NCBI GenBank assembly: GCA_964632335.1 | Contig: CAZWDF010000002.1 | Span: 1-31,568 of the forward strand | Source: an uncultured Candidatus Saccharibacteria bacterium | Lineage (GTDB): Bacteria > Patescibacteriota > Minisyncoccia > Minisyncoccales > CAZWDF01 | Reading direction: 5' to 3' | Length of the DNA: 31,568 nt | Shown here: piece by piece, positions 1 through 31,568 of the stretch | How positions within the stretch are numbered: position 1 is the first letter of the stretch | Layout: each line of letters begins with the position of its first letter | Made by a program: the position numbers and the translations under genes | The notes under the pieces: generated by a model | What the model was told of the DNA's origin: nothing | What the model saw: the letters and a program-made list of their open reading frames with translations, nothing else | Databases searched by the model: none

Positions 1-55
1 TGCTATTGACCAGTGGTCGATACATCCTCCAAAATTTAAGGCATAGGAGCAAAGA
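1..55. repeat. 55-bp terminal direct repeat (copy 1); assembly overlap indicating a circular or circularly permuted 31,513-bp genome
   Basis: 1-55 is identical to 31514-31568; 55 is a common de Bruijn k-mer size. Confidence 0.95.
6..35 (+). promoter_or_regulatory. Possible sigma70-type promoter of the structural operon
   Basis: TTGACC (6-11), 18 nt, CAAAAT (30-35), upstream of SD TAGGAG and ATG 59; weak -10. Confidence 0.4.
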
Positions 56-58
56 CTA

Positions 59-154
59 ATGGGTAAGACAACCGAACTTATAATCATGTTTGTCGTAGTG
101 GTCGTGGCGGTCATCGTAGCTGGCTGGATTAGCAAAAAGATAATCCCAGCATAG
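59..154 (+). CDS. 31-aa single-TM peptide (not in ORF track), probable virion membrane protein
   Basis: SD AGGAG then MGKTTELIIMFVVVVVAVIVAGWISKKIIPA*. Confidence 0.7.
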   Translation: MGKTTELIIMFVVVVVAVIVAGWISKKIIPA

Positions 155-174
155 TGAGAATGGAGTGCTGACGC

Positions 175-217
175 ATTAGGGCAGAGCGACTTTTACAGAA
201 AGCCTATCTGCCCTAAT
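175..217 (+). terminator. 11-bp stem hairpin in the structural-operon leader (attenuator, processing site or terminator)
   Basis: ATTAGGGCAGA (175-185) / TCTGCCCTAAT (207-217). Confidence 0.55.
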
Positions 218-222
218 TTCTA

Positions 223-239
223 GTCGAAGACTCTTCGAG
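223..239 (+). promoter_or_regulatory. Dispersed 17-bp palindrome, copy 1
   Basis: GTCGAAGACTCTTCGAG; TCGAAGA-C-TCTTCGA is a perfect inverted repeat just upstream of the SD for ORF 253. Confidence 0.7.
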
Positions 240-252
240 TTAGGAACTAAAC

Positions 253-438
253 ATGCAGTGGGACAAGTTACTCATAATCGTTTTACTGGTTGCGATAGCA
301 GTCATGCTTCACAAGTTAGTCACCCGCAACTCTACTTTGAAAACTACAGCATCTAAGACTCCGCTAGGGGTAGCTACAGAAGCCACAACGGCACAAGAAG
401 CACTGTTGTTAGCTTATCCAAATTGTAGAACTATTTAG
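253..438 (+). CDS. 61-aa N-terminal TM protein, probable virion membrane protein
   Basis: Hydrophobic LLIIVLLVAIAVML; directly upstream of the capsid genes. Confidence 0.65.
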   Translation: MQWDKLLIIVLLVAIAVMLHKLVTRNSTLKTTASKTPLGVATEATTAQEALLLAYPNCRTI

Positions 439-451
439 GAGGTAATGAACT

Positions 452-946
452 ATGGCAGTTGCAGTACTCAGGTCAATCAAATCAGAGATATTTTACCTAA
501 CGCAAGCGGATGCCACTGCCCAAACGGATTCCCAAGTAGAAAATTACGCTTTGCGGTATACCTATGCACCGATTTGGAAATATCAAGTCCCGGTGAACCA
601 AGAGTTTGTCTTGGCTCCAGAGCACAAGCTCTCAGTCTATATTGAGGACGATGAAAGTAGCCCTGCCGAATGGCGTAGTACGCAAAAAGTGAGGGTTGAG
701 TGGTGGGATGCTAGTCTCAAAAAGATGGAGATTATCTGGGAGGGTCGCTATATATCATGTAAAGAGGAGCAGGATCAAGATAAGATGGCACGTCTTGATA
801 TTATAGGTGGTGAACCGCTAGAAGTGAAATCTGGGGATTGGATTATTATTGCTGGTATGTCTGATGACACGCTGTATACGATTGATGTCTCAGATAGCCG
901 ATTTACCCTTGAATGTCGAAGGTTTAGACCGACCCTAATCCAATAG
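452..946 (+). CDS. Major capsid protein 1, single vertical jelly-roll (Halopanivirales-like)
   Basis: SD GGAGGT; paralogous to 960 and 1868 (WKYQVP, KVRVE..D, KEEQDQDKM); IDVSDSRFTL resembles SH1 VP7 C-terminus as recalled. Confidence 0.72.
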   Translation: MAVAVLRSIKSEIFYLTQADATAQTDSQVENYALRYTYAPIWKYQVPVNQEFVLAPEHKLSVYIEDDESSPAEWRSTQKVRVEWWDASLKKMEIIWEGRYISCKEEQDQDKMARLDIIGGEPLEVKSGDWIIIAGMSDDTLYTIDVSDSRFTLECRRFRPTLIQ

Positions 947-959
947 AGGAGGCAAATAT

Positions 960-1853
960 ATGAAAGAAGTCAAATTTCAACTGACTGACCTAGACCCCAA
1001 CATCACGGAAGATGGTGTTTTTGGGGCTGCTAAGTGGTGCGATACTTGGAGCTTCCAATGCCCTGAAAATATGGGCATTTTGCTGAAACCGGGGGACTAC
1101 TTCTCCATGAAGATGTACGACACTGGTGATGCTGAAATGGCTGCCCCAGATGCCCAGGTCAAGCTCGAAGTTCGTGACCCCTCTGGTCAGGTAGTAGGTG
1201 TTGTCTTCCCACCTGAAAACTACCTTAGCGTAAAGGAATTTCAGCAATACTCCAAGATGGCACAGCTTTGGATAGAGCAACCAATCCTGGTCACTCCCCG
1301 CAGCAAGATTGTCGTTATGACCAAGGATGATCTTGGTACGGATGCAAGTGGTATTGTTCTGAGTTATGCCCGGCTGATAACAACTAAAGTGCTAGGCACA
1401 TTCGCCAAGGGGCAATCACCAAGCCTACCGAGTATTGAGCCTTTCGTTATCATGCAAGAGGATTCCGATGTAACGCAAACAAGTAGCACCGCTGGGAGCC
1501 TGACTGACCTATTCGTCTATCGAGTACCAAAGGGCAGAGCGATAATTCTGAGACCGAGCGATGTCTTTGCCTGCTATCTCTATAACACTTCTTCCGCGGT
1601 CGCAACCAATACCTGCCCGGTAAAACTCGAAGTCCGCGATGCCACTGGCTTAGAGAAAAAGCCCATTCTTGGACCGCTTCAATACGGTAGCTTCCAGGGA
1701 GAGTTCCAGGATAAGGACAAGCTCGTTCACCTTGACATCAACGGCGAACTGACAGTAGTGGAGCAGGAATACATCGCCTTGATGGTAAACAACGCTGTAG
1801 CGATAAACTGTGCTACGAGCTACATGTCGCTTCGTTGCCATATCCGGAGATAA
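960..1853 (+). CDS. Major capsid protein 2, two tandem jelly-roll domains
   Basis: Homologous halves (LLKPGDYFSMKMY..VKLEVRDPSG..KEFQQYSK vs ILRPSDVFACYLY..VKLEVRDATG..GEFQDKDK); MKMYDTGDAEM resembles P23-77 VP16 LKLYDTGGNQL as recalled. Confidence 0.78.
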   Translation: MKEVKFQLTDLDPNITEDGVFGAAKWCDTWSFQCPENMGILLKPGDYFSMKMYDTGDAEMAAPDAQVKLEVRDPSGQVVGVVFPPENYLSVKEFQQYSKMAQLWIEQPILVTPRSKIVVMTKDDLGTDASGIVLSYARLITTKVLGTFAKGQSPSLPSIEPFVIMQEDSDVTQTSSTAGSLTDLFVYRVPKGRAIILRPSDVFACYLYNTSSAVATNTCPVKLEVRDATGLEKKPILGPLQYGSFQGEFQDKDKLVHLDINGELTVVEQEYIALMVNNAVAINCATSYMSLRCHIRR

Positions 1854-1867
1854 AGGAGGCTGCCTAA

Positions 1868-2332
1868 ATGGTTATGACGGCAGTTAAAGAAGAGCGATTC
1901 GAAGTAAACCCGGCATCAACGGGGATAACCGAGCAAGATGGTAGGGGTACTAATTGGTGGGATATTTGGGACTTCAAAGTGTCTCTAAACCAGGTCGTTA
2001 TCCTGCGCCCCACGGATGTATTTTCGTGCTACCTTGTGGGTGACGATGCCGCCGCGATGCCTAACGCCACGAAAGTTCGGGTAGTCAAGCGGGATGTCGC
2101 TAATGAGGACTCTATACCTATTCTCCCGGTGGTGAATTATAAGCAGGCTCAGGAGTTTGCCGATAAGAACTTACAGATGCACCTTCGGGCTCTGGGTGGA
2201 GTTATGGAGGTGGTAGCAGAGGAGCATATCGTAGTTCAGGTTTCCGGGGCTGATGCTACGGGAACTGGAGATACCGATGCTTCGGCATCTCACTTCAAGA
2301 TATTTTGCACCAGAAGGAGAAAGTCGCTCTAA
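1868..2332 (+). CDS. Major capsid protein 3, single vertical jelly-roll
   Basis: ILRPTDVFSCYL, ATKVRVVKRD and QEFADK motifs shared with the 960 domains; SD AAGGAGG. Confidence 0.72.
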   Translation: MVMTAVKEERFEVNPASTGITEQDGRGTNWWDIWDFKVSLNQVVILRPTDVFSCYLVGDDAAAMPNATKVRVVKRDVANEDSIPILPVVNYKQAQEFADKNLQMHLRALGGVMEVVAEEHIVVQVSGADATGTGDTDASASHFKIFCTRRRKSL

Positions 2333-2379
2333 GTAACGATAACTTTAGCTGGGCTACCTTGGTAGACGGTAGCTTCGCA

Positions 2380-2419
2380 GGGAGACTACCAGGTAAAGGT
2401 AGCCTCCCTATTTGTTTTT
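2380..2419 (+). terminator. Intrinsic terminator after the capsid genes, with a competing upstream stem
   Basis: GGGAG-A-CTACC / GGTAG-C-CTCCC followed by TATTTGTTTTT; GGCTACCTT (2352-60) can pair with AAGGTAGCC (2396-2404). Confidence 0.6.
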
Positions 2420-2438
2420 AGGAGAAGAGGGCAAGTCA

Positions 2439-2636
2439 ATGGCAAAAATGAGTAAGGCTGAGGCAAAGAGAATAGCACAGAGAAATGGTATCAGCTTCAA
2501 TGTAGGCTATCATACACTTCGCTCAAGCCAAACTGAACTATTGTCTGAACTCGCTAAGAAGACAGGTTATAGGAAACCAGCAAGTGCTAGTGGATCAAGA
2601 GCAAGGTATTTCTTCTATTACCTTGCCAAGAGATAA
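2439..2636 (+). CDS. Small basic hypothetical phage protein (65 aa)
   Basis: ATG at 2439 after a purine-rich SD; GYRKP..SGSRARYFF motif recalled from phage hypothetical proteins. Confidence 0.6.
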   Translation: MAKMSKAEAKRIAQRNGISFNVGYHTLRSSQTELLSELAKKTGYRKPASASGSRARYFFYYLAKR

Positions 2637-2681
2637 AAGGCAAAAGGACGGAAATAATATCCGCTTCCTGGAGGGCATGAC

Positions 2682-5543
2682 ATGACAATAGCATTTACAA
2701 GAGCAACTAGAATAGATGAGATAGATCCGAGCTATCTTCCCGATAACGATACCCTGAGCTTCGGCGATGATTTCCCCATGAACATAGTCTGGGATACCAA
2801 AGACGCTAATGCCAATATGGGGAAAATCAACCTACCGAGTGGCGGAGCGATTGATGTGCCGGTACTAGCAATAGGCATCGGGATCATAGACGTTGACCTT
2901 GGCTGGGCTAATGGGGTAACAGAACCATCAATAGCCATTGTTGACGCTGACCGAGATAGCTACATCACTTTCGGATTTGCTTCAGACGATAATGCCCAAA
3001 TCCAAAAAGGTGGTAGCGCGTGGTTTTCCATGAGTCTCGGTGGTACTGTGCCAGCAACCGTTGACCATAGTTCGGGACTAACTGGGGTAAGCGCAGTCTA
3101 TAATGACCTCGGCACTCTTGTCTCTAATCAAACCTATCGAGGCATCTACGGGCGATGGAATGTCAAAAGCACCACGCCGTCTAACCCTACCTGCGAAGTA
3201 ACAGGCATTGAAGGGGCTGCTGGGTCGGCTATCAATGACGAGGCGATAACCTTCCGAGGCGGGTATTTTAGAACTTACATTGACACTGACACATTAGCAA
3301 CTGCCTCCATGCGCACCAATGTTGGCTGTGAAATATCAGCGCGCGCTGCTTATCTTGGTGGAACTGAGGCAACGGCTGAGGGTGGCACAGCCTTTATCGG
3401 CGCTCGCATCTGGATGGCCCCCTATTTCAGTGACGCTAGCATAGGGAATATAAACAACTTCCACGCCTTATGGATAGTAAACGAGGCAGACGGAAAGACT
3501 GTCACAAATGCCATAAAGATAGATTCGAGCACTTATGGCGGTGGATTCTCCTATGCTTTCTACACCGATGGTGGGCGCTTCTATCAGGTCGTAGACGGCT
3601 CTGTTAATGGCTCTCTTCTTCAAGCTGCGGATAGTTCGGCAACTGGCTGGAATCTTATTGAGGCAAGGGCTGAGGACTATCGGACACTAACAAGTAGCCA
3701 GGAATATAAAGGGGCTTATGTCCGCTACAACGTGCGGTCTACTACTCCCAGCAATCCCACCTGTGAAGTCACTGGTATTGAGGGCGTAGCAGGTAGCTAT
3801 ATTGCCGATGAAGCTATAACTTTCAGGGGCGGCTACTTCCGCACCTATATCAATGCAGACGCTACCTCCACCATGAGAACTGCCGTGGGTTGCGAGATTT
3901 CAGCCCGGGCAAGTTATAGCGGCGGAACGCAATGCGTTGCTGAAGGTGGGACTGCCTTTGTGGGAGCCAGGATTTGGATGGCCCCATACTTCACTTCGGG
4001 GTCTATTGGGAACGTTAATAACTTTCATGGCCTCTGGATTGTCAATGAAGCTCCAGGTAAATTCGTTACGAATGCCATTAAGATAGATGCCACGACCTAT
4101 AACAGTGGATTTACCTACTGCTTTAATACTGATAGTGGCAAATTCCGCATGGCTCTTGATGGGAGCGAAGCTGGTAGTGGCTTGCTAGCCGGGGAGACTG
4201 CAACTGCTACTGGCGATGATTGGTTCTATCTTCAGGTTGATGACTGCCGTACCCTGACTTCCCTACAAACCTACCGGGCAGCTTACATCCGAAACAACAT
4301 TCGCTCGACTACCCCTTCCAATCCCGCCTGCGAGGTTACGGGAATAGAGGGAGTCGCGGGAAGTTACATCGCTGACGAAGCTATCACGTTTAGAGGGGGC
4401 TACTTCAGGACTTATACCAACGCCGATGCCACGAGCACAATGAGGACGGCGGTAGGATGCGAGATAAGCGCCAGAGCATCATATTCTGGAGGGACAGAAT
4501 GCGTAGCGGAGGGCGGCACGGCTTTCGTTGGGGCAAGAATCTGGATGGCTGGCTACTTTACCGATGCTTCTATTCCAAATGTAAACAATAGCCACGCTCT
4601 TTGGATTGTCAACGAAGTTCCACACGGAGCGAATTGGGCTAAATATGTTGATAGAGCCATCACCATAGACTCCAATACTTACGGAGCAGCTTTTAACTAC
4701 AACTTCTACACCGATACGGGCAAGTTCTACATGCACCTTGATGGAGCGGTAGCTGGTTCCGGTGTAGTAAAAGGTGAACGATTAAGCACTTCTGGTGACG
4801 ATTGGATGTCGGTGATAATAGACGATTACCGAACTCTTACTTCAGATCAGACCTATAATGGAGCCTTCTTCCGCTATAATATCCGCTCTACGACTCCTGG
4901 GGCTCCTCAAATGGAGGTCAACGGCATTGAAGCCGTAGCATCGACTTACGTTGCTGATGGCAACCTTCTGAGTATGCGAGGTGGTCATTTACGCTGCTAC
5001 ATTCAGCCTGGGGCTACAGCATCAGCAAAGACTTCGGTAGGTGCGGATATATCGGCCAGAGCTTCTTATAATGGCGGAACAGCCTGTCAAGCCTTAGCGG
5101 GTACTTGTTTTACTGGTCTCCGAATATGGATGGCTCCGTATTTTACCGGCGGCACAGTAGGTAACATTAATAACTTCTGGGGCTTGTGGATATTCGGTGA
5201 ACACTCTAGCCAACGAAACGCCGATGCTGCTATATTCATTAGTGATGCTGGAGGTGGTTATGTTGATGGTATCCGAATCAGCTCTGTTCTTTCGGGTTAT
5301 GGTATAGACCTAAACGGTTCAACGATAGCTACAGCAGACATTAGGATGAATAACGGTTGCGTGATAAACAACGATTTGGTCGATAGGATAATGATTGGGG
5401 CAGCTATCGGGATATGCAATGACGCGGCGCCGTCTGCCAATGCTCCAGCTAATGCTTGCGTCATCTACTTTGACGGTACGAACATAAAAGCAGTGAACGC
5501 TGCTGGAGCACACGCTACATTAGATAACGCAGGATTCGCTTAA
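2682..5543 (+). CDS. 953-aa spike/fibre-like protein with four ~190-aa internal repeats
   Basis: Repeat core STTPSNP.CEVTGIEG.AGS.I.DEAITFRGGYFRTY..GCEISARA..WMAPYF at nt 3192, 3762, 4329 and 4911; Gly/Ala/Thr-rich beta composition; follows the capsid genes. Confidence 0.7.
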   Translation: MTIAFTRATRIDEIDPSYLPDNDTLSFGDDFPMNIVWDTKDANANMGKINLPSGGAIDVPVLAIGIGIIDVDLGWANGVTEPSIAIVDADRDSYITFGFASDDNAQIQKGGSAWFSMSLGGTVPATVDHSSGLTGVSAVYNDLGTLVSNQTYRGIYGRWNVKSTTPSNPTCEVTGIEGAAGSAINDEAITFRGGYFRTYIDTDTLATASMRTNVGCEISARAAYLGGTEATAEGGTAFIGARIWMAPYFSDASIGNINNFHALWIVNEADGKTVTNAIKIDSSTYGGGFSYAFYTDGGRFYQVVDGSVNGSLLQAADSSATGWNLIEARAEDYRTLTSSQEYKGAYVRYNVRSTTPSNPTCEVTGIEGVAGSYIADEAITFRGGYFRTYINADATSTMRTAVGCEISARASYSGGTQCVAEGGTAFVGARIWMAPYFTSGSIGNVNNFHGLWIVNEAPGKFVTNAIKIDATTYNSGFTYCFNTDSGKFRMALDGSEAGSGLLAGETATATGDDWFYLQVDDCRTLTSLQTYRAAYIRNNIRSTTPSNPACEVTGIEGVAGSYIADEAITFRGGYFRTYTNADATSTMRTAVGCEISARASYSGGTECVAEGGTAFVGARIWMAGYFTDASIPNVNNSHALWIVNEVPHGANWAKYVDRAITIDSNTYGAAFNYNFYTDTGKFYMHLDGAVAGSGVVKGERLSTSGDDWMSVIIDDYRTLTSDQTYNGAFFRYNIRSTTPGAPQMEVNGIEAVASTYVADGNLLSMRGGHLRCYIQPGATASAKTSVGADISARASYNGGTACQALAGTCFTGLRIWMAPYFTGGTVGNINNFWGLWIFGEHSSQRNADAAIFISDAGGGYVDGIRISSVLSGYGIDLNGSTIATADIRMNNGCVINNDLVDRIMIGAAIGICNDAAPSANAPANACVIYFDGTNIKAVNAAGAHATLDNAGFA

Positions 5544-5555
5544 TGAGGAAAGGTA

Positions 5556-5741
5556 ATGCAACTAATAACGAGAGAAAATCCAGCTACCGTTGTGTTAGTA
5601 GGTAGAGAGATGAGCCAAATGGCTCAAGGTGAGAACTTAAAGATAAAGGTGGCTGGCGTTGAAACTCTTAATACTGAAGTGCCACACGGGAAAGTGTGGG
5701 TGGTTGATATATCTGTGACCATAAAGGAAACTGCGGCTTAA
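5556..5741 (+). CDS. Small beta-rich structural or accessory protein
   Basis: SD present; lies in the spike module. Confidence 0.55.
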   Translation: MQLITRENPATVVLVGREMSQMAQGENLKIKVAGVETLNTEVPHGKVWVVDISVTIKETAA

Positions 5742-5754
5742 TAGGAGGTAAAAG

Positions 5755-6171
5755 GTGAAGAGAGTCAAAATCGATGACAAGCCTAAGACTATTCTAGGTA
5801 AGGCTTTCAGGGTAACGAATCCCGAAGGCGAAACATTTGGGGAGACTTATGTTTGTGAGCGATGCGGTAATGAGATAGTCGTGCAGAAGCCAAAGATGAT
5901 TGAAGAGGCAAGTTTGGTTGACCTCTTGAAGTTGCTAGTTCTTTCAATCCCCCGGCAGAAATGCACCATGCAGGACTCCATAAACGCCTTTGACTTCATG
6001 CAGCAGTCAAAGGAGTCCCAGGACGGCGTTCTAGCACTTACGGACGGCATACACGATTGGCTAAAGAAGGCTGTCAAGGAAAACGGGACTCAAATCTTTG
6101 GAGTCAATGCCAATGCGATAGAGAAGGCTTTGGAGAATTTCGAGAGGGTAAAGGAAAGCAAGGGGAAGTGA
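5755..6171 (+). CDS. Hypothetical protein with CxxC (CERC); possible spike chaperone
   Basis: SD GGAGGT, GTG start; function inferred from position only. Confidence 0.55.
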   Translation: MKRVKIDDKPKTILGKAFRVTNPEGETFGETYVCERCGNEIVVQKPKMIEEASLVDLLKLLVLSIPRQKCTMQDSINAFDFMQQSKESQDGVLALTDGIHDWLKKAVKENGTQIFGVNANAIEKALENFERVKESKGK

Positions 6172-7220
6172 TGTTTGACCCAACATCAGCACTATTAGGT
6201 GGCGCGGCTGCCTGGATACTCAAGCCTGGCAATGGTAGCAAGGCTATTACTGCACAACTACTTGAAAAGTTAAGTGCGGATAAGCCTAGCGTCTATGATG
6301 TGCTGACTTATGATGCTTTGGAAGCCAGGGACAATAAAGAGATAACTGTAGCTGGGGATTTTATCAATGTGGTGCATTACCCAACAACCGTTCCTTTCTA
6401 TATCAGGCTGAATGAAAAGGACAACCCCGCAATAGACTTAAATAGGCTGAAGACTATTCGCTACCCATTCTACCGCTTCTTTCTGACTAACATAGCTGGT
6501 GCGGGAACGATAATCTTGAAGGTAGGTAGGGGCTTGCAGCTTGAAGAAGAGAGCTATGGCATAGACGAACTAGCAGCGCGCATGGCCTCCCCAGTCACCT
6601 TTGACCGAAGGGGAGAGGTTATCTGGATAGAGAATTTTGAGAATAGCACAAATAAGTTAGTCACAGTAACGACTGCTCCCCACGCTAGCACCTTTGCCAT
6701 ATCGACTACAACGGCTCGAAACGGGGCAAGCTCAGGTTTACTTAGTATAGCAGTAGGCGAAACACTAACTGTCAGAAAGACCTTGGGCTTGACGCACCTA
6801 TCGAAAGTAGGGCTCGAAATATCCTTTACCCTAAGCGATTCCATCAACAATATCACTGCTAGCATCTATGTCAATGACGGTTCTTATTTACATTGGGCTT
6901 CTATTCGCTACCTTGAAAGCGACTCGAAACTGTATTACTACAATAGCGCCGGTGGTTTTACAGAGCTATATGAAACGCTTGATCTGGCAATTGCAACGCA
7001 GACCTTTCATACGCTGAAGTTCGTTGTGGATTTAACCACTCACAAATATGTGAGGATGATGCTAGACAATATAGCCGTTGATATGTCAACGCTGGCTTAC
7101 TATTATGCGGCCTCCGTGTCGTCACCATCGGCAGCCTTCCAGCTTGCCGTAGAGAACAATGCCATAGGTACGCAATATATCTATCTTGACGACATGATAG
7201 TAACGCAGAACGAACCATAA
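6171..7220 (+). CDS. Vertex/penton-like protein: N-terminal jelly-roll-like domain plus C-terminal lectin-like beta-sandwich
   Basis: Likely start ATG 6171 (MFDPT), coupled to the upstream stop; FYIRLNE..IDL..PFYRFFLTN.A domain followed by a VIWIENFE beta-rich domain. Confidence 0.55.
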   Translation: MFDPTSALLGGAAAWILKPGNGSKAITAQLLEKLSADKPSVYDVLTYDALEARDNKEITVAGDFINVVHYPTTVPFYIRLNEKDNPAIDLNRLKTIRYPFYRFFLTNIAGAGTIILKVGRGLQLEEESYGIDELAARMASPVTFDRRGEVIWIENFENSTNKLVTVTTAPHASTFAISTTTARNGASSGLLSIAVGETLTVRKTLGLTHLSKVGLEISFTLSDSINNITASIYVNDGSYLHWASIRYLESDSKLYYYNSAGGFTELYETLDLAIATQTFHTLKFVVDLTTHKYVRMMLDNIAVDMSTLAYYYAASVSSPSAAFQLAVENNAIGTQYIYLDDMIVTQNEP

Positions 7221-7229
7221 GGAGTAAGC

Positions 7230-7484
7230 ATGGCAGATATAGCGATAACATTCACGAAATACGAAATAACTAATGATGGGGTTGCCATGCTCTTTACGGT
7301 GGTAAATCCACTACCCGGGCAACCTGAAAGCTATACCATAACGGCAACCAGGGCGGAACTTGTAACCATTACGACAATGCCGGAGCTAAAGGCATTTATG
7401 AAAGCGAAGTTAAAGGCAAAGATAGCCTCTGACTTAGCTGCACAGAAGCTAGATGGTGCAGTAGGGCAAACCATAGTTTTATAA
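7230..7484 (+). CDS. 84-aa protein, paralog of 9588..9851
   Basis: YEITNDGV.MLF.V.NP..G.P..Y...AT.AEL.TITT..KLD..VGQTI shared. Confidence 0.7.
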   Translation: MADIAITFTKYEITNDGVAMLFTVVNPLPGQPESYTITATRAELVTITTMPELKAFMKAKLKAKIASDLAAQKLDGAVGQTIVL

Positions 7485-7485
7485 A

Positions 7486-7502
7486 GTCGAAGACTTTTTG
7501 AG
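7486..7502 (+). promoter_or_regulatory. Dispersed 17-bp palindrome, copy 2
   Basis: GTCGAAGACTTTTTGAG between stop 7484 and the SD of 7512. Confidence 0.6.
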
Positions 7503-7511
7503 GAGAATATC

Positions 7512-7859
7512 ATGGTAATGAAAGCAACTCCAAGAATGCCACCGATACCGAAGCTAACCGAAGTCAGAACGGTTCAGCGCTTCGCGGTAGAGAATATCTA
7601 CATGCCAAGTGCTAATACCGAATACCCCTGGAATGTACCCTTCGGCTGCAAGCGGTTTATTATCACTGTCCGGGACGGCACGGCTGTAAGAGTTGCCATG
7701 GAGCCCAAGAAAGTAGCAGGGAGCGACTACCCCTACTTCACTCTCGACACCAATGGCTACTGGCAAGAGAGCGACCTTGATATCCAGACGGATGATTTCT
7801 TTATCTACTTCGCTTGTGCTTCGGCTGCCAAAACAGTTGAGATAATCATCGGAATGTGA
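7512..7859 (+). CDS. Small jelly-roll-like vertex protein (115 aa)
   Basis: Alternating beta pattern (PFGCKRFIITVRDGTAVRVAM..FFIYFAC..TVEIII). Confidence 0.5.
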   Translation: MVMKATPRMPPIPKLTEVRTVQRFAVENIYMPSANTEYPWNVPFGCKRFIITVRDGTAVRVAMEPKKVAGSDYPYFTLDTNGYWQESDLDIQTDDFFIYFACASAAKTVEIIIGM

Positions 7860-7869
7860 GGGCAAAGAA

Positions 7870-8490
7870 ATGGGACTAGGCGTTAAGAAAATAGACATAG
7901 CTGCCATAACAGAAGCGAGGCTGGCGGAGCTTGATGCCGCCAATATGCCTGCTGACCTTGATGTGGTAAAGGCGGATACGCCTTATATTGCTGATCTCGC
8001 CTTGCCCACGACTCCTACTACGGGGTCACTAGGTAGATTAGCCAAGGATTATCTCACTGGCGATGCCTACGCTCGATTGGGAGCACCTGCTGGAGCAAGC
8101 GCGGCGGTGGATATTGCGGCAATCAAAACCGATACCGCCTCTCTTAAAATTCAAGCTCATGCTACGGGAACGCAAACAGCTACCGTAACCACAGAGCACT
8201 TCTTATCTTCGCCAAATGTCGCAGGGGCTTTTATGCTAGTGGTAGACATGATAAACATGGCGGCTAACGATGTTGTGGAGCTTCGGGCCTATCAAATGGT
8301 GCTTACAGGCGGAACAGCTCGGGTAGTCTACTTTATGGCTTACTATGGGGCTCAGGCTACCGATGAAATGATAACGGTATCCGATATAGTCTACAACGAA
8401 TTGGCAGAGACAAATGCTGTGAGGTTTAGCTTGAAACAGACATTTGGGACGGGTAGAGCTTTCCCGTGGAAGGTACTTAAACATGCCTAA
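7870..8490 (+). CDS. Spike shaft/head-like protein
   Basis: ARLGAPAGASAAVDIAAIK shaft-like segment followed by a beta-rich C-terminal domain. Confidence 0.5.
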   Translation: MGLGVKKIDIAAITEARLAELDAANMPADLDVVKADTPYIADLALPTTPTTGSLGRLAKDYLTGDAYARLGAPAGASAAVDIAAIKTDTASLKIQAHATGTQTATVTTEHFLSSPNVAGAFMLVVDMINMAANDVVELRAYQMVLTGGTARVVYFMAYYGAQATDEMITVSDIVYNELAETNAVRFSLKQTFGTGRAFPWKVLKHA

Positions 8491-9022
8491 GTTTCCTAAT
8501 AAGCTAGTTCTCCCTACTGGTCTTATAACTATATCGCCTTACTCTTTAGAGAGTACAGGAGCAGGTTCGGGTAGTTGGGGGGCACCAGCTAGTGCAGTAT
8601 GGGCATCAGCTAGTAGGGCAATTTATATTCCTTTCAGGATTTCCAAGCCTATTGCTGTTGTTAACCTATACTGCTTCAACGGGGCAGTGGTTAATGGGAA
8701 TATAGACCTTGGCATATATGATGTGGCTGGTACTCGCATTGTTTCTACTGGTTCAACAGCGCAGGCTGTGATTAACTCCCTTCAGGCAGTAGCCATAACA
8801 TCAACTGTAATAGGGCCTGGTATGTTCTACATGGCGATTGCACTAGATGGTACTGTAGGAACTATTTTTACGAGTAGAGCTGTGGGTGCTATTCCCCATA
8901 GAATAGCTATGGGTATGGCACAACAGGCAGCCGCTTTCCCTTTGCCTGCTACGGCCACATTCGCTACTATCACTGATAATAGCCTGCCTGTTGCTGGCCT
9001 ATCAAGAAGGTCGGTGGTATAA
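8483..9022 (+). CDS. Beta-rich structural protein, tandem paralog A (start MPKF)
   Basis: Paralog of 9023 (AIYIPFRISKPI..NGAVVNGNIDLGIYD..GTRIVSTGSTAQA..G.FYMAIALD..PATATFA). Confidence 0.7.
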   Translation: MPKFPNKLVLPTGLITISPYSLESTGAGSGSWGAPASAVWASASRAIYIPFRISKPIAVVNLYCFNGAVVNGNIDLGIYDVAGTRIVSTGSTAQAVINSLQAVAITSTVIGPGMFYMAIALDGTVGTIFTSRAVGAIPHRIAMGMAQQAAAFPLPATATFATITDNSLPVAGLSRRSVV

Positions 9023-9577
9023 ATGAGTAATTGGCCTATCCCGACATTTGAACCTCTAGTAACAATAAATCCTTGGTCAGAGGAGAGTATAGGTGATGCC
9101 ATTACTTCGGCAGGAGGGTCAGCTATCAGTCAAGCAGCATCCACCGCTTGGCCGACTGCTAACTTGGCCCTATATGTACCATTCCAAGTAAGAAAACCTA
9201 TTGTAGTAGTAAAGATGTTTTGTTACAACGGGGCTGCGGTAGCTGGCAATGTTGATGTTGGAATATATAGTGAATATGGTACAAGAATAGTCTCTATTGG
9301 TTCGACTGCACAAGCTGGGCTGAGTGCGATACAAGAATTTGATATTGCCGACACATTATTGGGGACAGGGATTTTTTATATGGCAATAGCTTTGGATGAT
9401 GCAACAGCCACAGCAACCATTCGGAGAGGGACAATGGCGGCTAATGCTATACCAGCCATAACAGGTATGGCACAAGAGCAACTAGCATCTGTTACCTTAC
9501 CTGCCACAGCTACTTTTGCCAGCATCGCAGGGAACTATATCCCTGTATTCGGTCTAACAGTGAGAACATTGATATAA
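9023..9577 (+). CDS. Beta-rich structural protein, tandem paralog B
   Basis: LYVPFQVRKPI..NGAAVAGNVDVGIYS..GTRIVSIGSTAQA..GIFYMAIALD..PATATFA. Confidence 0.7.
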   Translation: MSNWPIPTFEPLVTINPWSEESIGDAITSAGGSAISQAASTAWPTANLALYVPFQVRKPIVVVKMFCYNGAAVAGNVDVGIYSEYGTRIVSIGSTAQAGLSAIQEFDIADTLLGTGIFYMAIALDDATATATIRRGTMAANAIPAITGMAQEQLASVTLPATATFASIAGNYIPVFGLTVRTLI

Positions 9578-9587
9578 AGGGGGAACG

Positions 9588-9851
9588 ATGGGACTTCAAG
9601 CAAGCGCAACGATGGTATTTAATAGCTATGAGGTAATAGATAATGGCATAAATCTACACTTCGTTTGTTCTAACCCAGGTGGCGGAGAACCTAGTGATTA
9701 TTATGTTTTAGCTACAGATGCCGAACTAGCCACCATAACCACGCAGGTGCAGCTGAAGACGCTAGTGACTACCAAATTACAACGCAAGCTCAGAGCGCAA
9801 GGAATAGCGACAAAGCTCGATGCACTCATCGGGCAAAGTATTACTATATAG
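9588..9851 (+). CDS. 87-aa protein, paralog of 7230..7484
   Basis: Shared motif set with 7230. Confidence 0.7.
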   Translation: MGLQASATMVFNSYEVIDNGINLHFVCSNPGGGEPSDYYVLATDAELATITTQVQLKTLVTTKLQRKLRAQGIATKLDALIGQSITI

Positions 9852-9861
9852 GAGGTCAAAA

Positions 9862-9993
9862 ATGGGTAAAATCGTAAACAGGGTAATTGAGGGGCTCCAG
9901 TGGGCGGTAAAGATCATTGAGATCGCTGTGACCATTCAGCAAGCTGTTCTCAACGGCATTAACCGAATGCTCGAAGACCTAAAGGAGGAATAG
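9862..9993 (+). CDS. 43-aa amphipathic peptide (not in ORF track)
   Basis: SD GGAGGT; MGKIVNRVIEGLQWAVKIIEIAVTIQQAVLNGINRMLEDLKEE*. Confidence 0.6.
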   Translation: MGKIVNRVIEGLQWAVKIIEIAVTIQQAVLNGINRMLEDLKEE

Positions 9994-9997
9994 GGCA

Positions 9998-10285
9998 ATG
10001 GAAAATATCAACGCAGTAGGTGCTTTCGTAGCCCTAACCTTTCTAGCGGTTTTTACTGAGTGGCTAAACGAGAGGCTATTCGGCGGCTGGCTTAAAGGCA
10101 AGCAGATGATTGCTACCGCAACCGTTATCGGGCTTGCCTTGACCTGCTCAATAAAGATCGGCGGTCTAAGCCTTCTGGGTATTGATGCTAGCGCGTGGGT
10201 AGACAGGGTAATTACTGGGCTTGTAGTTGGTGGAGGTAGCAACGCCGTACACGCTTTCTTCAAGGATAAATTAGGCAGAGTATAA
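9998..10285 (+). CDS. Holin-like multi-TM protein
   Basis: Two to three TM segments; C-terminal VITGLVVGGGSNAVH resembles the G..SN.vH signature of small phage holins. Confidence 0.5.
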   Translation: MENINAVGAFVALTFLAVFTEWLNERLFGGWLKGKQMIATATVIGLALTCSIKIGGLSLLGIDASAWVDRVITGLVVGGGSNAVHAFFKDKLGRV

Positions 10286-10295
10286 GGAGACCAAA

Positions 10296-10481
10296 ATGAG
10301 CAGAGGTAAGTTGCCCTGGGTAAGTGCTGTAGTGGAAGTCGTGGGGATTGCTGTGATAGGTGGGGGCATTGCCTTGGAGATTGTCTATGAGGCAGATATT
10401 TATTGCTGGGTCATTACTACCAGCTCACTTCTTCTAGCCAGTGGCGGCTTACTCTGGGCAAAAGTCTATAGAGCGAGGTAA
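10296..10481 (+). CDS. 2-TM small membrane protein
   Basis: Two hydrophobic stretches; SD AAGGAG. Confidence 0.6.
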   Translation: MSRGKLPWVSAVVEVVGIAVIGGGIALEIVYEADIYCWVITTSSLLLASGGLLWAKVYRAR

Positions 10482-10485
10482 AGAT

Positions 10486-10944
10486 ATGGCTTATGAACTT
10501 CAGTCTGAAAAGTACTATGCCGCTTGGTATCCTTACAAGGGTGAGTATGAGATAGCTGTCTCAGATATTACCTTTGACCTACCTGATCAGCTATTACCCG
10601 AAGGATGGATTAGTAAAATCCATGCCCTTTTCGTGGATAAATTCAAAGAGTATGGCGAAACGATGCTCTACATGAAGACAGAAGTAGACAAAAGTGCTAC
10701 ATGGCAGACTAGGTTCAGAGTAACCACCTATTCGCACCCTGGCGTTCTAATAGTTTTAGGGGTCATTGCGGCGCTTATCGCGCTTGTTTTGCTTGCATCA
10801 ATGGTCTGGAACATCTCAACAGCTATTAAGACAATAAGTGAAAACCCTGTGCTATCATGGGGCTTTCTACTCATTGCCATAGCCGCTGTTGCCGTTGTCG
10901 GAGCGGTGATTTACTACCTTTACAAGACAGGAAAATTCGCTTAG
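10486..10944 (+). CDS. Membrane protein with two C-terminal TM helices (start MAYEL)
   Basis: SD GAGGT before ATG 10486; hydrophobic C-terminal half. Confidence 0.6.
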   Translation: MAYELQSEKYYAAWYPYKGEYEIAVSDITFDLPDQLLPEGWISKIHALFVDKFKEYGETMLYMKTEVDKSATWQTRFRVTTYSHPGVLIVLGVIAALIALVLLASMVWNISTAIKTISENPVLSWGFLLIAIAAVAVVGAVIYYLYKTGKFA

Positions 10945-10954
10945 GAGGTAAAAC

Positions 10955-11287
10955 ATGGCACAAAGTAAAGCATTGGCAAAGTTACCCTTGATGGAGAAGG
11001 GGTGGGCTAGGTTGTTAGCTGGAGTCGCCGCGGGTTGGCTAGTCAACTATGGTTGGCAAAAGGGTAAACTACCAGGGTATGGCAAGATAGTTTTCCAACT
11101 GCCCAAAGGAAGCCCAGAAGCAGGAGAAGTGTTTGCTGTAGCCTGGGACAATCTTGCTGAAGTAGGCATCGGTATAATTCTCCTACTCTTCGTAGACAAG
11201 ATGTTCGGTCTGGGATTTGTCCTTGGTATAGTGCTGGTTAAGGCACTAGAGTATGTCCCAGGATACCGGAAGGCACTTAAACTTTAA
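10955..11287 (+). CDS. Multi-TM membrane protein
   Basis: SD GGAGGT; three hydrophobic segments. Confidence 0.6.
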   Translation: MAQSKALAKLPLMEKGWARLLAGVAAGWLVNYGWQKGKLPGYGKIVFQLPKGSPEAGEVFAVAWDNLAEVGIGIILLLFVDKMFGLGFVLGIVLVKALEYVPGYRKALKL

Positions 11288-11320
11288 GGGATAGCCTCAG
11301 ACTATTTAGGAGGGGGAATA

Positions 11321-11722
11321 GTGCTGGAGTACAGGGTCTTCATTGGCACTTATGGCAACGGTACAACTAACCCTAGCCCTGGGTCTGTTGTCGTTCCATC
11401 GGGAGTTGCATTAACGATACAAGCGATCCCCGGTGATGGGACTTACCCTACGCGCCTATGGTTCTGGATGGTTAATGGCGTTGTAGTTAGTAAAAGTAGC
11501 GCCATCACGGTAAAGGACGCATGTAGAGTAGAAGCAAACTTTTACACAGAGGGGTGGACTCCAGGCATAGAGCCTCCGATAGCACCGCCTGACGAAATAG
11601 ACCAAACGCCATTTGTACCCCCTGGTGGTGGAGGGGGCAGTAAGATTATCTGGGCTATTGGGCTCTTTGCCATAGCTATTGCCATATTCATTATTGCGTC
11701 AGGGAAGGGGAAGGGAAAATGA
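11321..11722 (+). CDS. Membrane-anchored protein with divergent InlB B-repeat (Flg_new-like) domain
   Basis: GNGTTNPSPGSVVVPSGVALTIQAIP..FW.VNG..ANF, Pro/Gly linker, C-terminal TM plus basic tail. Confidence 0.55.
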   Translation: MLEYRVFIGTYGNGTTNPSPGSVVVPSGVALTIQAIPGDGTYPTRLWFWMVNGVVVSKSSAITVKDACRVEANFYTEGWTPGIEPPIAPPDEIDQTPFVPPGGGGGSKIIWAIGLFAIAIAIFIIASGKGKGK

Positions 11723-12060
11723 ACATACAACTAACCATAGGGCTAAATGAGGTAGTCTATCCCGGGGTAACCATGCCAATTGCCGATGCTGTAGCCTCCA
11801 TAGCTACCACGATAAACGCTGTTTGGTACTACGACAAGATAGCTGACAAGTGGCTAGGCTATGCTCCCTCAGCCCCATCATGGGCAAATGACCTAGCAAC
11901 CGTTACGAAAGGCGAGACCTATAGTGTGACGGCCTTAGAGAATTGTACCTGGGTTATCGACACAGGGCAACCGAAGAGCGATTGGTGGAAGATTATTGTG
12001 GCGGTACTGATGCTCGTGGGCTTGATAGCCCTAGCGGTTTTATGGGGGAAAATTGAATGA
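11719..12060 (+). CDS. Membrane-anchored protein with a surface-protein-like domain (VWYYD..W.GY.P.AP.WANDL)
   Basis: Motif recalled from Chloroflexota surface proteins; C-terminal TM. Confidence 0.5.
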   Translation: MNIQLTIGLNEVVYPGVTMPIADAVASIATTINAVWYYDKIADKWLGYAPSAPSWANDLATVTKGETYSVTALENCTWVIDTGQPKSDWWKIIVAVLMLVGLIALAVLWGKIE

Positions 12061-12518
12061 AAAAGACCGACTTAGCCTATATTGCAGGGCTCTTTGATGG
12101 CGAAGGCTGTGTTTCTTTCAGCACTAGCAAATATAAACCAAGGGGTACTGTTAGCCACCAGATTTTAGTAACCCTAGGCAATACTGAGGAGTACCCTATT
12201 CAATGGCTTCACCTATGCTATGGCGGTAGCATTTATGTCCGGAAGCCTCCAAAACAATTCCCACGAGCCAAAACACTTTATGTATGGCGGTTACTATGCC
12301 AAGAAGCCTGCAATTTTTTGAAGGATATTGAGCCTTATCTAATTATCAAGAAACCCCAAGCAACTATAGCTATTAAGTACGGCGAATCTCTTAGGGTTGG
12401 GGGATACAAGGGTCACCCCAAGACTGAAGGGGAAAGGGCTGTTGATGAAGCCTATAAAATTATGATAAGCAACCTCAACAAGAGGGGAAAGCATGATATT
12501 GATGTCTCAACTAAATAA
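12057..12518 (+). CDS. Free-standing LAGLIDADG homing endonuclease (single motif)
   Basis: LAYIAGLFDGEGC motif; IEPYLIIKKPQA; start overlaps the upstream stop (ATGA). Confidence 0.88.
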   Translation: MKKTDLAYIAGLFDGEGCVSFSTSKYKPRGTVSHQILVTLGNTEEYPIQWLHLCYGGSIYVRKPPKQFPRAKTLYVWRLLCQEACNFLKDIEPYLIIKKPQATIAIKYGESLRVGGYKGHPKTEGERAVDEAYKIMISNLNKRGKHDIDVSTK

Positions 12519-12535
12519 GATAGGACGGGAATAGA

Positions 12536-12820
12536 ATGGCAATCCAGACTGCCGCCGGCATAGGCATGGCTCTTATCGCGAGTGAGCATTTTTACTCTAC
12601 GATGCTATCAAGCCCTCCAACAACTGAGAAGTTCTTTTCTGATACTGACGAGGGCAAGGCAAAGACTAGGCATATGTATTTGACGGCTACAGCCTTATCT
12701 ATAGTCACGGCGGTACTATTGAGCTATATCTTAAAAGAGCCTTGGCCGTTGGTTGCTACCATTGTTCTTTGCATAATTTATATTTACATCTATGAAAGGG
12801 CTTTAAGGGGCGAGGTCTAA
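12536..12820 (+). CDS. Multi-TM membrane protein
   Basis: Hydrophobic segments. Confidence 0.6.
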   Translation: MAIQTAAGIGMALIASEHFYSTMLSSPPTTEKFFSDTDEGKAKTRHMYLTATALSIVTAVLLSYILKEPWPLVATIVLCIIYIYIYERALRGEV

Positions 12821-12821
12821 T

Positions 12822-13256
12822 ATGCTTCAAATAACGAGAGTTTGGGCTGAACCATCAAGCCTAAACGCTGGCGGAAGCACCACTATCAACGTAGAAGTGC
12901 AGAACCCGGACACCAATGCAGTATCGGGGCGTTGTAGTGTCGCTATCTTAGCTACGGATTACCCGTCTGTGGGGCAGGACTCTTACGACCACGGCTGGGA
13001 GAAAGCCATAGCCCTTGCCTCGCAAGAGACAAAGGTCTTCCCCTTTGCCGATTCTGGGCTAAAGGCCCCATACGGTAGAAGCTGGGCGGCTCGCGTAACT
13101 TTGATGGTAGATACGACAATACTAGACACGAAAACCTTTGACAATATCTATGAGGTTAAGGCAATTATACCGCCAACGAAGCAAGAGATACCTTGGGTGT
13201 GGCTTCTCATTGGAGTAGTCGCGATTGTAGGCTTCGTGATAGCAACAAAGGAATAA
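12822..13256 (+). CDS. Ig-like domain protein with C-terminal TM anchor; paralog of 14287
   Basis: MLQITRVWAEPSSLNAGGSTTINVEV..PYGRSW vs MIKILRVTAIPNTVPDGGSCTVVLEL..CYGRSW. Confidence 0.6.
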   Translation: MLQITRVWAEPSSLNAGGSTTINVEVQNPDTNAVSGRCSVAILATDYPSVGQDSYDHGWEKAIALASQETKVFPFADSGLKAPYGRSWAARVTLMVDTTILDTKTFDNIYEVKAIIPPTKQEIPWVWLLIGVVAIVGFVIATKE

Positions 13257-13268
13257 AAGGAGGTGGGG

Positions 13269-13391
13269 GTGAATTTAGGTAAAATAGATACGATACTTTT
13301 CGCAATCCTAGTTCTGGTAGTGCTCATCGAGTTTTACTGGACATGGCAAGACAGAAAGAAAGGAATTCAAAAAGCAGGAGGCGTGTTATGA
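13269..13391 (+). CDS. 40-aa single-TM peptide (not in ORF track)
   Basis: SD AAGGAGGT, GTG start; MNLGKIDTILFAILVLVVLIEFYWTWQDRKK..; stop overlaps ATG 13388. Confidence 0.6.
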   Translation: MNLGKIDTILFAILVLVVLIEFYWTWQDRKKGIQKAGGVL

Positions 13392-13900
13392 ACACAAAAA
13401 CAATCATCTTGGTAGTGGTCACTCTGGGAATAATAGGGCTCATCCTCTGGTTTATGAGGCAGGAGAAGAAACAAACGGGGTTGATGCTGCAAATCATCGA
13501 CAACAAGACGGGAAAGACACTCGAAGCTCACTCGCCAGTCGACTTGCTCGAAGGCGGCTCATACACAATACGAGCCAAGGTCACCAACACCAGCACAAAA
13601 GCTGGCGTGGGCGTAAACGCTCACCTTGCTACGAACCTGGTACTGTCATACACAGACGCAGGCGGAGCAACTAGACTCATAAACTCCAAAACCGATGATG
13701 TTTTTTACATCGCCGGGGCAGCTCGTGTTATAGACCTAGTGGTAACGATACCATCTGATGCCGCAGGGCGTTATGGAGAAGCAATCGCTGTGGTTACTTC
13801 CATGGATGTTAACCAAGAACTAGCTCGCAAAACCATCCCAACAAAATATATAGCTGCTCCGTTCGTTTACGGAGTTTCGCTTGAGTGGGCGGTAATCTAA
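13388..13900 (+). CDS. N-terminally anchored Ig-like domain protein (start MNTKT)
   Basis: TM segment followed by beta-rich YTIRAKVTNT..DLVVTIP. Confidence 0.6.
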   Translation: MNTKTIILVVVTLGIIGLILWFMRQEKKQTGLMLQIIDNKTGKTLEAHSPVDLLEGGSYTIRAKVTNTSTKAGVGVNAHLATNLVLSYTDAGGATRLINSKTDDVFYIAGAARVIDLVVTIPSDAAGRYGEAIAVVTSMDVNQELARKTIPTKYIAAPFVYGVSLEWAVI

Positions 13901-13924
13901 TCCTTTAACTAGGGGAGGTTGACA

Positions 13925-14104
13925 ATGGCAAAAGCGGATAAGTACCAGGTCGAAGACTCTATTCGAGCTGCCAAATGCCCGGATTGTGGTCAATTCATGG
14001 ATAAAGTCCAGGTAGTAGTCATAGCGCAGATTTCCGAGGGCTTGGTTAAGCCGTCTGTGGTAGCTGTAACAGGCTGGGTATGCGCTAAGTGCTGTGAGGA
14101 GTAG
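13925..14104 (+). CDS. Small Zn-ribbon protein
   Basis: CPDC..CAKC. Confidence 0.6.
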   Translation: MAKADKYQVEDSIRAAKCPDCGQFMDKVQVVVIAQISEGLVKPSVVAVTGWVCAKCCEE

Positions 14105-14107
14105 AAT

Positions 14108-14284
14108 ATGCCACTAAAGCAATTCTGCTGTAGCATTTGTGGGAGATGTGCTCCTAAGAAGCTCTTGGAGCATAGTCAATTTACTAATCGCTTAGCCTGG
14201 TTGCGCCGCCATAGGGCGAAGTATCACCCAAAGGCTTTTAAGAAGTCAGTCAAGAAGGCCGTAAAGACTAGGAAGGGAGGTTAG
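14108..14284 (+). CDS. 58-aa basic C2H2-type zinc-finger protein (not in ORF track)
   Basis: CSIC..LRRHRAKYH followed by a Lys-rich tail. Confidence 0.6.
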   Translation: MPLKQFCCSICGRCAPKKLLEHSQFTNRLAWLRRHRAKYHPKAFKKSVKKAVKTRKGG

Positions 14285-14286
14285 GA

Positions 14287-14637
14287 ATGATAAAGATTCT
14301 CAGAGTAACGGCTATCCCAAACACAGTGCCAGATGGAGGGTCATGCACAGTAGTGCTCGAACTTAGTTCAGACCAGATTGGTAAGGTTTATGCCCGCATG
14401 ATGTTCGGTGTATCTGGCTCTAACGGAGAAGAATTTTCTCCAGACCAGAGTTTCGAGAGGGCTATAACTACCAGCATAGACCGCACAAGCTCGCATCCGT
14501 GGAAAATAAAAGTTAGACCGTGTTACGGTAGGAGTTGGGTTTGTAGGGCCTATATCTACAAGACAAGGCTACCTAATGGCAAACTCGAAGATGAGATTGA
14601 CCACCTGTTTGTTGACCCGATATACCAAGTTACTTAG
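14287..14637 (+). CDS. Ig-like protein, unanchored paralog of 12822
   Basis: Shared N-terminus and YGRSW motif. Confidence 0.6.
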   Translation: MIKILRVTAIPNTVPDGGSCTVVLELSSDQIGKVYARMMFGVSGSNGEEFSPDQSFERAITTSIDRTSSHPWKIKVRPCYGRSWVCRAYIYKTRLPNGKLEDEIDHLFVDPIYQVT

Positions 14638-14651
14638 AAGGGAGGTTAGAA

Positions 14652-14747
14652 ATGCCAGAGAAGAAAACGCCAAAGATAATTAAGCCAAAGGTCAATGTAC
14701 CGCAACCGCAAGTACCAGGCACTACACCTGGAAGAAAAGATTGGTGA
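14652..14747 (+). CDS. 31-aa Pro/Lys-rich peptide (not in ORF track)
   Basis: SD GGAGGT; MPEKKTPKIIKPKVNVPQPQVPGTTPGRKDW*; stop overlaps GTG 14744. Confidence 0.5.
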   Translation: MPEKKTPKIIKPKVNVPQPQVPGTTPGRKDW

Positions 14748-15406
14748 AAAAGAAAGGGAAGCAAGCTAAGAGGGGCAATCCTAATAATAACAACGGGGCA
14801 AAGTTAGCTATTCAGCTAACTAACGTCAACGCTGAGATTGATGAGCTAGAACACTATCTCAAAGGGGAAAAAGCGAAAAGGCTTGTCTCCGTTGTTAGGA
14901 AGAGTGGCTGGTATAAAGGGGAGATAGTTGACCTAACACCAAAGCAGTTTAGAGACCTCTTAGGCTATACCCCAAAGCAAGCCAGTATCCGCAAAGGGAA
15001 AGTCCCCTGGGAGTATTGCTTCGACCAACTTGCTACCGAATTAAAATATCCATCAGACGAAGCGCTTAAAAAGGCCGTTGAAAGTGTCATTAAGACTACA
15101 CGGCAAATTGATAGGCTAAAGGCAGAAAAGAATATCTTAGAAAGTGAGATTAAAGCCATGCCAAAGGCAAAAGAGCCACGAGCCGCAGGTGTAAAATTCG
15201 AGAAAAAGCGAATCGCTGTTGATGGTAAAGTAACTGCGTACGAAATCACTAGCGGAAAGCAGAGACTAGGCTATATTGTAGCTTTTCCGCCTACTTATGG
15301 TATATATCCCTCTACCAATGGTTTAGATATTCGGAAAGCTGCTATTGGCGGAGCCCGCTCAATTAAGAAAGCCAAAGAAGTAGCAAAGAAGGAACTCAGG
15401 AGGTAA
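14744..15406 (+). CDS. Basic (Lys-rich) hypothetical protein
   Basis: GTG start coupled to the upstream TGA. Confidence 0.6.
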   Translation: MKKKGKQAKRGNPNNNNGAKLAIQLTNVNAEIDELEHYLKGEKAKRLVSVVRKSGWYKGEIVDLTPKQFRDLLGYTPKQASIRKGKVPWEYCFDQLATELKYPSDEALKKAVESVIKTTRQIDRLKAEKNILESEIKAMPKAKEPRAAGVKFEKKRIAVDGKVTAYEITSGKQRLGYIVAFPPTYGIYPSTNGLDIRKAAIGGARSIKKAKEVAKKELRR

Positions 15407-15409
15407 CGT

Positions 15410-15550
15410 ATGAGCAAAATACATCTTGGAAACGGTGTCACCAGAAAAGGCGGATGGCGATACAATCCTCAAATGAAGCGCTGGGTTAGACGAAAGAAAA
15501 GAGGACTTGGATTTGAAGTGAAAGCCTATAGGAAAAAGGGAGGCCCGTAA
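15410..15550 (+). CDS. 46-aa Arg/Lys-rich peptide (not in ORF track)
   Basis: SD CAGGAGGT; MSKIHLGNGVTRKGGWRYNPQMKRWVRRKKRGLGFEVKAYRKKGGP*. Confidence 0.6.
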   Translation: MSKIHLGNGVTRKGGWRYNPQMKRWVRRKKRGLGFEVKAYRKKGGP

Positions 15551-15624
15551 TGGCAAAGTATGTGTTCACTAAAGCACGGAGACGGGCGCTCAAAAAGGCT
15601 CGTGCTACAAGACGGAAGAAGTAG
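15550..15624 (+). CDS. 24-aa protamine-like peptide (not in ORF track)
   Basis: SD GGGAGG, TAATG coupling; MAKYVFTKARRRALKKARATRRKK*. Confidence 0.55.
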   Translation: MAKYVFTKARRRALKKARATRRKK

Positions 15625-15665
15625 CCTTTAGCCAGGACTGCTTCATCTTTCTTCCTCCTTTCTCT

Positions 15666-15695
15666 GGGGGGAGGGATTACCGCAAGTCCCTCCCC
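15666..15695. terminator. Probable bidirectional terminator between the convergent arms
   Basis: GGGGGAGGGA / TCCCTCCCCC 10-bp stem with pyrimidine-rich flanks. Confidence 0.7.
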
Positions 15696-15801
15696 CTAAC
15701 TATTTCTCCCCTAGCTAATAACGCATTTTCAAGGCTAAGAATTGCCCCTCTGGGGCATGGGGGGTACTAAGATGCCTACCCAGCCCTAAAACCATGCCAT
15801 C

Positions 15802-16113
15802 TTAGCCGTGTCCTTTTGGTATCATGCGGGTAACTTGCTGGAGGGGTATCGTTCCCCTCTCTACCTTGGTGCAATACTCAGTCCCGCAGTCGGCGCAAAC
15901 ATCGTAGTAGCAACACACTACTGGCACAGTGGCGATGCATAGCTTTGCATCAACAAGGGGAACGGCAAACTGCTTTAGGGCTGTGAAGGGCGGCAGTTCC
16001 ATCTTCCGGGCGGCAAGCTCGTCATCGGTGAAGATTCTCGATACCGTTCTCACGCCTCCGCATTTGGGACATTTGAACATAAGTGGCCCTAACATGATCC
16101 TCCTCTCATACAT
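15802..16113 (-). CDS. Zn-ribbon protein
   Basis: CPKC..CADC. Confidence 0.6.
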   Translation of the reverse strand: MYERRIMLGPLMFKCPKCGGVRTVSRIFTDDELAARKMELPPFTALKQFAVPLVDAKLCIATVPVVCCYYDVCADCGTEYCTKVERGTIPLQQVTRMIPKGHG

Positions 16114-16292
16114 GGAATACTAAGCACTTTGGGAACCTTACTATCATATCGGCACTTAGGCAAGGGACAAGCGAGGCAACTAGGGTGAACATAGCAACCG
16201 TCATCTTCCATAATTCCCTTCCAACTGCGAGTGCCATCGCTCTTCTGCCCGATTTGGCGACCTGCCTTCCGATTTTGATTTTCTGAATCCAT
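16089..16292 (-). CDS. Small Cys-rich protein (GC..HPSCLACPLPKCRYD)
   Basis: Motif recalled as the N-terminal module of Dehalococcoidia HTH proteins; no HTH follows here. Confidence 0.5.
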   Translation of the reverse strand: MDSENQNRKAGRQIGQKSDGTRSWKGIMEDDGCYVHPSCLACPLPKCRYDSKVPKVLSIPCMRGGSC

Positions 16293-16437
16293 TTAACCCC
16301 CTTCTAGCTAGATTGATTTAACATTCTCCCATCAACTGTTAAGCACTTTTCGTATCTATAATGGTAATATGCCGTTATCAGCCTGTTTTAACATTTCTAA
16401 ACAAGTGTAAGTGGCATATTACCTAGATACCGATGCT

Positions 16438-16617
16438 TTACTCTCGAAACCAGAGTTCAACGGTGTACACGAATATCCAAAATGCCCAAAACCCTAAACC
16501 TATGTATAAAGCAGGGTGCATTTCCCCGTTTTTAATACTTAGACTAATTCCACCTACGATAAACCCATAGATTATGAATGCAGATGCCATTAACGCACTA
16601 ACCTTCAAAATTTTCAT
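16438..16617 (-). CDS. 59-aa 2-TM membrane protein in an AT-rich patch (not in ORF track)
   Basis: SD AAGGAGGT; MKILKVSALMASAFIIYGFIVGGISL..LYIGLGFWAFWIFVYTVELWFRE*. Confidence 0.55.
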   Translation of the reverse strand: MKILKVSALMASAFIIYGFIVGGISLSIKNGEMHPALYIGLGFWAFWIFVYTVELWFRE

Positions 16618-16634
16618 GTCTACCTCCTTATTCC

Positions 16635-16817
16635 CTAGATATACTCCACTTTATGATTCTTCCGCGGCTTCTTAGTGATTAACCTTGCGCCGCTTCCCCG
16701 GAGCATGGGCGGAGGCTGAAATTTTTCAGCCTCTATGTAGTTCAGGAACTGCTTTTCTGCTCCGCAAATGCATTTCCCTAAGCCTTGATAATCAATCAGC
16801 CAATAGTGAGTATGCAT
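16635..16817 (-). CDS. Small hypothetical protein (HTHYW..CICG)
   Basis: ORF track; possible Zn-binding residues. Confidence 0.5.
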   Translation of the reverse strand: MHTHYWLIDYQGLGKCICGAEKQFLNYIEAEKFQPPPMLRGSGARLITKKPRKNHKVEYI

Positions 16818-16868
16818 TATTTTTTTGACTCCATAACTACCTTCATTAGATATTTGCCGATGTATTCC

Positions 16869-17291
16869 TTAACCATATCTCTGTAAGATTTCTCTTGCGA
16901 ATTTAACTAAGTCCTTAACCTTTGCACCTTTTGGTTGCCAGGATACCCATAATTCAAGATTCTCTATTCTGTTATCATCCTTGACACCATTCTTATGATG
17001 GACACTTTCACCGGGTAGTAATTTCCGACCTAGATATTCCTGCATAACAAGTCGATGGAGAAGTTGTCCTTGTCTCTCTCCGTCAACATATCTGCGGATA
17101 TATCCCTTTGGTTCTTTATAATCATGTCTTTTTCTTATAGGTTTATCAGTAGAACCATACCTTTGAAATCTTCCCCAATGTATCCGACAATAACCATGAC
17201 TCCTGAGATTGAGATTGCATCCTTCAACTTGGCATTTCTGTGGCACCCGATGCCCAAATTTGTGTTTTGGTTTTTCTTCTTCATTATTCAT
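16869..17291 (-). CDS. HNH endonuclease (HNH_3-like) with N-terminal Zn motif
   Basis: [25 protein letters not shown]; C.VEGC..GYCRIH. Confidence 0.85.
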
Positions 17292-17930
17292 GCCTTAATA
17301 TTAACACAAGCTCTTAACAAATACAACCCAATGTATTCCGTGTAGGCTGGGGGGATTGCTTGGGTTAGCTCTCTTATATCCATCCAGTCTATCTGCATGG
17401 CTTTTTCAAGACGTGGCTTAGTCCAGATATTCGGTAAATGCCCCCTTTTAACACTTGTTCCGTGATGGTATGGTAGGTAACCTTCGGCTCGATAATTTTT
17501 GACTTGATGAGGTGCGGGGATAAGAAGAATATCAAAACCAGATAACTCAAATAACCGGCGTCTGATAATCTTTAATCCAAATGACATTCCCGATAGTTCA
17601 ATAGGATTTTCAAGTGGCGCACCAAGGACATTCTCAATCACGAAAGGTTTAGCCGTTTCCTTCAAAGCGAGACGAGTATCATCAATATATTTGCCTGCGC
17701 CTTTCACGCCTTGCATATATTGAGAAATAGAATAGCTTTGGCATGGCGGGCTGGCGTGGTAGGCATCATAGCCTTCCAAGGGAAAGGTCAAGGCATCGGC
17801 TTGGTAGAACTCAAAGGGGTAATGAGGCTGTGGACGATTGTCAATTCCTACGATACGGAAACCTGCTAGGTAATAACCGAGAGCTGCTCCGCCGGCACCA
17901 GAAAAGAGGTCTAGGAGAACTGGGCGTTTT
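17288..17930 (-). CDS. C5-cytosine methyltransferase-like protein (short phage type); start codon unclear
   Basis: [10 protein letters not shown] (motif I), ASPPCQ (motif IV), IENV (motif VI), AIPP; no nearby in-frame ATG/GTG/TTG. Confidence 0.75.
17298..17326 (-). promoter_or_regulatory. Candidate leaderless promoter for HNH 16869..17291, inside the 3' end of the MTase
   Basis: TTGTAT-17-TAATAT, with TG extension, 6 nt before the ATG. Confidence 0.45.
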
Positions 17931-18477
17931 GCGTAATCGTCGTTCCAACTATCTTCCCAGTCAAAGTAAGCTCGTAATGATGGTTTGCACAGAGAAGACG
18001 GAAGTCGGATACGTGTTCCTTGATGTACTTCAAATGACGTGGATGCCTGTAGGGCTTCCCGTTTGTCGTAGGAATATAGTCCACATGAAGCCAATTCGGA
18101 TTGCTCACGCCGCATACTATACATTTACCCCCCAGTATGCGGATGATTTCAAGGCGCTCATTATGTTGTTTCTCTCGCCATGCCCCTGGATGTTTGGCAA
18201 TACGTCTGGAGTTATAAGTAGCCATGATACTAGGGTGTGCTTGGTGCCATGCCAAAGTATTCTTTTGGTAAGCCTTCTTGCTACACGCCTGAGAGCAGTA
18301 GCGCCGATTTTGATCGCCTCTATTGATAGGGAATTCCTTACCACAGACTTTGCAATTACGCACGTTGGGTAAGTGCTTTGCGTATCGCTGAGAGCAACGG
18401 TAGGAACAAAACTTTTTCCGAGATGGTCGTATGGCTTCAACTTCTCGGTCGCAATAGAGACACTTGATTGTTGACAT
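17911..18477 (-). CDS. Zn-finger plus HNH-like endonuclease inserted at the MTase 5' end
   Basis: Repeated CxxC..FCS..C modules; CIVCG..LHVDYI..FRLLCANHH. Confidence 0.7.
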   Translation of the reverse strand: MSTIKCLYCDREVEAIRPSRKKFCSYRCSQRYAKHLPNVRNCKVCGKEFPINRGDQNRRYCSQACSKKAYQKNTLAWHQAHPSIMATYNSRRIAKHPGAWREKQHNERLEIIRILGGKCIVCGVSNPNWLHVDYIPTTNGKPYRHPRHLKYIKEHVSDFRLLCANHHYELTLTGKIVGTTITQNAQFS

Positions 18478-18482
18478 ACTTT

Positions 18483-18511
18483 ATTATAACATAACATCAT
18501 TTGTGCGTCAA
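18483..18511 (-). promoter_or_regulatory. Consensus sigma70 promoter driving the leaderless HNH 17911..18477
   Basis: TTGACG-17-TATAAT with extended TG; ATG 5 nt downstream. Confidence 0.75.
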
Positions 18512-18512
18512 C

Positions 18513-18548
18513 TGCACCACAGAACAAATCTAATAATCTAGGTTTCAT
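18513..18548 (-). pseudogene. Orphaned 5' stub of the C5 MTase (MKPRLLDLFCGA)
   Basis: SD GAGG plus ATG; canonical MTase motif I start, homology ends at the inserted promoter. Confidence 0.7.
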
Positions 18549-18562
18549 ACATCCTCAATCAG

Positions 18563-18579
18563 CTCGAAGAGTCTTTGAC
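18563..18579 (-). promoter_or_regulatory. Dispersed 17-bp palindrome, copy 3
   Basis: Reverse complement GTCAAAGACTCTTCGAG, just upstream of the SD of the MTase stub. Confidence 0.7.
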
Positions 18580-18597
18580 CAGTGGTGGGTGTGCATC

Positions 18598-18921
18598 TTA
18601 GTCATTGTTATATTTCTTGCGAAATTCGGCTTCTTCCCTAGCACGTGCCCGACTTGCTGCCCTGGCATCGCAGGGAGAATGGCCTTCGCCACTATGGAAA
18701 CTGTTCCAAATTCTCTCGACTTCCTGTGCGGCAGAATCCTTCGAGATAGAAGCCTGTAATGCTCCCCCGCAGGTGCAATAAAATCTCAAACTTCTCATTT
18801 GCCTTCCTTTCACCCCCAGAAATAAACCGAGAAGATTATTAAAACTAGGCTCCCCATCAGCCATCCCAGGAATGCCACCGGATTCCCATTTGCATAAACA
18901 TATCCGGCAAGACAAAGGCAC
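18598..18921 (-). CDS. Hypothetical protein; real start probably near MRSLRFYCTCG
   Basis: CTCG..HSGEGH..C putative Zn ligands. Confidence 0.45.
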   Translation of the reverse strand: MPLSCRICLCKWESGGIPGMADGEPSFNNLLGLFLGVKGRQMRSLRFYCTCGGALQASISKDSAAQEVERIWNSFHSGEGHSPCDARAASRARAREEAEFRKKYNND

Positions 18922-19105
18922 AACACCGCGCAGAACCCGAGCATGATGCTAACCTTTTTCATTTGCCTCTCTTCCACTCCTCGTAGATGCTGCACCTCTG
19001 GCAGATGCCCTCCTGGCAGAGGGTCTTCTTGTCGGCCCAACATAACTTGCCCTTAAAGGATTTCATTAAACGATTGCCTTTAATGTTTGACTTAAATCAT
19101 TCATT

Positions 19106-19912
19106 TCACGCCCCCAGCTCCATCACGGTCTGCGAGCATCTTCTCGCCGCGATCTCTGCATAGCGTTCCTCAATTTCTATCCCGATGCACTTTCGCCCTA
19201 GCTTCTTGGCACAGTAGGCGGTTGTGCCTGAGCCGAGGAAGGGGTCGAGGATAACCTCACCTTGCTGCGTTGATTGGGATATGAGAACTTTGAATAACCC
19301 AGTTGGCTTTTGTGTTGGGACTTCTTGGTCTGCTCCTTCAATACGTTTGCATTGGATAACATCGGGGATAGACAGGTCGTTTAACCTTCGGTTCTTTCCT
19401 TTGTCAAACATCAATATAAGTTCATAACAGCAACGATAGTGATAACCCATCCCCATTGATAACTTGTCCCAAACCAGCGTTTTTAAATGGTCGAAAGGTG
19501 GTGCATAATCTCGCTGACACGGATTCCCGTATTTGTCGCAACAGTTGAAGCCCAACCGCATGAGAATGTAGAAAGATGGTAATGTCACTTCATCACACAT
19601 CACGTAAGCATGTCGGGATTCTTTCAAGGATTCTGAAAACTGGTAAGTCAATGCCATCAAATTCTCATTCGGTATTGTCTTGAAGAACTTACTCTCATCA
19701 TCAGCCCCGCTACCCTTTCTTCCCATACCCATCCGTGCCGTAGTGCCAATACCCTCCCATCTTCTCATGCTCTCGTACGGTGGGTCAGTCAGCACTAGAT
19801 CAATGCTCCCCGCCGGTATCAGAGGCAGAACCTGACGGCAGTCAGCGTGGACTATGCACACCGCATCATCTGAATAGTAGGGCTTCGTGATCCCGAACTT
19901 ACTCCAGTCCAT
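19106..19912 (-). CDS. N6-adenine/N4-cytosine DNA methyltransferase (beta class)
   Basis: DLVLTDPPY (motif IV) precedes ILDPFLGSGTT (motif I); PTQKP; IGIEIEERY. Confidence 0.9.
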   Translation of the reverse strand: MDWSKFGITKPYYSDDAVCIVHADCRQVLPLIPAGSIDLVLTDPPYESMRRWEGIGTTARMGMGRKGSGADDESKFFKTIPNENLMALTYQFSESLKESRHAYVMCDEVTLPSFYILMRLGFNCCDKYGNPCQRDYAPPFDHLKTLVWDKLSMGMGYHYRCCYELILMFDKGKNRRLNDLSIPDVIQCKRIEGADQEVPTQKPTGLFKVLISQSTQQGEVILDPFLGSGTTAYCAKKLGRKCIGIEIEERYAEIAARRCSQTVMELGA

Positions 19913-20007
19913 TCTCTACCACACCACCAACACATTGCCGGTGGTGATGTACCAGCCGGTAGTTAGGTGCAGCCAGTAGTGGGTTACATAGCAATTCATA
20001 AACGTAA

Positions 20008-20292
20008 TCATTTCCCCTCCTTCTCTATTCGTGAATCTTCGATCTCTATCGGCTGGACTGGTCGCCAGCTCTTGTTGTAATCATGGCCACCGAATAAATA
20101 GCGTCCCACAGTCGGAGGATTAATCTTCAGCCAGCACCTTTCAGCCAGGATTGCCATGATTTCATTGGTCTTACAACGACTACAATCACTGCTATATTCC
20201 TCACATCGTGCAAATCTGCACCATGCGTTAAACCCGGGCTCGCAAATCTTGGCTATCTCTAACCGTAACTGCTCTTGCTCCTTGCTCATCAT
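20008..20292 (-). CDS. Hypothetical Cys-containing protein
   Basis: ORF track, co-oriented and tightly packed. Confidence 0.5.
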   Translation of the reverse strand: MMSKEQEQLRLEIAKICEPGFNAWCRFARCEEYSSDCSRCKTNEIMAILAERCWLKINPPTVGRYLFGGHDYNKSWRPVQPIEIEDSRIEKEGK

Positions 20293-20321
20293 TCTCCTTT
20301 TAGTGGCTCAATGAGGGCTGA

Positions 20322-20588
20322 CTATTCTATCCCCCATTCTTTGAGTTTGTTATTCCATCTATCCTTAAAACTGACTGGAATAGACGCCATATTCAGCATG
20401 GGAAATACCTCATCATTAACAAACTCCACCACTTCCTTAATCCCTGCCTTGAAGGAGATTTCAGCCTGGCCTTGAGCTATAATCTTGCACCACCCAGTTA
20501 CATTTTCGGCTTTACCCTCTTTTGACTTTTGCAACCTCACTTCGTTTATGGCGGCTATTGTCATTACAGTATCTTTCGCTTCTAGCAT
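20322..20588 (-). CDS. Hypothetical phage protein
   Basis: AEISFKAGIKEVVE..W..KLKEWG motif recalled from small phage proteins. Confidence 0.55.
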   Translation of the reverse strand: MLEAKDTVMTIAAINEVRLQKSKEGKAENVTGWCKIIAQGQAEISFKAGIKEVVEFVNDEVFPMLNMASIPVSFKDRWNNKLKEWGIE

Positions 20589-21004
20589 TTAACTAACCAC
20601 CTTCCATATGCCTCTTTACGACATAATCTACAGTCTCTTCCTGGTCTATCAGGACGTAAGTATGTGTTCTCATCATCATAGGGATGCCCTTTGGGACAAT
20701 GAGTTTTGCTTTCTTGATATTGCCTTCCGATTTCTGGCAATAAACCTCGCCTTATATTTTCGCTACGAGTTACAAGTTCCATATGGGCAGGATTAACACA
20801 TTTTCTATTCCTGCAAATATGGTCTATCTCCAAGTCCAAAGGAATGATTCCTACTAAAGTCTCATAGGCAAAGCGATGTGCCTTAATCTTTTTTCTGTTG
20901 ACATAAAAACTACCATATCCATTTGCATAACAACTCGCCGTCCATTCCCAACAGCCATCAGGAGTTCTATTTATGTTCTTCCAGAATCTAGCAATAGCTT
21001 CCAT
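20582..21004 (-). CDS. HNH endonuclease (HNH_3-like; start MEAIARF)
   Basis: GCWEWT..NGYG..KAHRFAYE..LEIDHICRNRKCVNPAHME; KTHCPKGHPY. Confidence 0.88.
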   Translation of the reverse strand: MEAIARFWKNINRTPDGCWEWTASCYANGYGSFYVNRKKIKAHRFAYETLVGIIPLDLEIDHICRNRKCVNPAHMELVTRSENIRRGLLPEIGRQYQESKTHCPKGHPYDDENTYLRPDRPGRDCRLCRKEAYGRWLVKC

Positions 21005-21219
21005 TGCTTCTCTCTCCTTTCTCTTGTTTGAAAGGGCATCCCCTACAGTGCCAGTCGCATCTAGCAGAATACCTTCTATCAATTTTGATAACCTTTCTAT
21101 ATCTCATTCTTCTTTCCTAGTGGATCAGTGAGGTTAAGGTATTATCCTTAGATTTCATGGCTACTCCTTCCCTTTGCCAGCTTGCCCAGAGCTACGGCCT
21201 GACCTAATATCCACTCTGG

Positions 21220-21237
21220 GTCAAAGACTCTTTCGAG
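21220..21237 (+). promoter_or_regulatory. Dispersed palindrome, copy 4 (1-nt insertion)
   Basis: GTCAAAGACTCTTTCGAG. Confidence 0.55.
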
Positions 21238-21393
21238 CTGATGGGTTTCTGCCTATCCCTCGGCCCTTAAGCGGGTTGCTGGCAGGCCCCATCTGGCAAC
21301 TAGCCCTGAGCCTACACGGACATCCCCTCCTGCCACTATTTGCACCCCTGCATTTCTGTCCTCATACACGCTAGAGTGCTACCCTCGGCTCAG

Positions 21394-21410
21394 GTCAAAG
21401 ACTCTTTGAG
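21394..21410 (+). promoter_or_regulatory. Dispersed 17-bp palindrome, copy 5
   Basis: GTCAAAGACTCTTTGAG, perfect inverted repeat abutting the stop codon at 21411. Confidence 0.7.
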
Positions 21411-21677
21411 CTATTCGACCTCATCTGGGACAAAGACAAGTGTGCCACTCTTGCCTTTATTTCTCTTACCCAAAAGTATGGCAGCATTACCGTCACTATC
21501 CGTATTGAATCTAATTCCCAATTCCCCTATCTGGCAATGCACTCCCTCGACTCGGAGTGCTGCTTCGTAAGCAGCTGCACCAGCTTCAAAGTAGTCAACG
21601 TCAAATGGAATTTCTTTAGCGTGAACGAGCTTATTCAATTCTTCTAACTGAATAACCTTCCAATTCTTAGGTCTCAT
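21411..21677 (-). CDS. Hypothetical phage protein
   Basis: MRPKNW..FEAGA..GTLVFVPD; SD GGAGG. Confidence 0.6.
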   Translation of the reverse strand: MRPKNWKVIQLEELNKLVHAKEIPFDVDYFEAGAAAYEAALRVEGVHCQIGELGIRFNTDSDGNAAILLGKRNKGKSGTLVFVPDEVE

Positions 21678-21686
21678 TCTCGCCTC

Positions 21687-21860
21687 CTATTGCAACTCAC
21701 CCTCTTTGAGTTTATGCCACTTCCTAATCTCCCAAAAGCCAAAACAAAAAAACCAATCATAAATATAAGCAAGGTCGGACACTTCTTTGTGCCATCTAAA
21801 CCAATAAAAACCCCGCCACTCAGGAAACCAATTAACGAATTGGAATCGCTTTTTATTCAC
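21687..21860 (-). CDS. 57-aa Trp/Phe-rich peptide (not in ORF track)
   Basis: GTG start coupled to the VRR-NUC stop; MNKKRFQFVNWFPEWRGFYWFRWH.. Confidence 0.5.
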   Translation of the reverse strand: MNKKRFQFVNWFPEWRGFYWFRWHKEVSDLAYIYDWFFCFGFWEIRKWHKLKEGELQ

Positions 21861-22213
21861 TGCAACTCCACCTCGGCCACTCGGGGGTCAAAGTGACAAA
21901 GATACGGATATAAGTCATGCAACTTTTTGATGACGACAGCCCAGGCACCCTGTTTCAAAACTTCATCCATGAAGTCATATTGGGCTTGGCTTAATTTGCC
22001 ACTATCTCCCTTCGTCTCCACATAAACCAAATGCCCTTTAATCAGCACCATGTAGTCGAAAGTGCCAGGACGACAGAGTTTGATTCGACGTCTACCTCCA
22101 GCAAACAGGGCAATGATTTCCCCACTATTCAGCCTGTCCCAGTACAGGATTCCCTTCTTTTCGAGGATTGAGAGATACTCTTCAAGGCTCTGCTTCAGTT
22201 CGGATTCCTTCAC
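21857..22213 (-). CDS. VRR-NUC domain nuclease (Holliday-junction resolvase-like)
   Basis: RLNSG..PGTFDYMV..VYVETK..GKLSQAQYDF. Confidence 0.8.
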   Translation of the reverse strand: MKESELKQSLEEYLSILEKKGILYWDRLNSGEIIALFAGGRRRIKLCRPGTFDYMVLIKGHLVYVETKGDSGKLSQAQYDFMDEVLKQGAWAVVIKKLHDLYPYLCHFDPRVAEVELQ

Positions 22214-22380
22214 TTCGCCACATCCTTTGCCTTTATTGCCAGACACCGCCTACACAATGGCTCTGTTTTGGCTGTGCGTCTCCAATGCAACAAGCCACAT
22301 AGCGTTGTGAAATCAGCACCGCACCACGTATCTTTTATTAGGTGAATCTTTTTGCCTCCCTTTGCCCTAACGTATGTCAT
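22210..22380 (-). CDS. 56-aa Zn-binding mini-protein (not in ORF track)
   Basis: KIHL..TLCG..LCRRC; SD AAGGA. Confidence 0.5.
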   Translation of the reverse strand: MTYVRAKGGKKIHLIKDTWCGADFTTLCGLLHWRRTAKTEPLCRRCLAIKAKDVAK

Positions 22381-22410
22381 TTCCTTACCTTCTCCAGCCC
22401 CAGATGATTC

Positions 22411-22596
22411 TCATTTGCTTGTCTCTTTACGACTATTGGTACGAATGTACCTTAGTATATTCTTGGGGGTGTAATAAGTAAGTTCCTGTTCCTTCTCATA
22501 AGGTGGATTTTTTATGATAGCTAGTATCCTATTCCACGGCATACCAGCAGGTATGGTATCATCTATGATTTGAAATTCTTGTTTGCCTTTCCTCAT
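22411..22596 (-). CDS. Hypothetical protein (start MRKGKQ)
   Basis: SD GGAAGGAG 5 nt upstream of the ATG. Confidence 0.5.
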   Translation of the reverse strand: MRKGKQEFQIIDDTIPAGMPWNRILAIIKNPPYEKEQELTYYTPKNILRYIRTNSRKETSK

Positions 22597-22601
22597 TCTC
22601 A

Positions 22602-22738
22602 CTCCTTCCCGCATCCGGGGGAGAGGTGCTTCACACCTACAAGATTAAATTTTGTTTCTCCTCGTAGAGTCTTCGACCCGAGGGTAGAATCTGTTTCACT
22701 AGTCGCCCCCAGACTCTACCCCCGGGATGGAAAGGAGA
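22602..22738 (-). ncRNA. Putative structured cis-regulatory RNA containing palindrome copy 6 (22661-22677)
   Basis: Outer stem 22602-21 / 22719-37, hairpin 22624-38, 12-bp stem 22682-93 / 22710-21. Confidence 0.45.
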
Positions 22739-22744
22739 TAGGGA

Positions 22745-23578
22745 CTATTCAGGGTACAACTTCTTCACTGCTTCAAGAGCCTTAACTGGTCCCTGCTTCC
22801 ACTCTGCCATAGTCTTCACCCCCAACATTGCTACCACATCTGCTTGAATGAGACCTTTCTTTCGGGAATAAGTCCAAAGTTCAGTATAGTCATCTGACTT
22901 TGTGGCTTTGGGCTTTTCTGCTTCGGTTTGGGGCTTTGCCTCTGGGCTTTGTCCTATTGGACTCTCAGGCTCAACCGCTTCCTTCTCTATACTCTCAGGC
23001 ATGTCTTCCAAATCCTGAGTGAACACATTAGACAGCCTACCGGCACTCAGGGCCGCATCCACCAAGGCTCGCTTCTTTGCCATCTTTAGGATAGTGTTGA
23101 CTTGGCTGAAAATGTCCTCATTATCAAAACGATAGACTGTCCAATGTCCACCTGTTTTAGAACGTCTTTCCTGGCTAACCAACTTAGTCTTATCAATTCC
23201 CTCTGGTAAATCCCTCTCACCTATCCACCGGTAGTGGTATTTGCTCTCCATACTGTTACATTCGCCAAAGCCCTGCGATATGATAGTCCCAGTTGCCAAA
23301 TGCCGAAGGTTGCACTGTAGCAGGTATCGGAAAAATGGCTTATTCCAATCCTCTTGCCTATCCAAGATTTCATATTCATCTGCCAAGCCAAGAAGTTTGA
23401 CTATCTTCTCGGCACCAGGCTTTAGTAACGTGGGCTTTGTAGTGCCGGGGATCACGCCATAATCCTGATCCTTGACCATGTTGGCATGAACTATTTGCTG
23501 GAACTTGTTGATTGCCTGAATGCTTTGCCTGAATTGTGCCTCGTCTGGTAGTGCTAGTGCTGTAGTTTCCATTGTCAT
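22745..23578 (-). CDS. Putative single-strand annealing protein (Rad52/Erf-like, inferred)
   Basis: DYGVIPGTTKPTLLKPGAEK..KMAKKRALVDA..FTQDLED; next to a PD-(D/E)XK nuclease. Confidence 0.5.
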   Translation of the reverse strand: MTMETTALALPDEAQFRQSIQAINKFQQIVHANMVKDQDYGVIPGTTKPTLLKPGAEKIVKLLGLADEYEILDRQEDWNKPFFRYLLQCNLRHLATGTIISQGFGECNSMESKYHYRWIGERDLPEGIDKTKLVSQERRSKTGGHWTVYRFDNEDIFSQVNTILKMAKKRALVDAALSAGRLSNVFTQDLEDMPESIEKEAVEPESPIGQSPEAKPQTEAEKPKATKSDDYTELWTYSRKKGLIQADVVAMLGVKTMAEWKQGPVKALEAVKKLYPE

Positions 23579-23757
23579 CTTTCTTCTCCTTCCTTTTTCT
23601 CTGTTATGGATATAGCTTTTTCGTAGGCTTTAGAAACTGCTGCCTCGGCTTGCTGGAGGGTAACCGCAGCATTTCTTACTTGCCTCATCGCTACCTCAAA
23701 CTCTTCCCACGCCTCAGCCTTTGCCTTCTTATAGGCTCTGTGTTTCTTGTCCATCAT
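23575..23757 (-). CDS. Small coiled-coil protein
   Basis: Helical Ala/Glu/Lys-rich; coupled to neighbouring genes. Confidence 0.5.
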   Translation of the reverse strand: MMDKKHRAYKKAKAEAWEEFEVAMRQVRNAAVTLQQAEAAVSKAYEKAISITEKKEGEER

Positions 23758-23774
23758 TCTCCCCCTTATCCTAC

Positions 23775-24446
23775 TTATCCTATTAGACCCTTCACGGTCT
23801 TGTGCCTCTTATGCAGATTCAAACAACTCAGAAAGGACTCCCACGCATCCGGCAATTCCTGTCTCCAGATGTGGTCGAAGCCCGCCGTGTCTTTGTCTAT
23901 GCGGAGCAGGTGGAATCCGCCCTCCAGTAGCATATCAGGGTGATTCTCTTCCCATGCTGCACGGTAGGCGGCAATCTGAAGGGCATACTCCTCGTGGATG
24001 GAATTGCTACTCTTCCAGTCAAACAAGCAAAGCCTGTCGTTTATCCGGGCAATGCAGTCTGGCGTAGCCCCATACTGCCAAATCTCAGAGACAAGATGTG
24101 GTTCGAGGGCCACAACTTCAAGATGATTCTGCCCTTTCCAAACAGTGAAACTAACAAAGGCTTGTATAGCCTTTAACTTTATGCCCTCTTCAACCTCTTC
24201 GGGAATATGGTATTCCTCTTTCTTTAGGTTAGCCTCAATCATTGCATGGCATATCGTTCCCGCATCCGCCGCCCTCTGCATTGTCCCTTTATAATCTTGT
24301 GGTCTTCCCGATAAGCCGTCATCATGCCCTCTGTTATAGTTCCAAATACACAATGGGGTCTTTGACCAGCCAAGGTTAGAGCCAATGATAGTTGTAGTCC
24401 CCGATACCCGATCGCCGTTTTTGTTTCTGTAGTCAATCGTAGGCAT
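23775..24446 (-). CDS. PD-(D/E)XK exonuclease-like protein (start MPTIDY)
   Basis: GTICHAMIE..YGATPDCIA..LFDWKSS..LQIAAY. Confidence 0.85.
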   Translation of the reverse strand: MPTIDYRNKNGDRVSGTTTIIGSNLGWSKTPLCIWNYNRGHDDGLSGRPQDYKGTMQRAADAGTICHAMIEANLKKEEYHIPEEVEEGIKLKAIQAFVSFTVWKGQNHLEVVALEPHLVSEIWQYGATPDCIARINDRLCLFDWKSSNSIHEEYALQIAAYRAAWEENHPDMLLEGGFHLLRIDKDTAGFDHIWRQELPDAWESFLSCLNLHKRHKTVKGLIG

Positions 24447-24456
24447 TGTTTTCCTT

Positions 24457-24708
24457 TCAGTGGATTGGCTTGTGCCACTCCCCAACCGTGGCAATGGCCT
24501 CCTCCCGCCCTGCCTCAAAGGTTTTACCCTTGATGAGGTCAATAAGCTCGGTAAGTGTGCCTTCCCACACCAACTCATCAGTATGGATAAGCCTTAACTC
24601 CCACCGTCCCCCTCCCTCATGGGCTTTGAGGTTCCCCTCGAGTGTTACAAATTGCCTATCACCTTCGGACTCATAGCACCGGAACCCCATCGATTTATAG
24701 TTTTCCAT
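24457..24708 (-). CDS. Hypothetical protein
   Basis: SD AGGAG; co-oriented. Confidence 0.5.
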   Translation of the reverse strand: MENYKSMGFRCYESEGDRQFVTLEGNLKAHEGGGRWELRLIHTDELVWEGTLTELIDLIKGKTFEAGREEAIATVGEWHKPIH

Positions 24709-24720
24709 GTCTCTCCTTTC

Positions 24721-24933
24721 CTAGTTCCTTGACGATAGCGCCTCTATCGCCAACCCTTCCATGCGTTCCACAAACTCATTTCTTCTCTGTATTTGAATCT
24801 CCCCCCACAACTGGCATGTTGCCGGGGCGGGTAGTCCTACATCTTCACCATGGTGGTGTGTCTTGGTATGAACTCCAGCCGATAGAAAGGTCGGCTGCTG
24901 CTCTTTGCAATTAAGACACTTGATGGTCTGCAT
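24721..24933 (-). CDS. Small Cys-containing hypothetical protein
   Basis: CLNC..C. Confidence 0.5.
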   Translation of the reverse strand: MQTIKCLNCKEQQPTFLSAGVHTKTHHHGEDVGLPAPATCQLWGEIQIQRRNEFVERMEGLAIEALSSRN

Positions 24934-25170
24934 TTACTTCATCCTCTCCGTAAATTCCTTCTTTGTGAGACCGCAATCCAAACAAACTCCATCTGAGAAA
25001 AAATGACCGTAGAGGGATCGCTTACCGTGTCTCTTCCATCCAATAACACGGTAGAGTTTGAGTCCCTCTTTTACCGAAGGCTTTGCCATTTTCCCTCTCC
25101 TTTCTTTTAGGCAGCCTGGCGAGCAAAGCGGTAACTCTGCCAAGAGGTGACATGACCTAACGAGGTACAA

Positions 25171-25187
25171 GTCAAAGACTCTTCGAG
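25171..25187 (+). promoter_or_regulatory. Dispersed 17-bp palindrome, copy 7
   Basis: GTCAAAGACTCTTCGAG, 7 nt after the stop of the HTH gene. Confidence 0.7.
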
Positions 25188-25194
25188 CTGGCGC

Positions 25195-25383
25195 TCAAAC
25201 CCCGCCGTTTCCCTTTGTCTGCCTTAACCTTTCTATTTCCCCCTTATCAAGAAACCGAAGATGCCCGATGGCAAGGGGATGTAACTTCCCCGCCTTTATC
25301 CAGTCATAAATTGTTTGGCGGGACACCTTCAGCAGTTTAGCCGCCTCACTGAAGTTTACTAACCTTAGAATTATCTCATCCAT
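25195..25383 (-). CDS. Excisionase/HTH_17-like DNA-binding protein (start MDEIIL)
   Basis: NFSEAAKLLKVSRQTIYDWIKAGKL. Confidence 0.85.
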   Translation of the reverse strand: MDEIILRLVNFSEAAKLLKVSRQTIYDWIKAGKLHPLAIGHLRFLDKGEIERLRQTKGNGGV

Positions 25384-25402
25384 TTCCTTATTTCCTACCG
25401 TT

Positions 25403-25431
25403 ATTTTACACCATACCTTACAGTCTGTCAA
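25403..25431 (-). promoter_or_regulatory. Sigma70 promoter of the early/recombination operon
   Basis: TTGACA-17-TAAAAT. Confidence 0.75.
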
Positions 25432-25493
25432 GTGGTAAAACATTACAATTTTATGACAAAATGAGTAAATTATGTGCTGTTTTGGAAAGTTGA

Positions 25494-26399
25494 CTATACA
25501 TTATCCACTACTTTCCTTTTCGGGCGGTAATCCCCCGCCTGATTCCAGCAGACCTTGCACAGTTTCTTGTCTTTGAACCTAGAGGCAATAGCTTTATTTA
25601 CTGTCTCAAGGCGCTTAAAGCTACAATCCATTGTGGCAATGAGTGGCTTCTCAAACATGTAGAAGTGGTTTACCAAATCTTCAATAACCGCCACTTGGTA
25701 AGGCGTACCCTGCATCGCCATCAAGTCATCCAGGATCAGGAAGTCGCAATCTTTGAGTTCCTTGATTATGCCCTCTGGCCGATCTGTATCTGTCTCCATA
25801 CCCAGCCTCAGCCGGTGCATCAAGTTCCGCACATCGACAAACTTTACCCACAACCCCCGATCCTTCGCCTCCAGTCCAGCAGCAAAGGCAATGTGGCTCT
25901 TCCCGCAACCGTTCACGCCGTATATCAGGAGTAATTTATACTCCGATTGCCCCTTAGATAGTACCCAAGCCGAATGAGCCGCATCATCTATCCCAGGCAC
26001 TTCCCAGTTTAGACTCTCGAACCGGCACTCCCGCCGTGTCTCCGGTATGCCAGAGTGTGCCAGTATTCTCTCTTTCTTCTCGTCTTCCCAGGCTGAGCAA
26101 TGAGGACATGGGGTAACCGTAGTGTCTTCATGGTCTCTTGTCACGATCCAGCCAATATCTAGGCAAGTGAGGCAAGAGGCTTCCCGGTAGGGGTCTACCT
26201 TAGAGGCCACCAGCGGCACCTTCACCCCCATAAACTCATGCCATAACTCAAACTGCCGACCTTTCGGTAAGGTATCGAGCTCAGGATGCAAGTCTCGAAA
26301 CTTTTTCCGCAGCGCGAGCGCCTCTTCCCAAAGATCCTCAAAAGTCTGGGGGCTCGAAGTTATCTCCGAATCGGTCTGTTCCTGGCTTTGTGACATCAT
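25494..26399 (-). CDS. DnaC/IstB-like AAA+ helicase loader
   Basis: CLTC..CPHC Zn motif, Walker A GVNGCGKS, Walker B LILDD; downstream of the initiator. Confidence 0.85.
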   Translation of the reverse strand: MMSQSQEQTDSEITSSPQTFEDLWEEALALRKKFRDLHPELDTLPKGRQFELWHEFMGVKVPLVASKVDPYREASCLTCLDIGWIVTRDHEDTTVTPCPHCSAWEDEKKERILAHSGIPETRRECRFESLNWEVPGIDDAAHSAWVLSKGQSEYKLLLIYGVNGCGKSHIAFAAGLEAKDRGLWVKFVDVRNLMHRLRLGMETDTDRPEGIIKELKDCDFLILDDLMAMQGTPYQVAVIEDLVNHFYMFEKPLIATMDCSFKRLETVNKAIASRFKDKKLCKVCWNQAGDYRPKRKVVDNV

Positions 26400-27027
26400 T
26401 CTGCCTCTCTTTTTTTGCCCAATTTCTTAGTCTACTCTTCCAATCGGCCTTACTATGTTTTGACTTCCTGGAGTGCCAATCGCGGCATTGGCGCAAGTCT
26501 TCAAGGTTAAAATTAGGGTAGGAGACCATAAACTCCGCTAACCATACCGAATCACTCTCACTATCAGATTGCCCCCAGCTAGGTAATATTTGAAGATGTT
26601 TTACTTGAAGAGGACTCACTGAGGGCTCCATGAGGGCTCCGTGAGGGCTCAATGAGTCTGCATCGTGTAGTTTTGGTAAAGTCTTCAATTCTTCTTCTGG
26701 AGTAATGCTGCCTTGGTATTCACCCCAATTAAGAATAGTGATCCCATCTGAGTTCTCCGAAATGCGTACTTGTACTTTGAGTTTCACTAGGGTATTGTCA
26801 AGCAATTCAAGCGGGATATTAAATCGGTTAGCTAGATAACTATGAGGGAAAGGGAATCCCTCTCCTGACTGAATTATGCCAGGAACTCGGCACTCATTGG
26901 CTAAGGCAAGTAAATCCGCCCATATAGACCGCTCGGCTGGGTCTAAGTCAAAGCGGAGGGTGCCTTCAAGCCATTGATGTGTCCAGAGCTTTATCCACCA
27001 TCTCTTTTTTAGGCTGCCTCGCGCCAT
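26338..27027 (-). CDS. Phage replication initiator (replisome-organizer-like)
   Basis: WWIKLW..AERSIWADLLALA N-terminal domain; C-terminal CRDW..KADWKSRLRNW; internal iterons. Confidence 0.75.
   Translation of the reverse strand: MARGSLKKRWWIKLWTHQWLEGTLRFDLDPAERSIWADLLALANECRVPGIIQSGEGFPFPHSYLANRFNIPLELLDNTLVKLKVQVRISENSDGITILNWGEYQGSITPEEELKTLPKLHDADSLSPHGALMEPSVSPLQVKHLQILPSWGQSDSESDSVWLAEFMVSYPNFNLEDLRQCRDWHSRKSKHSKADWKSRLRNWAKKERQNDVTKPGTDRFGDNFEPPDF
26620..26652. repeat. Three tandem 11-bp iterons, candidate replication origin
   Basis: TGAGGGCTCCA / TGAGGGCTCCG / TGAGGGCTCAA next to an AT-rich stretch (26584-26609). Confidence 0.7.
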
Positions 27028-27175
27028 GTAATACTCCTAGTCCAGCTTGTAGACATTCCCTAACCAGCGCCGATTTTTCCTTTCCTTCTATAAGAGCTGT
27101 AGCTGCTAGCTCCCTCATCTGAGCATCGGAAAGTAAAACCACAAGACGATGTTTGTAGAACTTTCGCTCTTTCAC
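26966..27175 (-). CDS. Ribbon-helix-helix (CopG-like) regulator
   Basis: RLVVLLSDAQMRELA..KSALVRECL. Confidence 0.7.
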   Translation of the reverse strand: MKERKFYKHRLVVLLSDAQMRELAATALIEGKEKSALVRECLQAGLGVLHGARQPKKEMVDKALDTSMA

Positions 27176-27182
27176 AGTAGGA

Positions 27183-27210
27183 ATTATACTCCTATGTGCT
27201 TAAAAGTCAA
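27183..27210 (-). promoter_or_regulatory. Sigma70 promoter; probably leaderless RHH-initiator-loader transcript
   Basis: TTGACT-16-TATAAT, 7 nt before GTG 27175. Confidence 0.65.
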
Positions 27211-27320
27211 TACTTTGATGTGCATAAAATACACTCTATTTTTAGAGTTTTAGTGTAATAAAGTTTACTTTTGCTCTTCCTCTTCCTCTTATATCTTTAT
27301 ATTATAATAGTAGAGGGGGG

Positions 27321-27512
27321 TTATAGGGGGGATTTTGGGGTATTGCCCTTCGTCAAGTCGTAAGCCTTCCAGCCCAGCCATGACAAACGGCGTGAGGCTA
27401 ATCTTTCCTCTAGCCAGATAAGCCCCGGTAGATGCAAAACAGCCATAGCAACTTCCACATGGAAGAAAACATGATACGCAAGCCAGCGTTGAATCTTCCA
27501 GCTAGTTTTCAT
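27321..27512 (-). CDS. Small Trp-rich hypothetical protein
   Basis: SD GGAGGT. Confidence 0.5.
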   Translation of the reverse strand: MKTSWKIQRWLAYHVFFHVEVAMAVLHLPGLIWLEERLASRRLSWLGWKAYDLTKGNTPKSPL

Positions 27513-27528
27513 TTTACCTCCCTGAGGG

Positions 27529-28191
27529 TTAGCCTAGAATCTGCCTTAGTTGCTTGTGGGCTATTCTCTTGACTGCGCGTATAAGTAGGAGACTGTGGAC
27601 TTTTCTCCTAAACTTACTTTTCTGTAATAAGCTATGGCAGCTTCTACATAAGATAATTAAGTTACTTTCCTTATTGTTATTTCTATCATAGTCTATATGG
27701 TGTGTAACATACATACCTTTCTCTATTATTGGTTTATGGCATAACTGGCAGGAGCAATCATCCCTCTTTAGAATATCTGGTCTTATAGTATAAAACTCTG
27801 CTGGATACCTTCCCGGATAGCCACCCTTCCAATTAGGGTTTAATTCCCTTATCCTACCAAACATAGGATTATTAGCTCCAAGTAGCCTTTTGCTTCGGTT
27901 TTCTCTATCAGCTAGTGCTGCTTGCCGAATCTTTTGTTTAGTCTCTTCTGATACGGGGTGAGTATCCCAATAACCGCGATAACCTATTGGAGCAGTTCGG
28001 ATTTTCTCCTTTACTTCCTTTGGTAAGTTAGCCATTGCTATCTTAGTAGCTTCGCTCGTCCTTTTCCTTTGTTCTGGCGTACGAACTCTCCCTTTGTTAG
28101 CTATACTCACCTTCAGCCTAAATTCAGGAGTAGTATGGGTAGCTCTTAACCTCTCTAATTGGCTCCCACTATAATGGCTACCTTTTTTCAT
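27529..28191 (-). CDS. NUMOD3-like plus HNH endonuclease
   Basis: NPMFG/NPNWKGG motifs; CQLC..THHIDYDRNNNKESNLIILCRSCH; AT-rich. Confidence 0.85.
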   Translation of the reverse strand: MKKGSHYSGSQLERLRATHTTPEFRLKVSIANKGRVRTPEQRKRTSEATKIAMANLPKEVKEKIRTAPIGYRGYWDTHPVSEETKQKIRQAALADRENRSKRLLGANNPMFGRIRELNPNWKGGYPGRYPAEFYTIRPDILKRDDCSCQLCHKPIIEKGMYVTHHIDYDRNNNKESNLIILCRSCHSLLQKSKFRRKVHSLLLIRAVKRIAHKQLRQILG

Positions 28192-28787
28192 CCCATTATC
28201 TGCCTTGCCTGTTTTTGAGCCTCATCTTTGGCTTGAGCTATATTGATATAATGCTGTCCAATCTCGATACTTTTCCAGCCCATAAAGTAGGAAAGTGCCG
28301 GCGCACTCATTCCCTTAGTAGCTAAGATTGTTGCACAAGTCGCTCGTAAGGCATGGCAAAAGGTAGTATTATACGCCAATCCTCTTTGATGAATCTTAGC
28401 TCTTGAGGCTACTTGTTTAAGTCTCCACCATAGTGATTGTCTTGTTTTTTGGAAGCCTTTGGGGGATAATCGTAGAAACTCTTGGAGGTCTGCTAGTAAT
28501 GGTGTTGTTACTGGGATTGTTCTCACACTTGTTTTAGTCTTAGGATACCACATACCCTTGCATCTGCTACAATCACATGGCTGCGATTCTGGAATGCTGA
28601 TTTCTAAACCAGTAAGAGTATTATGTACCCATTCCGCATTAAGATGAGCAACCTCAGATACCCTCAACCCAGCATAGAGGCAGAGCTTGATTAGAACTTT
28701 ATCCTCTAGGCTCTGACAGGCGTGTATAAGGGCATCCCTTTGCTCTTCGCCTAGGGCGTATCGCTCACTAGCACCCCGTTTAGGCAT
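28188..28787 (-). CDS. Short tyrosine recombinase/integrase (catalytic domain only, SNJ2-like)
   Basis: GLRVSE (R), PKT (K), HALR (HxxR), MGW (W), HY (Y); Cys insert PCDCSRC before WYPKT; 199 aa. Confidence 0.85.
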   Translation of the reverse strand: MPKRGASERYALGEEQRDALIHACQSLEDKVLIKLCLYAGLRVSEVAHLNAEWVHNTLTGLEISIPESQPCDCSRCKGMWYPKTKTSVRTIPVTTPLLADLQEFLRLSPKGFQKTRQSLWWRLKQVASRAKIHQRGLAYNTTFCHALRATCATILATKGMSAPALSYFMGWKSIEIGQHYINIAQAKDEAQKQARQIMG

Positions 28788-28790
28788 TGT

Positions 28791-29561
28791 TCACTCTTGG
28801 CTTCTTTGATTCGGCTTTTTAGGCTCTGTAGGGCTTTCAGGTATTTCTCCCATGCCCCGTCTGATTGGCTCACTTTTCTCCGGTAGTGCTACTTTCTCTG
28901 CTACGGTTCGCGGTCTTTCTTTTTCGGTAACGCTAACGACTTTGGGTTTACGTGATAGCTCTAGGGTTTGTGGTTCCATGGGCTCATTATGCCGCGCTGC
29001 ATCTATGGAGTATTGAAGGAACTCCCAATCGCCAAGATTCATTATACGAGAACACAAATCCTTGCCTACCATATCGGTAATGTATTGCTTAGCTTGGATG
29101 CCACACTGGAAGAAGAAGACATGAGAACAGCGCCCGAAGAAGCGCTTGTTAATCTCCTGGATTCGCTGCGTTACGGCGATGATGCCTATGCCCCAATTTC
29201 GCCCGACATTTATGAGTTCCGAAGTCCACGTTCCGAACCTCATATATTGCCCGATGTAAAGGTCAGCCTCTTCGATGATAAATTGAAAGTCCTTGACAGA
29301 ACACAAGTATTCACAGACATTATTAAACTCTATGATGCTATCGGAATTCTTTGGCAGGTATCGACATTTATCAGGGAAGTTCCGATATTGTTTAAGTGGA
29401 TCATAGATAAGTAATCGATCTTCAGGAATTGCTGAGGCAAGATACTTAGCCATCGTGGTCTTGCCACTACCAGGCATACCACAGATAAGGATTCTATCTG
29501 TGCTACTCATGGGGCGCAGTTGCCCGATGTCGCTATTGGATTGGTTGCTCGGCTCCGGCAT
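28791..29561 (-). CDS. FtsK/HerA-superfamily (A32-like) genome-packaging ATPase
   Basis: Walker A GMPGSGKT, IYDP, Walker B IIEEAD, GRNWGIGIIAVTQR arginine-finger/sensor motif. Confidence 0.85.
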   Translation of the reverse strand: MPEPSNQSNSDIGQLRPMSSTDRILICGMPGSGKTTMAKYLASAIPEDRLLIYDPLKQYRNFPDKCRYLPKNSDSIIEFNNVCEYLCSVKDFQFIIEEADLYIGQYMRFGTWTSELINVGRNWGIGIIAVTQRIQEINKRFFGRCSHVFFFQCGIQAKQYITDMVGKDLCSRIMNLGDWEFLQYSIDAARHNEPMEPQTLELSRKPKVVSVTEKERPRTVAEKVALPEKSEPIRRGMGEIPESPTEPKKPNQRSQE

Positions 29562-29766
29562 CGGCTAACCTTTTGGCTATTTCGATTATCTTGGCCTGGG
29601 CTTCGGGATTGTTGTCTAGCCTCTGTATAATCTCGGGTATGGCGGGCAAAAACATCTTAAGTATCATACCTTGCATACCGCCGATGCCCTTGATTTGCTC
29701 CTCATACTCCAGATATAGGTTTTGTATCTCTTGGGCTAACTGCGTCTTTAGCTCTACGTTTTCCAC
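29533..29766 (-). CDS. Helical hypothetical protein (probable GTG start 29766)
   Basis: SD GGGAGG before GTG; overlaps the ATPase start. Confidence 0.5.
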   Translation of the reverse strand: MENVELKTQLAQEIQNLYLEYEEQIKGIGGMQGMILKMFLPAIPEIIQRLDNNPEAQAKIIEIAKRLADAGAEQPIQ

Positions 29767-30040
29767 GTCTAGCCTCCCTTTTCTTCTCAACTTCCCTGTG
29801 GTGTTCGACATTGAAGACGACCCCGCAATCGCAATAACCGCCATGTTCCTTAGAGTAGGCTATGTATTCCTTCGGGCCTGTAATGCCTAAAGTTGCTAAG
29901 GATGAGGCGAAGAAAGCCAAGTTACCTTTGCAGTTCCATGTAATAGATTCTACCCCACATGACTTCTTCTCAGGACATTTATTGCACGTTTTTCTTTTGG
30001 GATATTTCTCACATCGGAAATCGCACTTCTCCTCAGTCAA
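29702..30040 (-). CDS. DUF2695-like Cys-rich protein
   Basis: HGGYCDCGVVFN motif. Confidence 0.5.
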   Translation of the reverse strand: MTEEKCDFRCEKYPKRKTCNKCPEKKSCGVESITWNCKGNLAFFASSLATLGITGPKEYIAYSKEHGGYCDCGVVFNVEHHREVEKKREARRGKRRAKDAVSPRDTKPISGV

Positions 30041-30078
30041 TTCAATAGCCTTGTCTAAGAGGTTCAGGTCTATCGTAT

Positions 30079-30567
30079 TTATGCTCCTTCTCTTGCCTCT
30101 TTGATTTCCTTTTCCTTCTCAGGCATTGCCCCTACTGGTTTTTCCTTTGAGCCTAGCGCTCCGCCTTGCCTCCGCCAAATGCCATAACCTACCACACGGC
30201 CACCGTAGAGCGTGGCTATGAGAAGTAGAAGTTGAATCTTGGCATCCATTTCGATGTTCAGAGCGTTGACGAGCTCTACCACATCGTTTAGCTCCTCTGG
30301 TGATAACTTCCAGCCTTCCCACTTGGTAAGAGTAGCTAAAAGTTCACCAGGCAGCCCTGCTGCCCCCCGGATGAAGGAAGGCATCAGGGGAGCCTTCCCA
30401 GGGGCAGCCACAGCGCCAGGAGGGGGCTTTTCAGCCTCTTCCTTCTCTCCCTCCTGCCTGATTGTCTCTGCCGTTATCGGTGGCTCATATTCGCCCTCCG
30501 TGGGCTTGAATGGCGATGATAAAGGTGGGGCTGTTTCGTCTTTGGAATCGGGATGCTGCATTGTCAT
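30079..30567 (-). CDS. Membrane protein upstream of the packaging ATPase
   Basis: Acidic/Pro-rich N-terminus, TM IQLLLLIATLYGGRVVGYGIW. Confidence 0.55.
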   Translation of the reverse strand: MTMQHPDSKDETAPPLSSPFKPTEGEYEPPITAETIRQEGEKEEAEKPPPGAVAAPGKAPLMPSFIRGAAGLPGELLATLTKWEGWKLSPEELNDVVELVNALNIEMDAKIQLLLLIATLYGGRVVGYGIWRRQGGALGSKEKPVGAMPEKEKEIKEAREGA

Positions 30568-30594
30568 TGAGTATTATTCCTTTCTTGAATTATT

Positions 30595-30882
30595 TTAGGC
30601 TAAGTCAAATATGCTTCTCTCTTTACAATAAAGGTCTTGAGCCTCACTCATCTCTATTTCTAACCATGCACCAGCTAGTTCAAAAGTTTTACTACGAATA
30701 AAACCAACAGTCGCTTTTGGATGAATGGCTTGGGCGATAGGCTCAAAATACTTGATTGCTTCGACCAATTCAGTTGTGATTTTAGGAGGCTCCCCAAAGA
30801 GACTGACTATAGGGTTCGGGTGATGTTCCCTCACCCAACCAAGTAAGCCCTCTGGTGGCTTAACTATTTCGCCTCTTGGCAT
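30595..30882 (-). CDS. Hypothetical protein
   Basis: SD AAAGGAG; co-oriented. Confidence 0.5.
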   Translation of the reverse strand: MPRGEIVKPPEGLLGWVREHHPNPIVSLFGEPPKITTELVEAIKYFEPIAQAIHPKATVGFIRSKTFELAGAWLEIEMSEAQDLYCKERSIFDLA

Positions 30883-30895
30883 CTTAATCTCCTTT

Positions 30896-31420
30896 CTAAT
30901 CTAAATCGCTAAATGGTAGAAAGCTAAATTTGTATTTTTCTTTCTTCTGGGATGATTCAGGTGACCCGGGAGACTCTTGAGCTTCTAGGGGAGGGTTATG
31001 ATTGGGAGCTATCATATCAAGCTGACCATCAGTAAGGGGTATCTTTTTCGCTGGGTGCTTTGGCTTCACTCTAGGCTTCGGGGCTAAGCCCTCTTTCGCA
31101 AGGTGCTGGAACTCGCTCTCTGATATGCGCCAGGTATTACCCGTTGGGCGAGTTGCCTTGATGATTTTTGCGTTAATCAGGTGGCTAATCCACGCCCGAG
31201 AATATCCGAAATGCTTGGCTAGGTCTTGAACGCTGTAGTATTTACCGTCAAGGATTCCCTTCGTTTGCTCTGGCGTAGTAGTCGTTTTCTTTAGCTTTGT
31301 TGATGCTGGCGGTTGCTCAGACTTTGGCTGCTCTGGCGTGGTGGTCTTTTCCCCTATAGGTGCTGGTGGCTGCTCTTGTTTAGCTTGCTCTTCCTTCGGT
31401 TTTTCTTCTTCCCCTGCCAT
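30896..31420 (-). CDS. HTH_17/excisionase-like DNA-binding protein with long Pro/Glu/Thr/Lys tails (start MAGEEE)
   Basis: YYSVQDLAKHFGYSRAWISHLI..IKATRPTGNTWRISESE. Confidence 0.75.
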   Translation of the reverse strand: MAGEEEKPKEEQAKQEQPPAPIGEKTTTPEQPKSEQPPASTKLKKTTTTPEQTKGILDGKYYSVQDLAKHFGYSRAWISHLINAKIIKATRPTGNTWRISESEFQHLAKEGLAPKPRVKPKHPAKKIPLTDGQLDMIAPNHNPPLEAQESPGSPESSQKKEKYKFSFLPFSDLD

Positions 31421-31440
31421 ATCGCCTCCTTCTGCTAAAT

Positions 31441-31469
31441 ACTGTAGCGATTTCTGCAATTAAAATCAA
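31441..31469 (-). promoter_or_regulatory. Candidate sigma70 promoter of the HTH-ATPase-integrase operon, divergent from the structural arm
   Basis: TTGATT-17-TACAGT upstream of SD GGAGG and ATG 31420. Confidence 0.5.
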
Positions 31470-31513
31470 GATGTTTACAGAATCTTATTGTTTTAGGAAA
31501 AGAGTAGCAGTTA

Positions 31514-31568
31514 TGCTATTGACCAGTGGTCGATACATCCTCCAAAATTTAAGGCATAGGAGCAAAGA
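31514..31568. repeat. 55-bp terminal direct repeat (copy 2)
   Basis: Exact copy of 1-55. Confidence 0.95.

Follow-up and report, generated by a model that had tools for sequence, protein, structure and literature searches.

What kind of element is the 31,568-nucleotide stretch of DNA analysed here (the window), how is its shell built, and which organism does it infect? From the letters alone it had been read as the complete genome of a novel tailless, membrane-containing bacterial virus of Halopanivirales type, with a probable host in the Chloroflexota. The circular overlap reported in that sequence-only reading is exact over 55 bp at the contig ends, which implies a circular molecule of 31,513 unique bp. 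Structural genes occupy the + strand arm, and the replication-type genes and an ATPase operon lie on the − strand arm; the hairpin between them likely acts as terminator for one or both arms (Table 1). Judged from its genes alone, the window is, with a probability of about 0.78, the complete circular dsDNA genome of a novel tailless icosahedral bacterial virus from an undescribed deep lineage related to the helvetiaviruses (Halopanivirales, now in the realm Singelaviria), and the virus probably contains a membrane.

Table 1. Features of the window, with the evidence for each.
Positions	Strand	Feature	Evidence
1-55	.	Terminal direct repeat; assembly overlap of circular molecule	Identical to 31514-31568
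59-438	+	g01 (59-154), g02 (253-438), two very small single-pass membrane proteins heading the virion operon	Hydropathy peaks 3.0 and 2.7
452-946	+	g03, capsid-domain paralog A, 164 aa, single vertical jelly-roll type	Family HMM 8e-47; 56% identity to L010 8605-9105
960-1853	+	g04, tandem fusion of paralogs B (residues 2-144) and C (residues 159-296)	Two full HMM domains
1868-2332	+	g05, capsid-domain paralog D, 154 aa	Family HMM 6e-45; 63% identity to L010 10001-10450
2412-2636	+	g07, small basic protein	Position and size
2682-5543	+	g08, 953 aa, four ~190-aa tandem repeats and distinct C-terminal part	No family match
5755-6171	+	138-aa ORF left out of the gene model	Translation; ends in ATGA overlap with ATG at 6168
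6168-7220	+	g10, conserved virion-module protein, about 350 aa from ATG 6168	Orthologs in L010 (37%, 6e-66), L001, L003
7230-9851	+	Small beta-rich protein block: g11, g12, g13, ORF 8444-9022, g15, g16	Paralogy
9998-13900	+	Nine predicted membrane proteins: g18-g23, g25-g27	Hydropathy
12057-12518	+	g24, free-standing homing endonuclease within virion operon	phrog_5046 5e-28; LAGLIDADG-like motif LAYIAGLFDGEG
15665-15698	+	Strong G+C-rich hairpin, 14 pairs	Between convergent + and − gene arms
16869-21082	−	DNA-modification and selfish-nuclease block	Pfam, PHROG
16869-17291	−	g38, HNH_3	
17288-18124	−	g39, C5 cytosine methylase	
17911-18477	−	HNH ORF	
18483-18511	−	Sigma70-like promoter, TTGACG-17-TATAAT with TG extension	5 nt upstream of ATG 18477
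19106-19912	−	g43, N6/N4 methylase	
20582-21082	−	g47, HNH_3	
21857-24578	−	Recombination genes: g51 VRR-NUC-like nuclease, g54 (phrog_10048), g56 PD-(D/E)XK exonuclease	Pfam, PHROG
25195-25443	−	g59, HTH_17 (excisionase/MerR-like) regulator	Pfam 5.6e-11
25494-26399	−	g60, DnaC/IstB-like helicase loader	Pfam Bac_DnaA 3.5e-9, IstB 1.6e-7; phrog_50 5.6e-31
26338-27027	−	Replisome-organiser-like gene (weak match)	Phage_rep_org_N 1.2e-3; phrog_1032 1.7e-4
26966-27210	−	g61, small protein	Weak sub-threshold VapB-antitoxin-like Pfam match
27183-27210	−	g61 promoter, TTGACT-16-TATAAT; leaderless	Ends 7 nt before GTG start
27529-28191	−	g63, HNH/NUMOD3 homing endonuclease	Pfam
28188-28787	−	g64, short tyrosine recombinase, 199 aa	Pfam Phage_integrase 3e-17; orthologs 42-51% in L001, L003, L011, L013
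28791-29561	−	g65, FtsK/HerA-superfamily (A32-like) genome-packaging ATPase	Profile, hhalign, PHROG, tblastn
29533-31459	−	Leader genes of ATPase operon: ORF 29533-29844, g67, g68, g69 (HTH_17 regulator)	Orthologs at matching positions, except for g68

The adjacent genes g03, g04 and g05 (452-2332) encode four paralogous domains of ~145 aa, designated A to D. When the family profile was searched against the PDB the best five matches were all small capsid proteins of Halopanivirales, including VP7 of HHIV-2/HCIV-1 (1.4e-3) and VP16 of P23-77 (0.026), although these E-values are modest (1e-3). Alignment with hhalign gave a probability of 81.5% (E 1.1e-5) against VP16, and a weak 15% against the large capsid protein VP17. 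The AlphaFold (AF2) model of g04 has a pLDDT of 90.1, with a pTM of 0.60 that leaves the inter-domain geometry uncertain; its top Foldseek matches were the small capsid proteins of SH1, HCIV-1, HHIV-2 and P23-77 (E 2e-6 to 1e-5; target-normalised TM 0.67-0.74; rmsd 2.2-2.7 Å for the best), whereas double jelly-roll capsid proteins gave no global superposition (TM 0.2-0.25, rmsd about 18 Å). The best matches of these domains are the small major capsid proteins of HHIV-2, HCIV-1, SH1 and the Thermus phage P23-77. On family profile and predicted fold, the four are vertical single jelly-roll-type capsid domains of the Halopanivirales type, in line with the earlier call of jelly-roll-type major capsid proteins. 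Of the family, 55 proteins were recovered, mostly 50-65% identical to g05, and it has 168 cluster representatives among 1.84 billion proteins.

The predicted A32/HerA ATPase was recovered as g65, with Walker A (GMPGSGKT) and Walker B (FIIEEAD) motifs. Its family profile matched the STIV B204 packaging NTPase over the full length (1.1e-15), well ahead of cellular HerA (1e-7 or weaker). It thus sits with viral packaging ATPases, and the refuting outcome named in the sequence-only reading, a grouping with plasmid or conjugative HerA proteins, gains no support. The hhalign probability against P23-77 ORF13 was 97.9%, and the best tblastn matches were the packaging ATPases of an autolykivirus and Thermus phiKo. 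The match of g65 to phrog_2666 (8e-16) carries the sole 'terminase' label in the genome; terminase, portal, tail and endolysin genes were not detected, Pfam matched none of the + arm gene-model products (concatenated proteins) and PHROGs none of the 19 + arm products scanned, which agrees with the earlier statement that terminase, portal and tail genes are absent. Two differences from known viruses were seen: in known Halopanivirales the ATPase adjoins the capsid genes, whereas here it lies apart from them, and P23-77 has several lysis enzymes, whereas none was found here. In the ATPase operon, which is divergent, g64 is either an integrase or a dimer-resolution recombinase. ORF 29533-29844, g67 and g69 have positional orthologs in related loci L001, L003, L013 and L014, with g67 and g69 also in L010 and L011; no ortholog of g68 was detected in the related loci.

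Of the two genes that open the virion operon, g02 shares 74% identity with its ortholog in L014, and both L010 and L014 have genes of 31 aa and 58/61 aa called in the corresponding place. Likewise, a 70-74 aa gene directly 3′ of paralog D, resembling g07 by position and size, is present in L010 and L015-L019. The first three repeats of g08 are 62-71% identical to each other and about 40% identical to the fourth; Pfam, PHROG and PDB searches returned no match, large variable proteins occupy this position in the relatives, and a vertex spike or host-recognition protein is proposed. We take the ATG within the ATGA overlap as the true start of g10, for which the PDB search gave no match, as did the PHROG search for the ORF upstream. 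The beta-rich block contains two paralog pairs (g11/g16, 39%; 8444-9022/g15, 48%) and the conserved g12 (orthologs in L010 and L011, 48% and 45%); it was without matches in PDB and PHROGs, and its products are candidate vertex or penton components. Using a 19-residue Kyte-Doolittle window with a peak of at least 1.6, membrane proteins were called for 11 + strand products (g01, g02, g18-g23 and g25-g27) and for two more on the − strand (g36 and g62), which bears out the more than ten small transmembrane proteins first noticed. Those of the nine-gene cluster, for which Pfam and PHROGs gave no family matches, may be internal virion membrane proteins. The homing endonuclease g24 had no Pfam match, and the genome holds five homing-type nucleases in total.

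By gene content, the second genome half is of bacteriophage type, with a replisome-organiser-like protein, a DnaC-like loader, an exonuclease, a putative annealase and two DNA methylases. The loader g60, also named in the earlier reading, has its best matches in Bacillus and Ralstonia phages. The proposed annealase, g54, has its best relatives in phages of Lacticaseibacillus, Geobacillus, Myxococcus and Cylindrospermopsis. DnaC/IstB-type loaders and replisome organisers act on bacterial DnaB. Four 11-bp direct repeats (26610-26653) inside the replisome-organiser-like gene are a candidate iteron-type origin, and g61 is possibly a regulator. The three consensus sigma70 promoters claimed previously were found, at 25403-25431 and the two positions in Table 1; each matches 11/12 positions, lies on the − strand and is next to a gene start (3 such matches where 0.5 would be expected, p about 0.015), although at a looser cut-off of 9/12 their number did not exceed that in shuffles. 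The spacing of the 18483-18511 promoter implies a leaderless mRNA and, with the g61 promoter, two of the three fit the earlier suggestion of leaderless genes. The layout of the promoter at 25403-25431 and its Shine-Dalgarno motif suggests that g59 probably starts at the ATG at 25383, 3′ of that promoter. The AGGAGG sites were also substantiated, as strong Shine-Dalgarno motifs precede 23 of 69 starts (background 2.8%).

The virus infects a groundwater or subsurface bacterium; a bacterial host is indicated by the DnaC-like loader, phage-type recombination genes, sigma70 promoters, Shine-Dalgarno usage and the Sigma70_r4 proteins encoded in relatives; all phage-database relatives of the replication and recombination genes infect bacteria. 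Contig names of relatives are those of Hainich wells, which points to groundwater, and many come from 0.1-µm filter fractions, also rich in ultra-small bacteria and archaea. No relative was found within a long chromosomal contig, and the lineage is nearly absent from IMG/VR. The sequence-only reading fared well for virus type, capsid, ATPase and bacterial host, but not for the motif cues from which it had argued for Dehalococcoidia, a host that is unsupported. The peptide motifs it quoted do occur, in g23 and g35, but Pfam searches of g22, g23 and g35 returned neither the InlB-B-like domain it named nor any other, and these three proteins are singletons in 90% identity clusters with no orthologs in the related loci. 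The Chloroflexota (Anaerolineae-like) are the sole taxon with any evidence, a weak but independent hint from two distant relatives on short contigs in MAGs labelled 'uncultured Anaerolineales bacterium' and 'Chloroflexi bacterium'. A bacterial host of another phylum (Patescibacteria/CPR, Bacillota or another groundwater group), with the MAG labels as binning artefacts, is a serious possibility at somewhat less than even odds. The binned contigs are 13 kb and 8.8 kb long, entirely virus-like and members of a clade further removed from the window (ATPase identity 49%), phages of many different phyla have replication genes like those found here, and the enrichment of relatives in 0.1-µm fractions and the failure of the motif cues are also consistent with it; against this, the Chloroflexota binning comes from two independent studies, and some bacterial hosts make little use of Shine-Dalgarno sites, so that strong AGGAGG usage would speak against those.

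The first reading overlooked that the capsid domain occurs as four paralogs and that g04 joins two of them, which is the feature we find most interesting. At least 24 related loci, the window included, carry the four-domain array, and in all whose copies can be paired one-to-one the order is A-B-C-D (the copies of L011 cannot be so paired). Only the window and one further lineage, L013, have B and C fused, whereas the other surveyed loci that show both (at least 20) keep them as separate genes; among 25 retrieved family proteins of at least 200 aa, only g04 and the L013 protein (P0013) contain two complete domains. It is improbable that the fusion reflects an error of assembly or sequencing, or a recent non-functional read-through in a virus that really uses four separate capsid proteins, although the many loci with separate genes would suit such a reading, as would L010, the closest informative relative of the window, which is unfused and whose adjacent B and C genes are orthologous to the g04 halves (60% and 56% identity). 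The junction is not a one-base frameshift but an in-frame linker of about 13-14 residues (13 codons) spanning the former spacer, with AGT at the position of the former C start codon, and both halves keep full-length, high-scoring domains that are predicted to fold confidently. Furthermore, P0013 was sampled independently, is 44% identical and shows the same two-domain layout, joined by a different linker. In neighbour-joining trees of either half the fused proteins were sisters in 0 of 100 bootstraps, and these trees indicate that the two fusions arose independently.

An archaeal host (in a DPANN or methanogen lineage of groundwater, for example), such as most known helvetiaviruses have, is very unlikely: haloarchaea are the hosts of most cultured Halopanivirales, 'Huracanviridae' have been linked to ANME-1 (PMC9894754), 0.1-µm fractions contain relatives and the window has a weak Pfam match to an archaeal-type integrase family, but the DnaB-partnering loader and replisome organiser, the three well-placed promoters, the Sigma70_r4 proteins, the bacterial hosts of related phages and the exclusively bacterial MAG labels all argue against it. 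Equally hard to credit is a plasmid or integrative element with lectin-like jelly-roll surface proteins and a HerA/FtsK ATPase for transfer or defence; a recombinase, methylases and many nucleases are present, and cellular carbohydrate-binding proteins also have jelly-roll folds (PMC8812541), but in sequence and fold the family best matches specifically viral capsid proteins, the ATPase scores eight orders of magnitude better against packaging ATPases of viruses than against HerA, conjugation and partition genes were not found in Pfam searches of the window, and the capsid array, ATPase and membrane-protein-rich operon occur together on 26-40 kb contigs.

The preferred reading is therefore a virus of a new, deep, helvetiavirus-like groundwater lineage, distantly related to the "single jelly-roll" viruses of Thermus and haloarchaea, in which the A-B-C-D array and the HTH/ATPase/recombinase operon recur on independent contigs in conserved synteny. 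Its capsid lattice would consist of pseudo-hexameric capsomers of jelly-roll dimers, like those of P23-77, SH1 and HHIV-2. B and C may form an obligate heterodimer, which would explain how two neighbouring genes could be joined, apparently on two occasions, with function retained; a second dimer type would come from A and D, and/or one of these two would make up the five-fold penton. An internal lipid vesicle would be lined by the 11 small + arm membrane proteins, the ATPase would pump DNA through a unique vertex into a procapsid formed beforehand, and the vertex spikes may be made of g08 and the g10-g16 block. The recombinase could provide for a temperate or plasmid-like carrier state. One small capsid domain, present in four copies of which two are naturally joined in a single protein, probably makes up the shell; such a capsid-domain fusion, undescribed for this virus group in the literature searched, is a step long debated in virus evolution.

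The products of g03, g04 and g05 are paralogs that share a domain of about 145 aa, which is present twice in g04, and the four copies are referred to as A (g03), B and C (the two halves of g04) and D (g05). Single-sequence search with g04 retrieved only g04 itself among 5.8 billion proteins, and pattern scans with it gave no matches in collections of genome contigs and viral contigs. Nothing was found by megablast of bases 1-16000 or tblastn of g04 against 50,697 phage records, or by a scan of IMG/VR with an alignment of D paralogs. A profile of the four domain copies retrieved 168 cluster representatives among 1.84 billion proteins, mostly of ~150 aa; one retrieved protein, the 1661-aa repeat protein P0112, was a spurious low-complexity match and was discarded. 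A 101-member alignment of this family was then searched as a profile against all PDB sequences, and the five best matches were all small capsid proteins of the Halopanivirales; four were VP7 of HHIV-2/HCIV-1 (1.4e-3 to 0.013) and one was VP16 of P23-77 (0.026), with SH1 ORF24 next at an E of ~1. By hhalign, the family matched P23-77 VP16 with 81.5% probability and the large capsid protein VP17 with only 15%.

Modelling of g04 with AlphaFold2 from 74 family sequences gave a confident, all-beta structure (pLDDT 90.1, pTM 0.60). Its best Foldseek matches in the PDB were the small capsid proteins of SH1, HCIV-1, HHIV-2 and P23-77 (E 2e-6 to 1e-5), with entries 6qt9, 6h9c and 6h82 among them, at a target-normalised TM of 0.67-0.74 and an rmsd of 2.2-2.7 A over ~160 columns. 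The double jelly-roll capsid proteins of STIV, PRD1 and FLiP were also retrieved, with a poor global fit (TM 0.17-0.25, rmsd ~18 A). As these fit poorly and the helvetiavirus capsid proteins fit best, each g04 domain is, in the predicted model, a jelly roll of helvetiavirus type, while the way the two domains are oriented to each other is not fixed by the model. Profile, hhalign and Foldseek results all identify the single, presumably vertical jelly-roll capsid protein of the Helvetiavirae/Halopanivirales (realm Singelaviria) homologous to VP16/VP7.

Four separate capsid-family genes in the order A-B-C-D were found in five related contigs (L010 and L015-L018) and in the surveyed metagenome loci. 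The window's g03 and g05 are orthologous to A and D (56% and 63% identity to L010), and the halves of g04 to B and C (60% and 56% identity to L010). B and C are separate wherever both are visible, which is the case in at least 20 surveyed loci, and of the 25 retrieved family proteins of at least 200 aa, g04 and P0013 are the only ones with two full domains. Neighbour-joining trees built from the B and C domains group the halves of g04 with the unfused sequences of L010, P0015, P0016 and P0027, and not with P0013. As g04 and P0013 were exclusive sisters in 0/100 bootstraps for either half, a single shared origin was rejected and at least two independent fusion events are implied; from these trees, the fusions in g04 and P0013 appear to have separate origins.

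The junction itself was compared with the unfused relatives, in which B ends 3-8 residues past a conserved 'TTK', C begins 'M(I/R)EPFVITQED', and the spacer between them measures -4 to +34 nt and carries a Shine-Dalgarno site. In the window this gap is bridged by 13 in-frame codons, with AGT at the position of the former start codon, and the linker of the related locus L013 is different (17 residues). These three features argue against a one-base assembly error, and at the level of the assembled sequence the g04 junction supports a real fusion. B and C are inferred to act as an obligate heterodimer in the capsomer, which would make a covalent link between them tolerable.

Other variants of the family were also seen. 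Not all members of ~300 aa are fusions, and treating them as such was rejected, as most have one domain with an internal insertion. About 14 other proteins (~240-300 aa) have a single jelly roll with an 80-145 aa insertion at profile position ~58 (including L013 4775-5656, P0058, P0074, P0077, P0081, P0084, P0086, P0102, P0106 and P0119), which is reminiscent of the tower in the large capsid proteins VP17 and VP4. Such a variant, of the A type, lies directly upstream of the fused B-C gene in L013. D-type paralogs with a C-terminal extension of ~160-215 aa (280-335 aa in total) are present at L042 1572-2576, L043 285-1124 and L044 222-1226. The 39.9 kb contig L011 (IMGVR_UViG_3300032608_000514), the only relative found in IMG/VR, has an ATPase 36% identical to that of the window and four capsid paralogs in a row at 4358-6481; two of these share 48% identity, which suggests that the duplications were in part independent.

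The product of g65 belongs to the FtsK/HerA superfamily of genome-packaging ATPases, as in the Helvetiavirae/Halopanivirales. A profile of its family matched the packaging NTPase B204 of STIV over the full length (1.1e-15) and cellular HerA at 1e-7 or weaker, and by hhalign it matched P23-77 ORF13 with 97.9% probability (5e-13). By tblastn among isolated phages, its best matches were the packaging ATPases of the tailless autolykiviruses and of Thermus phage phiKo, and P23-77 and IN93 were not retrieved. Eleven relatives of g65 were found. The contigs with relatives come from groundwater and other metagenomes, the longest measuring 26-40 kb, and they share a core consisting, on one strand, of an HTH_17 regulator, a g67-like gene, a small gene, the ATPase and a tyrosine recombinase, and on the other of very small membrane proteins, the capsid-family genes and a g10-like gene, joined in some contigs by a g12-like gene. 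The ATPase gene belongs to an operon that runs divergently from the capsid genes, a layout kept in all relatives, and the collinear block of ATPase, small and large capsid genes of the Helvetiavirae/Halopanivirales is absent from the window. L006 (a Gammaproteobacteria chromosome) and L012 were excluded as unrelated; both have only partial ATPase matches and lack a capsid-family gene. In a more distant clade of these elements a cassette lies between ATPase and recombinase (L001 6098-11497, L003 10651-15822, L007 1-3307). It encodes two or three glycosyltransferases, an epimerase or a methyltransferase, and one or two radical-SAM enzymes, of which one has a B12-binding domain; the cassette is absent from the window and could modify the virion or host surface.

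The ends of the window share an identical 55 bases, the usual signature of a circular assembly, giving a unique genome of 31,513 bp with 46.5% G+C. Two gene arms converge on a hairpin and diverge across the contig junction, and the GC skew tracks the direction of transcription. Everything that the sequence-only reading had listed as directly seen was recovered, with the exception of an 'InlB-B-like' domain; g22, g23 and g35 all lack a Pfam match.

Features of the window by position and strand
Feature	Coordinates	Strand	Description
Virion (structural) arm	59 to ~15,550	+	
Capsid genes	452-2332	+	g03, g04, g05
g08	2682-5543	+	953 aa; four tandem ~190-aa repeats, then a distinct C-terminal region
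g11/g16 pair	7230-7484 / 9588-9851	+	39% identical; ~2 kb apart
ORF 8444-9022/g15 pair	8444-9022 / 9023-9577	+	48% identical; adjacent
Membrane protein cluster	9998-13900	+	nine proteins; interrupted by homing endonuclease g24
Homing-type endonucleases, free-standing (n=5)	12057-12518(+), 16869-17291(-), 17911-18477(-), 20582-21082(-), 27529-28191(-)	+ and -	one with a LAGLIDADG-like motif, four HNH/HNH_3/NUMOD3; one interrupts the virion operon
Hairpin	15665-15698		14 pairs
ATPase, replication and modification arm	~15,800 to 31,459	-	
DnaC-like loader		-	phrog_50, 5.6e-31
Replisome-organiser-like gene		-	weak match; holds the direct repeats
Direct repeats	26610-26653		four x 11 bp, GAGGRCTCNNT
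PD-(D/E)XK exonuclease		-	adjoins phrog_10048 protein
VRR-NUC nuclease		-	
C5 and N6/N4 methylases		-	
Packaging ATPase (g65)	28791-29561	-	

None of the 19 virion-arm products scanned had a PHROGs match, and no gene-model product of this arm matched Pfam when scanned as concatenated proteins. In g08 the first three repeats are 62-71% identical and the fourth ~40%, and no relatives of this protein were found in Pfam, PHROGs or the PDB. Both g10 and g12 are conserved in relatives; PDB profile searches for these two, for g08 and for the pair formed by g15 and its neighbour gave noise only, g12 showed no match to the capsid family in hhalign, and an AlphaFold2 model of g12 predicted without an alignment was not used (pLDDT 36). 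By position, and by analogy with P23-77 and PRD1-type viruses, the virion-arm proteins may be spikes, penton or membrane components. Eleven membrane proteins are predicted in this arm, which gives indirect support for an internal lipid membrane under the capsid.

On the opposite arm, the direct repeats within the replisome-organiser-like gene resemble the arrangement in lambda O and SPP1 G38P, where iteron origins are located within the gene. Gene calls conflict at 17288-18548(-). Here the start of the HNH ORF 17911-18477(-) directly follows a near-consensus promoter, and the ORF shares ~210 nt with the 5' part of the C5 methylase ORF as annotated, in which the methylase domain begins only at about residue 67. 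With this HNH ORF in place, a 143-aa ORF (18117-18548) looks spurious. The best relatives of the replication and recombination genes among isolated viruses are all bacteriophages. Three sigma70-type promoters with 11 of 12 consensus positions are placed immediately before gene starts, on the coding strand, where 0.5 would be expected (p ~0.015), and in two cases only 5-7 nt separate the end of the promoter from the start codon, implying leaderless mRNAs. Relatives also encode Sigma70_r4 proteins. Taken with the promoters and the bacteriophage-like genes, this makes an archaeal host unlikely.

As to the host phylum, ARAGORN detected no tRNA in the window, Rfam gave no match, no att clue was found, and none of the relatives lies within a long stretch of chromosome. 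Short contigs with two distant relatives were binned with Chloroflexota, CAYTNQ010000125.1 in an 'uncultured Anaerolineales bacterium' and MBI4332190.1 in a 'Chloroflexi bacterium' MAG, and these lend weak, independent support to a host in that phylum. The narrower proposal of a Dehalococcoidia host, made from three peptide motifs, is unsupported; the proteins with these motifs have no family match, they are singletons in their 90% identity clusters and so give no organism names, and no evidence of any kind was found for it. Close relatives were recovered from 0.1-um fractions of Hainich groundwater wells and from JGI metagenomes, the habitat of which is not stated in the contig names.

The closest known viruses are the Halopanivirales, with which the window shares the capsid fold and the ATPase. 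The two-capsid-protein rule and their core gene order are not kept in the window, the type of host differs, and there is no BLAST-level similarity. Where those viruses have a small capsid protein and a large one with a tower, the window has four paralogous domains in three genes and no tower insertion, and megablast, tblastn and PHROGs detected no sequence similarity of its capsid proteins to those of the Matshushitaviridae, Simuloviridae or Sphaerolipoviridae. Among these families, the Thermus phages of the Matshushitaviridae (P23-77, IN93) have in common with the window a bacterial host, a circular dsDNA genome without tail genes, a homologous FtsK/HerA packaging ATPase (P23-77), numerous small membrane proteins encoded downstream of the capsid genes, and a small vertical single jelly roll (VP16 of P23-77) remotely homologous to the window's capsid domains. 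However, the window is nearly twice as large (31.5 kb compared with 17 kb). In place of one small and one large towered protein there are four capsid paralogs, of which two are fused, and no BLAST-level similarity connects the window with these phages. In P23-77, ORF13, 16 and 17 are collinear with the ATPase directly upstream of the capsid genes, whereas the window's ATPase is in the divergent operon. The lambda/SPP1-like replication and recombination module of the window has no counterpart among the annotated P23-77 products (one 'DNA replication protein'), no endolysin was recognised in the window, unlike in P23-77, and its relatives come from groundwater, which is normally not hot.

The Sphaerolipoviridae and Simuloviridae of haloarchaea (SH1, HHIV-2, HCIV-1, SNJ1) provide the best structural matches for each g04 domain and, through VP7, the best PDB profile matches. 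Sphaerolipovirus genomes of ~30 kb are close in size to the window, and the window's circular, possibly temperate lifestyle resembles that of simuloviruses (PMC12642351, PMC12643093). Their archaeal hosts and two capsid genes nevertheless set them apart from the window with its bacterial signals; sphaerolipovirus genomes are linear with terminal proteins while the window is circular, and there are no replication or regulatory genes in common. The candidate 'Huracanviridae' of ANME-1 archaea (PMC9894754), compared by description only, are likewise metagenome-only, tailless viruses with helvetiavirus-related single jelly-roll capsid proteins outside the hypersaline and Thermus systems, but differ in their archaeal host, which was assigned by CRISPR spacers (PMC9894754).

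The Bamfordvirae (PRD1, PM2, autolykiviruses, STIV, phiKo) have a packaging ATPase in the same clade as g65 and are tailless and membrane-containing, as the window appears to be from its genes, and g04, like their capsid protein, has two jelly rolls in one chain. The g04 domains however resemble the single jelly rolls of helvetiaviruses more than either half of a double jelly roll, and g04 arose recently from two separate genes of a four-paralog array in which two further single-domain paralogs are kept. With its global TM of 0.17-0.25 and its origin in helvetiavirus-type single jelly-roll genes, it is not the double jelly-roll protein that forms the pseudo-hexameric trimers of that group. Membership of the Caudoviricetes can be dismissed, as no HK97-fold capsid, terminase large subunit, portal or tail gene was detected by Pfam or PHROGs in the virion arm, and the only 'terminase' label in the window (phrog_2666) falls on the FtsK/HerA-type ATPase.

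The most far-reaching interpretation considered, held at a probability of about one half, is that the window represents a new single jelly-roll (Singelaviria-type) lineage, of family rank or higher, of mesophilic groundwater bacteria, possibly Chloroflexota, with a four-paralog capsid in which the adjacent B and C genes were joined, on at least two independent occasions, into one tandem jelly-roll protein. The literature searched contained no description of viruses of this kind. Helvetiaviruses are a tiny group, found in haloarchaea, in Thermus and, by metagenomics, in ANME-1 archaea, and this lineage would bring ordinary groundwater bacteria into their host range; should the link to Chloroflexota hold, a tailless virus type would be added for that phylum. 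Standard virus catalogues miss the lineage almost completely, with one distant match among 2.9 million IMG/VR contigs and 0/19 scanned virion-arm proteins with a PHROG match.

In current literature helvetiaviruses are treated as two-capsid-protein viruses (PMC8812541, PMC10848233, PMC12714852), and the conserved four-paralog array breaks this rule, which defines the kingdom. Up to 2022, gene fusion was the textbook hypothesis for the origin of double jelly-roll proteins; an origin from cellular DUF2961 proteins then took its place (PMC8812541, PMC10848233), and the fusion hypothesis is regarded as refuted for the Bamfordvirae (PMC8812541, PMC10848233, PMC12714852). The present fusions do not revive it for that group, but they show that the step does occur naturally, and repeatedly, in this lineage. 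Fusion of adjacent single jelly-roll capsid genes is here a natural and apparently recurrent event, and since fused and unfused versions occur among close relatives, its structural and fitness consequences are directly testable. If the reading is true, the lineage offers a present-day case of two single jelly rolls becoming one two-barrel protein, and the transition would be both evolutionarily accessible and recurrent.

Follow-up and report, generated by a model that had tools for sequence, protein, structure and literature searches.

Eight copies of a 15-nt palindrome in a circular virus-like element are probable insertions of a REP-like repeat of Dehalococcoidia

The eight copies of a short palindrome in a 31.5-kb circular, virus-like element are probably insertions of a REP-like palindrome that is very short and non-autonomous and that circulates in the genomes and mobile elements of Dehalococcoidia (Chloroflexota). 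The mobile unit is 16 nt long and consists of the 15-nt perfect palindrome TCGAAGA-C-TCTTCGA plus one G. The analysed window is the whole stretch of 31,568 nt that represents the virus-like element, and 8.6% of it is non-coding. The eight copies listed in the original prediction are all present, four as exact matches to the pattern, two with substitutions and two with extra bases; they are given here with their contexts, together with the two strongest neighbouring hairpins.

Copy 1, 223..239, plus strand: GTCGAAGACTCTTCGAG, a perfect palindrome and exact pattern match in a divergent control region; an ATG at 253 lies 13 nt downstream and the hairpin at 176-216 ends 6 nt before the copy.
Copy 2, 7486..7502, plus strand: GTCGAAGACTTTTTGAG, C11>T relative to the pattern; begins 1 nt past the TAA of 7230-7484.
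Copy 3, 13949..13967, plus strand: GTCGAAGACTCTATTCGAG, two extra bases; inside ORF 13925-14104.
Copy 4, 18563..18579, minus strand: GTCAAAGACTCTTCGAG, exact pattern match, co-directional with transcription; a TAA stop lies 18 nt before and an ATG at 18548 lies 14 nt after.
Copy 5, 21220..21237, plus strand: GTCAAAGACTCTTTCGAG, one extra T, opposing transcription; in the 328-nt non-coding gap 21083-21410, upstream of the HNH gene 20582-21082.
Copy 6, 21394..21410, plus strand: GTCAAAGACTCTTTGAG, exact pattern match and perfect palindrome, opposing transcription; touches the stop codon of the minus-strand gene 21411-21677.
Copy 7, 22661..22677, minus strand: GTCGAAGACTCTACGAG, one mismatch (T13>A), co-directional with transcription; between genes 22745-23578 and 22411-22614, directly after the hairpin 22680-22726.
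Copy 8, 25171..25187, plus strand: GTCAAAGACTCTTCGAG, exact pattern match, opposing transcription; between ORF 24934-25170 and the HTH gene 25195-25443, whose stop codon at 25195 is 7 nt away.
Hairpin by copy 1, 176..216, plus strand: on the GTC side, arms of ~19 nt that are 84% complementary; z = -4.25.
Hairpin by copy 7, 22680..22726, minus strand: on the GTC side, 17-bp stem; z = -2.9.

The proposed enrichment over randomised sequence is clear: a search allowing up to two mismatches returns six matches in the element against 0.01 expected, and a search allowing up to one mismatch and up to two inserted bases returns all eight, against ~0.04 expected and a maximum of 1 in 300 Markov simulations. 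Placement at gene boundaries is borne out as well, with seven of the eight copies falling within the small non-coding fraction (binomial ~3e-7) and with stop codons, Shine-Dalgarno (SD) sequences or ATG codons located 0-18 nt from five of them. Three copies lie 0-7 nt past stop codons, two overlap or precede SD sequences, and several are found inside operons, directly behind stop codons. The description of the motif as polar applies to its internal G...C...G asymmetry but extends neither to strand use, in which the bias (6 plus, 2 minus) is not significant, nor to the sense of transcription, with five copies running with it and three against it.

The 17-mer is not confined to the virus; host chromosomes carry it widely. 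Among the species-representative genomes scanned, 65 of the 118 exact matches listed come from ~28 Chloroflexota/Dehalococcoidia metagenome-assembled genomes (MAGs), where matches are frequently spread over many contigs of one MAG (at least 18 exact copies on 15 contigs in JACQOS01), and the same sequence is present in tailed-phage contigs. Most host copies are intergenic and are flanked by housekeeping genes of many kinds, drawn from 158 Pfam families (TsaD, pantoate ligase, EF-G/EF-Tu and NADH dehydrogenase among them); three copies lie beside a tRNA-Glu gene. Their orientation relative to the flanking genes is about even across all four configurations. At the host loci, 59 copies match the G/C form exactly and very few are degenerate, and the motif is near-invariant across genomes of 47-69% G+C. 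The Chloroflexota chromosomal contexts in which the 17-mer occurs have no genes in common with the virus-like element, and the shared palindrome points to a Dehalococcoidia host for the latter.

Among all sequences fetched, the 7-1-7 core has a C at its centre in every occurrence and a G on both flanks in 197 of 199, and the constant G...C...G frame described earlier thus holds almost throughout. The flanks follow an asymmetric, reproducible consensus, with C-A-G before the unit and S-K-R after it. In the comparison with motif-less counterparts, 24 matches span the junction. Under strict criteria, an empty partner exists for seven filled sites, and the length difference is 16 nt in every pair, never 15 or 17; two orthologous loci are among the pairs, as is a spacer with opposite-orientation motifs 4 nt apart. 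The orthologous loci L005 and L037 are 86% identical over 2.3 kb and differ at the compared site only by AAAAATC[GTCGAAGACTCTTCGA]GCTGATT. Loci L011 and L018, with 86-90% identity over a length above 5 kb, carry the motif in the same spacer, at positions 4 nt apart and with opposing orientations, and the motif has been inserted independently and in both orientations in these related phage sequences. Since the pairs differ by exactly 16 nt, the unit is a 15-nt palindrome inserted at a G, which then stands on both sides, and this accounts for the asymmetric G...G frame; a single G lies on either side of the unit, and one base cannot tell a duplication from a target preference. In principle, some of the empty sites could be precise deletions and not ancestral states.

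Relatives of the virus-like element were absent from the collections searched, and thus none of its eight copies could be matched to an empty site. The 3' GAG of copy 2 contributes to the SD sequence GAGGAG of gene 7512-7859, and removal of 16 nt restores a canonical stop-SD-start junction, TAA-A-GGAG-AATATC-ATG. In copy 3, the inserted block comprises 18 nt, or six codons (VEDSIR), so that the reading frame of the surrounding ORF, which encodes a zinc-ribbon-like protein of 59 aa, is kept. Taken with the host-wide occurrence and the insertions in both orientations, the 16-nt indels favor the miniature mobile repeat that had been offered as one alternative in the original prediction.

The virus-like element would have gained its eight copies during replication in a Dehalococcoidia host, and these would persist only at harmless places, namely between genes, next to hairpins already present and, in one case, as an in-frame block within an ORF. 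It is possible, if rather doubtful, that a trans-acting host enzyme of the HUH/Y1 type (RAYT or IS200-type) moves one strand as a hairpin, a mode of mobilization suggested by the invariable coupling of the centre C to G flanks and by the asymmetry of the flank consensus. No transposase-like Pfam domain, including Y1_Tnp, appeared among the 25 most frequent of the 158 families in 120 ORFs flanking host copies (MAG fragments of 2-8 kb), and no transposase was detected in the virus-like element. In 438 kb, isolated half-sites were few, at 29 against ~13 expected by our own estimate; none of these marks a larger element, and no parent insertion sequence (IS) is visible. At reconstructed target sites, predicted folding does not place the target G preferentially in unpaired positions (55% paired versus 53% for control positions). 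It is conceivable, though less likely than not, that the palindrome represents a new class of ultra-short mobile DNA, in which a 15-nt perfect palindrome would insert at a G, always on the same strand, and would be moved in trans by an enzyme among Dehalococcoidia chromosomes, their tailed phages and a non-tailed circular element. If true, this would be, to our knowledge, the smallest self-propagating prokaryotic repeat with base-exact boundaries and would provide a ready marker by which uncultured viruses could be assigned to Dehalococcoidia hosts. We know of no mobile element as small as 15-16 nt, a point that counts against the insertion reading.

The closest known counterparts are the REP/BIME sequences, which are mobilized by Y1 enzymes (RAYT/TnpA-REP), include GTAG- and CGTC-tagged superfamilies and resemble the motif in being short, extragenic, non-autonomous and present in many copies per genome. 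Like the motif, they occur in all gene configurations, are often clustered with or nested in other palindromes and can form RNA hairpins just past stop codons; in Thermomicrobium roseum, also a member of the Chloroflexota, GTAG-23 REPs sit inside small palindromes (PMC3733652). Several features set the two apart. REPs are imperfect palindromes of 20-40 nt with a loop of 4-5 nt, carry a GTAG or CGTC tag at one end and are species-specific, whereas the motif is a perfect palindrome of 15-16 nt with a single unpaired centre, lacks either tag and is essentially invariant across a whole class. Unlike REPs, it has base-exact boundaries, visible in the 16-nt indels and the G on both sides, and it reaches a high density in a virus-like element; an associated RAYT gene was not found.

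Occurrence in viruses has a precedent in host-specific MITEs that recur in viral genomes (vMITEs; Nadal-Molero et al., 2024, PMC11602168). These share with the motif a host-lineage-specific, non-autonomous and mainly intergenic presence in viral genomes and can be used for host assignment. MITEs are nevertheless 50-800 bp long, with terminal inverted repeats and multi-base target duplications, and derive from an identifiable autonomous IS with the same ends; the motif measures 15-16 nt in all, its 7-nt arms are trivially inverted repeats, and it has no visible parent IS. For the in-frame copy 3, Rickettsia palindromic elements (RPE) and in-frame REPs (PMC3733652) offer parallels of palindromic repeats tolerated within coding genes. 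RPEs measure ~100-150 bp, and among the eight viral copies there is a single in-frame case. The cyanobacterial HIP1 (GCGATCGC) is an 8-bp palindrome that is frequent within genes and whose spread is attributed to substitution. It is likewise a short palindrome conserved across a large bacterial lineage; the motif differs in its length of 15-17 nt, its extragenic location and its spread by insertion.

The density of copies differs between virus and host. The virus-like element carries ~1 copy per 4 kb as compared to ~7 extra copies in 446 kb of seeded host loci, a ~14-fold excess that passive colonization does not predict and that could reflect selection for a function. One such function, which we consider somewhat unlikely as the reason for the copies, is that the inserted element is kept by the virus for a useful transcribed hairpin that protects mRNA 3' ends, serves as a processing site or tunes translation. 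Such roles are described for REPs of Escherichia coli that lie within 15 nt of stop codons. The proximity of the viral copies to stop codons and SD sequences agrees with this reading, as do their high density for a compact genome and the conservation of pairing in two copies: both substitutions of copy 2 keep G-T pairing (G-U on the transcribed strand), and in copy 6 an A-T pair replaces G-C in a compensatory manner. Roles of REPs in translation and mRNA stability have been summarized (PMC12306157). Against this, the transcribed strand carries an A-C mismatch in copy 4 and an A-A mismatch in copy 7, copies 3 and 5 contain indels, and the predicted fold of the unit, a 6-bp stem with a triloop, is short and adds little predicted stability. 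No Rfam family speaks for a structured RNA either, as the element has no match in Rfam 15 at gathering thresholds and eight host loci have none covering the motif at E<=1. The five adjacent stems of the original prediction are partly upheld: those at 176-216 and 22680-22726 are strong, but the other three (21185-21220, 21305-21394 and 25155-25166) have no folding advantage over shuffled sequence (z = -0.6, -1.0 and -1.7). For the favored mobile element, a transcribed copy could form a hairpin of 6-7 bp at a gene boundary, with possible secondary consequences for mRNA 3' ends or for how the following gene is translated, an effect on RNA that is unnecessary to explain the presence of the copies.

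The original prediction favored an operator for a dimeric viral regulator, and an operator or 'stoperator'-like site, bound by such a viral regulator or by a conserved host factor and coordinating both arms from gene boundaries, is unlikely. Viral candidates would be the HTH_17 proteins 25195-25443 and 30896-31459 and the small RHH/VapB-like ORF 26966-27175, whose binding is putative. Mycobacteriophages L5 and Bxb1 carry stoperators, 13-bp repressor sites dispersed through the genome. These sites resemble the motif in that many copies of one short conserved site are located in short intergenic spaces on both arms of a temperate phage genome; the 7-1-7 palindrome moreover has the size of an operator, the copies are dispersed at gene boundaries, with one in a divergent control region beside an HTH gene, and the ~14-fold excess per kb over host loci could mean selection. 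Stoperators are, in contrast, asymmetric and phage-specific, point along the direction of transcription and are recognized by the repressor of the phage, while the motif is host-wide, of mixed orientation and an indel. The sequence recurs often in host chromosomes without genes in common with the virus, it comes and goes as a 16-nt indel whose orientation flips between orthologous spacers, and its copies are near-invariant and not degenerate as in transcription-factor regulons. Promoter-like hexamers show no fixed spacing relative to the copies, whose positions are also inconsistent with respect to starts and stops, with one copy lying within an ORF. The operator for a dimeric viral regulator is therefore not supported.

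Still less probable is a site of a conserved host factor for chromosome organization or 'self-marking' (cf. parS/ParB, Noc and SlmA), through which an episomal virus would gain segregation, compaction or protection. A sharp palindrome that is almost invariant across 47-69% G+C, with tens of dispersed copies per host genome and further dispersed copies enriched on a circular, integrase-encoding element, would suit such a role. Known examples of such sites, however, are tolerated in coding DNA, whereas the motif is strongly intergenic, indel polymorphism between near-identical sequences is unexpected for a conserved architectural site, and ParA/ParB-like genes were not found in the virus. The chance of a technical artefact, in which a palindromic linker or adapter with type IIS sites (GAAGAC, CTCTTC) was built into the assemblies, is negligible: by our own reading BbsI-like and EarI-like sites do overlap in the sequence, which is palindromic like some library linkers, but the matches are confined to a single bacterial lineage sampled by many independent projects and are strongly intergenic, with sequence variants that include an in-frame one and with a reproducible flank consensus. 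The 1-bp centre of the palindrome remains a reasonable argument against a tyrosine-recombinase core site.

The motif that recurs at gene boundaries in the window, a 15-nt palindrome framed by G on both sides, behaves as a 16-nt insertion shared with Dehalococcoidia, which supports and refines the miniature mobile repeat offered as one reading in the original prediction. All eight predicted copies were found, at 223, 7486, 13949 (inside an ORF), 18563 (minus strand), 21220, 21394, 22661 (minus strand) and 25171, and they exceed expectation by far: six against 0.01 with at most two mismatches, and eight against 0.04 with one mismatch plus insertions of at most two bases. Seven of the eight lie within the non-coding 8.6% of the genome, in agreement with the predicted siting at gene boundaries, and the constant asymmetric frame is present in every copy (G-[7]-C-[7]-G). 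The description of the motif as polar holds for its own internal asymmetry, but not for strand use (six plus, two minus) or for direction relative to transcription (five with, three against). Similarly, among the five adjoining stems that had been reported, those at 176-216 and 22680-22726 beat shuffled sequence, while the other three do not. The 328-nt gap at 21083-21410, assessed as a structured RNA, reached z-scores of only -1.4 and -1.8. Subtraction of 16 nt from copy 2 (7486) gives TAA-A-GGAG-AATATC-ATG, the canonical form of a compact gene junction, and copy 6 (21394) directly abuts a stop codon. Copy 3 (13949), previously termed degenerate, is 18 nt long and supplies six in-frame codons (VEDSIR) close to the N-terminal end of a zinc-ribbon-like ORF of 59 aa that has no homologues for comparison; its two extra bases would fit a change that restored the frame. 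Four viral copies carry an A at position 4, and Chloroflexi-like contigs from the environment also contain this GTCAAAGACTCTTCGAG-CTG subtype, where it often forms the loop of a larger hairpin repeat.

The size of the inserted unit was obtained by deleting the 17-mer from each occurrence and searching the joined flanks against all fetched sequence. Matches to motif-less counterparts cross the junction in 24 cases, nearly all with exactly one extra G. Under strict criteria, seven different filled sites (with the motif) have an empty counterpart (without it), and the difference is 16 nt in all seven and 15 or 17 nt in none. The orthologous contigs L005 and L037, 86% identical over 2.3 kb, differ at the site solely by the bracketed sequence in AAAAATC[GTCGAAGACTCTTCGA]GCTGATT. 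In a second orthologous pair, L011 and L018 (86-90% identical over more than 5 kb), the same spacer, with a terminator-like hairpin on one side and a phage gene on the other, reads ...CCCCAAAA-G-TCGAAGACTCTTCGA-G-GAGG... in one member and ...CCCC-TCGAAGAGTCTTCGA-C-AAAAGGAG... in the other, and these are two insertions of independent origin, oppositely oriented and separated by 4 nt. The unit is thus a perfect 15-nt palindrome, TCGAAGA-C-TCTTCGA, with one duplicated target G, or equally 16 nt beside a G, which explains the constant asymmetric G...G frame. After strand normalization, the centre is C in 199 of 199 core occurrences and G stands on both sides in 197 of 199; most of these were selected by pattern, and the unselected extras agree. 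The flank preference is asymmetric (C-3 A-2 G-1, unit, S+1 K+2 R+3), with a purine at +3 in 71 of 71 host copies and eight of eight viral copies. The mobility of REP sequences has been unsettled for decades, and base-precise 16-nt indels offer a direct test of whether very small palindromic repeats move, in a system whose sequence requirements are very simple.

One genome per prokaryotic species was scanned for the exact pattern, which gave at least 118 loci, and at least 65 of those listed bear Chloroflexota, Dehalococcoidia or Anaerolineales titles. The Chloroflexota-titled loci derive from at least about 28 MAGs and many independent projects, often with several contigs per MAG; JACQOS01 contains at least 18 copies across 15 contigs. 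As the phylum makes up an estimated few per cent of the collection, the enrichment in Chloroflexota is very large. Copies in these host loci are near-invariant (59 are exact GTCGAAGACTCTTCGAG), and beyond the seeding copies only about seven more are found in 446 kb. The adjoining genes have ordinary housekeeping roles and span 158 Pfam families, with ribBA, ribD, tsaD, mutL and panC as examples identified by direct reading, and in tailed-phage contigs from IMG/VR the motif adjoins SU10-type capsid genes. Motif loci and the window have at most a distant ATPase or methyltransferase domain match in common. Host-wide occurrence without common genes therefore assigns the motif to the host lineage and its mobile elements and not to this virus. 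An exact-motif scan of IMG/VR gave 23 matches, mostly single and unrelated, with Dehalococcoidia-type contexts only in L005, L011, L014, L016 and L018.

In Dehalococcoidia, the motif can be embedded in a composite intergenic repeat (L033, L037, L056, L077, L084, L104, L128, L143, L146 and others). This repeat starts with a terminator-like hairpin, AAGAGGGGC-TTCG-GCCCCTCTT, followed by a covarying hairpin, CCCCCTCTCC...GGAGAGGGGG, and ends with ATACAG, the motif (present or absent) and GGGTGAGGT(T/A)GATAAATAAT; unrelated housekeeping genes lie downstream. No copy of the composite element was detected in GenBank phages or PLSDB plasmids. Long hairpin repeats enclosing the motif are also seen in seven contigs of JANONI01, a MAG labelled Bacteroidota (L038, L043, L051, L088, L111, L113 and L144), and in L093, labelled Coatesbacteria; either the JANONI01 and L093 contigs are mis-binned Chloroflexota or the element crossed phyla. 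At L058, three copies occur within 195 nt (6042-6236) around a tRNA-Glu gene, one of them stopping 3 nt before the 5' end of the gene and another beginning 11 nt past its 3' end. A second small palindromic module with the same half-site start, GTCGAAGACTCG(A/C)CTCTGG(C/A)GAG, is present at L066 (minus-strand offset 7757), L086 (offset 3013) and L140 (offset 3294), which suggests a family of related micro-palindromes in host genomes.

The sequence comparisons show recurrent insertion in both orientations, whose mechanism is inferred. The strict coupling of the centre C to the flanking Gs, together with the asymmetric flank consensus, implies that the insertion machinery tells the strands apart. 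Transposition of a single strand as a hairpin, as by HUH/Y1 enzymes (RAYT or IS200/IS605), would fit this asymmetry, as would a double-strand mechanism with an asymmetric target. Minimum free energy folding of reconstructed empty sites predicts the target G to be unpaired no more often than control positions, and does not support a preference of insertion for unpaired or loop positions. Pairing between the two flanks, by which the motif would come to lie at the apex of a larger hairpin, reaches -10 kcal/mol or lower in 10.6% of cases versus 3.7%, a modest, roughly three-fold excess. A host stem on the GTC side is significant in composite families with GGR flanks (p = 0.0004) and not in other contexts (p = 0.12), so that the upstream-hairpin bias comes mainly from paralogous composite families. 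No transposase was recognized in the virus, nor near host copies among the 25 commonest of the 158 flanking Pfam families, and the fetched sequence contains no sign of a larger element with the same ends.

The motif is about 14-fold denser in the virus, with one copy per 4 kb against roughly one extra copy per 60 kb in host loci, although its true host may contain more copies than the sampled loci. This enrichment raises the question of whether viruses exploit the inserts or replicating viral DNA is preferred as a target. Possible reasons are that a hairpin at gene boundaries has a function under selection, that viral DNA is targeted preferentially while it replicates, or that a host factor is used; these rank as rivals or additions to the insertion reading and not as replacements for it.

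The leading proposal of the original prediction, an operator for a dimeric viral regulator, is not supported by these results. The site is found in host chromosomes without the virus, it comes and goes as an indel, and its orientation is free, both in hosts (14/13/11/9 over four gene configurations, by crude gene calls) and in the virus. Copies also stand within operons directly after stop codons, promoter-like hexamers occur at chance level without a fixed relation to the copies, and the copy-to-copy sharpness is unlike that of a transcription-factor regulon. Some protein may still bind the motif, above all whichever enzyme mobilizes the element. For annotation, the case advises caution, since a conserved gene-boundary palindrome in a virus may be a selfish insert common with the host instead of an operator. 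A restriction or methylation site is disfavoured, as GANTC, GAAGAC and CTCTTC are ordinary in the genome and half-sites other than those in the copies are as frequent as expected. A linker or adapter artefact is rejected on account of taxon restriction, intergenic bias and sequence variants, and Rfam gave no match for the window and none over the motif in eight host loci.

Among known systems, the REP/BIME family is the closest kind, being likewise extragenic, palindromic, multicopy, nested in other palindromes and occasionally inserted in frame; however, the motif departs from REPs in length, loop and the GTAG/CGTC tag. REP-type repeats nested in other palindromes have been described in Thermomicrobium roseum (PMC3733652). 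Host-specific small repeats common to viruses and hosts are known in the case of MITEs (PMC11602168), but these are far larger than the 16-nt unit. On a genome map, mycobacteriophage stoperators resemble the motif, but they differ in their absence from the host and in their orientation. In the full-text literature searched, including that on Dehalococcoides, no description of the motif sequence or of so small an element was found, and there is a reasonable chance that the motif is something more unusual than a known kind.

The window itself begins and ends with identical 55-nt repeats (bases 1-55 and 31514-31568) and hence represents a circular element that is complete at 31,513 bp. Its recognizable features are as follows.

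Gene arms and predicted genes of the circular element
253 to 15406, plus strand: plus-strand gene arm
12057-12518, plus strand: HNH endonuclease (PHROGs)
15802 to 31459, minus strand: minus-strand gene arm
16869-17291, 20582-21082 and 27529-28191, minus strand: three HNH endonucleases
17288-18124, minus strand: C5 DNA methyltransferase
19106-19912, minus strand: N6/N4 DNA methyltransferase
23775-24578, minus strand: PD-(D/E)XK nuclease
25195-25443 and 30896-31459, minus strand: two HTH_17 proteins
25494-26399, minus strand: DnaC/IstB-like helicase loader
26338-27027, minus strand: replication-organiser-like protein
28188-28787, minus strand: tyrosine integrase
28791-29561, minus strand: P-loop ATPase of 256 aa, terminase-ATPase-domain-like (phrog_2666, E = 8e-16)

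The element is virus-like. No portal, capsid or full-length terminase was recognized among the window genes with Pfam and PHROG; the match of the P-loop ATPase to phrog_2666, annotated as terminase large subunit, is confined to the ATPase portion of that family, and the gene adjoins the integrase instead of standing among putative structural genes. In the plus arm, two of 30 scanned ORFs have a family match, namely the HNH endonuclease at 12057-12518 and one sub-threshold Pfam hit. Four HNH genes in 31.5 kb were observed, one of them immediately downstream of the 328-nt gap that holds copies 5 and 6. Where the gene arms converge, a strong 14-bp G/C hairpin (15665-15698, TGGGGGGAGGGA...TCCCTCCCCCTA) is probably a bidirectional terminator; it is similar to the C/G-rich hairpins found beside the motif in hosts.

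For the tested window proteins, the searched collections contain no close relatives, and the element seems to be a deep orphan. The ORFs at 960-1853 (plus strand, 297 aa) and 13925-14104 (plus strand, 59 aa) retrieved only themselves from 5.8 billion protein clusters, exact-protein lookup gave no match, and neither megablast nor tblastn with the window found matches among GenBank phages. Metagenomes scanned with the viral A-variant followed by CT gave no relatives of the virus; most matches are to a conserved low-GC gene, whose coding sequence agrees by chance, and others are Chloroflexi-like hairpin repeats. The motif points to a Dehalococcoidia (Chloroflexota) host for this orphan element, a lineage that matters for organohalide bioremediation. 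The description of Dehalococcoidia viruses is only beginning (bioRxiv 10.64898/2026.09.15.751708), and a recent preprint on non-tailed dsDNA viruses (IME1) of Dehalococcoides mentions no repeats.

With four window proteins as seeds, IMG/VR yielded only the repeat domain of the 953-aa protein, on unrelated contigs without the motif. The corresponding ORF (2682-5543, plus strand) has four tandem repeats of about 190 aa each with a conserved 'ARIWMAPYF' stretch (DNA repeats at 3375, 3939, 4506 and 5091), and this domain is the sole feature common to the window and the eight otherwise unrelated IMG/VR contigs L024-L031. Finally, GATC is strongly under-represented genome-wide (64 sites versus about 226 expected, z = -8.3), which suggests pressure from a GATC-specific host restriction system, and CTCGAG and TCGA are mildly low in the window.

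What the first reader, a model, noticed from the sequence alone, without database searches (positions are those of the whole stretch)
452..2332. Three capsid genes encoding four paralogous jelly-roll domains, including a head-to-tail fused double domain
Seen: ORFs 452 (164 aa) and 1868 (154 aa) and both halves of ORF 960 (297 aa) share one motif series: W/F.F/Y.vP, iL.P.d.F..yl, .VklevrD, Y....EfqD.dk, final beta strand. Known: Halopanivirales (P23-77/IN93, SH1/HHIV-2/HCIV-1, SNJ1) build capsomers from two vertical single-jelly-roll MCPs. The motifs here match my recollection of P23-77 VP16 (LKLYDTGG) and SH1 VP7 (STRVIVQKCD, SRFTL). Inference: this virus uses three MCP genes, and the middle one is two complete homologous capsid domains joined in series. 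That would be a double jelly-roll formed by fusion within the single-jelly-roll lineage, relevant to capsid evolution, and it predicts heterohexameric capsomers of four domain types.
Basis: partly seen in the sequence, partly recalled or inferred. Interest (0 to 1): 0.92.

Follow-up and report, generated by a model that had tools for sequence, protein, structure and literature searches.

The report
Fused two-domain capsid gene, four paralogs
This complete 31.5-kb genome of an uncultivated tailless, membrane-type virus carries four related copies of the upright single jelly-roll capsid domain known from salt-lake archaeal viruses and Thermus phage P23-77, and two of the copies, separate genes in its relatives, are fused here into one protein.

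Summary
ORFs 452-946 (A, 164 aa), 960-1853 (B, 297 aa, no internal stop) and 1868-2332 (C, 154 aa) encode four paralogous domains: A, B1, B2 and C.

A profile of the family puts Halopanivirales small capsid proteins first in the PDB: VP7 at E 0.005 and P23-77 VP16 at E 0.03. AlphaFold models are confident (pLDDT 90 and 96). In the Foldseek search with protein C, the first 25 hits are all Halopanivirales capsid proteins, with VP7 at TM 0.74-0.77 and rmsd about 3 A.

An STIV B204-type packaging ATPase, nine small membrane proteins and SH1-like gene order support a tailless internal-membrane virus.

New here: seven related contigs carry four separate genes, A, B1, B2 and C. In this window the B1 stop, the ribosome-binding site and the B2 ATG are all gone, replaced by an in-frame junction of 15 residues. 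One other fused example exists (L005). Trees place it apart from the window (sisters in 3/200 and 0/200 bootstraps), so fusion probably happened twice.

Not shown: that the proteins are in a capsid, or that B1 and B2 pack like a true double jelly-roll. The model's TM to DJR capsid proteins is only 0.2-0.28.

Verdict: a real feature and a new variant of a known kind.

The parts
253..438 (+). Small (61 aa) protein with one predicted N-terminal membrane helix. It is the first gene of the cassette and sits where VP12 sits upstream of VP7 in SH1.
   Evidence: Hydropathy scan. A 58-62 aa gene precedes gene A in L001-L006 and L008. SH1 gene order.
452..946 (+). Capsid paralog A (164 aa), a single jelly-roll domain and the most divergent of the four.
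   Evidence: BLASTP to B1, B2 and C gives E 1e-6 to 2e-10. Orthologues at 55-60% identity occupy the same position in seven contigs. Family HMM E 2e-45.
960..1388 (+). B1 domain of the fused gene (aa 1-143). It is orthologous to free-standing 145-152 aa genes in relatives.
   Evidence: 52-66% identity to unfused orthologues. AlphaFold shows an all-beta domain, with block pLDDT of 81-94 up to residue 120 and 73-79 over residues 121-143.
1389..1433 (+). Fusion junction (aa 144-158, VLGTFAKGQSPSLPS). It replaces the last three codons, the stop, the GGAGG spacer and the ATG that relatives have here. No start codon or ribosome-binding site is left for B2; the next in-frame ATG is at 1452.
   Evidence: Junction DNA compared with L001-L004. 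Upstream sequences. Coordinates. No secondary structure between strands 132-145 and 159-165 in the model.
1434..1853 (+). B2 domain of the fused gene (aa 159-297, plus stop). It is orthologous to free-standing 141-147 aa genes in relatives.
   Evidence: 54-66% identity to unfused orthologues. AlphaFold pLDDT is mostly 96-98.
1868..2332 (+). Capsid paralog C (154 aa), a single jelly-roll domain and the best-conserved of the four.
   Evidence: About 40 orthologues at 43-65% identity. AlphaFold pLDDT 95.7 and pTM 0.89. Foldseek hits 1-25 are all Halopanivirales capsid proteins, with VP7 at TMq 0.74-0.77.
2682..5543 (+). Context: a 953-aa protein with four tandem ~190-aa repeats, at the position of the large spike protein VP2 in SH1. 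It is a candidate vertex or host-recognition protein.
   Evidence: Internal repeats at 61-72% identity. Only the first ~117 aa are conserved in L002. SH1 order. No family hit.
9998..13900 (+). Context: a run of eight small proteins with predicted membrane helices, interrupted by a LAGLIDADG-like ORF at 12057-12518. This is consistent with an internal virion membrane.
   Evidence: Hydropathy scan. Pfam.
28791..29561 (-). [quoted passage not shown] It is conserved next to the capsid cassette in all relatives, in a divergently transcribed operon, as in SH1.
   Evidence: A profile of six orthologues against the PDB finds the STIV2 B204 genome-packaging NTPase at E 6.8e-10 over its full length, then HerA. 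phrog_2666 at 8e-16. 39-45% identity in L001-L003, L005 and L006. SH1 ORF17 layout.
28188..28787 (-). Context: a tyrosine integrase immediately downstream of the ATPase, suggesting a temperate life style.
   Evidence: Pfam Phage_integrase at 3e-17. Conserved in L002, L003, L005 and L006.
1..55 (.). 55-bp direct repeat identical to 31514-31568. This is an assembly overlap and indicates a circular or terminally redundant complete genome of 31,513 bp.
   Evidence: Exact terminal repeat.

Best explanation
What the window is (shown). It is the complete, circularly assembled 31.5-kb genome of an uncultivated, probably temperate and probably bacterial, tailless virus with an internal membrane.

The capsid genes (shown by homology and fold). 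Its capsid module is a cassette of four paralogous vertical single jelly-roll domains (A, B1, B2, C). They are homologous to the small major capsid proteins of Halopanivirales: VP7 of SH1, HHIV-2 and HCIV-1, and VP16 of P23-77.

The fusion (shown by comparison). In the ancestral state, kept by the close relatives, these are four separate adjacent genes. In this genome B1 and B2 have been fused. The B1 stop, the intergenic ribosome-binding site and the B2 start codon were replaced by an in-frame junction of 15 residues (a 13-residue unstructured linker in the model). B2 can therefore only be made as part of a 297-aa two-domain protein.

How it works (inferred). In Halopanivirales, pre-formed dimers of upright jelly rolls are the building blocks of pseudo-hexagonal capsomers. 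B1 and B2 are therefore most likely neighbours in such a dimer. The fusion would make that dimer covalent and fix its 1:1 ratio, with A and C filling the other capsomer positions. The same pair, in the same order, was fused in a second, separately branching virus (L005). That argues that the C-terminus of B1 lies next to the N-terminus of B2 in the assembled shell.
For: Paralogy and ORF integrity.

Homology to Halopanivirales capsid proteins.
- A family profile against PDB sequences has as its top five hits VP7 (6h82, 6h9c; E 0.005-0.016, nearly full length) and VP16 (3zmo; E 0.03).
- hhalign gives VP16 at prob 73%, E 3e-5 and SH1 VP7 at prob 62%, E 7.5e-5.

Fold.
- AlphaFold model of B: pLDDT 89.7, two all-beta domains. 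Model of C: pLDDT 95.7, pTM 0.89.
- Foldseek with C: hits 1-25 are exclusively Halopanivirales capsid proteins. VP7 has TMq 0.74-0.77 and rmsd ~3 A, VP4 0.64-0.66, VP16 and VP17 0.55-0.64. The next hit, TNF-like RANKL, drops to 0.38.
- Foldseek with B: the top hits are the same VP7 chains, with TMt 0.67-0.73.

Virus type.
- B204-type packaging ATPase at E 7e-10.
- Nine small membrane proteins.
- No terminase, portal or HK97-type capsid candidate. Only two ORFs exceed 350 aa.
- Gene order parallels SH1.

Fusion.
- L001-L004 and L006-L008 have four separate genes.
- At the junction, the stop, GGAGG and ATG of relatives are replaced by unrelated in-frame sequence 14 nt longer.
- At least 27 B1-type and 36 B2-type free-standing proteins were found, against two fused ones.
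- Both halves are as conserved as A and C.

Second fusion.
- L005 encodes a 296-aa protein 45% identical to each half of B.
- The two fused genes are sisters in 3/200 (B1) and 0/200 (B2) neighbour-joining bootstraps. Each is closer to unfused genes, at 66% and 56% identity, than to the other.

Dimers as building blocks in this lineage: PMC6414509.
Against: - No virion, proteomic or expression data exist, so the capsid role rests on homology, conservation and synteny.
- Sequence similarity to VP7 and VP16 is marginal (E 0.005-0.03; hhalign prob 62-73%). The case leans on predicted structures.
- The AlphaFold model of B does not reproduce a double jelly-roll arrangement. TM to the STIV, PRD1 and FLiP capsid proteins is 0.2-0.28, rmsd about 18 A, and pTM is only 0.60. 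Model coordinates could not be inspected.
- The alignment used for B was deep only for the C-terminal half.
- The packaging ATPase is not in the same operon as the capsid genes. SH1 shows the same layout.
- Reads could not be mapped across the junction.
- The trees are quick neighbour-joining trees on ~145 columns.
Confidence: 0.72

Rival explanations
1. The fusion is an assembly or sequencing artefact. B1 and B2 are really separate genes here too, and an indel or chimeric join removed the stop.
For: All close relatives (52-66% identity) have separate genes. The window is a single metagenomic contig seen once. Read support could not be checked.
Against: The junction differs from relatives in several ways at once. 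There is no stop in frame, GGAGG is degraded to AAGGGG at the wrong distance, ATG is changed to AGT, and the segment is 14 nt longer and otherwise unalignable. A single indel would leave the stop, ribosome-binding site and ATG recognisable in another frame. The other two frames here show only unrelated sequence with stops. An independent contig from another sample (L005) carries the same kind of fusion.
Confidence: 0.05
2. The four jelly-roll paralogs are not the major capsid proteins. They are other virion or accessory proteins, such as vertex, receptor-binding or carbohydrate-binding modules, and the shell is made by something else in the window.
For: No experimental data exist. Jelly rolls are common in spikes and lectins. 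TNF-like and CUB domains appear lower in the Foldseek lists. Another adjacent paralogous pair of ~190-aa beta-rich proteins lies at 8444-9577.
Against: The first 25 Foldseek hits for C are all Halopanivirales capsid proteins, followed by a sharp drop in TM from 0.55-0.77 to 0.38. The cassette is the best-conserved structural block among relatives, whereas the 8444/9023 pair has no counterpart in L001. The position after a small membrane protein and before a large repeat protein matches VP12-VP7-VP4-...-VP2 of SH1. No HK97-type or DJR capsid candidate, portal or terminase was found.
Confidence: 0.07
3. B is made as a precursor and cut in the linker, or B2 is stacked on B1 as a surface turret. 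In either case the fusion would not give a side-by-side two-barrel capsomer subunit.
For: The linker is G/S/P/Q-rich and unstructured in the model. The model's domain arrangement does not match DJR capsid proteins. Large capsid proteins of known Halopanivirales (VP4, VP17) do carry a second, upper domain.
Against: No protease gene was detected in the window. B2 is orthologous to full-size free-standing base domains that keep all core motifs. The tower-like architecture in this family is a ~140-aa insertion inside the A-type domain of L005 and L011, not a tandem copy. The same ordered pair was fused twice, which is easier to explain if the two termini are close in the shell.
Confidence: 0.12

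Closest known systems
Small major capsid proteins of Halopanivirales: VP7 of SH1, HHIV-2 and HCIV-1 (Sphaerolipoviridae; PDB 6qt9, 6h82, 6h9c) and VP16 of Thermus phage P23-77 (Matshushitaviridae; PDB 3zmo, 3zn5)
   Same: - The same ~150-170 aa eight-stranded jelly roll. Predicted TM is 0.74-0.77 to VP7 and 0.55-0.63 to VP16.
- Detectable profile similarity along nearly the whole length.
- Encoded after a small membrane protein and before large spike-like genes.
- A B204/A32-type packaging ATPase is encoded nearby on the opposite strand, as in SH1.
   Different: - Four paralogous domains instead of two capsid genes.
- None of the window's copies has the tower of VP4 or VP17.
- Two copies are fused in one chain.
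- No BLAST-level similarity to any deposited phage or archaeal virus, and only 11-17% identity in structural alignments.
- Circular 31.5-kb genome with an integrase. Sphaerolipoviridae have linear genomes with terminal proteins (PMC12643093, abstract as listed).
- The host is probably a non-Thermus bacterium.
[quoted passage not shown]
   Same: Two jelly-roll domains in one polypeptide, in a tailless membrane-containing virus with an FtsK/HerA-type packaging ATPase. Foldseek aligns both domains of B to these proteins at E 4e-6 to 2e-4.
   Different: - Each domain of B is much closer to VP7 and VP16 than to either half of a DJR protein.
- The relative domain arrangement in the model does not superpose (TM 0.2-0.28, rmsd about 18 A).
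- The fusion is recent and lineage-specific, with unfused orthologues at 52-66% identity.
- DJR capsid proteins are now thought to derive from cellular DUF2961-like DJR proteins, not from a fusion of Helvetiavirae SJR genes (PMC8812541; PMC10848233).
Large major capsid proteins with a tower (P23-77 VP17, SH1/HCIV-1 VP4)
   Same: The base jelly roll is similar to the window's domains (TMq 0.55-0.66). Relatives L005 and L011 have an A-position gene of 293-304 aa with a ~140-aa insertion, which may be an analogous upper domain.
   Different: The window's 297-aa protein is not of this type. Its second half is a complete tandem copy of the base domain, not an insertion or upper domain. Profile similarity to VP4 is absent (E 0.22) and to VP17 is weak (E 0.0018).

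Membership tests
Halopanivirales-type vertical single jelly-roll capsid protein (VP7/VP16 fold family) | Single eight-stranded jelly roll superposable on VP7 or VP16 | tested here: met
   AlphaFold model of C has pLDDT 95.7. Foldseek hits 1-25 are all Halopanivirales capsid proteins, with VP7 at TMq 0.74-0.77 and rmsd 2.7-3.4 A. The next fold class scores 0.38. Both halves of B give the same top hits.
Halopanivirales-type vertical single jelly-roll capsid protein (VP7/VP16 fold family) | Sequence homology to VP7 or VP16 | tested here: met
   Met, but marginally. The five best PDB sequence hits of the 104-sequence profile are VP7 (E 0.005-0.016) and VP16 (E 0.03). hhalign gives prob 62-73% and E 3e-5 to 7.5e-5. 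No Pfam, PHROG or NCBIfam family matches.
Halopanivirales-type vertical single jelly-roll capsid protein (VP7/VP16 fold family) | Barrels stand upright in the shell and form pseudo-hexagonal capsomers from homo- and heterodimers | not testable with these tools
   This needs a virion structure or multimer modelling. Only monomer predictions were available.
Order Halopanivirales (Sphaerolipoviridae, Simuloviridae, Matshushitaviridae) as a virus group | Two capsid genes: a small one and a large one with a tower | tested here: not met
   The window has three genes with four tower-less domains. Seven relatives have four single-domain genes.
Order Halopanivirales (Sphaerolipoviridae, Simuloviridae, Matshushitaviridae) as a virus group | FtsK/HerA-superfamily (A32-like) genome-packaging ATPase linked to the capsid genes | tested here: met
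   The orthologue profile hits the STIV2 B204 packaging NTPase at E 6.8e-10 over its full length. The gene is conserved within ~3 kb of the cassette in all relatives.
Order Halopanivirales (Sphaerolipoviridae, Simuloviridae, Matshushitaviridae) as a virus group | Internal membrane with several small virus-encoded membrane proteins | tested here: inconclusive
   Nine small ORFs with predicted membrane helices lie in the structural strand. This is consistent, but a hydropathy scan is not proof of a virion membrane.
Order Halopanivirales (Sphaerolipoviridae, Simuloviridae, Matshushitaviridae) as a virus group | Recognisable sequence similarity to members of an existing family | tested here: not met
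   tblastn of B against 50,697 phage and archaeal-virus records finds no match at E<=1. Pattern scans of IMG/VR and GTDB genomes with C-type motifs find nothing.
Double jelly-roll capsid protein (Bamfordvirae) | Two jelly rolls in one chain | tested here: met
   B has two complete domains, aa 1-145 and 159-297.
Double jelly-roll capsid protein (Bamfordvirae) | Fixed side-by-side arrangement of the two barrels that yields a pseudo-hexagonal trimer | tested here: inconclusive
   TM of the B model to STIV, PRD1, PR772 and FLiP capsid proteins is 0.18-0.28 with rmsd 17-18 A, and pTM is 0.60. A monomer model with a half-shallow alignment cannot settle this.
Double jelly-roll capsid protein (Bamfordvirae) | Common descent with other DJR capsid proteins | tested here: not met
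   Each half has unfused orthologues at 52-66% identity, and its nearest solved structures are VP7 and VP16. The fusion is lineage-specific.

The most novel reading that the evidence does not exclude
The fused B protein assembles as a true double-barrel capsomer subunit, for example as trimers that give pseudo-hexagons, with A and C filling other lattice positions. This would be an independent, recent and repeated origin of a double jelly-roll-like capsid protein by gene fusion inside the single jelly-roll lineage (Singelaviria/Helvetiavirae). Unfused four-gene intermediates still exist for direct comparison.
Probability: 0.4. Interest if true: 0.85.

Novelty: new variant of a known kind. Interest (0 to 1): 0.72.

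Why it matters
Viruses with upright single jelly-roll capsid proteins are described in the literature as encoding two capsid proteins (PMC10848233; PMC8328091). The known families infect halophilic archaea and Thermus.

This window and its relatives show an undescribed, apparently bacterial branch. The capsid gene has multiplied to four paralogs there, and two neighbouring copies have been joined into one chain at least twice.

The idea that double jelly-roll capsid proteins arose by fusing two single jelly-roll genes was proposed in 2008. It was set aside in 2022 for Bamfordvirae (PMC8812541). These genomes show that such a fusion does occur in nature, with both the 'before' and 'after' states available at 52-66% identity.

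That makes several questions directly testable:
- How does a covalent link change capsomer assembly and subunit ratios?
- What do four-component capsomers look like?
- Can a DJR-like subunit evolve convergently?

The family also has no Pfam, PHROG or NCBIfam model, and pattern scans of IMG/VR found no relative. Current virus-detection marker sets may therefore miss it.

Tried and rejected
Searches that found nothing.
- Pfam, PHROGs and NCBIfam scans of A, B and C: no family.
- Word-indexed protein search with B alone: only itself.
- tblastn of B against deposited phages: nothing.
- The search for related loci with a C-type alignment in GTDB genomes and IMG/VR: no confirmed relatives.
- Foldseek of B against BFVD: only generic multi-jelly-roll matches with TM 0.16-0.29, not informative.
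- Literature searches found no description of a four-SJR capsid clade or a fused SJR capsid protein. Skuldviruses turned out to be DJR viruses. The cold-seep virome preprint mentions only three SJR capsid proteins.
- No tRNA genes in the window.

Technical problems.
- A balanced alignment for the two halves of B could not be built. MAFFT always stacks all single-domain homologues on one half. B1-type sequences alone go to the N-half. The B model therefore had a deep C-half and a two-sequence N-half.
- Model coordinates are not exposed, so domain packing could only be judged through TM-scores.

Rejected leads.
- P0112 (1661 aa, nine 'stretches') is a VCBS/cadherin-like repeat adhesin whose weak repeats add up. 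I treat it as a false positive.
- The 8444/9023 paralog pair as the true capsid proteins: not conserved in relatives.
- A tailed phage: no terminase, portal or HK97-type capsid candidate.
Full report
**1. The observation**

The three ORFs are exactly as described: 452-946 (A, 164 aa), 960-1853 (B, 297 aa, no internal stop) and 1868-2332 (C, 154 aa), all on the + strand. Each has a GGAGG ribosome-binding site.

I split B at residue 150 into B1 and B2. All six pairwise comparisons among A, B1, B2 and C are then significant: pairwise E 1.4e-6 to 3.6e-20, 27-31% identity, mostly over nearly the full length.

A profile of the four domains finds 169 proteins at E<=1e-3 among 1.84 billion representatives. 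Nearly all are 140-165 aa single-domain proteins. The repeat is real and belongs to a sizeable but unannotated family. There is no Pfam, PHROG or NCBIfam hit and no similarity to deposited phages.

**2. What the domains are**

Sequence evidence:
- A 104-sequence profile of the family, searched against all PDB chain sequences, puts VP7 of HHIV-2 and HCIV-1 (E 0.005-0.016, aligned almost end to end) and VP16 of P23-77 (E 0.03) in the first five places.
- hhalign of the same profile gives prob 73%, E 3e-5 against P23-77 VP16. It gives prob 62%, E 7.5e-5 against SH1 VP7. The large capsid proteins VP4 and VP17 score weakly or not at all.

Structure evidence:
- AlphaFold2 models are confident. B has pLDDT 89.7 and two all-beta domains. 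C has pLDDT 95.7 and pTM 0.89.
- Foldseek of C against the PDB is unusually clean. Hits 1-25 are all Halopanivirales capsid proteins: VP7 at TMq 0.74-0.77 and rmsd about 3 A, VP4 at 0.64-0.66, and VP16 and VP17 at 0.55-0.64. The next hit, TNF-like RANKL, drops to 0.38.
- The two-domain model of B also has VP7 chains as its best hits.

I conclude that these are vertical single jelly-roll capsid-protein homologues, closest to the small capsid protein type.

**3. The surroundings**

- The contig has a 55-bp identical direct repeat at its ends, so it is a circularly assembled complete genome of 31,513 bp.
- The + strand (253-15,406) holds the cassette, a 953-aa four-repeat protein, several unannotated beta-rich proteins and nine small proteins with predicted membrane helices.
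- The - strand holds an HTH protein, a 256-aa P-loop ATPase, a tyrosine integrase, three HNH endonucleases, a replisome-organiser-like protein, a DnaA/IstB-like ATPase, a PD-(D/E)XK nuclease and two DNA methyltransferases.
- A profile of six orthologues of the ATPase matches the STIV2 B204 genome-packaging NTPase at E 6.8e-10 over its whole length, followed by HerA proteins.
- There is no terminase, portal or HK97-type capsid candidate. Only two ORFs exceed 350 aa.
- The layout mirrors SH1. Here an ATPase operon on one strand faces a small membrane protein, the capsid genes, small genes and a large repeat protein on the other. In SH1, ORF17 (the ATPase) faces VP12-VP7-VP4-ORF26-VP13-VP2.
- GGAGG sites and the firmicute-phage-like replication genes suggest a bacterial host. 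So do distant family members on Chloroflexota and Bacillota MAG contigs, one of them next to cellular genes. The host of this genome is not established.

**4. The fusion**

Seven related contigs from other samples (L001-L004, L006-L008) carry the same cassette as four separate genes. The order is a small membrane protein, A (164-167 aa; the L007 call of 200 aa runs long upstream), B1 (145-152), B2 (141-145) and C (149-153).

The window's B1 and B2 halves are 52-66% and 54-66% identical to these free-standing proteins. A and C are conserved to the same degree, so neither half looks decayed.

In L002-L004, B1 ends ...LLTTK(I/V)(V/I)E-stop. A 14-17 nt spacer with a GGAGG-type ribosome-binding site follows, then ATG-ATT/ATA-GAG-CC (MIEPF...). 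In L001 the B1 stop overlaps the B2 ATG.

In the window the sequence after TTK is GTG CTA GGC ACA TTC GCC AAG GGG CAA TCA CCA AGC CTA CCG AGT, followed by ATT GAG CCT. That segment has these features:
- no stop codon;
- no usable ribosome-binding site;
- AGT in place of ATG;
- 14 nt more than in relatives.

Several independent changes are needed to produce this, so a single sequencing error is unlikely. B2 has no translation start of its own. The next in-frame ATG, at 1452, lacks a ribosome-binding site.

**5. How often it happened**

Among the family I found at least 27 B1-type and 36 B2-type free-standing proteins and only two fused ones.

The second fused gene (P0002, contig L005, a different sample) is 45% identical to each half of B and has an unrelated linker, AGSIPSQGGMRAAAL. 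Each fused gene is closer to unfused genes than to the other: 66% for the window and 56% for L005. In neighbour-joining bootstraps the two are sisters in 3/200 (B1) and 0/200 (B2) replicates.

Two independent fusions of the same ordered pair are the simplest reading. The trees are quick, so this is probable rather than proven.

L005 also has a 293-aa A-position gene in which a ~140-aa segment is inserted into the jelly roll. About fifteen family representatives share this architecture. It may correspond to the tower of VP4 and VP17. It is clearly a different architecture from the tandem fusion.

**6. Mechanism**

Shown:
- four paralogous SJR domains of the VP7/VP16 type;
- a genuine in-frame fusion of two neighbouring genes;
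- a 13-residue stretch without secondary structure between the last strand of B1 (132-145) and the first strand of B2 (159-165).

Inferred: in Halopanivirales, pre-formed dimers of upright barrels are the units that are laid into pseudo-hexagonal capsomers (PMC6414509; PMC8812541). The fused B is then most likely a covalent B1-B2 dimer that enforces 1:1 stoichiometry and adjacency, with A and C occupying the other positions. Recurrent fusion of the same pair in the same order supports adjacency.

Not shown: whether the two barrels pack as in a true double jelly-roll protein. The model's TM to the STIV, PRD1, PR772 and FLiP capsid proteins is 0.18-0.28 with rmsd about 18 A, and pTM is 0.60. The alignment was deep for only one half. 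I could not inspect the coordinates.

**7. Comparison with what is known, and novelty**

It works like a Halopanivirales capsid module, and the domains pass the fold and weak sequence tests for that capsid family.

It does not meet the 'two capsid genes, one with a tower' feature. It also has no BLAST-level similarity to any classified member. I therefore would not place it in an existing family. It looks like a new lineage within or beside Singelaviria/Helvetiavirae.

It is not a member of the Bamfordvirae DJR family by descent.

The searchable literature describes helvetiaviruses as having two SJR capsid proteins and treats SJR fusion as a rejected origin for DJR proteins. I found no report of a four-paralog cassette or of a fused SJR capsid gene.

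My verdict is a new variant of a known kind, with interest about 0.7.

**8. Limits**

- There are no reads, no virion data and no multimer modelling.
- Sequence similarity to the solved capsid proteins is marginal.
- The host is unknown.

Noticed in passing
window 2682-5543 (+): A 953-aa protein made of four tandem ~190-aa repeats (aa 141-340, 330-530, 520-724 and 714-840, at 61-72% identity). It has no family hit. Only its first ~117 aa are conserved in a relative (L002). It sits where SH1 has the large spike protein VP2, so it may be a variable vertex or host-recognition protein.
   Followed up: partly
window 8444-9022 and 9023-9577 (+): Two adjacent paralogous beta-rich proteins (192 and 184 aa, 49% identical over 175 aa) with no family hit and no counterpart in the 27-kb relative L001. 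They are possibly variable spike or receptor-binding proteins.
   Followed up: partly
window 12057-12518 (+); 16869-17291, 20582-21082, 27529-28191 (-): A LAGLIDADG-like ORF sits in the middle of the run of small membrane-protein genes. Three HNH endonuclease genes are scattered in the replication strand. That is an unusual load of homing-endonuclease-like genes for a 31.5-kb genome.
   Followed up: no
window 12822-13256 and 14287-14637 (+): Two more paralogs, 29% identical over ~90 aa (E 3e-10). They share an N-terminal domain, and the first also has a C-terminal membrane helix.
   Followed up: no
window 1-55 and 31514-31568: An exact 55-bp direct terminal repeat. This is the assembler's overlap signature of a circular or terminally redundant complete genome of 31,513 bp.
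   Followed up: yes
L005 4775-5656; L011 27-941; proteins P0042, P0059, P0060, P0066, P0069, P0072, P0085, P0091, P0105: In some relatives the A-position gene is ~290-305 aa because a conserved ~140-aa segment (DDGG..TDET...NDMTL.PA...DAYYFG...WEYYNGS.W..LPG..D...W..P.DW...YW.R) is inserted between the third and fourth core motifs of the jelly roll. It may be a tower analogous to that of VP4 and VP17. No structure was predicted.
   Followed up: partly
protein P0014 (279 aa, C-type): A C-type homologue with a ~110-aa insertion near its C-terminus made of repeated helical-looking units (..ADYNAHR..). This is another example of loop insertions being tolerated in this family.
   Followed up: no
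L012 1-8773 (Chloroflexota MAG contig, GCA_016210565.1): A distant family member (P0121, 145 aa) lies beside another 147-aa ORF, directly downstream of cellular glycosyltransferase and radical-SAM genes. This looks like an integrated provirus with the classical two-small-gene layout. The 147-aa neighbour did not reach the family HMM threshold.
   Followed up: partly
L005 about 6140-6160 (fusion junction of P0002): The second fused gene keeps an in-frame ATG and a GTG just upstream of the B2 domain, so separate expression of B2 might still be possible there. The window has no such start.
   Followed up: no
window 17288-18124 and 19106-19912 (-): Two DNA methyltransferase genes, one C5-cytosine type and one N6/N4 type. 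They are probably anti-restriction self-methylation genes.
   Followed up: no
window 5755-6171 and 6057-7220 (+): The mechanically listed 387-aa ORF, which starts with TTG, overlaps the preceding 138-aa ORF by 115 nt. Conservation with L001 begins only at residue ~70, so the true start is probably further downstream.
   Followed up: no

What the first reader, a model, noticed from the sequence alone, without database searches (positions are those of the whole stretch)
3192..5330. Spike repeats nearly identical in protein but synonymously recoded at or beyond saturation
Seen (manual count): repeats 2 (from 3762) and 3 (from 4329) differ at only two residues over about 74 aa, yet about 56 of 69 degenerate codons differ. 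Random uniform codon choice predicts about 48. Five conserved serines switch between TCN and AGY boxes (agc/tcc, tcc/agc, tca/agc, agt/tca, agc/tct), which normally needs two changes through a non-Ser intermediate. Inference: selection to remove DNA identity so the four-repeat array is not collapsed or homogenised by the virus's own annealing protein/exonuclease. The repeat unit itself is not a family I recognise.
Basis: partly seen in the sequence, partly recalled or inferred. Interest (0 to 1): 0.7.

Follow-up and report, generated by a model that had tools for sequence, protein, structure and literature searches.

The report
Old spike repeats, synonymous sites saturated
A viral surface protein carries four ancient copies of a 190-residue unit whose silent sites have fully randomised under strong protein-level constraint. 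That part is ordinary; a small extra excess of codon differences occurs in this genome only and is unexplained.

Summary
ORF 2682-5543 (953 aa) holds four tandem units of about 190 aa. One detail is wrong: 4 of 5 serines switch codon box, not 5.

Saturation needs no special selection:
- Each unit's closest relative is the unit at the same position in other genomes (81-87% aa), so the duplications are older than those genomes.
- Those positional counterparts are themselves synonymously saturated.
- 44% of conserved serines switch box in between-genome comparisons.

A small excess beyond saturation does exist in this genome. R1-R3 show 282 differing codons against 251.5±8.5 in codon shuffles (z +3.6), and R1/R3 exceeds all 425 between-genome control pairs. 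Against a recombination-avoidance reading:
- The longest identical runs (9-12 nt) equal the shuffle median.
- Other paralogues in the window show no excess.
- 17 related genes sit at or below saturation.
- Several relatives carry identity tracts of 23-107 nt between units.
- Units per protein range from 1 to 4 across the family.

The unit is an undescribed, rare domain, and its fold could not be predicted.

The parts
2682..5543 (+). Spike/fibre-like ORF, 953 aa
   Evidence: No Pfam, PHROG, NCBIfam or PDB sequence match. It has 51 homologues of 300-1700 aa with variable ends.
2682..3134 (+). N-terminal region (aa 1-151), probable virion anchor
   Evidence: P0003 aligns from about residue 17 of the window protein and P0006 has a similar N-terminus by eye. 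P0002, P0004, P0007, P0009 and P0012 carry a different N-terminus. The anchor role is inferred.
3135..3704 (+). Repeat unit R1 (core 3192-3419)
   Evidence: hmmsearch domain 152-341. Closest unit is P0002_R1, 81% aa.
3705..4271 (+). Repeat unit R2 (core 3762-3983)
   Evidence: Closest unit is P0002_R2, 87% aa.
4272..4853 (+). Repeat unit R3 (core 4329-4550)
   Evidence: Closest unit is P0003_R3, 83% aa.
4854..5423 (+). Repeat unit R4, divergent 'terminal-type' unit
   Evidence: 37-41% aa identity to R1-R3 and 70-77% to the last units of P0002, P0003, P0004 and P0005. Last units are terminal-type in 32 of 36 multi-unit proteins.
5424..5543 (+). C-terminal tail
   Evidence: The ending ...NAPAN.C..Y.DGT..KA...A.ATL.NA.F. 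is shared with P0002, P0004 and P0005.
5755..6171 (+). 138-aa gene that travels with the spike gene
   Evidence: 41-63% identical homologue in all 8 related loci, 0.2-1.8 kb downstream of the spike gene; the downstream position was checked for L009, L011 and L015. Function unknown.
23775..24578 (-). Exonuclease (PD-(D/E)XK type)
   Evidence: phrog_298 'exonuclease', E 1.9e-24. Pfam PDDEXK_1 is weak and below the cut-off.
22745..23578 (-). Neighbour of the exonuclease, possible annealing protein (inferred only)
   Evidence: phrog_10048, unknown function, E 6e-60. Homologues are hypothetical proteins of bacterial tailed phages. No Pfam, NCBIfam or PDB match.

Best explanation
The array is an old internal duplication of a roughly 150-190-aa domain in a virion-surface (spike or fibre-like) protein.

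The four units were already in place, and already differentiated by position, before the related viruses carrying this gene diverged. Since then strong purifying selection has held the roughly 75-residue core almost constant. Synonymous sites have drifted to complete randomisation. That alone yields near-identical protein with about 57-64% DNA identity, no shared string longer than 12 nt, and frequent TCN/AGY serine switches.

Occasional gene conversion or partial re-duplication between units does occur in the family and is tolerated. This genome simply shows no recent event.

The extra ~12% of codon differences among R1-R3 in this genome is a small residual. I treat it as unexplained: either a chance outlier or a weak lineage-specific effect.

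Shown: unit architecture, positional relationship to units in other genomes, saturation, tracts in relatives, variable copy number. Inferred: surface or host-recognition role, oligomeric beta-rich shaft.
For: - Units pair by position across genomes: R1~P0002_R1 81%, R2~P0002_R2 87%, R3~P0003_R3 83%, R4~P0004_R4 77%. Within the window the values are 65-75%.
- Positional counterparts at 81-93% aa identity have NG86 pS 0.74-0.88, i.e. saturated. Window paralogues have pS 0.87-0.96.
- The core consensus is conserved family-wide.
- 17 related genes (8 recovered through the protein search, 9 from metagenome contigs): within-gene codon-difference z lies between -1.9 and +2.0, or is strongly negative.
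- P0005 R1/R3 share a tract of about 170 nt at ~97% identity, including a 107-nt perfect run. P0009 has runs of 30-36 nt, P0012 29 nt and P0002 23 nt.
- Units per protein among 94 family members: 1 in 58, 2 in 24, 3 in 7, 4 in 5.
- Serine box switches: 1132 of 2565 (44%) in between-genome unit pairs.
- Longest in-register identical run in the window is 9-12 nt, equal to the shuffle median (P about 0.5).
- Another tandem paralogue pair in the window (8444-9022 / 9023-9577) has z -0.6.
- The spike is far more conserved (62-76%) than other shared genes (24-58%, mostly 30-49%; the 138-aa gene downstream of the spike is the exception at 41-63%). This fits very strong constraint or module exchange.
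Against: - The window's R1-R3 exceed the random-codon expectation: 282 against 251.5±8.5 (within-repeat shuffles), or 245.8±9.2 (gene codon usage, z +3.9, 0 of 3000).
- R1/R3 overall, and R1/R3 and R2/R3 in the core, exceed all 425 between-genome control pairs.
- Two-fold codon columns are all-identical in only 3 of 38, where at least 25% is expected. That is lower than all 60 cross-genome triplets.
- Identity runs of 8 nt or more are about half the shuffle mean for R1/R2 and R1/R3.
- Neutral divergence approaches saturation from below and cannot overshoot it. If this residual is not chance, pure drift does not explain it.
Confidence: 0.7

Rival explanations
1. On top of ordinary saturation, selection (or survivorship) against in-register DNA identity has pushed codon choice in the co-resident units R1-R3 apart. 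This would lower recombination, slippage or conversion that collapses or homogenises the array. Such events might be promoted by the virus's own exonuclease and partner protein.
For: - The excess is specific to co-resident pairs. WIN_R1 x WIN_R3 has z +3.4. WIN_R1 against other genomes' R3-type units, and WIN_R3 against other genomes' R1-type units, give z -1.4 to +1.2.
- It is strongest in the conserved core, where P0005 shows a conversion tract.
- It is spread over all degeneracy classes. Two-fold codons differ in 62% of comparisons, where the maximum expected is 50%.
- Identity runs of 8 nt or more are depleted for R1/R2 and R1/R3.
- An exonuclease gene is present. No homologue of it or of its neighbour was found in the sequenced parts of 8 related loci.
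Against: - 17 related genes with the same architecture show no excess, and several tolerate identity tracts of 23-107 nt.
- The longest identical run is no shorter than with random codons.
- At about 57-64% identity with runs of 12 nt or less, homologous recombination substrates are already gone, so the benefit of further recoding should be minute (inference from general knowledge).
- Other paralogues in the window show no excess.
- The annealing protein is not identified.
- The window was chosen because it looked extreme.
Confidence: 0.22
2. Slow concerted evolution. The near-identity of the protein cores is maintained partly by rare gene conversion between units, each event followed by long synonymous decay. 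The window would simply be long past its last event.
For: - A tract consistent with conversion lies exactly in the core of P0005 R1/R3, with shorter tracts in P0009, P0012 and P0002.
- P0003 R1/R2 and P0005 R1-R3 are slightly more alike within their genome than to positional counterparts.
- The same debate exists for polyubiquitin repeats (PMC10457151).
Against: - In the window there is no residual DNA similarity at all (z positive, runs of 12 nt or less).
- Window units are closer to positional counterparts than to each other.
- The core is just as conserved between genomes, where conversion cannot act.
Confidence: 0.08

Closest known systems
Polyubiquitin coding repeats (purifying selection/birth-and-death versus slow concerted evolution; Sharp & Li 1987 and Nei et al. 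2000, as reviewed in PMC10457151)
   Same: Head-to-tail coding repeats give (near-)identical protein while synonymous sites differ heavily. Copy number varies between lineages. Occasional homogenisation occurs. The same question arises of whether protein identity reflects constraint or conversion.
   Different: - Here the units are about 190 aa, only the ~75-aa core is near-identical, and they remain part of one protein.
- According to PMC10457151, ubiquitin repeats within a species are usually more similar in DNA than repeats between species. The window's units are the opposite: slightly less similar than random.
Modular phage tail-fibre and tailspike proteins with repeated shaft domains
   Same: - A large protein in a block of unannotated genes on the + strand, presumed structural.
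- An exchangeable N-terminal region and variable C-terminal modules.
- One homologue (P0025) carries a right-handed beta-helix region matching tail-spike PHROGs.
- A collagen-like gene lies next to the P0008 homologue.
   Different: - The unit itself matches no Pfam, PHROG, NCBIfam or PDB family.
- No tail, portal, terminase or HK97 capsid gene is recognisable in the genome.
- The protein is more conserved than the rest of the genome, whereas host-recognition proteins are usually the least conserved.
Engineered codon-diversified repeats, such as recoded TALE arrays or repeat proteins made stable against recombination (from my own knowledge, not checked in the library)
   Same: Identical or near-identical protein repeats encoded by deliberately different codons, leaving no long identical DNA.
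   Different: Engineered designs minimise shared k-mers. Here the longest shared strings equal random expectation, and relatives are not recoded.

Membership tests
Ancient tandem domain duplication under purifying selection | Units group by position across genomes rather than by genome | tested here: met
   Identity matrix of 31 units from 9 genes. Each window unit's best match is the same-position unit of another genome.
Ancient tandem domain duplication under purifying selection | Synonymous divergence at saturation, and equally so between positional counterparts in different genomes | tested here: met
   pS is 0.87-0.96 within the window and 0.74-0.88 between positional counterparts. The 400 between-genome pairs below 78% aa identity have mean z -0.5, SD 1.0 against random codon draws.
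Ancient tandem domain duplication under purifying selection | Synonymous divergence does not exceed saturation | tested here: not met
   Window R1-R3 jointly give z +3.6 to +3.9. The excess is small, about 30 codons out of 379 comparisons.
Selection for DNA dissimilarity between repeats (anti-recombination recoding) | Codon differences between co-resident repeats above the random expectation and above non-co-resident controls | tested here: met
   Met in this window only. R1/R3 has z +3.3 and exceeds 425 of 425 between-genome pairs.
Selection for DNA dissimilarity between repeats (anti-recombination recoding) | Identity tracts shorter than with random synonymous codons | tested here: inconclusive
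   The longest run equals the shuffle median (P about 0.5). Runs of 8 nt or more, and the sum of squared run lengths, are reduced for R1/R2 and R1/R3 (P 0.01-0.04) but not for R2/R3.
Selection for DNA dissimilarity between repeats (anti-recombination recoding) | Signal shared by relatives with the same architecture; stable copy number; no conversion | tested here: not met
   Relatives have z near 0 or negative. They carry identity tracts of 23-107 nt between units. Units per protein range from 1 to 4.
Selection for DNA dissimilarity between repeats (anti-recombination recoding) | A recombination system in the same genome that would act on the repeats | tested here: inconclusive
   An exonuclease is present (phrog_298). 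The neighbouring protein has no known function, and no annealing protein is identified.
Concerted evolution by gene conversion | Tracts of high DNA identity between units within a genome | tested here: not met
   Window: the longest shared string is 10-12 nt. The feature is met in relatives P0005, P0009 and P0012.
Phage tailspike/tail fibre | Recognisable tail-spike or fibre domain, or beta-helix fold | tested here: inconclusive
   No family match for the window protein. Two AlphaFold2 runs gave pLDDT 54 and 59 with almost no secondary structure. Only homologue P0025 has a Beta_helix/tail-spike region, and it lies outside the unit.

The most novel reading that the evidence does not exclude
In this one viral lineage, which carries its own exonuclease module, co-resident repeat units are under selection to use different synonymous codons. 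This would be natural 'recoding' that overshoots neutral saturation to protect a repeat array from collapse or homogenisation.
Probability: 0.2. Interest if true: 0.75.

Novelty: new member of a known kind. Interest (0 to 1): 0.35.

Why it matters
As it stands, this is a clean example of how strong protein constraint plus age mimics deliberate recoding. It also gives a reusable control: compare co-resident units with non-co-resident units from other genomes.

If the small overshoot were shown to be selected, it would be, to my knowledge, the first natural case of synonymous sites driven beyond saturation to avoid intragenic recombination. That would be of interest for virus genome stability and for the design of repeat proteins.

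Separately, the unit is a rare, undescribed domain, with 69 representatives among 1.84 billion protein clusters. It sits in a complete circular 31.5-kb element that has no recognisable capsid or tail genes. It is also the most conserved gene shared with its relatives, which is unusual for a presumed host-recognition protein.

Tried and rejected
- Tandem Repeats Finder on the gene: nothing found, as expected for saturated repeats.
- Pfam, PHROGs, NCBIfam and PDB sequence searches of the protein and of the unit profile: no meaningful hit.
- tblastn against GenBank phages: no match.
- Scan of GTDB genomes: no relative, so no host assignment. Only one distant single-unit homologue is named, from a Thermoplasmata MAG.
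- AlphaFold2 of unit R2 with 31 sequences (pLDDT 54), and of R4 plus the C-terminus with 33 more diverse sequences (pLDDT 59). Both are unusable, so no fold search was run.
- Profile search with alignment A1 in the word-indexed database returned only 6 extra proteins.
- Explanations of the overshoot that I rejected:
  - Different codon usage between units. Within-repeat shuffles keep each unit's codon counts and still give z +3.3, and third-position composition is similar.
  - A genome-wide effect. Other paralogues in the window have z of about +0.3 or below.
  - A property of R1 or R3 as such. Their z against units of other genomes is about 0.
  - Assembly artefact. Only shared strings of about 55 nt or more could matter for a k=55 assembly.
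- Attempt to show a conserved exonuclease-partner gene pair in Lacticaseibacillus phage R9.1: the upstream gene there is unrelated.
- Hypothesis that single-unit relatives carry the 'terminal' unit type: not supported (25 against 33).
- The literature search for natural recombination-avoiding recoding was uninformative.
Full report
**1. What is there**

ORF 2682-5543 (+, 953 aa) has these parts:
- an N-terminal region of about 150 aa;
- four tandem units: R1 3135-3704, R2 3705-4271, R3 4272-4853, R4 4854-5423;
- a 40-aa tail.

Amino-acid identity is 69% (R1/R2), 65% (R1/R3) and 75% (R2/R3). R4 is 37-41% identical to the others. A core of about 75 residues (3192-3419, 3762-3983, 4329-4550) is far more conserved than the rest. 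At the DNA level nothing repeats:
- Tandem Repeats Finder finds no array.
- Nucleotide identity is 55-64% among R1-R3 and about 46-48% against R4.
- The longest shared exact string between any two units is 10-12 nt.

**2.

I reproduced it exactly: 74 aa from 3762/4329, 72 identical, 69 with degenerate codons, 56 with different codons, uniform expectation 47.7 (z +2.25). The only error concerns the serines. The pairs are AGC/AGT, TCC/AGC, TCA/AGC, AGT/TCA and AGC/TCT, so four of five switch box.

**3. Is saturation surprising? No.**

I recovered the DNA of eight homologous genes and a further nine multi-unit genes from metagenome contigs.

- Each window unit is most similar to the unit at the same position in another genome: R1 to P0002_R1 81%, R2 to P0002_R2 87%, R3 to P0003_R3 83%, R4 to P0004_R4 77%. 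The duplications and the positional differentiation therefore predate these genomes.
- In multi-unit proteins the last unit is of the 'terminal' type in 32 of 36 cases.
- The same-position pairs are themselves saturated at 81-93% protein identity. NG86 pS is 0.74-0.88. For example, P0002_R3 and P0004_R3 are 93% identical in protein, yet 96 of 168 codons differ.
- The core consensus is conserved across the family.
- Serine box switches occur at 44% of conserved serines in between-genome unit pairs, and at 34% even for pairs of at least 78% identity.

So near-identical protein with randomised codons is the family norm. It is what old duplicates under very strong purifying selection look like. 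The classical parallel is the polyubiquitin repeat debate (PMC10457151).

**4. Is it beyond saturation? Slightly, in this genome only.**

Evidence for a real excess:
- Against shuffles that permute synonymous codons within each unit, R1/R2 differ at 94 codons against 83.1±4.9 (z +2.2). R1/R3 differ at 94 against 78.8±4.6 (z +3.3, 0 of 2000). R2/R3 differ at 94 against 89.6±5.0 (z +0.9). Jointly: 282 against 251.5±8.5 (z +3.6).
- Monte Carlo with the gene's codon usage gives 245.8±9.2 (z +3.9).
- Even under uniform usage, the most conservative independent-draw null, R1/R3 has z +3.0. That exceeds all 425 between-genome unit pairs (mean -0.98, SD 1.16, maximum 1.95).
- The excess is spread over all degeneracy classes. 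Two-fold codons differ in 62% of comparisons, where the maximum expected is 50%. Columns with a two-fold residue in all three units carry the same codon in only 3 of 38, where at least 25% is expected. That is below all 60 cross-genome triplets.
- It is specific to co-resident units. WIN_R1 against other genomes' R3-type units, and WIN_R3 against other genomes' R1-type units, give z between -1.4 and +1.2.
- Neutral divergence cannot overshoot saturation, and I found no compositional explanation. So this residual is either a chance outlier or a weak real effect. As a rough estimate, allowing for the 59 within-gene pairs tested gives P of about 0.03 for R1/R3; counting only the window's other five pairs gives about 0.003.

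**5. Evidence against the anti-recombination reading**

(a) The longest identical run in every window pair (9-12 nt) equals the shuffle median. Only runs of 8 nt or more are somewhat depleted, for R1/R2 and R1/R3.

(b) Relatives with the same architecture show no excess. Joint z over the non-terminal units is P0002 -0.2, P0004 -1.8, P0003 +1.2, P0008 +0.75 and P0007 -1.4. The nine additional genes lie between -1.2 and +1.1.

(c) Several relatives are below saturation and carry identity tracts between units. P0005 R1/R3 share about 170 nt at ~97% identity, including a perfect 107-nt run at L012 10427/11558, located exactly in the core. P0009 has runs of 30-36 nt, P0012 29 nt and P0002 23 nt.

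(d) Units per protein range from 1 to 4: among 94 family members, 58, 24, 7 and 5 proteins have 1, 2, 3 and 4 units.

(e) Another tandem paralogue pair in the same genome (8444-9022 / 9023-9577, 52% identical) has z -0.6.

(f) The recombination premise is only half established. 23775-24578 (-) is an exonuclease (phrog_298, E 2e-24). Its neighbour 22745-23578 (-) belongs to a PHROG of unknown function and has no Pfam, NCBIfam or PDB match.

**6. What the protein is**

- The unit is a rare, undescribed domain. A profile search of 1.84 billion representatives found 69 proteins.
- There is no Pfam, PHROG, NCBIfam or PDB match.
- Homologues are 300-1700 aa with interchangeable N- and C-terminal modules. 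One has a right-handed beta-helix region matching tail-spike PHROGs.
- Two monomer AlphaFold2 attempts failed (pLDDT 54 and 59). The fold is unknown.
- A regular alternation of hydrophobic residues roughly every 20 aa and the failure as a monomer are compatible with an oligomeric beta-rich shaft. That is inference only.
- The gene lies in a + strand block of unannotated genes that I take to be structural. A conserved 138-aa gene (5755-6171) follows it and accompanies it in all eight related loci.
- My functional assignment is a virion-surface host-recognition protein: an N-terminal anchor and a shaft of four units, the last of a distinct type. This is inferred, not shown.

**7. Context**

- The window is a complete circular element. 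It has a 55-nt terminal overlap, leaving 31,513 bp unique.
- It encodes an integrase, a DnaA/IstB-like ATPase, two DNA methyltransferases and HNH endonucleases. A P-loop ATPase is weakly similar to STIV B204/HerA packaging ATPases.
- No portal, tail or HK97 capsid gene is recognisable. The only terminase-like signal is the P-loop ATPase's partial match to a 'terminase large subunit' PHROG.
- Shared genes with relatives are mostly 30-49% identical (range 24-58%; the 138-aa downstream gene is 41-63%), whereas the spike is 62-76%. That implies extreme constraint or exchange of the spike module between distant viruses.

**8. Verdict**

Saturation is ordinary. The overshoot is small, real in the statistics, confined to this genome and unexplained. 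I give about 0.2 to the reading that it reflects selection for DNA dissimilarity.

Noticed in passing
window 1-55 and 31514-31568: The first 55 nt are identical to the last 55 nt. The contig is most likely a complete circular genome of 31,513 bp assembled at k=55.
   Followed up: partly
window 2682-5543 compared with the rest of the genome; L010, L012, L014: The spike gene is 62-76% identical in protein to relatives. Other shared genes (structural block, ATPase, integrase) are mostly 30-49% (range 24-58%); the 138-aa gene downstream of the spike is 41-63%. The presumed host-recognition gene is therefore the most conserved one, suggesting module exchange or unusual constraint.
   Followed up: partly
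window 5755-6171 (+): A 138-aa gene of unknown function has a 41-63% identical homologue in all eight related loci, 0.2-1.8 kb downstream of the spike gene. It may be an assembly factor or part of the same module.
   Followed up: no
L012 10367-10533 and 11498-11664 (P0005 units R1 and R3): A tract of about 170 nt at ~97% identity (107 nt perfect from 10427/11558) between non-adjacent units, flanked by ~65% identity. It looks like a gene-conversion tract in the conserved core.
   Followed up: yes
L009 2342-4597 (P0002 units R1-R4): Third-position GC falls along the gene from 0.62 and 0.72 (R1, R2) to 0.48 and 0.38 (R3, R4). This suggests a mosaic gene assembled by recombination between viruses of different composition. 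P0007 shows a similar jump in its last unit.
   Followed up: no
window 8444-9022 and 9023-9577 (+): Two adjacent paralogous genes (192 and 184 aa, 52% identical) of unknown function. Their codon differences are at or slightly below the random expectation.
   Followed up: partly
window 12822-13256 and 14287-14637 (+): Distant paralogues (31% identical over 86 aa). They lie in a stretch of small genes (about 10441-13900), several with hydrophobic, membrane-like segments.
   Followed up: no
window 28791-29561 (-): A 256-aa P-loop ATPase next to the integrase, with weak similarity to STIV B204 and HerA packaging ATPases and to a 'terminase large subunit' PHROG. No portal, tail or HK97 capsid gene is recognisable in the genome, so this may be a non-tailed virus.
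   Followed up: partly
window 16869-17291, 20582-21082, 27529-28191, 12057-12518: ORFs that look like homing endonucleases. 27529-28191 matches Pfam HNH and NUMOD3. 16869-17291 and 20582-21082 look HNH-like by eye only and were not scanned. 12057-12518 has a LAGLIDADG-like motif (YIAGLFDGEG) but no Pfam match. This would be a high load of mobile nucleases for 31 kb.
   Followed up: no
window 19106-19912 (-) and 17288-18124 (-): Two DNA methyltransferases (N6/N4 type and C5 type), probably anti-restriction. ORFs 17911-18477 and 18117-18548 overlap the C5 methyltransferase region, so gene calls there are ambiguous.
   Followed up: no
window around 16000: GC skew and AT skew change sign where gene orientation switches from + to -. 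This divides the genome into a + strand block of unannotated, presumably structural genes and a replication/lysogeny arm.
   Followed up: no

What the first reader, a model, noticed from the sequence alone, without database searches (positions are those of the whole stretch)
21857..27175. Tailed-phage-style replication and recombination module joined to a jelly-roll morphogenesis module
Seen: RHH, initiator with iterons, DnaC-like loader, HTH, PD-(D/E)XK nuclease, putative annealing protein and VRR-NUC in one arm. Known: this cassette is typical of temperate Caudoviricetes, whereas described Halopanivirales use protein-primed polymerases, rolling-circle Rep or other initiators. Inference: a cross-lineage chimera using theta replication with the host DnaB.
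Basis: partly seen in the sequence, partly recalled or inferred. Interest (0 to 1): 0.58.

Follow-up and report, generated by a model that had tools for sequence, protein, structure and literature searches.

The report
Phage-type replication module in tailless virus
A complete 31.5-kb circular genome of an uncultivated tailless, jelly-roll-capsid bacterial virus copies and recombines its DNA with genes whose known relatives all sit in tailed phages; this is real but is a further example of the known swapping of replication modules between unrelated viruses.

Summary
Observation confirmed. On the minus strand, 27175 to 21857 encodes:
- an RHH-like protein (weak match);
- a DnaD/replisome-organiser-type initiator with four 11-nt iterons inside its own gene;
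- a DnaC/DnaI-like AAA+ helicase loader;
- an HTH_17 protein;
- a PD-(D/E)XK exonuclease;
- a 277-aa protein that I now read as a Rad52-superfamily annealing protein;
- a VRR-NUC-like nuclease (weak match).

The opposite arm carries Halopanivirales-type capsid genes. A model of the 452-946 protein (pLDDT 92) matches only HCIV-1, SH1, HHIV-2 and P23-77 capsid proteins.

Every relative of the module that I could place is in a tailed phage. One IMG/VR phage with a terminase and a major head protein carries the same four gene types in a different order. The only complete relative from the same capsid lineage (39,956 bp) lacks this module. It has a different exonuclease and a Sak4-type recombinase instead.

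So the genome is an evolutionary mosaic. An assembly artefact is unlikely, because a genome-specific 15-nt palindrome occurs on both arms, but no reads were available to test this directly.

Theta replication using host DnaB is inferred, not shown. Module replacement is already documented for other tailless phages. Notes from this scan report similar combinations on other DNA.

Interest is moderate.

The parts
27183..27210 (-). Promoter-like site (TTGACT, 16-nt spacer, TATAAT; 11 of 12 matches) just upstream of the first gene of the module
   Evidence: This is a consensus match only.
26966..27175 (-). Small RHH-like DNA-binding protein (69 aa); probable regulator of the module
   Evidence: VapB_antitoxin E 1.4e-3, below the cut-off; phrog_4113 E 2.7e-4. 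The sequence shows a strand-helix-helix pattern. Weak.
26338..27027 (-). Replication initiator of the DnaD / phage replisome-organiser type (229 aa)
   Evidence: PF09681 19.3 bits (cut-off 23.3); phrog_1032 E 1.7e-4; homologues carry PF09681 and PF07261, and the closest homologue is 85% identical; 49% identity to the DnaD-like protein of tailed phage L074.
26610..26653 (.). Iteron array: four 11-nt repeats with core GAGCCCTC (read on the minus strand), inside the initiator gene. A roughly 30-nt stretch of about 70% A+T follows at 26577-26609. Candidate origin.
   Evidence: These are the only exact copies of the 8-mer in the window, and all are in phase.
25494..26399 (-). DnaC/DnaI-like AAA+ helicase loader (301 aa). 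It has Walker A GVNGCGKS, Walker B FLILDD and an N-terminal CxxC...CxxC region.
   Evidence: phrog_50 E 5.6e-31. PF00308 E 3.5e-9 and PF01695 E 1.6e-7; 227 tailed-phage records match. The motifs were read.
25195..25443 (-). HTH_17 (excisionase/MerR-like) DNA-binding protein. The true start is probably the ATG at 25380 (codon 22), downstream of the promoter-like site at 25403-25431.
   Evidence: HTH_17 E 5.6e-11. TTGACA, 17-nt spacer, TAAAAT.
24457..25170 (-). Three small ORFs (78, 70 and 83 aa) with no family match; two are Cys-rich
   Evidence: no hits.
23775..24578 (-). PD-(D/E)XK recombination exonuclease. The probable start is Met45 at 24446, giving 223 aa. The PD...DWK...QxxxY motifs are present.
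   Evidence: phrog_298 E 1.9e-24. PDDEXK_1 E 1.1e-3; annotated exonucleases of tailed phages; homologues lie next to the SSAP gene in 10 of 80 loci.
23575..23757 (-). 60-aa helical ORF between the exonuclease and SSAP genes; function unknown
22745..23578 (-). Single-strand annealing protein of the Rad52 superfamily (277 aa): an N-terminal annealing domain, a disordered linker and a C-terminal three-helix domain like the Red-beta C-terminal domain
   Evidence: phrog_10048 E 5.8e-60; model with pLDDT 72; the top BFVD hit is a RecT family protein at E 2.5e-10, and nearly all named hits are RecT, ERF, Rad52, Sak3 or Bet; residues 227-277 match 6m9k_D at Z 4.8, rmsd 2.5 A over 51 aa.
22210..22614 (-). 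Two small ORFs (67 and 56 aa) of unknown function
21857..22246 (-). VRR-NUC-like nuclease (129 aa) with a D...ExK...Q motif (GTFDY ... VETK ... SQAQ); candidate branch or junction resolvase
   Evidence: VRR_NUC 18 bits (cut-off 23.8); phrog_93 E 3.7e-7. The motif was read.
25172..25186 (.). One of seven copies of a genome-specific palindrome, TCRAAGASTCTTYGA. The other copies are at 224, 7487, 18564, 21221, 21395 and 22662.
   Evidence: 7 copies found against 0.17 expected; absent from all other fetched loci.
452..2332 (+). Three capsid genes encoding four paralogous vertical single jelly-roll domains (context: the morphogenesis module)
   Evidence: pLDDT 92.3; the top 25 hits are all HCIV-1, SH1, HHIV-2 or P23-77 capsid proteins; best E 7.8e-7, TM 0.68.
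28791..29561 (-). P-loop packaging ATPase of the capsid lineage (context)
   Evidence: the only cultured-phage matches are two small Vibrio phages of 10.6 and 11.2 kb. By my recollection, not checked here, the 1.249.A-type isolate belongs to the tailless Autolykiviridae.

Best explanation
The window is a genuine, complete, circular 31,513-bp genome of a tailless bacterial virus. Its capsid is of the vertical single jelly-roll type (Halopanivirales-like, kingdom Helvetiavirae).

Its replication and recombination genes come from the gene pool used by tailed phages.

Likely mechanism (inferred):
1. A promoter at about 27.2 kb drives the RHH regulator, the initiator and the loader.
2. The DnaD/replisome-organiser-type initiator binds the four helically phased 11-nt iterons inside its own gene.
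3. The adjacent A+T-rich stretch melts.
4. The DnaC/DnaI-like loader delivers the host DnaB-type helicase. Host primase and polymerase then carry out bidirectional (theta) replication, because the virus has no ORF large enough to encode these enzymes.
5. The downstream exonuclease and Rad52-superfamily annealing protein form a Red/RecET-like two-component recombinase. The annealing protein's C-terminal domain resembles the part of Red-beta that binds lambda Exo and SSB. This pair would act in repair and recombination-dependent replication.
6. The VRR-NUC nuclease trims or resolves branched intermediates.

Shown:
- the gene identities;
- the iterons;
- the capsid fold;
- the placement of the module's relatives in tailed phages;
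- the absence of the module from the complete capsid-lineage relative.

Inferred:
- origin function;
- recruitment of host DnaB;
- the theta mode of replication;
- the recombinase partnership;
- the direction of gene transfer.
For: Module genes.

Iterons:
- The only three exact GAGCCCTC copies lie 11 nt apart, with a fourth degenerate copy.
- An A+T-rich stretch follows them.

Initiator:
- Its homologues carry PF09681 and PF07261.

No room for a helicase or polymerase:
- Apart from the 953-aa spike and a 387-aa protein in the structural arm, no ORF exceeds 301 aa.

Capsid:
- A pLDDT 92.3 model matches HCIV-1, SH1, HHIV-2 and P23-77 capsid proteins exclusively in the top 25 hits.
- The structural arm has no Pfam or PHROG hit to terminase, portal or HK97 capsid.
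- Terminase, head and portal proteins taken from related phage contigs find nothing in the window.

Affinity to tailed phages:
- The SSAP matches 16 cultured Caudoviricetes records at 25-43% identity.
- The loader matches 227 records.
- The exonuclease matches annotated phage exonucleases.
- Atlas neighbours are 82-94% viral, mostly Uroviricota.
- L074 (G003) carries exonuclease, SSAP (66%), DnaD-like initiator (49%) and a DnaC-like loader, together with a terminase large subunit and a major head protein.
- None of 80 SSAP-bearing IMG/VR loci has the window's capsid or ATPase genes.

Module replacement inside the capsid lineage:
- G001 (39,956 bp, with direct terminal repeats) shares four capsid paralogues, the ATPase, the tyrosine recombinase, the N6-methyltransferase and two further genes.
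- G001 has no loader match.
- It carries a phrog_1218 exonuclease and a Sak4/AAA_24 protein instead.

SSAP fold.

Against a chimeric assembly:
- The palindrome occurs 7 times against 0.17 expected, on both arms and inside the module.
- The module is flanked by genes shared with G001.
- The assembly closes on itself.
Against: - No reads were available, so coverage and read-pair continuity across 15.6-15.8 kb and across the junction are untested.
- Three of the seven annotations (RHH, initiator, VRR-NUC) fall below curated Pfam cut-offs for the query itself.
- The SSAP profile shows no similarity to lambda Bet (hhalign probability 0.6%).
- Its N-terminal domain matches solved RAD52 only at noise level (Z 3.4-3.5). 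Unrelated LptE-like folds score higher (Z 6.4).
- The host is unknown. The bin that holds the contig is compositionally mixed, with GC from 0.30 to 0.65, and the contig correlates with it at only r = 0.615. The DnaB hits in that bin therefore say nothing about the true host.
- The direction of transfer is inferred from abundance, not from a rooted tree.
Confidence: 0.72

Rival explanations
1. Assembly chimera: a contig from a tailed phage and a contig from a jelly-roll virus were joined by the assembler, so the combination does not exist in nature.
For: The source is a metagenome. The bin that holds the contig is heterogeneous. The module's closest relatives are in tailed phages. The tetranucleotide test cannot tell own segments from foreign ones: own segments give r = 0.68-0.83 and foreign segments give up to 0.855.
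Against: - The genome-specific palindrome lies on both arms and three times in or beside the module (224, 7487, 18564, 21221, 21395, 22662, 25172). It is absent from all other loci.
- The module is embedded between genes shared with capsid-lineage relative G001: the ATPase and tyrosine recombinase on one side and the N6-methyltransferase on the other.
- The assembly closes as a circle.
- GC is even, at 0.45-0.475.
- No terminase, portal or tail gene came along with the module.
- G001 independently combines the same capsid genes with tailed-phage-type recombination genes.
Confidence: 0.05
2. The module is not borrowed from tailed phages. It belongs to a pool of replication and recombination genes shared by many bacterial mobile elements, or it is old in this capsid lineage. 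Tailed phages dominate the matches only because they dominate the databases.
For: - No single donor exists. Gene order differs from L074, and identities to L074 range from 66% (SSAP) and 49% (initiator) to 30% (exonuclease) and undetected (loader).
- A close variant has both an 87% identical ATPase and an 85% identical initiator, which suggests the association is stable over short timescales.
- No rooted tree was made.
Against: - The complete relative G001 and the partial relative L004 lack the module.
- The SSAP family has more than 6,400 members. The capsid family has only 209 representative proteins at E <= 0.001 among 1.84 billion.
- Of the 4 SSAP-bearing contigs examined in full, 3 have tailed-phage hallmark genes.
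- SSAP identity to tailed-phage homologues is 66-74%. This far exceeds the 27-54% seen between the capsid-lineage genes of the window and G001.
Confidence: 0.18
3. The genome does not replicate by initiator-driven theta replication. The DnaD-like and DnaC-like pair might serve replication restart, or mainly recombination-dependent or rolling-circle (sigma) replication that produces multimers. The neighbouring tyrosine recombinase would then resolve these before packaging.
For: A full recombination set is present: exonuclease, SSAP and VRR-NUC. A minimal tyrosine recombinase lies next to the ATPase. By my own knowledge, lambda-type phages switch from theta to sigma replication.
Against: In-phase iterons inside the initiator gene, followed by an A+T-rich stretch, are the classic layout of an origin for initiator-driven unwinding. 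No HUH rolling-circle Rep was found. The two modes do not exclude each other.
Confidence: 0.12

Closest known systems
Replication modules of temperate siphoviruses of Gram-positive bacteria (DnaD-like replisome organiser plus DnaC/DnaI-like loader; for example Bacillus phages PfEFR-4 and IEBH, Staphylococcus phage phiETA and Geobacillus phage GBSV1), and the lambda O/P paradigm
   Same: An initiator with its origin repeats inside its own gene is followed directly by an AAA+ loader. The virus has no helicase of its own, so it depends on the host helicase. The lambda and SPP1 layouts are from my own knowledge of Weigel and Seitz 2006, which is cited in PMC1950889.
   Different: Sequence identity is low: 22-29% for the loader, and the initiator has no match in cultured phages. 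The module sits in a genome with a jelly-roll capsid rather than an HK97 capsid.
IMG/VR tailed-phage contig IMGVR_UViG_3300011118_000016 (L074 / G003, 35,478 bp)
   Same: It carries the same four gene types: PD-(D/E)XK exonuclease, phrog_10048 SSAP (66% identity), DnaD-like initiator (49% identity over the N-terminal domain) and DnaC-like loader.
   Different: It has a terminase large subunit and a major head protein. The recombination genes come before the replication genes. The exonuclease is only 30% identical, and the loader was not detected at E 1e-5.
Lambda Red (Exo plus Bet) and RecET two-component recombinases
   Same: A PD-(D/E)XK exonuclease gene lies next to a Rad52-superfamily annealing protein gene. 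The annealing protein has a small C-terminal helical domain that superposes on the Red-beta C-terminal domain, which binds Exo and SSB (6m9k_D, 8tfu_A).
   Different: There is no sequence or profile similarity to lambda Bet or Exo. No Gam gene is present. A 60-aa ORF separates the two genes. The SSAP family (phrog_10048) has no Pfam model and, as far as I could find, no characterised member.
Described Halopanivirales: Sphaerolipoviridae (SH1, HHIV-2, HCIV-1), Simuloviridae (SNJ1) and Thermus phages P23-77 and IN93
   Same: Vertical single jelly-roll capsid proteins in several paralogues, and a small packaging ATPase.
   Different: Sphaerolipoviridae have linear genomes with terminal proteins and are probably protein-primed (PMC12643093, PMC5332951). 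Simuloviridae use rolling-circle RepA (PMC12642351). None is reported to have a DnaD/DnaC-type module or an exonuclease/SSAP pair.
PM2-like (Vinavirales) tailless phages and prophages with interchangeable replication modules
   Same: A conserved jelly-roll morphogenesis core is combined with several unrelated replication systems, so replication genes are not part of the viral 'self' (PMC1950889). Replacement of replication modules was noted again for gut Vinavirales (PMC9502842).
   Different: They belong to a different realm, with double jelly-roll capsids (Varidnaviria) rather than single vertical jelly-rolls (Singelaviria, PMC12714852). Their genomes are smaller, and they use different replication proteins.

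Membership tests
Phage replisome organiser / DnaD-like initiators (PF09681, PF07261) | N-terminal DNA-binding domain that matches the family model | tested here: inconclusive
   The query scores 19.3 bits against a cut-off of 23.3. Nine homologues at 46-61% identity carry PF09681, and one also carries PF07261. The L074 homologue matches phrog_186 at E 3.2e-8.
Phage replisome organiser / DnaD-like initiators (PF09681, PF07261) | Repeated binding sites (iterons) at or inside the initiator gene | tested here: met
   Four 11-nt repeats at 26610-26653. The only exact copies of the core in the window are in this array.
Phage replisome organiser / DnaD-like initiators (PF09681, PF07261) | Origin binding and origin-dependent replication | not testable with these tools
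   Needs a plasmid replication assay or a footprinting experiment.
DnaC/DnaI-type AAA+ helicase loaders | AAA+ domain that matches the family models, with Walker A and Walker B motifs | tested here: met
   phrog_50 E 5.6e-31. PF00308 scores 37.5 bits and PF01695 scores 31.5 bits, both above their cut-offs. GVNGCGKS and FLILDD are visible.
DnaC/DnaI-type AAA+ helicase loaders | Binds and loads a DnaB-family helicase | not testable with these tools
   The host is unknown. The DnaB hits in the bin come from a compositionally mixed bin.
Red/RecET-like two-component recombinase | PD-(D/E)XK 5'-3' exonuclease partner | tested here: met
   phrog_298 E 1.9e-24. The PD...DWK...QxxxY motifs are visible. 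A homologous exonuclease lies next to the SSAP gene in 10 of 80 loci.
Red/RecET-like two-component recombinase | Annealing protein with the Rad52-superfamily fold | tested here: inconclusive
   For: the top BFVD hit is a RecT family protein at E 2.5e-10, and nearly all other named hits are ERF, Rad52, Sak3, Bet or SSAP. Foldseek gives RAD52 a probability of 0.77. Against: RAD52 reaches only Z 3.4-3.5 with VIA-align, hhalign against lambda Bet gives a probability of 0.6%, and no Pfam family matches.
Red/RecET-like two-component recombinase | C-terminal domain of the annealing protein that binds its exonuclease and SSB | tested here: inconclusive
   Residues 227-277 superpose on the Red-beta C-terminal domain: 6m9k_D at Z 4.8, rmsd 2.5 A, 51 aa and 20% identity, and 8tfu_A at Z 4.2. 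A small helical domain at a middling Z.
VRR-NUC nucleases (PF08774) | Family model match and the D...ExK catalytic motif | tested here: inconclusive
   18 bits against a cut-off of 23.8. phrog_93 E 3.7e-7. The motif GTFDY...VETK...SQAQ is present.
Halopanivirales-type virions (Helvetiavirae) | Vertical single jelly-roll major capsid proteins in two or more paralogues | tested here: met
   Model pLDDT is 92.3. The top 25 Foldseek hits are all capsid proteins of HCIV-1, SH1, HHIV-2 or P23-77. Four paralogous domains align.
Halopanivirales-type virions (Helvetiavirae) | FtsK/HerA-type packaging ATPase | tested here: inconclusive
   Only P-loop and AAA family hits. The only cultured-phage matches are two small Vibrio phages at about 30% identity.
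Caudoviricetes (tailed phages) | HK97-fold capsid protein, terminase large subunit and portal | tested here: not met
   The ten largest plus-arm ORFs tested have no Pfam or PHROG hit to any of these. Terminase, head and portal queries taken from related phage contigs find nothing in the window. The capsid protein has a different fold.

The most novel reading that the evidence does not exclude
This would be the first documented virus with a Helvetiavirae-type (single vertical jelly-roll) capsid to replicate through a bacterial DnaD/DnaC-type origin system and to carry a Red-like recombinase. It would also show that this mesophilic bacterial branch of the lineage exchanges whole replication and recombination modules with tailed phages repeatedly, because its relative has Sak4 and a different exonuclease. 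In addition, the phrog_10048 protein, with more than 6,400 homologues and no Pfam model, would be an uncharacterised, widespread family of Rad52-superfamily annealing proteins with a Red-beta-like partner-binding tail. Such a family could be useful for recombineering in little-studied bacteria.
Probability: 0.5. Interest if true: 0.5.

Novelty: new variant of a known kind. Interest (0 to 1): 0.4.

Why it matters
It extends a known rule to the realm Singelaviria. The rule is that capsid genes define a virus lineage while replication genes are interchangeable.

It gives a concrete, testable origin-initiator-loader set for a group of tailless bacterial viruses that has no cultured member.

It also supports a bacterial host for the lineage, because DnaD/DnaC-type loaders serve DnaB-type helicases.

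As a side benefit, it points to a very large uncharacterised family of phage annealing proteins.

It does not overturn any current view. Mosaicism of this kind is expected by specialists.

Tried and rejected
I could not see whether they carry the module.
- Single-sequence scans of IMG/VR with the ATPase found nothing.
- Scans of genome and metagenome contigs with the ATPase alignment gave P-loop-only matches, apart from two short contigs.
- A search of 400 genomes of the bin's phylum found no ATPase relative.
- A nucleotide search of the module against cultured phages found no match.
- The initiator protein has no match in cultured phages.
- An HK97 capsid family search (PF05065) on five SSAP-bearing contigs was negative. 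PHROG scans then found a terminase, a head protein or a portal in three of the four contigs examined.
- SSAP: no Pfam family, even at E 1, over 47 members. No solved-structure relative by sequence. hhalign against lambda Bet was negative.
- BLASTP of the exonuclease against lambda Exo was negative.
- Tetranucleotide composition used as a chimera test showed no discontinuity. It has no power, because foreign viral segments correlate equally well.
- Bin membership used as host evidence was rejected. The bin has GC from 0.30 to 0.65, the contig correlates with it at r = 0.615, and there are no spacer-like short matches and no second copy.
- The idea of a single block transfer from an L074-like phage was rejected, because gene order and identities differ.

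Full report
**What the window is.**

- The first and last 55 nt are identical, so this is a circularly closed assembly of 31,513 bp.
- Genes run outward in two arms: plus strand from about 250 to 15,400, and minus strand from about 31,460 down to 15,800. GC skew changes sign accordingly.
- The contig is C2 of a 1.52-Mb, 257-contig bin.
- That bin spans GC 0.30-0.65. The contig's tetranucleotide profile correlates with the rest of it at only r = 0.615, whereas ten of the eleven other largest contigs give about 0.96-0.98 (C1 gives 0.84). There are no spacer-like matches and no second copy.
- I therefore do not use the bin as host evidence.

**The observation.**

Four are secure:
- DnaC-like loader: phrog_50 E 5.6e-31, with Bac_DnaA and IstB_IS21 above their cut-offs.
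- HTH_17: E 5.6e-11.
- PD-(D/E)XK exonuclease: phrog_298 E 1.9e-24.
- The 277-aa protein: phrog_10048 E 5.8e-60, function unannotated.

Three are weak for the query itself:
- RHH: E 1.4e-3.
- Initiator: PF09681 at 19.3 bits against a cut-off of 23.3.
- VRR-NUC: 18 bits against 23.8.

Further evidence for the weak calls:
- The initiator gains support from its homologues, which carry PF09681 and in one case PF07261.
- It is also 49% identical to a protein that matches the DnaD-like phrog_186.
- The VRR-NUC protein shows the D...ExK...Q motif in its sequence.

The iterons are clear:
- The 8-mer GAGCCCTC occurs exactly three times in the whole window.
- All three copies are spaced 11 nt apart, with a fourth copy that has one mismatch.
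- The array lies in the middle of the initiator gene and is followed by about 30 nt of roughly 70% A+T.
- A near-consensus promoter-like site lies just upstream of the RHH gene.

**The other arm.**

- None of the ten largest plus-arm ORFs tested matches a structural protein family in Pfam or PHROGs.
- The three genes at 452-2332 encode four paralogous domains.
- A profile of these domains finds only 209 representative proteins among 1.84 billion.
- An AlphaFold model of the first protein, built on 88 sequences, has pLDDT 92.3.
- Its 25 best matches among solved structures are all capsid proteins of HCIV-1, SH1, HHIV-2 and P23-77. The best E-value is 7.8e-7 and the TM-score is 0.68.
- Terminase, major head and portal proteins taken from related phage contigs find nothing here.

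**What the 277-aa protein is.**

- It has more than 6,400 homologues.
- It has no Pfam family, even at E 1, across 47 members.
- It has no sequence relative among solved structures.
- Its model (pLDDT 72) has an N-terminal alpha/beta domain ending in a long helix, a disordered linker and a C-terminal three-helix domain.
- Against predicted viral structures, the best hit is a RecT family protein at E 2.5e-10. Nearly every other named hit in the top 50 is an ERF, Rad52, Sak3, Bet or 'single-strand annealing' protein.
- Against solved structures, the N-terminal domain is inconclusive. RAD52 gets a Foldseek probability of 0.77 but only Z 3.4-3.5, and LptE-like folds score higher.
- The C-terminal domain superposes on the Red-beta C-terminal domain, which binds lambda Exo and SSB: Z 4.8, rmsd 2.5 A over 51 residues, 20% identity.
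- A profile comparison with lambda Bet is negative.
- A homologue of the window's exonuclease lies directly beside the gene in 10 of 80 related loci.
- Taken together, I read it as a Rad52-superfamily annealing protein that partners the exonuclease, with about 80% confidence.

**Where the module's relatives live.**

- Cultured-phage matches are all Caudoviricetes:
  - 16 records for the SSAP, including Lacticaseibacillus phage R9.1, Geobacillus virus E2, D6E and Myxococcus Mx4;
  - 227 records for the loader;
  - annotated exonucleases for the exonuclease.
- Language-model neighbours are 82-94% viral, mostly Uroviricota.
- Among the 80 best of 485 IMG/VR loci that carry the SSAP, none has the window's capsid or ATPase genes.
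- Contig L074 (G003) carries exonuclease, SSAP (66%), DnaD-like initiator (49%) and a DnaC-like loader (phrog_50 E 1.8e-55) in a row. The same contig also has a terminase large subunit and a major head protein.
- Two further contigs carry a terminase or a portal.
- L074 has the recombination genes before the replication genes, its exonuclease is only 30% identical, and its loader is too distant to detect. The window's region is therefore itself a mosaic, not one block from one donor.
- Other accessory genes of the minus arm also recur on these phage contigs. These are the N6 and C5 methyltransferases and the HNH genes.

**The capsid lineage's own relatives.**

G001 (39,956 bp, direct terminal repeats):
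- It shares four separate capsid paralogues, the ATPase, the tyrosine recombinase, the N6-methyltransferase and three further genes.
- It has no loader match.
- Instead it carries an exonuclease of another family (phrog_1218) and a Sak4/AAA_24 recombinase.
- It also carries 7-deazaguanine-type modification genes.

L004 (partial) has a full-length integrase and no module gene.

Two short contigs encode an 87% identical ATPase and an 85% identical initiator. This is consistent with a close variant of the same virus.

The lineage thus keeps its capsid core while its replication and recombination genes are replaced.

**Is it an assembly artefact?**

I could not map reads. The indirect evidence argues against it:
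- A 15-nt palindrome, TCRAAGASTCTTYGA, occurs seven times against 0.17 expected. Copies lie before the capsid genes (224), inside the structural arm (7487), and in or beside the module (25172, 22662, 21395, 21221, 18564).
- The palindrome is absent from all other fetched loci.
- The module lies between genes shared with G001.
- GC is even, at 0.45-0.475. The tetranucleotide test has no discriminating power here.

**Mechanism.**

- No ORF other than the spike (953 aa) and one structural-arm protein (387 aa) exceeds 301 aa. The virus therefore cannot encode a DnaB-size helicase or a polymerase.
- This fits the general finding that small dsDNA viruses lacking a helicase encode initiators and DnaC-like loaders (PMC4889955).
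- The most likely scheme is initiator binding at the intragenic iterons, melting of the A+T-rich flank, and loader-mediated delivery of host DnaB, followed by theta replication.
- The exonuclease/SSAP pair and the VRR-NUC nuclease would support repair and recombination-dependent replication.
- These steps are inferred.

**Comparison with the literature and novelty.**

- Described Halopanivirales replicate otherwise: probably protein-primed without a canonical polymerase (PMC12643093, PMC5332951), or rolling-circle RepA (PMC12642351).
- Helvetiavirae now sit in their own realm, Singelaviria (PMC12714852).
- Interchangeable replication modules on a conserved jelly-roll core were described long ago for PM2-like prophages (PMC1950889) and again for gut Vinavirales (PMC9502842).
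- Unchecked notes from this scan report jelly-roll virion modules on tailed-phage-like replicons in other genomes.
- The finding is thus a new combination that follows a known pattern: real, well supported and moderately interesting.

Noticed in passing
window 224, 7487, 18564, 21221, 21395, 22662, 25172: A 15-nt palindrome, TCRAAGASTCTTYGA, occurs seven times against 0.17 expected. It lies mostly at gene boundaries and is absent from every other fetched locus. It may be a virus-specific operator or terminator element. Here it was used only as evidence against chimerism.
   Followed up: partly
G000 (the bin holding the window): The bin is compositionally mixed: contig GC runs from 0.30 to 0.65, and four DnaB-family hits lie on four contigs. 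The viral contig fits it poorly (r = 0.615). Sampled genomes of the bin's order and class are 0.5-0.9 Mb, which suggests an ultra-small bacterial lineage, but host assignment from binning is unsafe.
   Followed up: partly
L003 12500-17116 and L065 16342-16794 (relative G001): The capsid-lineage relative carries a queuine tRNA-ribosyltransferase-like gene, a GTP cyclohydrolase-like gene, a Vut_1-family transporter-like gene and a Mom-like gene. This suggests DNA modification of the 7-deazaguanine type, which the window's virus lacks.
   Followed up: no
window 12057-12518; L080 4939-5337: A gene in the structural arm has a LAGLIDADG-like motif (YIAGLFDGEG). It has a 39% identical homologue directly after the SSAP gene on a phage contig. 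Together with four or five HNH genes, this points to heavy traffic of homing endonucleases.
   Followed up: no
window 17288-18477; L090 6846-8038: The overlapping HNH and C5-methyltransferase gene pair recurs at 63% and 53% identity. It is on an IMG/VR contig that also has the SSAP, a DnaC-like gene and a portal-like protein. This accessory cassette is therefore shared with tailed phages too.
   Followed up: no
window 26338-26399 and 26966-27027: As called from the first start codons, the RHH and initiator genes overlap by 62 nt, and so do the initiator and loader genes. The true starts of the downstream genes, or translational coupling, were not resolved.
   Followed up: no
L074 12025-12289: The gene between the DnaD-like and DnaC-like genes of the tailed-phage relative contains a long imperfect 12-nt tandem array (about 24 copies, GCTGCTGCTTGG).
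   Followed up: no

What the first reader, a model, noticed from the sequence alone, without database searches (positions are those of the whole stretch)
28188..28787. Archaeal-virus-type (SNJ2-like) minimal tyrosine integrase in a bacterial virus
Seen: 199 aa, all catalytic residues present, no arm-binding or core-binding domain, Cys-rich insert (PCDCSRC) just before WYPKT, and MGW..Y C-terminus. Known: the SNJ2 pleolipovirus integrase family is short, targets tRNA genes and uses accessory proteins; I recall the same C..C-W.PKT layout. Inference: a temperate lifestyle or dimer resolution, possibly helped by the HTH at 30896 in the same operon. No attP or tRNA-like sequence was found by eye.
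Basis: partly seen in the sequence, partly recalled or inferred. Interest (0 to 1): 0.62.

Follow-up and report, generated by a model that had tools for sequence, protein, structure and literature searches.

The report
Minimal zinc-knuckle tyrosine recombinase, not SNJ2-type
The gene is a real, intact, very short DNA-cutting-and-rejoining enzyme (tyrosine recombinase) that every known relative of this tailless virus carries just after its DNA-packaging motor gene; it belongs with the tail-fibre "flipping" enzymes of salt-loving archaeal viruses, not with the SNJ2 integrases, and it probably tidies up the virus's circular genome rather than inserting it into the host.

Summary
The ORF at 28188-28787(-) encodes a 199-aa protein that consists only of a tyrosine-recombinase catalytic domain, with R42, E45, K83, H145, R148, W171 and Y180 intact. 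PCDCSRC lies just before WYPKT.

The SNJ2 label is wrong. IntSNJ2 has R165, G168, A321 and Y330, so it is about 340 aa long. It has Gly/Ala at Glu-I and Ala/Val at His/Trp-III. This protein has E45 and W171, and only 41 residues precede R-I.

H48, C71, C73 and C76 form a probable C3H zinc knuckle. The same signature occurs in 174 of about 194 relatives, including the tail-fibre invertases Int1 of haloarchaeal myoviruses phiH, phiCh1 and ChaoS9, which are the closest annotated relatives.

In about 30 metagenomic contigs of related jelly-roll viruses the gene always lies downstream of the packaging ATPase. The two genes have diverged together (Mantel r 0.68).

At least three related lineages also carry a canonical two-domain integrase. 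In one of them it sits next to a tRNA-Leu-derived attP-like site.

I therefore favour a Cre/Xer-like role in resolving the genome to unit circles (about 0.42) over lysogenic integration (about 0.33) and inversion (about 0.07).

The parts
28188..28787 (-). Short tyrosine recombinase, 199 aa, catalytic domain only. Codon positions: R42 28662-28664, E45 28653-28655, H48 28644-28646, K83 28539-28541, H145 28353-28355, R148 28344-28346, W171 28275-28277, Y180 28248-28250.
28560..28580 (-). PCDCSRC (residues 70-76). C71, C73 and C76 together with H48 form a putative C3H zinc knuckle at the base of the beta-hairpin that carries catalytic K83.
   Evidence: These residues are invariant in alignments A1 and A2. 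H48 co-occurs with the Cys triad in 174/175 sequences, against 4/19 of those without the Cys residues (Fisher 7e-18, not corrected for phylogeny). Metal binding itself is inferred and was not tested.
28791..29561 (-). Putative FtsK/HerA-type genome-packaging ATPase (256 aa; Walker A motif GMPGSGKT). Its stop codon lies 3 nt before the recombinase start codon. The last ~50 residues are a low-complexity tail that relatives lack.
   Evidence: phrog_2666 8e-16. Weak matches to HerA and the STIV B204 packaging NTPase. Synteny.
30079..30567 (-). Conserved 162-aa protein of unknown function in the same operon.
   Evidence: tblastn hits in 25 loci, always located between the HTH_17 gene and the ATPase gene.
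30896..31459 (-). HTH_17 (excisionase/MerR-type) DNA-binding protein. It is the first gene of the operon that ends with the recombinase and is a candidate accessory or site-recognition factor.
   Evidence: PF12728 5.5e-9. TIGR01764 'excise' 25.7 bits, below the 28.8 cut-off. Conserved at this position in 17 loci.
27529..28191 (-). NUMOD3-HNH homing-type endonuclease. Its start overlaps the recombinase stop codon (ATGA). It is a mobile insertion and not part of the conserved module.
   Evidence: Its homologues lie upstream of the recombinase in L024, L059 and L070.
27176..27320 (.). AT-rich intergenic region at the end of the recombinase operon. It contains a near-consensus sigma-70 promoter (TTGACT-16-TATAAT) for the replication operon and small nested palindromes. 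It is an unproven candidate location for a recombination site.
   Evidence: No dyad of the 9-11 bp arm / 5-9 bp spacer type was found there.

Best explanation
The gene encodes an active tyrosine recombinase that lacks both the core-binding and the arm-binding domain. It belongs to a large family of short recombinases marked by one His and three Cys residues (H48, C71, C73, C76). These probably bind zinc and stiffen the beta-hairpin that carries the catalytic lysine. The chemistry is the standard one: R42, K83, H145, R148 and W171 activate the scissile phosphate; Y180 forms a 3'-phosphotyrosyl link; two pairs of strands are exchanged through a Holliday junction at a short core site.

In this lineage of tailless jelly-roll viruses the gene is a vertically inherited core gene. 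It is co-transcribed with an HTH_17 DNA-binding protein and the FtsK/HerA-type packaging ATPase.

Its most likely job is the virus's own unit-genome recombination, comparable to Cre/lox in P1 or Xer/dif. That means resolving replication or recombination multimers of the 31.5-kb circle into monomers, or re-circularising them, so that single genomes can be packaged or stably inherited. It is less likely to be the lysogeny integrase.

Shown: the identity of the protein, its intactness, its family, the synteny, the co-divergence with the ATPase, and its coexistence with canonical integrases in relatives. Inferred: zinc binding, the resolution role, and any partnership with the HTH_17 protein or the ATPase. 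The recombination site is unknown.
For: Identity and fold.

Family signature: (REH-CCC-W-K-H-R-W-Y in 174 sequences), with co-occurrence statistics.

Core-gene status when anchoring on Int: in every related contig with enough upstream sequence the order is MCPs <-|-> HTH_17 - p162 - ATPase - (0 to 5.4 kb) - Int.

Core-gene status when anchoring independently on the ATPase: 7 of 7 relatives have the short recombinase downstream.

Co-divergence: the pairwise identities of ATPase and Int are correlated over 25 loci (Mantel r 0.68; 0 of 2000 permutations reached it). The viral Ints form one clade (98* in FastTree, 95* in IQ-TREE).

Coexistence with canonical integrases: three lineages (L181/L050, L133, L076) keep the intact short recombinase and also carry a canonical 317-394-aa integrase with an N-terminal SAM-like domain, 1-1.7 kb downstream. 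In L133 that integrase follows a complete tRNA-Leu. In L181 it follows a 52-nt 3' fragment of the same tRNA, a classical attP signature. The lysogeny function there is therefore supplied by another enzyme.

No sign of integration: none of about 45 contigs of this virus clade exceeds about 33.5 kb or shows host flanks. The window itself is a closed circle with a 55-bp terminal overlap.

Need for resolution: the virus has its own exonuclease, a helicase-loader-type replication module and a recombination module, which should generate multimers.

Precedent: the nearest characterised relatives (phiCh1/phiH Int1) are non-integrative enzymes in viruses that carry a second recombinase (PMC8371274).
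Against: No recombination site was identified. There is no dyad with a 5-9 bp spacer near the gene and no motif shared upstream or downstream of int across 28-31 relatives.

One member of the viral clade (L026, Planctomycetota MAG) sits 480 nt after the host trpF gene at the end of a chromosomal contig. A sister-clade member (P0010) sits between hisS/gyrB and a D5-type primase-helicase in two samples. Both arrangements look like integrase genes at the edge of integrated elements.

The window virus has no other integrase.

Cargo genes accumulating next to int is also what one sees next to attP in temperate phages.

Between the window and its closest relative, the 3' three-quarters of int is more diverged than the ATPase gene (pS 0.735 against 0.586). 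The gene therefore does take part in mosaic exchange.

No experiment or read-level evidence is available.
Confidence: 0.42

Rival explanations
1. It is the lysogeny integrase. A simple core-type attP, probably just upstream of int or in the AT-rich region after the operon, recombines with a chromosomal attB. The HTH_17 protein may act as the directionality factor.
For: PHROG and Pfam label it an integrase. The HTH_17/excisionase-type gene is in the same operon. L026, which nests inside the viral clade, lies next to host trpF at a contig end. The P0010 elements show host genes | Int | D5 primase in two samples. Cargo cassettes lie next to int, as in the lambda b region. The window has no other recombinase.
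Against: Three related lineages keep this gene and also carry a canonical integrase, in one lineage (L133, L181) beside a tRNA-Leu or its 3' fragment, an attP-like site. No integrated copy or host flank appears among about 45 contigs of the clade. There is no tRNA-like or host-identical sequence in the window. None of 400 genomes of the MAG's class carries the gene. Deep, syntenic co-inheritance with the packaging ATPase is unusual for a lysogeny module. In the window only 3 nt separate the ATPase and int genes.
Confidence: 0.33
2. It is a DNA invertase that flips a segment or promoter to switch expression, as phiCh1/phiH Int1 and FimB/FimE do. Those are the experimentally studied recombinases without a core-binding domain.
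For: The closest annotated relatives are the Int1 tail-fibre invertases (phiH 3e-14, ChaoS9 5e-10, phiCh1 1e-9; HMM 110-112 bits). The domain-less architecture is the same as in FimB/E.
Against: No inverted repeat pair brackets int or any plausible switch. The longest inverted repeats are 32 nt at 75% complementarity, 14 kb apart. The local scan found only short, chance-level repeats. The spike-gene repeats are in direct orientation. The window and L138 are collinear throughout. int is not flanked by paralogous genes in opposite orientation as it is in phiCh1 and phiH. The viral clade is separate from the Int1 clade in both trees.
Confidence: 0.07
3. It is an SNJ2-type (Arch2) integrase of pleolipovirus origin that targets a tRNA gene with two accessory proteins.
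For: Only general resemblance supports it: both are tyrosine recombinases from viruses, both have some Cys-rich insert, and both sit in an operon with small DNA-binding proteins.
Against: The defining substitutions are absent (E45 and W171, where SNJ2-type has G/A and A/V). There is no ~160-aa N-terminal region. Proteins with the SNJ2-type signature score 7.6 and 1.9 bits on the family HMM, with BLASTP E values of 0.85-2.8. No tRNA-like attP is present. No pleolipovirus hit appeared in the phage collection. Source for the SNJ2 criteria: PMC5861418.
Confidence: 0.02
4. It has some other packaging-linked DNA transaction, for example site-specific nicking and closing (topoisomerase-IB-like), or linearisation and re-circularisation of the circle coupled to the FtsK/HerA-type motor. 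Alternatively it is a selfish passenger with no role for the virus.
For: Its start codon is 3 nt from, or overlaps, the end of the ATPase gene in 14 of 24 loci (gap under 170 nt; overlap of 18 nt in L074 and L075). Tyrosine recombinases share their fold and chemistry with type IB topoisomerases (established knowledge).
Against: There is no precedent and no site. A selfish passenger would not be universally retained under dN/dS 0.07.
Confidence: 0.1

Closest known systems
Int1 of haloarchaeal myoviruses phiCh1, phiH and ChaoS9 (tail-fibre invertase; 224 aa)
   Same: It belongs to the same sequence family (tblastn 3e-14 to 1e-9 over 81-94% of the query; family HMM 110-112 bits). It also has no core-binding domain (47 residues before R-I). 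It shares the R-E-H...C..C..C...W-x-P-K-T...H-x-x-R...W...Y signature, and it is virus-encoded.
   Different: Int1 lies inside an invertible segment between two oppositely oriented tail-fibre genes that carry repeat clusters; nothing of that kind exists here. The Cys spacing differs (C-x9-C-x2-C against C-x-C-x2-C). It falls in a separate clade in both trees. Its host is archaeal, whereas the context here is bacterial. Here the gene is coupled to a packaging ATPase.
FimB/FimE (E. coli type-1 fimbrial switch recombinases, 198-200 aa)
   Same: Catalytic-domain-only architecture of the same length. They depend on accessory DNA-bending proteins.
   Different: They have no His-Cys3 insert and have His rather than Trp at position III. 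They are chromosomal and invert a 314-bp promoter element. Similarity is only 38-39 bits on the family HMM.
Cre of phage P1, and XerC/D and XerA
   Same: This is the proposed functional analogy: monomerisation of a circular replicon. Trp at position III is shared with Cre. XerA is the best NCBIfam hit (53.8 bits). In bacteria, Xer is activated by FtsK, a motor of the same superfamily as the neighbouring ATPase.
   Different: All of these have a core-binding domain of about 110-150 aa. The XerA score is far below its cut-off of 220. No lox- or dif-like site was found. The analogy is inferred, not tested.
IntSNJ2 / Arch2 subgroup (pleolipovirus SNJ2)
   Same: It is a tyrosine recombinase of a membrane-containing virus, with R, K, H, R and Y present, and it sits in an operon with small accessory proteins.
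   Different: IntSNJ2 is about 340 aa with an N-terminal domain. It has G168 and A321 where this protein has E45 and W171. It targets tRNA-Met. In proteins with the SNJ2-type signature the Cys-rich insert sits before His-II. There is no detectable pairwise similarity.
Lambda-type heterobivalent phage integrases
   Same: Same catalytic fold and chemistry. PHROG groups it with them (phrog_1).
   Different: This protein has no arm-binding and no core-binding domain. Relatives of this virus that have such a canonical integrase carry it in addition to this gene.

Membership tests
Tyrosine recombinase superfamily (PF00589) | Catalytic R-K-H-R-[H/W] residues plus the Tyr nucleophile, in order | tested here: met
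   R42, K83, H145, R148, W171 and Y180. PF00589 63.4 bits against a cut-off of 27.1. Alignment.
Tyrosine recombinase superfamily (PF00589) | Catalytic-domain fold | tested here: met
   AF2 model pLDDT 93.7. Foldseek probability 1.00 to Tn1549 Int, XerA, P2, HP1 and Cre.
SNJ2-type integrases (Arch2) | Glu/Asp-I replaced by Gly/Ala | tested here: not met
   E45 is present and is invariant in the family. Criterion from PMC5861418.
SNJ2-type integrases (Arch2) | His/Trp-III replaced by Ala/Val | tested here: not met
   W171 here; W in 164 and H in 9 of 175 family members.
SNJ2-type integrases (Arch2) | Two-domain protein of about 340 aa with R-I near residue 165 | tested here: not met
   199 aa with R-I at residue 42. 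IntSNJ2 positions from Table 1.
SNJ2-type integrases (Arch2) | Sequence similarity to family members | tested here: not met
   L176 and L177, haloarchaeal proteins with the SNJ2-type signature, score 7.6 and 1.9 bits on the family HMM, with BLASTP E values of 0.85-2.8. Caveat: IntSNJ2 itself could not be fetched.
SNJ2-type integrases (Arch2) | attP identical to the 3' end of a tRNA gene, near int | tested here: not met
   No tRNA and no tRNA-like fragment at Rfam E<=5.
phiCh1/phiH Int1-type short His-Cys3 recombinases | No core-binding domain (about 40-50 residues before R-I) plus conserved His and three Cys before W-x-P-K | tested here: met
phiCh1/phiH Int1-type short His-Cys3 recombinases | Significant sequence similarity | tested here: met
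   tblastn 3e-14 (phiH) and 1e-9 (phiCh1). HMM 110-112 bits. However, they fall in separate clades.
phiCh1/phiH Int1-type short His-Cys3 recombinases | Gene located inside an invertible segment bounded by inverted repeat clusters in paralogous genes | tested here: not met
   No such repeats or paralogues. Compare the phiH and phiCh1 annotations.
phiCh1/phiH Int1-type short His-Cys3 recombinases | Zinc bound by His-Cys3 | not testable with these tools
   Only conservation and co-occurrence are available.
XerC/XerD/XerA resolvases | Core-binding domain plus a score above the equivalog cut-off | tested here: not met
   NF040815 XerA 53.8 bits against a cut-off of 220; TIGR02225 XerD 32.4 against 329.6. 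Only 41 residues precede R-I, against 147 in XerC/D.
Xer/Cre-like function (multimer resolution) | A single short dyad-symmetric site on the replicon; resolution of direct repeats | tested here: inconclusive
   Dyad and motif scans found no candidate.
Lambda-type (heterobivalent) integrases | N-terminal arm-binding domain | tested here: not met
   The protein begins at the boundary of the catalytic domain.

The most novel reading that the evidence does not exclude
A whole lineage of tailless, membrane-containing jelly-roll viruses of bacteria couples an FtsK/HerA-type packaging ATPase to a dedicated minimal zinc-knuckle tyrosine recombinase, with an HTH_17 protein as the site reader. This would be a viral counterpart of FtsK-XerCD/dif: the motor and the recombinase together turn replicated multimers into single circles at the moment of packaging. 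It would be a previously undescribed answer to how circular genomes are made packaging-ready in such viruses. It would also define a new functional class within a His-Cys3 recombinase family shared by archaeal and bacterial mobile elements.
Probability: 0.15. Interest if true: 0.8.

Novelty: new member of a known kind. Interest (0 to 1): 0.5.

Why it matters
There are three reasons.

1. It corrects a family assignment. It also identifies a large, coherent but apparently undescribed signature group of tyrosine recombinases: catalytic domain only, with an invariant His and three Cys residues. This group links the haloarchaeal virus invertases (phiCh1/phiH Int1) to hundreds of bacterial and archaeal mobile-element genes.

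2. In this virus lineage the recombinase behaves as a core gene tied to the packaging ATPase. It persists even where a canonical integrase and a tRNA-derived attP are present. That points to a genome-maintenance or packaging-linked role, and how circular genomes are handled by FtsK/HerA-type packaging viruses is an open question.

3. A 199-aa recombinase that works without a core-binding domain would be an attractive minimal scaffold for studying how site specificity is achieved, whether by accessory proteins or by the zinc hairpin.

If it turns out to be simply the integrase, the finding is ordinary.

Tried and rejected
- **attB in the MAG.** I ran blastn-short of the window against the other 256 contigs. 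The longest exact match was 20 nt (E 0.04), which is chance level.
- **tRNA-like attP.** ARAGORN and a permissive Rfam scan found nothing.
- **Core-type dyads.** I scanned for 11-bp arms with 5-9 bp spacers across the genome, and for 9-bp arms in the 200 nt upstream of int in 28 relatives. Only terminator-like hairpins turned up elsewhere, and nothing near int.
- **Shared 7-mers.** Counts upstream and downstream of int across relatives were not above shuffled controls.
- **Invertible switch in the divergent region.** I rejected this. The 'intergenic' stretch 1-451 holds two small transmembrane ORFs, the hairpin at 175-217 is collinear with L138, and no flanking inverted repeats exist.
- **The 17-nt palindrome as a recombinase site.** I rejected this. 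It has 7-bp arms and a 1-nt centre, and it is absent from L138 at the homologous place.
- **Integrated copies in the MAG's class.** None of 400 genomes carries the gene.
- **IMG/VR.** It holds no member of the viral clade; the best hits are 35% identical and not syntenic.
- **Deep phylogeny.** The backbone is unresolved. Under the mixture model XerC/D and FimB/E nest among the short recombinases, so monophyly of the His-Cys3 group against Xer/Fim is not established.
- **IntSNJ2 itself.** I could not fetch it; no supplement is held. I used proteins with the matching signature instead.
Full report
**1. Observation**

The ORF at 28188-28787 on the minus strand is real and encodes 199 aa. It matches Pfam Phage_integrase over residues 13-185, which is model positions 4-170 of 172 (3e-17, 63 bits). 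It also matches the PHROG integrase families phrog_216 and phrog_1.

Counting on the sequence, the catalytic set is R42, E45, K83, H145, R148, W171 and Y180. PCDCSRC is residues 70-76, directly before K-G-M-W80-Y-P-K83-T. Only 41 residues precede R-I.

An AlphaFold2 model built on 27 homologues is confident (pLDDT 93.7, pTM 0.89) and shows a single domain. Foldseek matches it to the catalytic domains of Tn1549 Int, XerA, P2 Int, HP1 Int and Cre, and to many viral integrases.

The window is a closed circle: bases 1-55 equal bases 31514-31568. The short length is genuine. All close homologues are 189-216 aa. The gene starts 3 nt after the stop codon of the upstream gene. Against its closest relative dN/dS is 0.07.

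**2. Not SNJ2-type**

The SNJ2 paper (PMC5861418) lists IntSNJ2 as R165, G168, K199, H295, R298, A321 and Y330. It defines the family by Gly/Ala at Glu/Asp-I and Ala/Val at His/Trp-III. Smyshlyaev et al. (PMC8138268) place it in subgroup Arch2 of the 'simple' recombinases, which have a core-binding domain plus a catalytic domain. Here position I is E45, position III is W171, and there is no N-terminal domain.

I could not fetch IntSNJ2 itself. I did recover two haloarchaeal proteins with the SNJ2-type signature: L177 and L176, 340-341 aa, with R near residue 157-160, Ala/Ser after R-I and Val at position III. They score 1.9 and 7.6 bits on an HMM of this family. On the same HMM phiCh1/phiH Int1 score 110-112 bits, XerD 58, FimB/E 38, XerC 27 and Cre 18. 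They do have a Cys-rich insert, but it lies just before His-II and not before the catalytic Lys.

**3. What family it is**

In the annotated phage collection the best matches are Int1 of the haloarchaeal myoviruses phiH (3e-14, 94% coverage), ChaoS9 and phiCh1. Int1 is annotated as lying inside the invertible tail-fibre segment. Int1 is 224 aa, also lacks an N-terminal domain, and reads ...RIGEIAHL...PCEKGRDGGLCGYC...W-x-PKT....

I aligned 200 sequences: the top 150 cluster representatives from a 1.84-billion-protein search, the recovered loci, and reference proteins. The string R-E-H/C-C-C/W-K/H-R-W-Y recurs in 174 of them, with a median of 43 residues before R-I. H48 accompanies the Cys triad in 174 of 175 sequences, but is present in only 4 of 19 sequences that lack the Cys residues (Fisher 7e-18, not corrected for phylogeny). 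I read this as a C3H zinc knuckle at the base of the hairpin that carries K83. That is an inference.

Members of the family occur in several settings:
- haloarchaeal chromosomes and viruses;
- Thermoplasmatota and Nitrosotalea MAGs;
- bacterial MAGs (Anaerolineales, Planctomycetota, Fibrobacteres, Acetothermia).

In both trees the window's protein sits in a well-supported clade: 36 rows at 98* in FastTree and 22 rows at 95* in IQ-TREE with a mixture model. This clade is distinct from the Int1/haloarchaeal clade. The deep backbone is unresolved, and XerC/D and FimB/E are not cleanly separated from the short recombinases.

**4. Context**

The neighbours on the same strand are, in order:
- HTH_17 (30896-31459);
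- a conserved 162-aa protein (30079-30567);
- small ORFs;
- a P-loop ATPase (28791-29561) that resembles FtsK/HerA-type packaging enzymes;
- the recombinase;
- a NUMOD3-HNH endonuclease that overlaps the recombinase stop codon.

This operon is divergent from the jelly-roll capsid genes. Earlier notes of this scan describe the element as a Halopanivirales-like tailless virus.

In about 30 metagenomic contigs whose recombinase is 40-72% identical, the order is the same: capsid genes <-|-> HTH_17 - p162 - ATPase - Int. I then searched independently with the ATPase. All 7 relatives with enough sequence have the short recombinase downstream. The ATPase association is confined to this clade.

The gap between the two genes ranges from an 18-nt overlap to 5.4 kb. 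The long gaps are filled by cargo: glycosyltransferases, radical-SAM enzymes, methyltransferases and HNH genes. The pairwise identities of the ATPase and the recombinase are correlated over 25 loci (Mantel r 0.68; 0 of 2000 permutations reached it). There is still some mosaicism. Against the closest relative (L138: ATPase 87%, Int 70%), identity drops inside int and the synonymous divergence is higher there.

**5. Function**

No recombination site could be found:
- no tRNA or tRNA-like fragment;
- no sequence shared with the rest of the MAG;
- no dyad or shared motif near int;
- no inverted repeats that could bound an invertible segment.

*For integration.* One clade member (L026) lies 480 nt after trpF at the very end of a 30-kb Planctomycetota chromosomal contig. 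A sister-clade member (P0010) lies between hisS/gyrB and a D5-type primase-helicase in two samples.

*Against integration as the conserved role.* Three lineages of the virus clade (L181/L050, L133, L076) keep the intact short recombinase and additionally encode a canonical 317-394-aa integrase 1-1.7 kb downstream. In L133 that integrase follows a complete tRNA-Leu. In L181 it follows a 52-nt 3' fragment of the same tRNA, the classical mark of an attP. No contig of the clade is longer than one genome or shows host flanks. phiCh1 likewise has a second recombinase besides the non-integrative Int1 (PMC8371274).

*Weighing.* I favour a Cre/Xer-like unit-genome resolution or circularisation role, co-expressed with the packaging ATPase (0.42). 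Lysogenic integration comes next (0.33), then inversion (0.07), another packaging-linked role or a passenger gene (0.10), and SNJ2-type (0.02). About 0.06 is left unassigned.

**6. Host caveat**

The window is contig C2 of a 1.52-Mb, 257-contig MAG with a bacterial rpoB. Several observations make the binning doubtful:
- the MAG's core GC is about 37% and its GC distribution is bimodal, whereas the virus is 46.5% GC;
- the virus's 17-nt palindrome is absent from the other 1.49 Mb;
- the MAG's class-level relatives are genomes of 0.5-0.9 Mb.

The host is bacterial by gene content (a DnaC-like loader) and by the bins of its relatives, but it is not identified.

**7. Verdict**

The SNJ2 interpretation is refuted, while the 'archaeal-virus-type minimal recombinase' intuition is partly right, because the relative is phiCh1/phiH Int1. 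This is a new member of a known kind. Its core-gene linkage to a packaging ATPase is interesting, and its role is untested and probably non-integrative.

Noticed in passing
L181:8628-9788; L050:3435-4616; L133:18103-18415; L076:11605-12558 (minus): Relatives of this virus carry a second, canonical two-domain integrase 1-1.7 kb downstream of the short recombinase. In L133 it follows a complete tRNA-Leu(TAG). In L181 it follows a 52-nt 3' fragment of that tRNA, which is an attP-like signature.
   Followed up: yes
L133:10651-15822; L135:6098-11172; L181:1896-6717 (L025/L136 is the same as L135): A cargo cassette of about 5 kb sits exactly between the packaging ATPase and the short recombinase in several relatives. 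It holds two glycosyltransferases, a B12-binding radical-SAM enzyme, a second radical-SAM enzyme, and a methyltransferase or epimerase. The junction is a hot spot for accessory genes.
   Followed up: partly
window 28791-28950 (minus): In the window and in L138 the ATPase carries a low-complexity C-terminal tail of about 50 aa (PEKSEPIRRGMGEIPESPTEPKKPNQRSQE...). Relatives (201-216 aa) lack it. The former ATPase-int spacer appears to be read through.
   Followed up: no
window 27529-28191 (minus): The start of the NUMOD3-HNH endonuclease gene overlaps the recombinase stop codon (ATGA). Its homologues lie upstream of the recombinase in L024, L059 and L070, so this homing-type gene moves around the recombinase.
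   Followed up: partly
window 28188-28720 compared with L138: Nucleotide identity to the closest relative falls from about 0.85 in the ATPase gene and the first ~130 nt of int to about 0.6-0.7 in the rest of int. pS is 0.735 for int against 0.586 for the ATPase. This indicates a mosaic breakpoint inside the recombinase gene.
   Followed up: partly
whole MAG (G000), window = contig C2: The assignment of the virus to this MAG is doubtful. The MAG has a bacterial rpoB, its main GC is about 37% and its GC distribution is bimodal, whereas the virus is 46.5% GC. The 17-nt palindrome has 0 copies in the other 1.49 Mb.
   Followed up: partly
L176:1338-2363 (minus); L177:1196-2218: Haloarchaeal recombinases with the SNJ2-type signature have their own Cys-rich insert (C-x5-C-P-H-D-x5-C-x12-C) just before His-II. 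This is a different position from the insert in this family.
   Followed up: no
window 59-154 and 253-438 (+): The apparently intergenic stretch between the divergent operons encodes two small transmembrane proteins (31 and 61 aa) that are conserved in L138. A 19-bp-arm hairpin at 175-217 lies between them. The 17-nt palindrome at 222-239 is absent from L138.
   Followed up: partly
L142:3711-5469 and L143: A sister-clade short recombinase (P0010, 196 aa) sits between the host genes gyrB-hisS and a D5_N/DUF5906 primase-helicase in two metagenome samples. This is a small integrated element that uses this recombinase family.
   Followed up: partly
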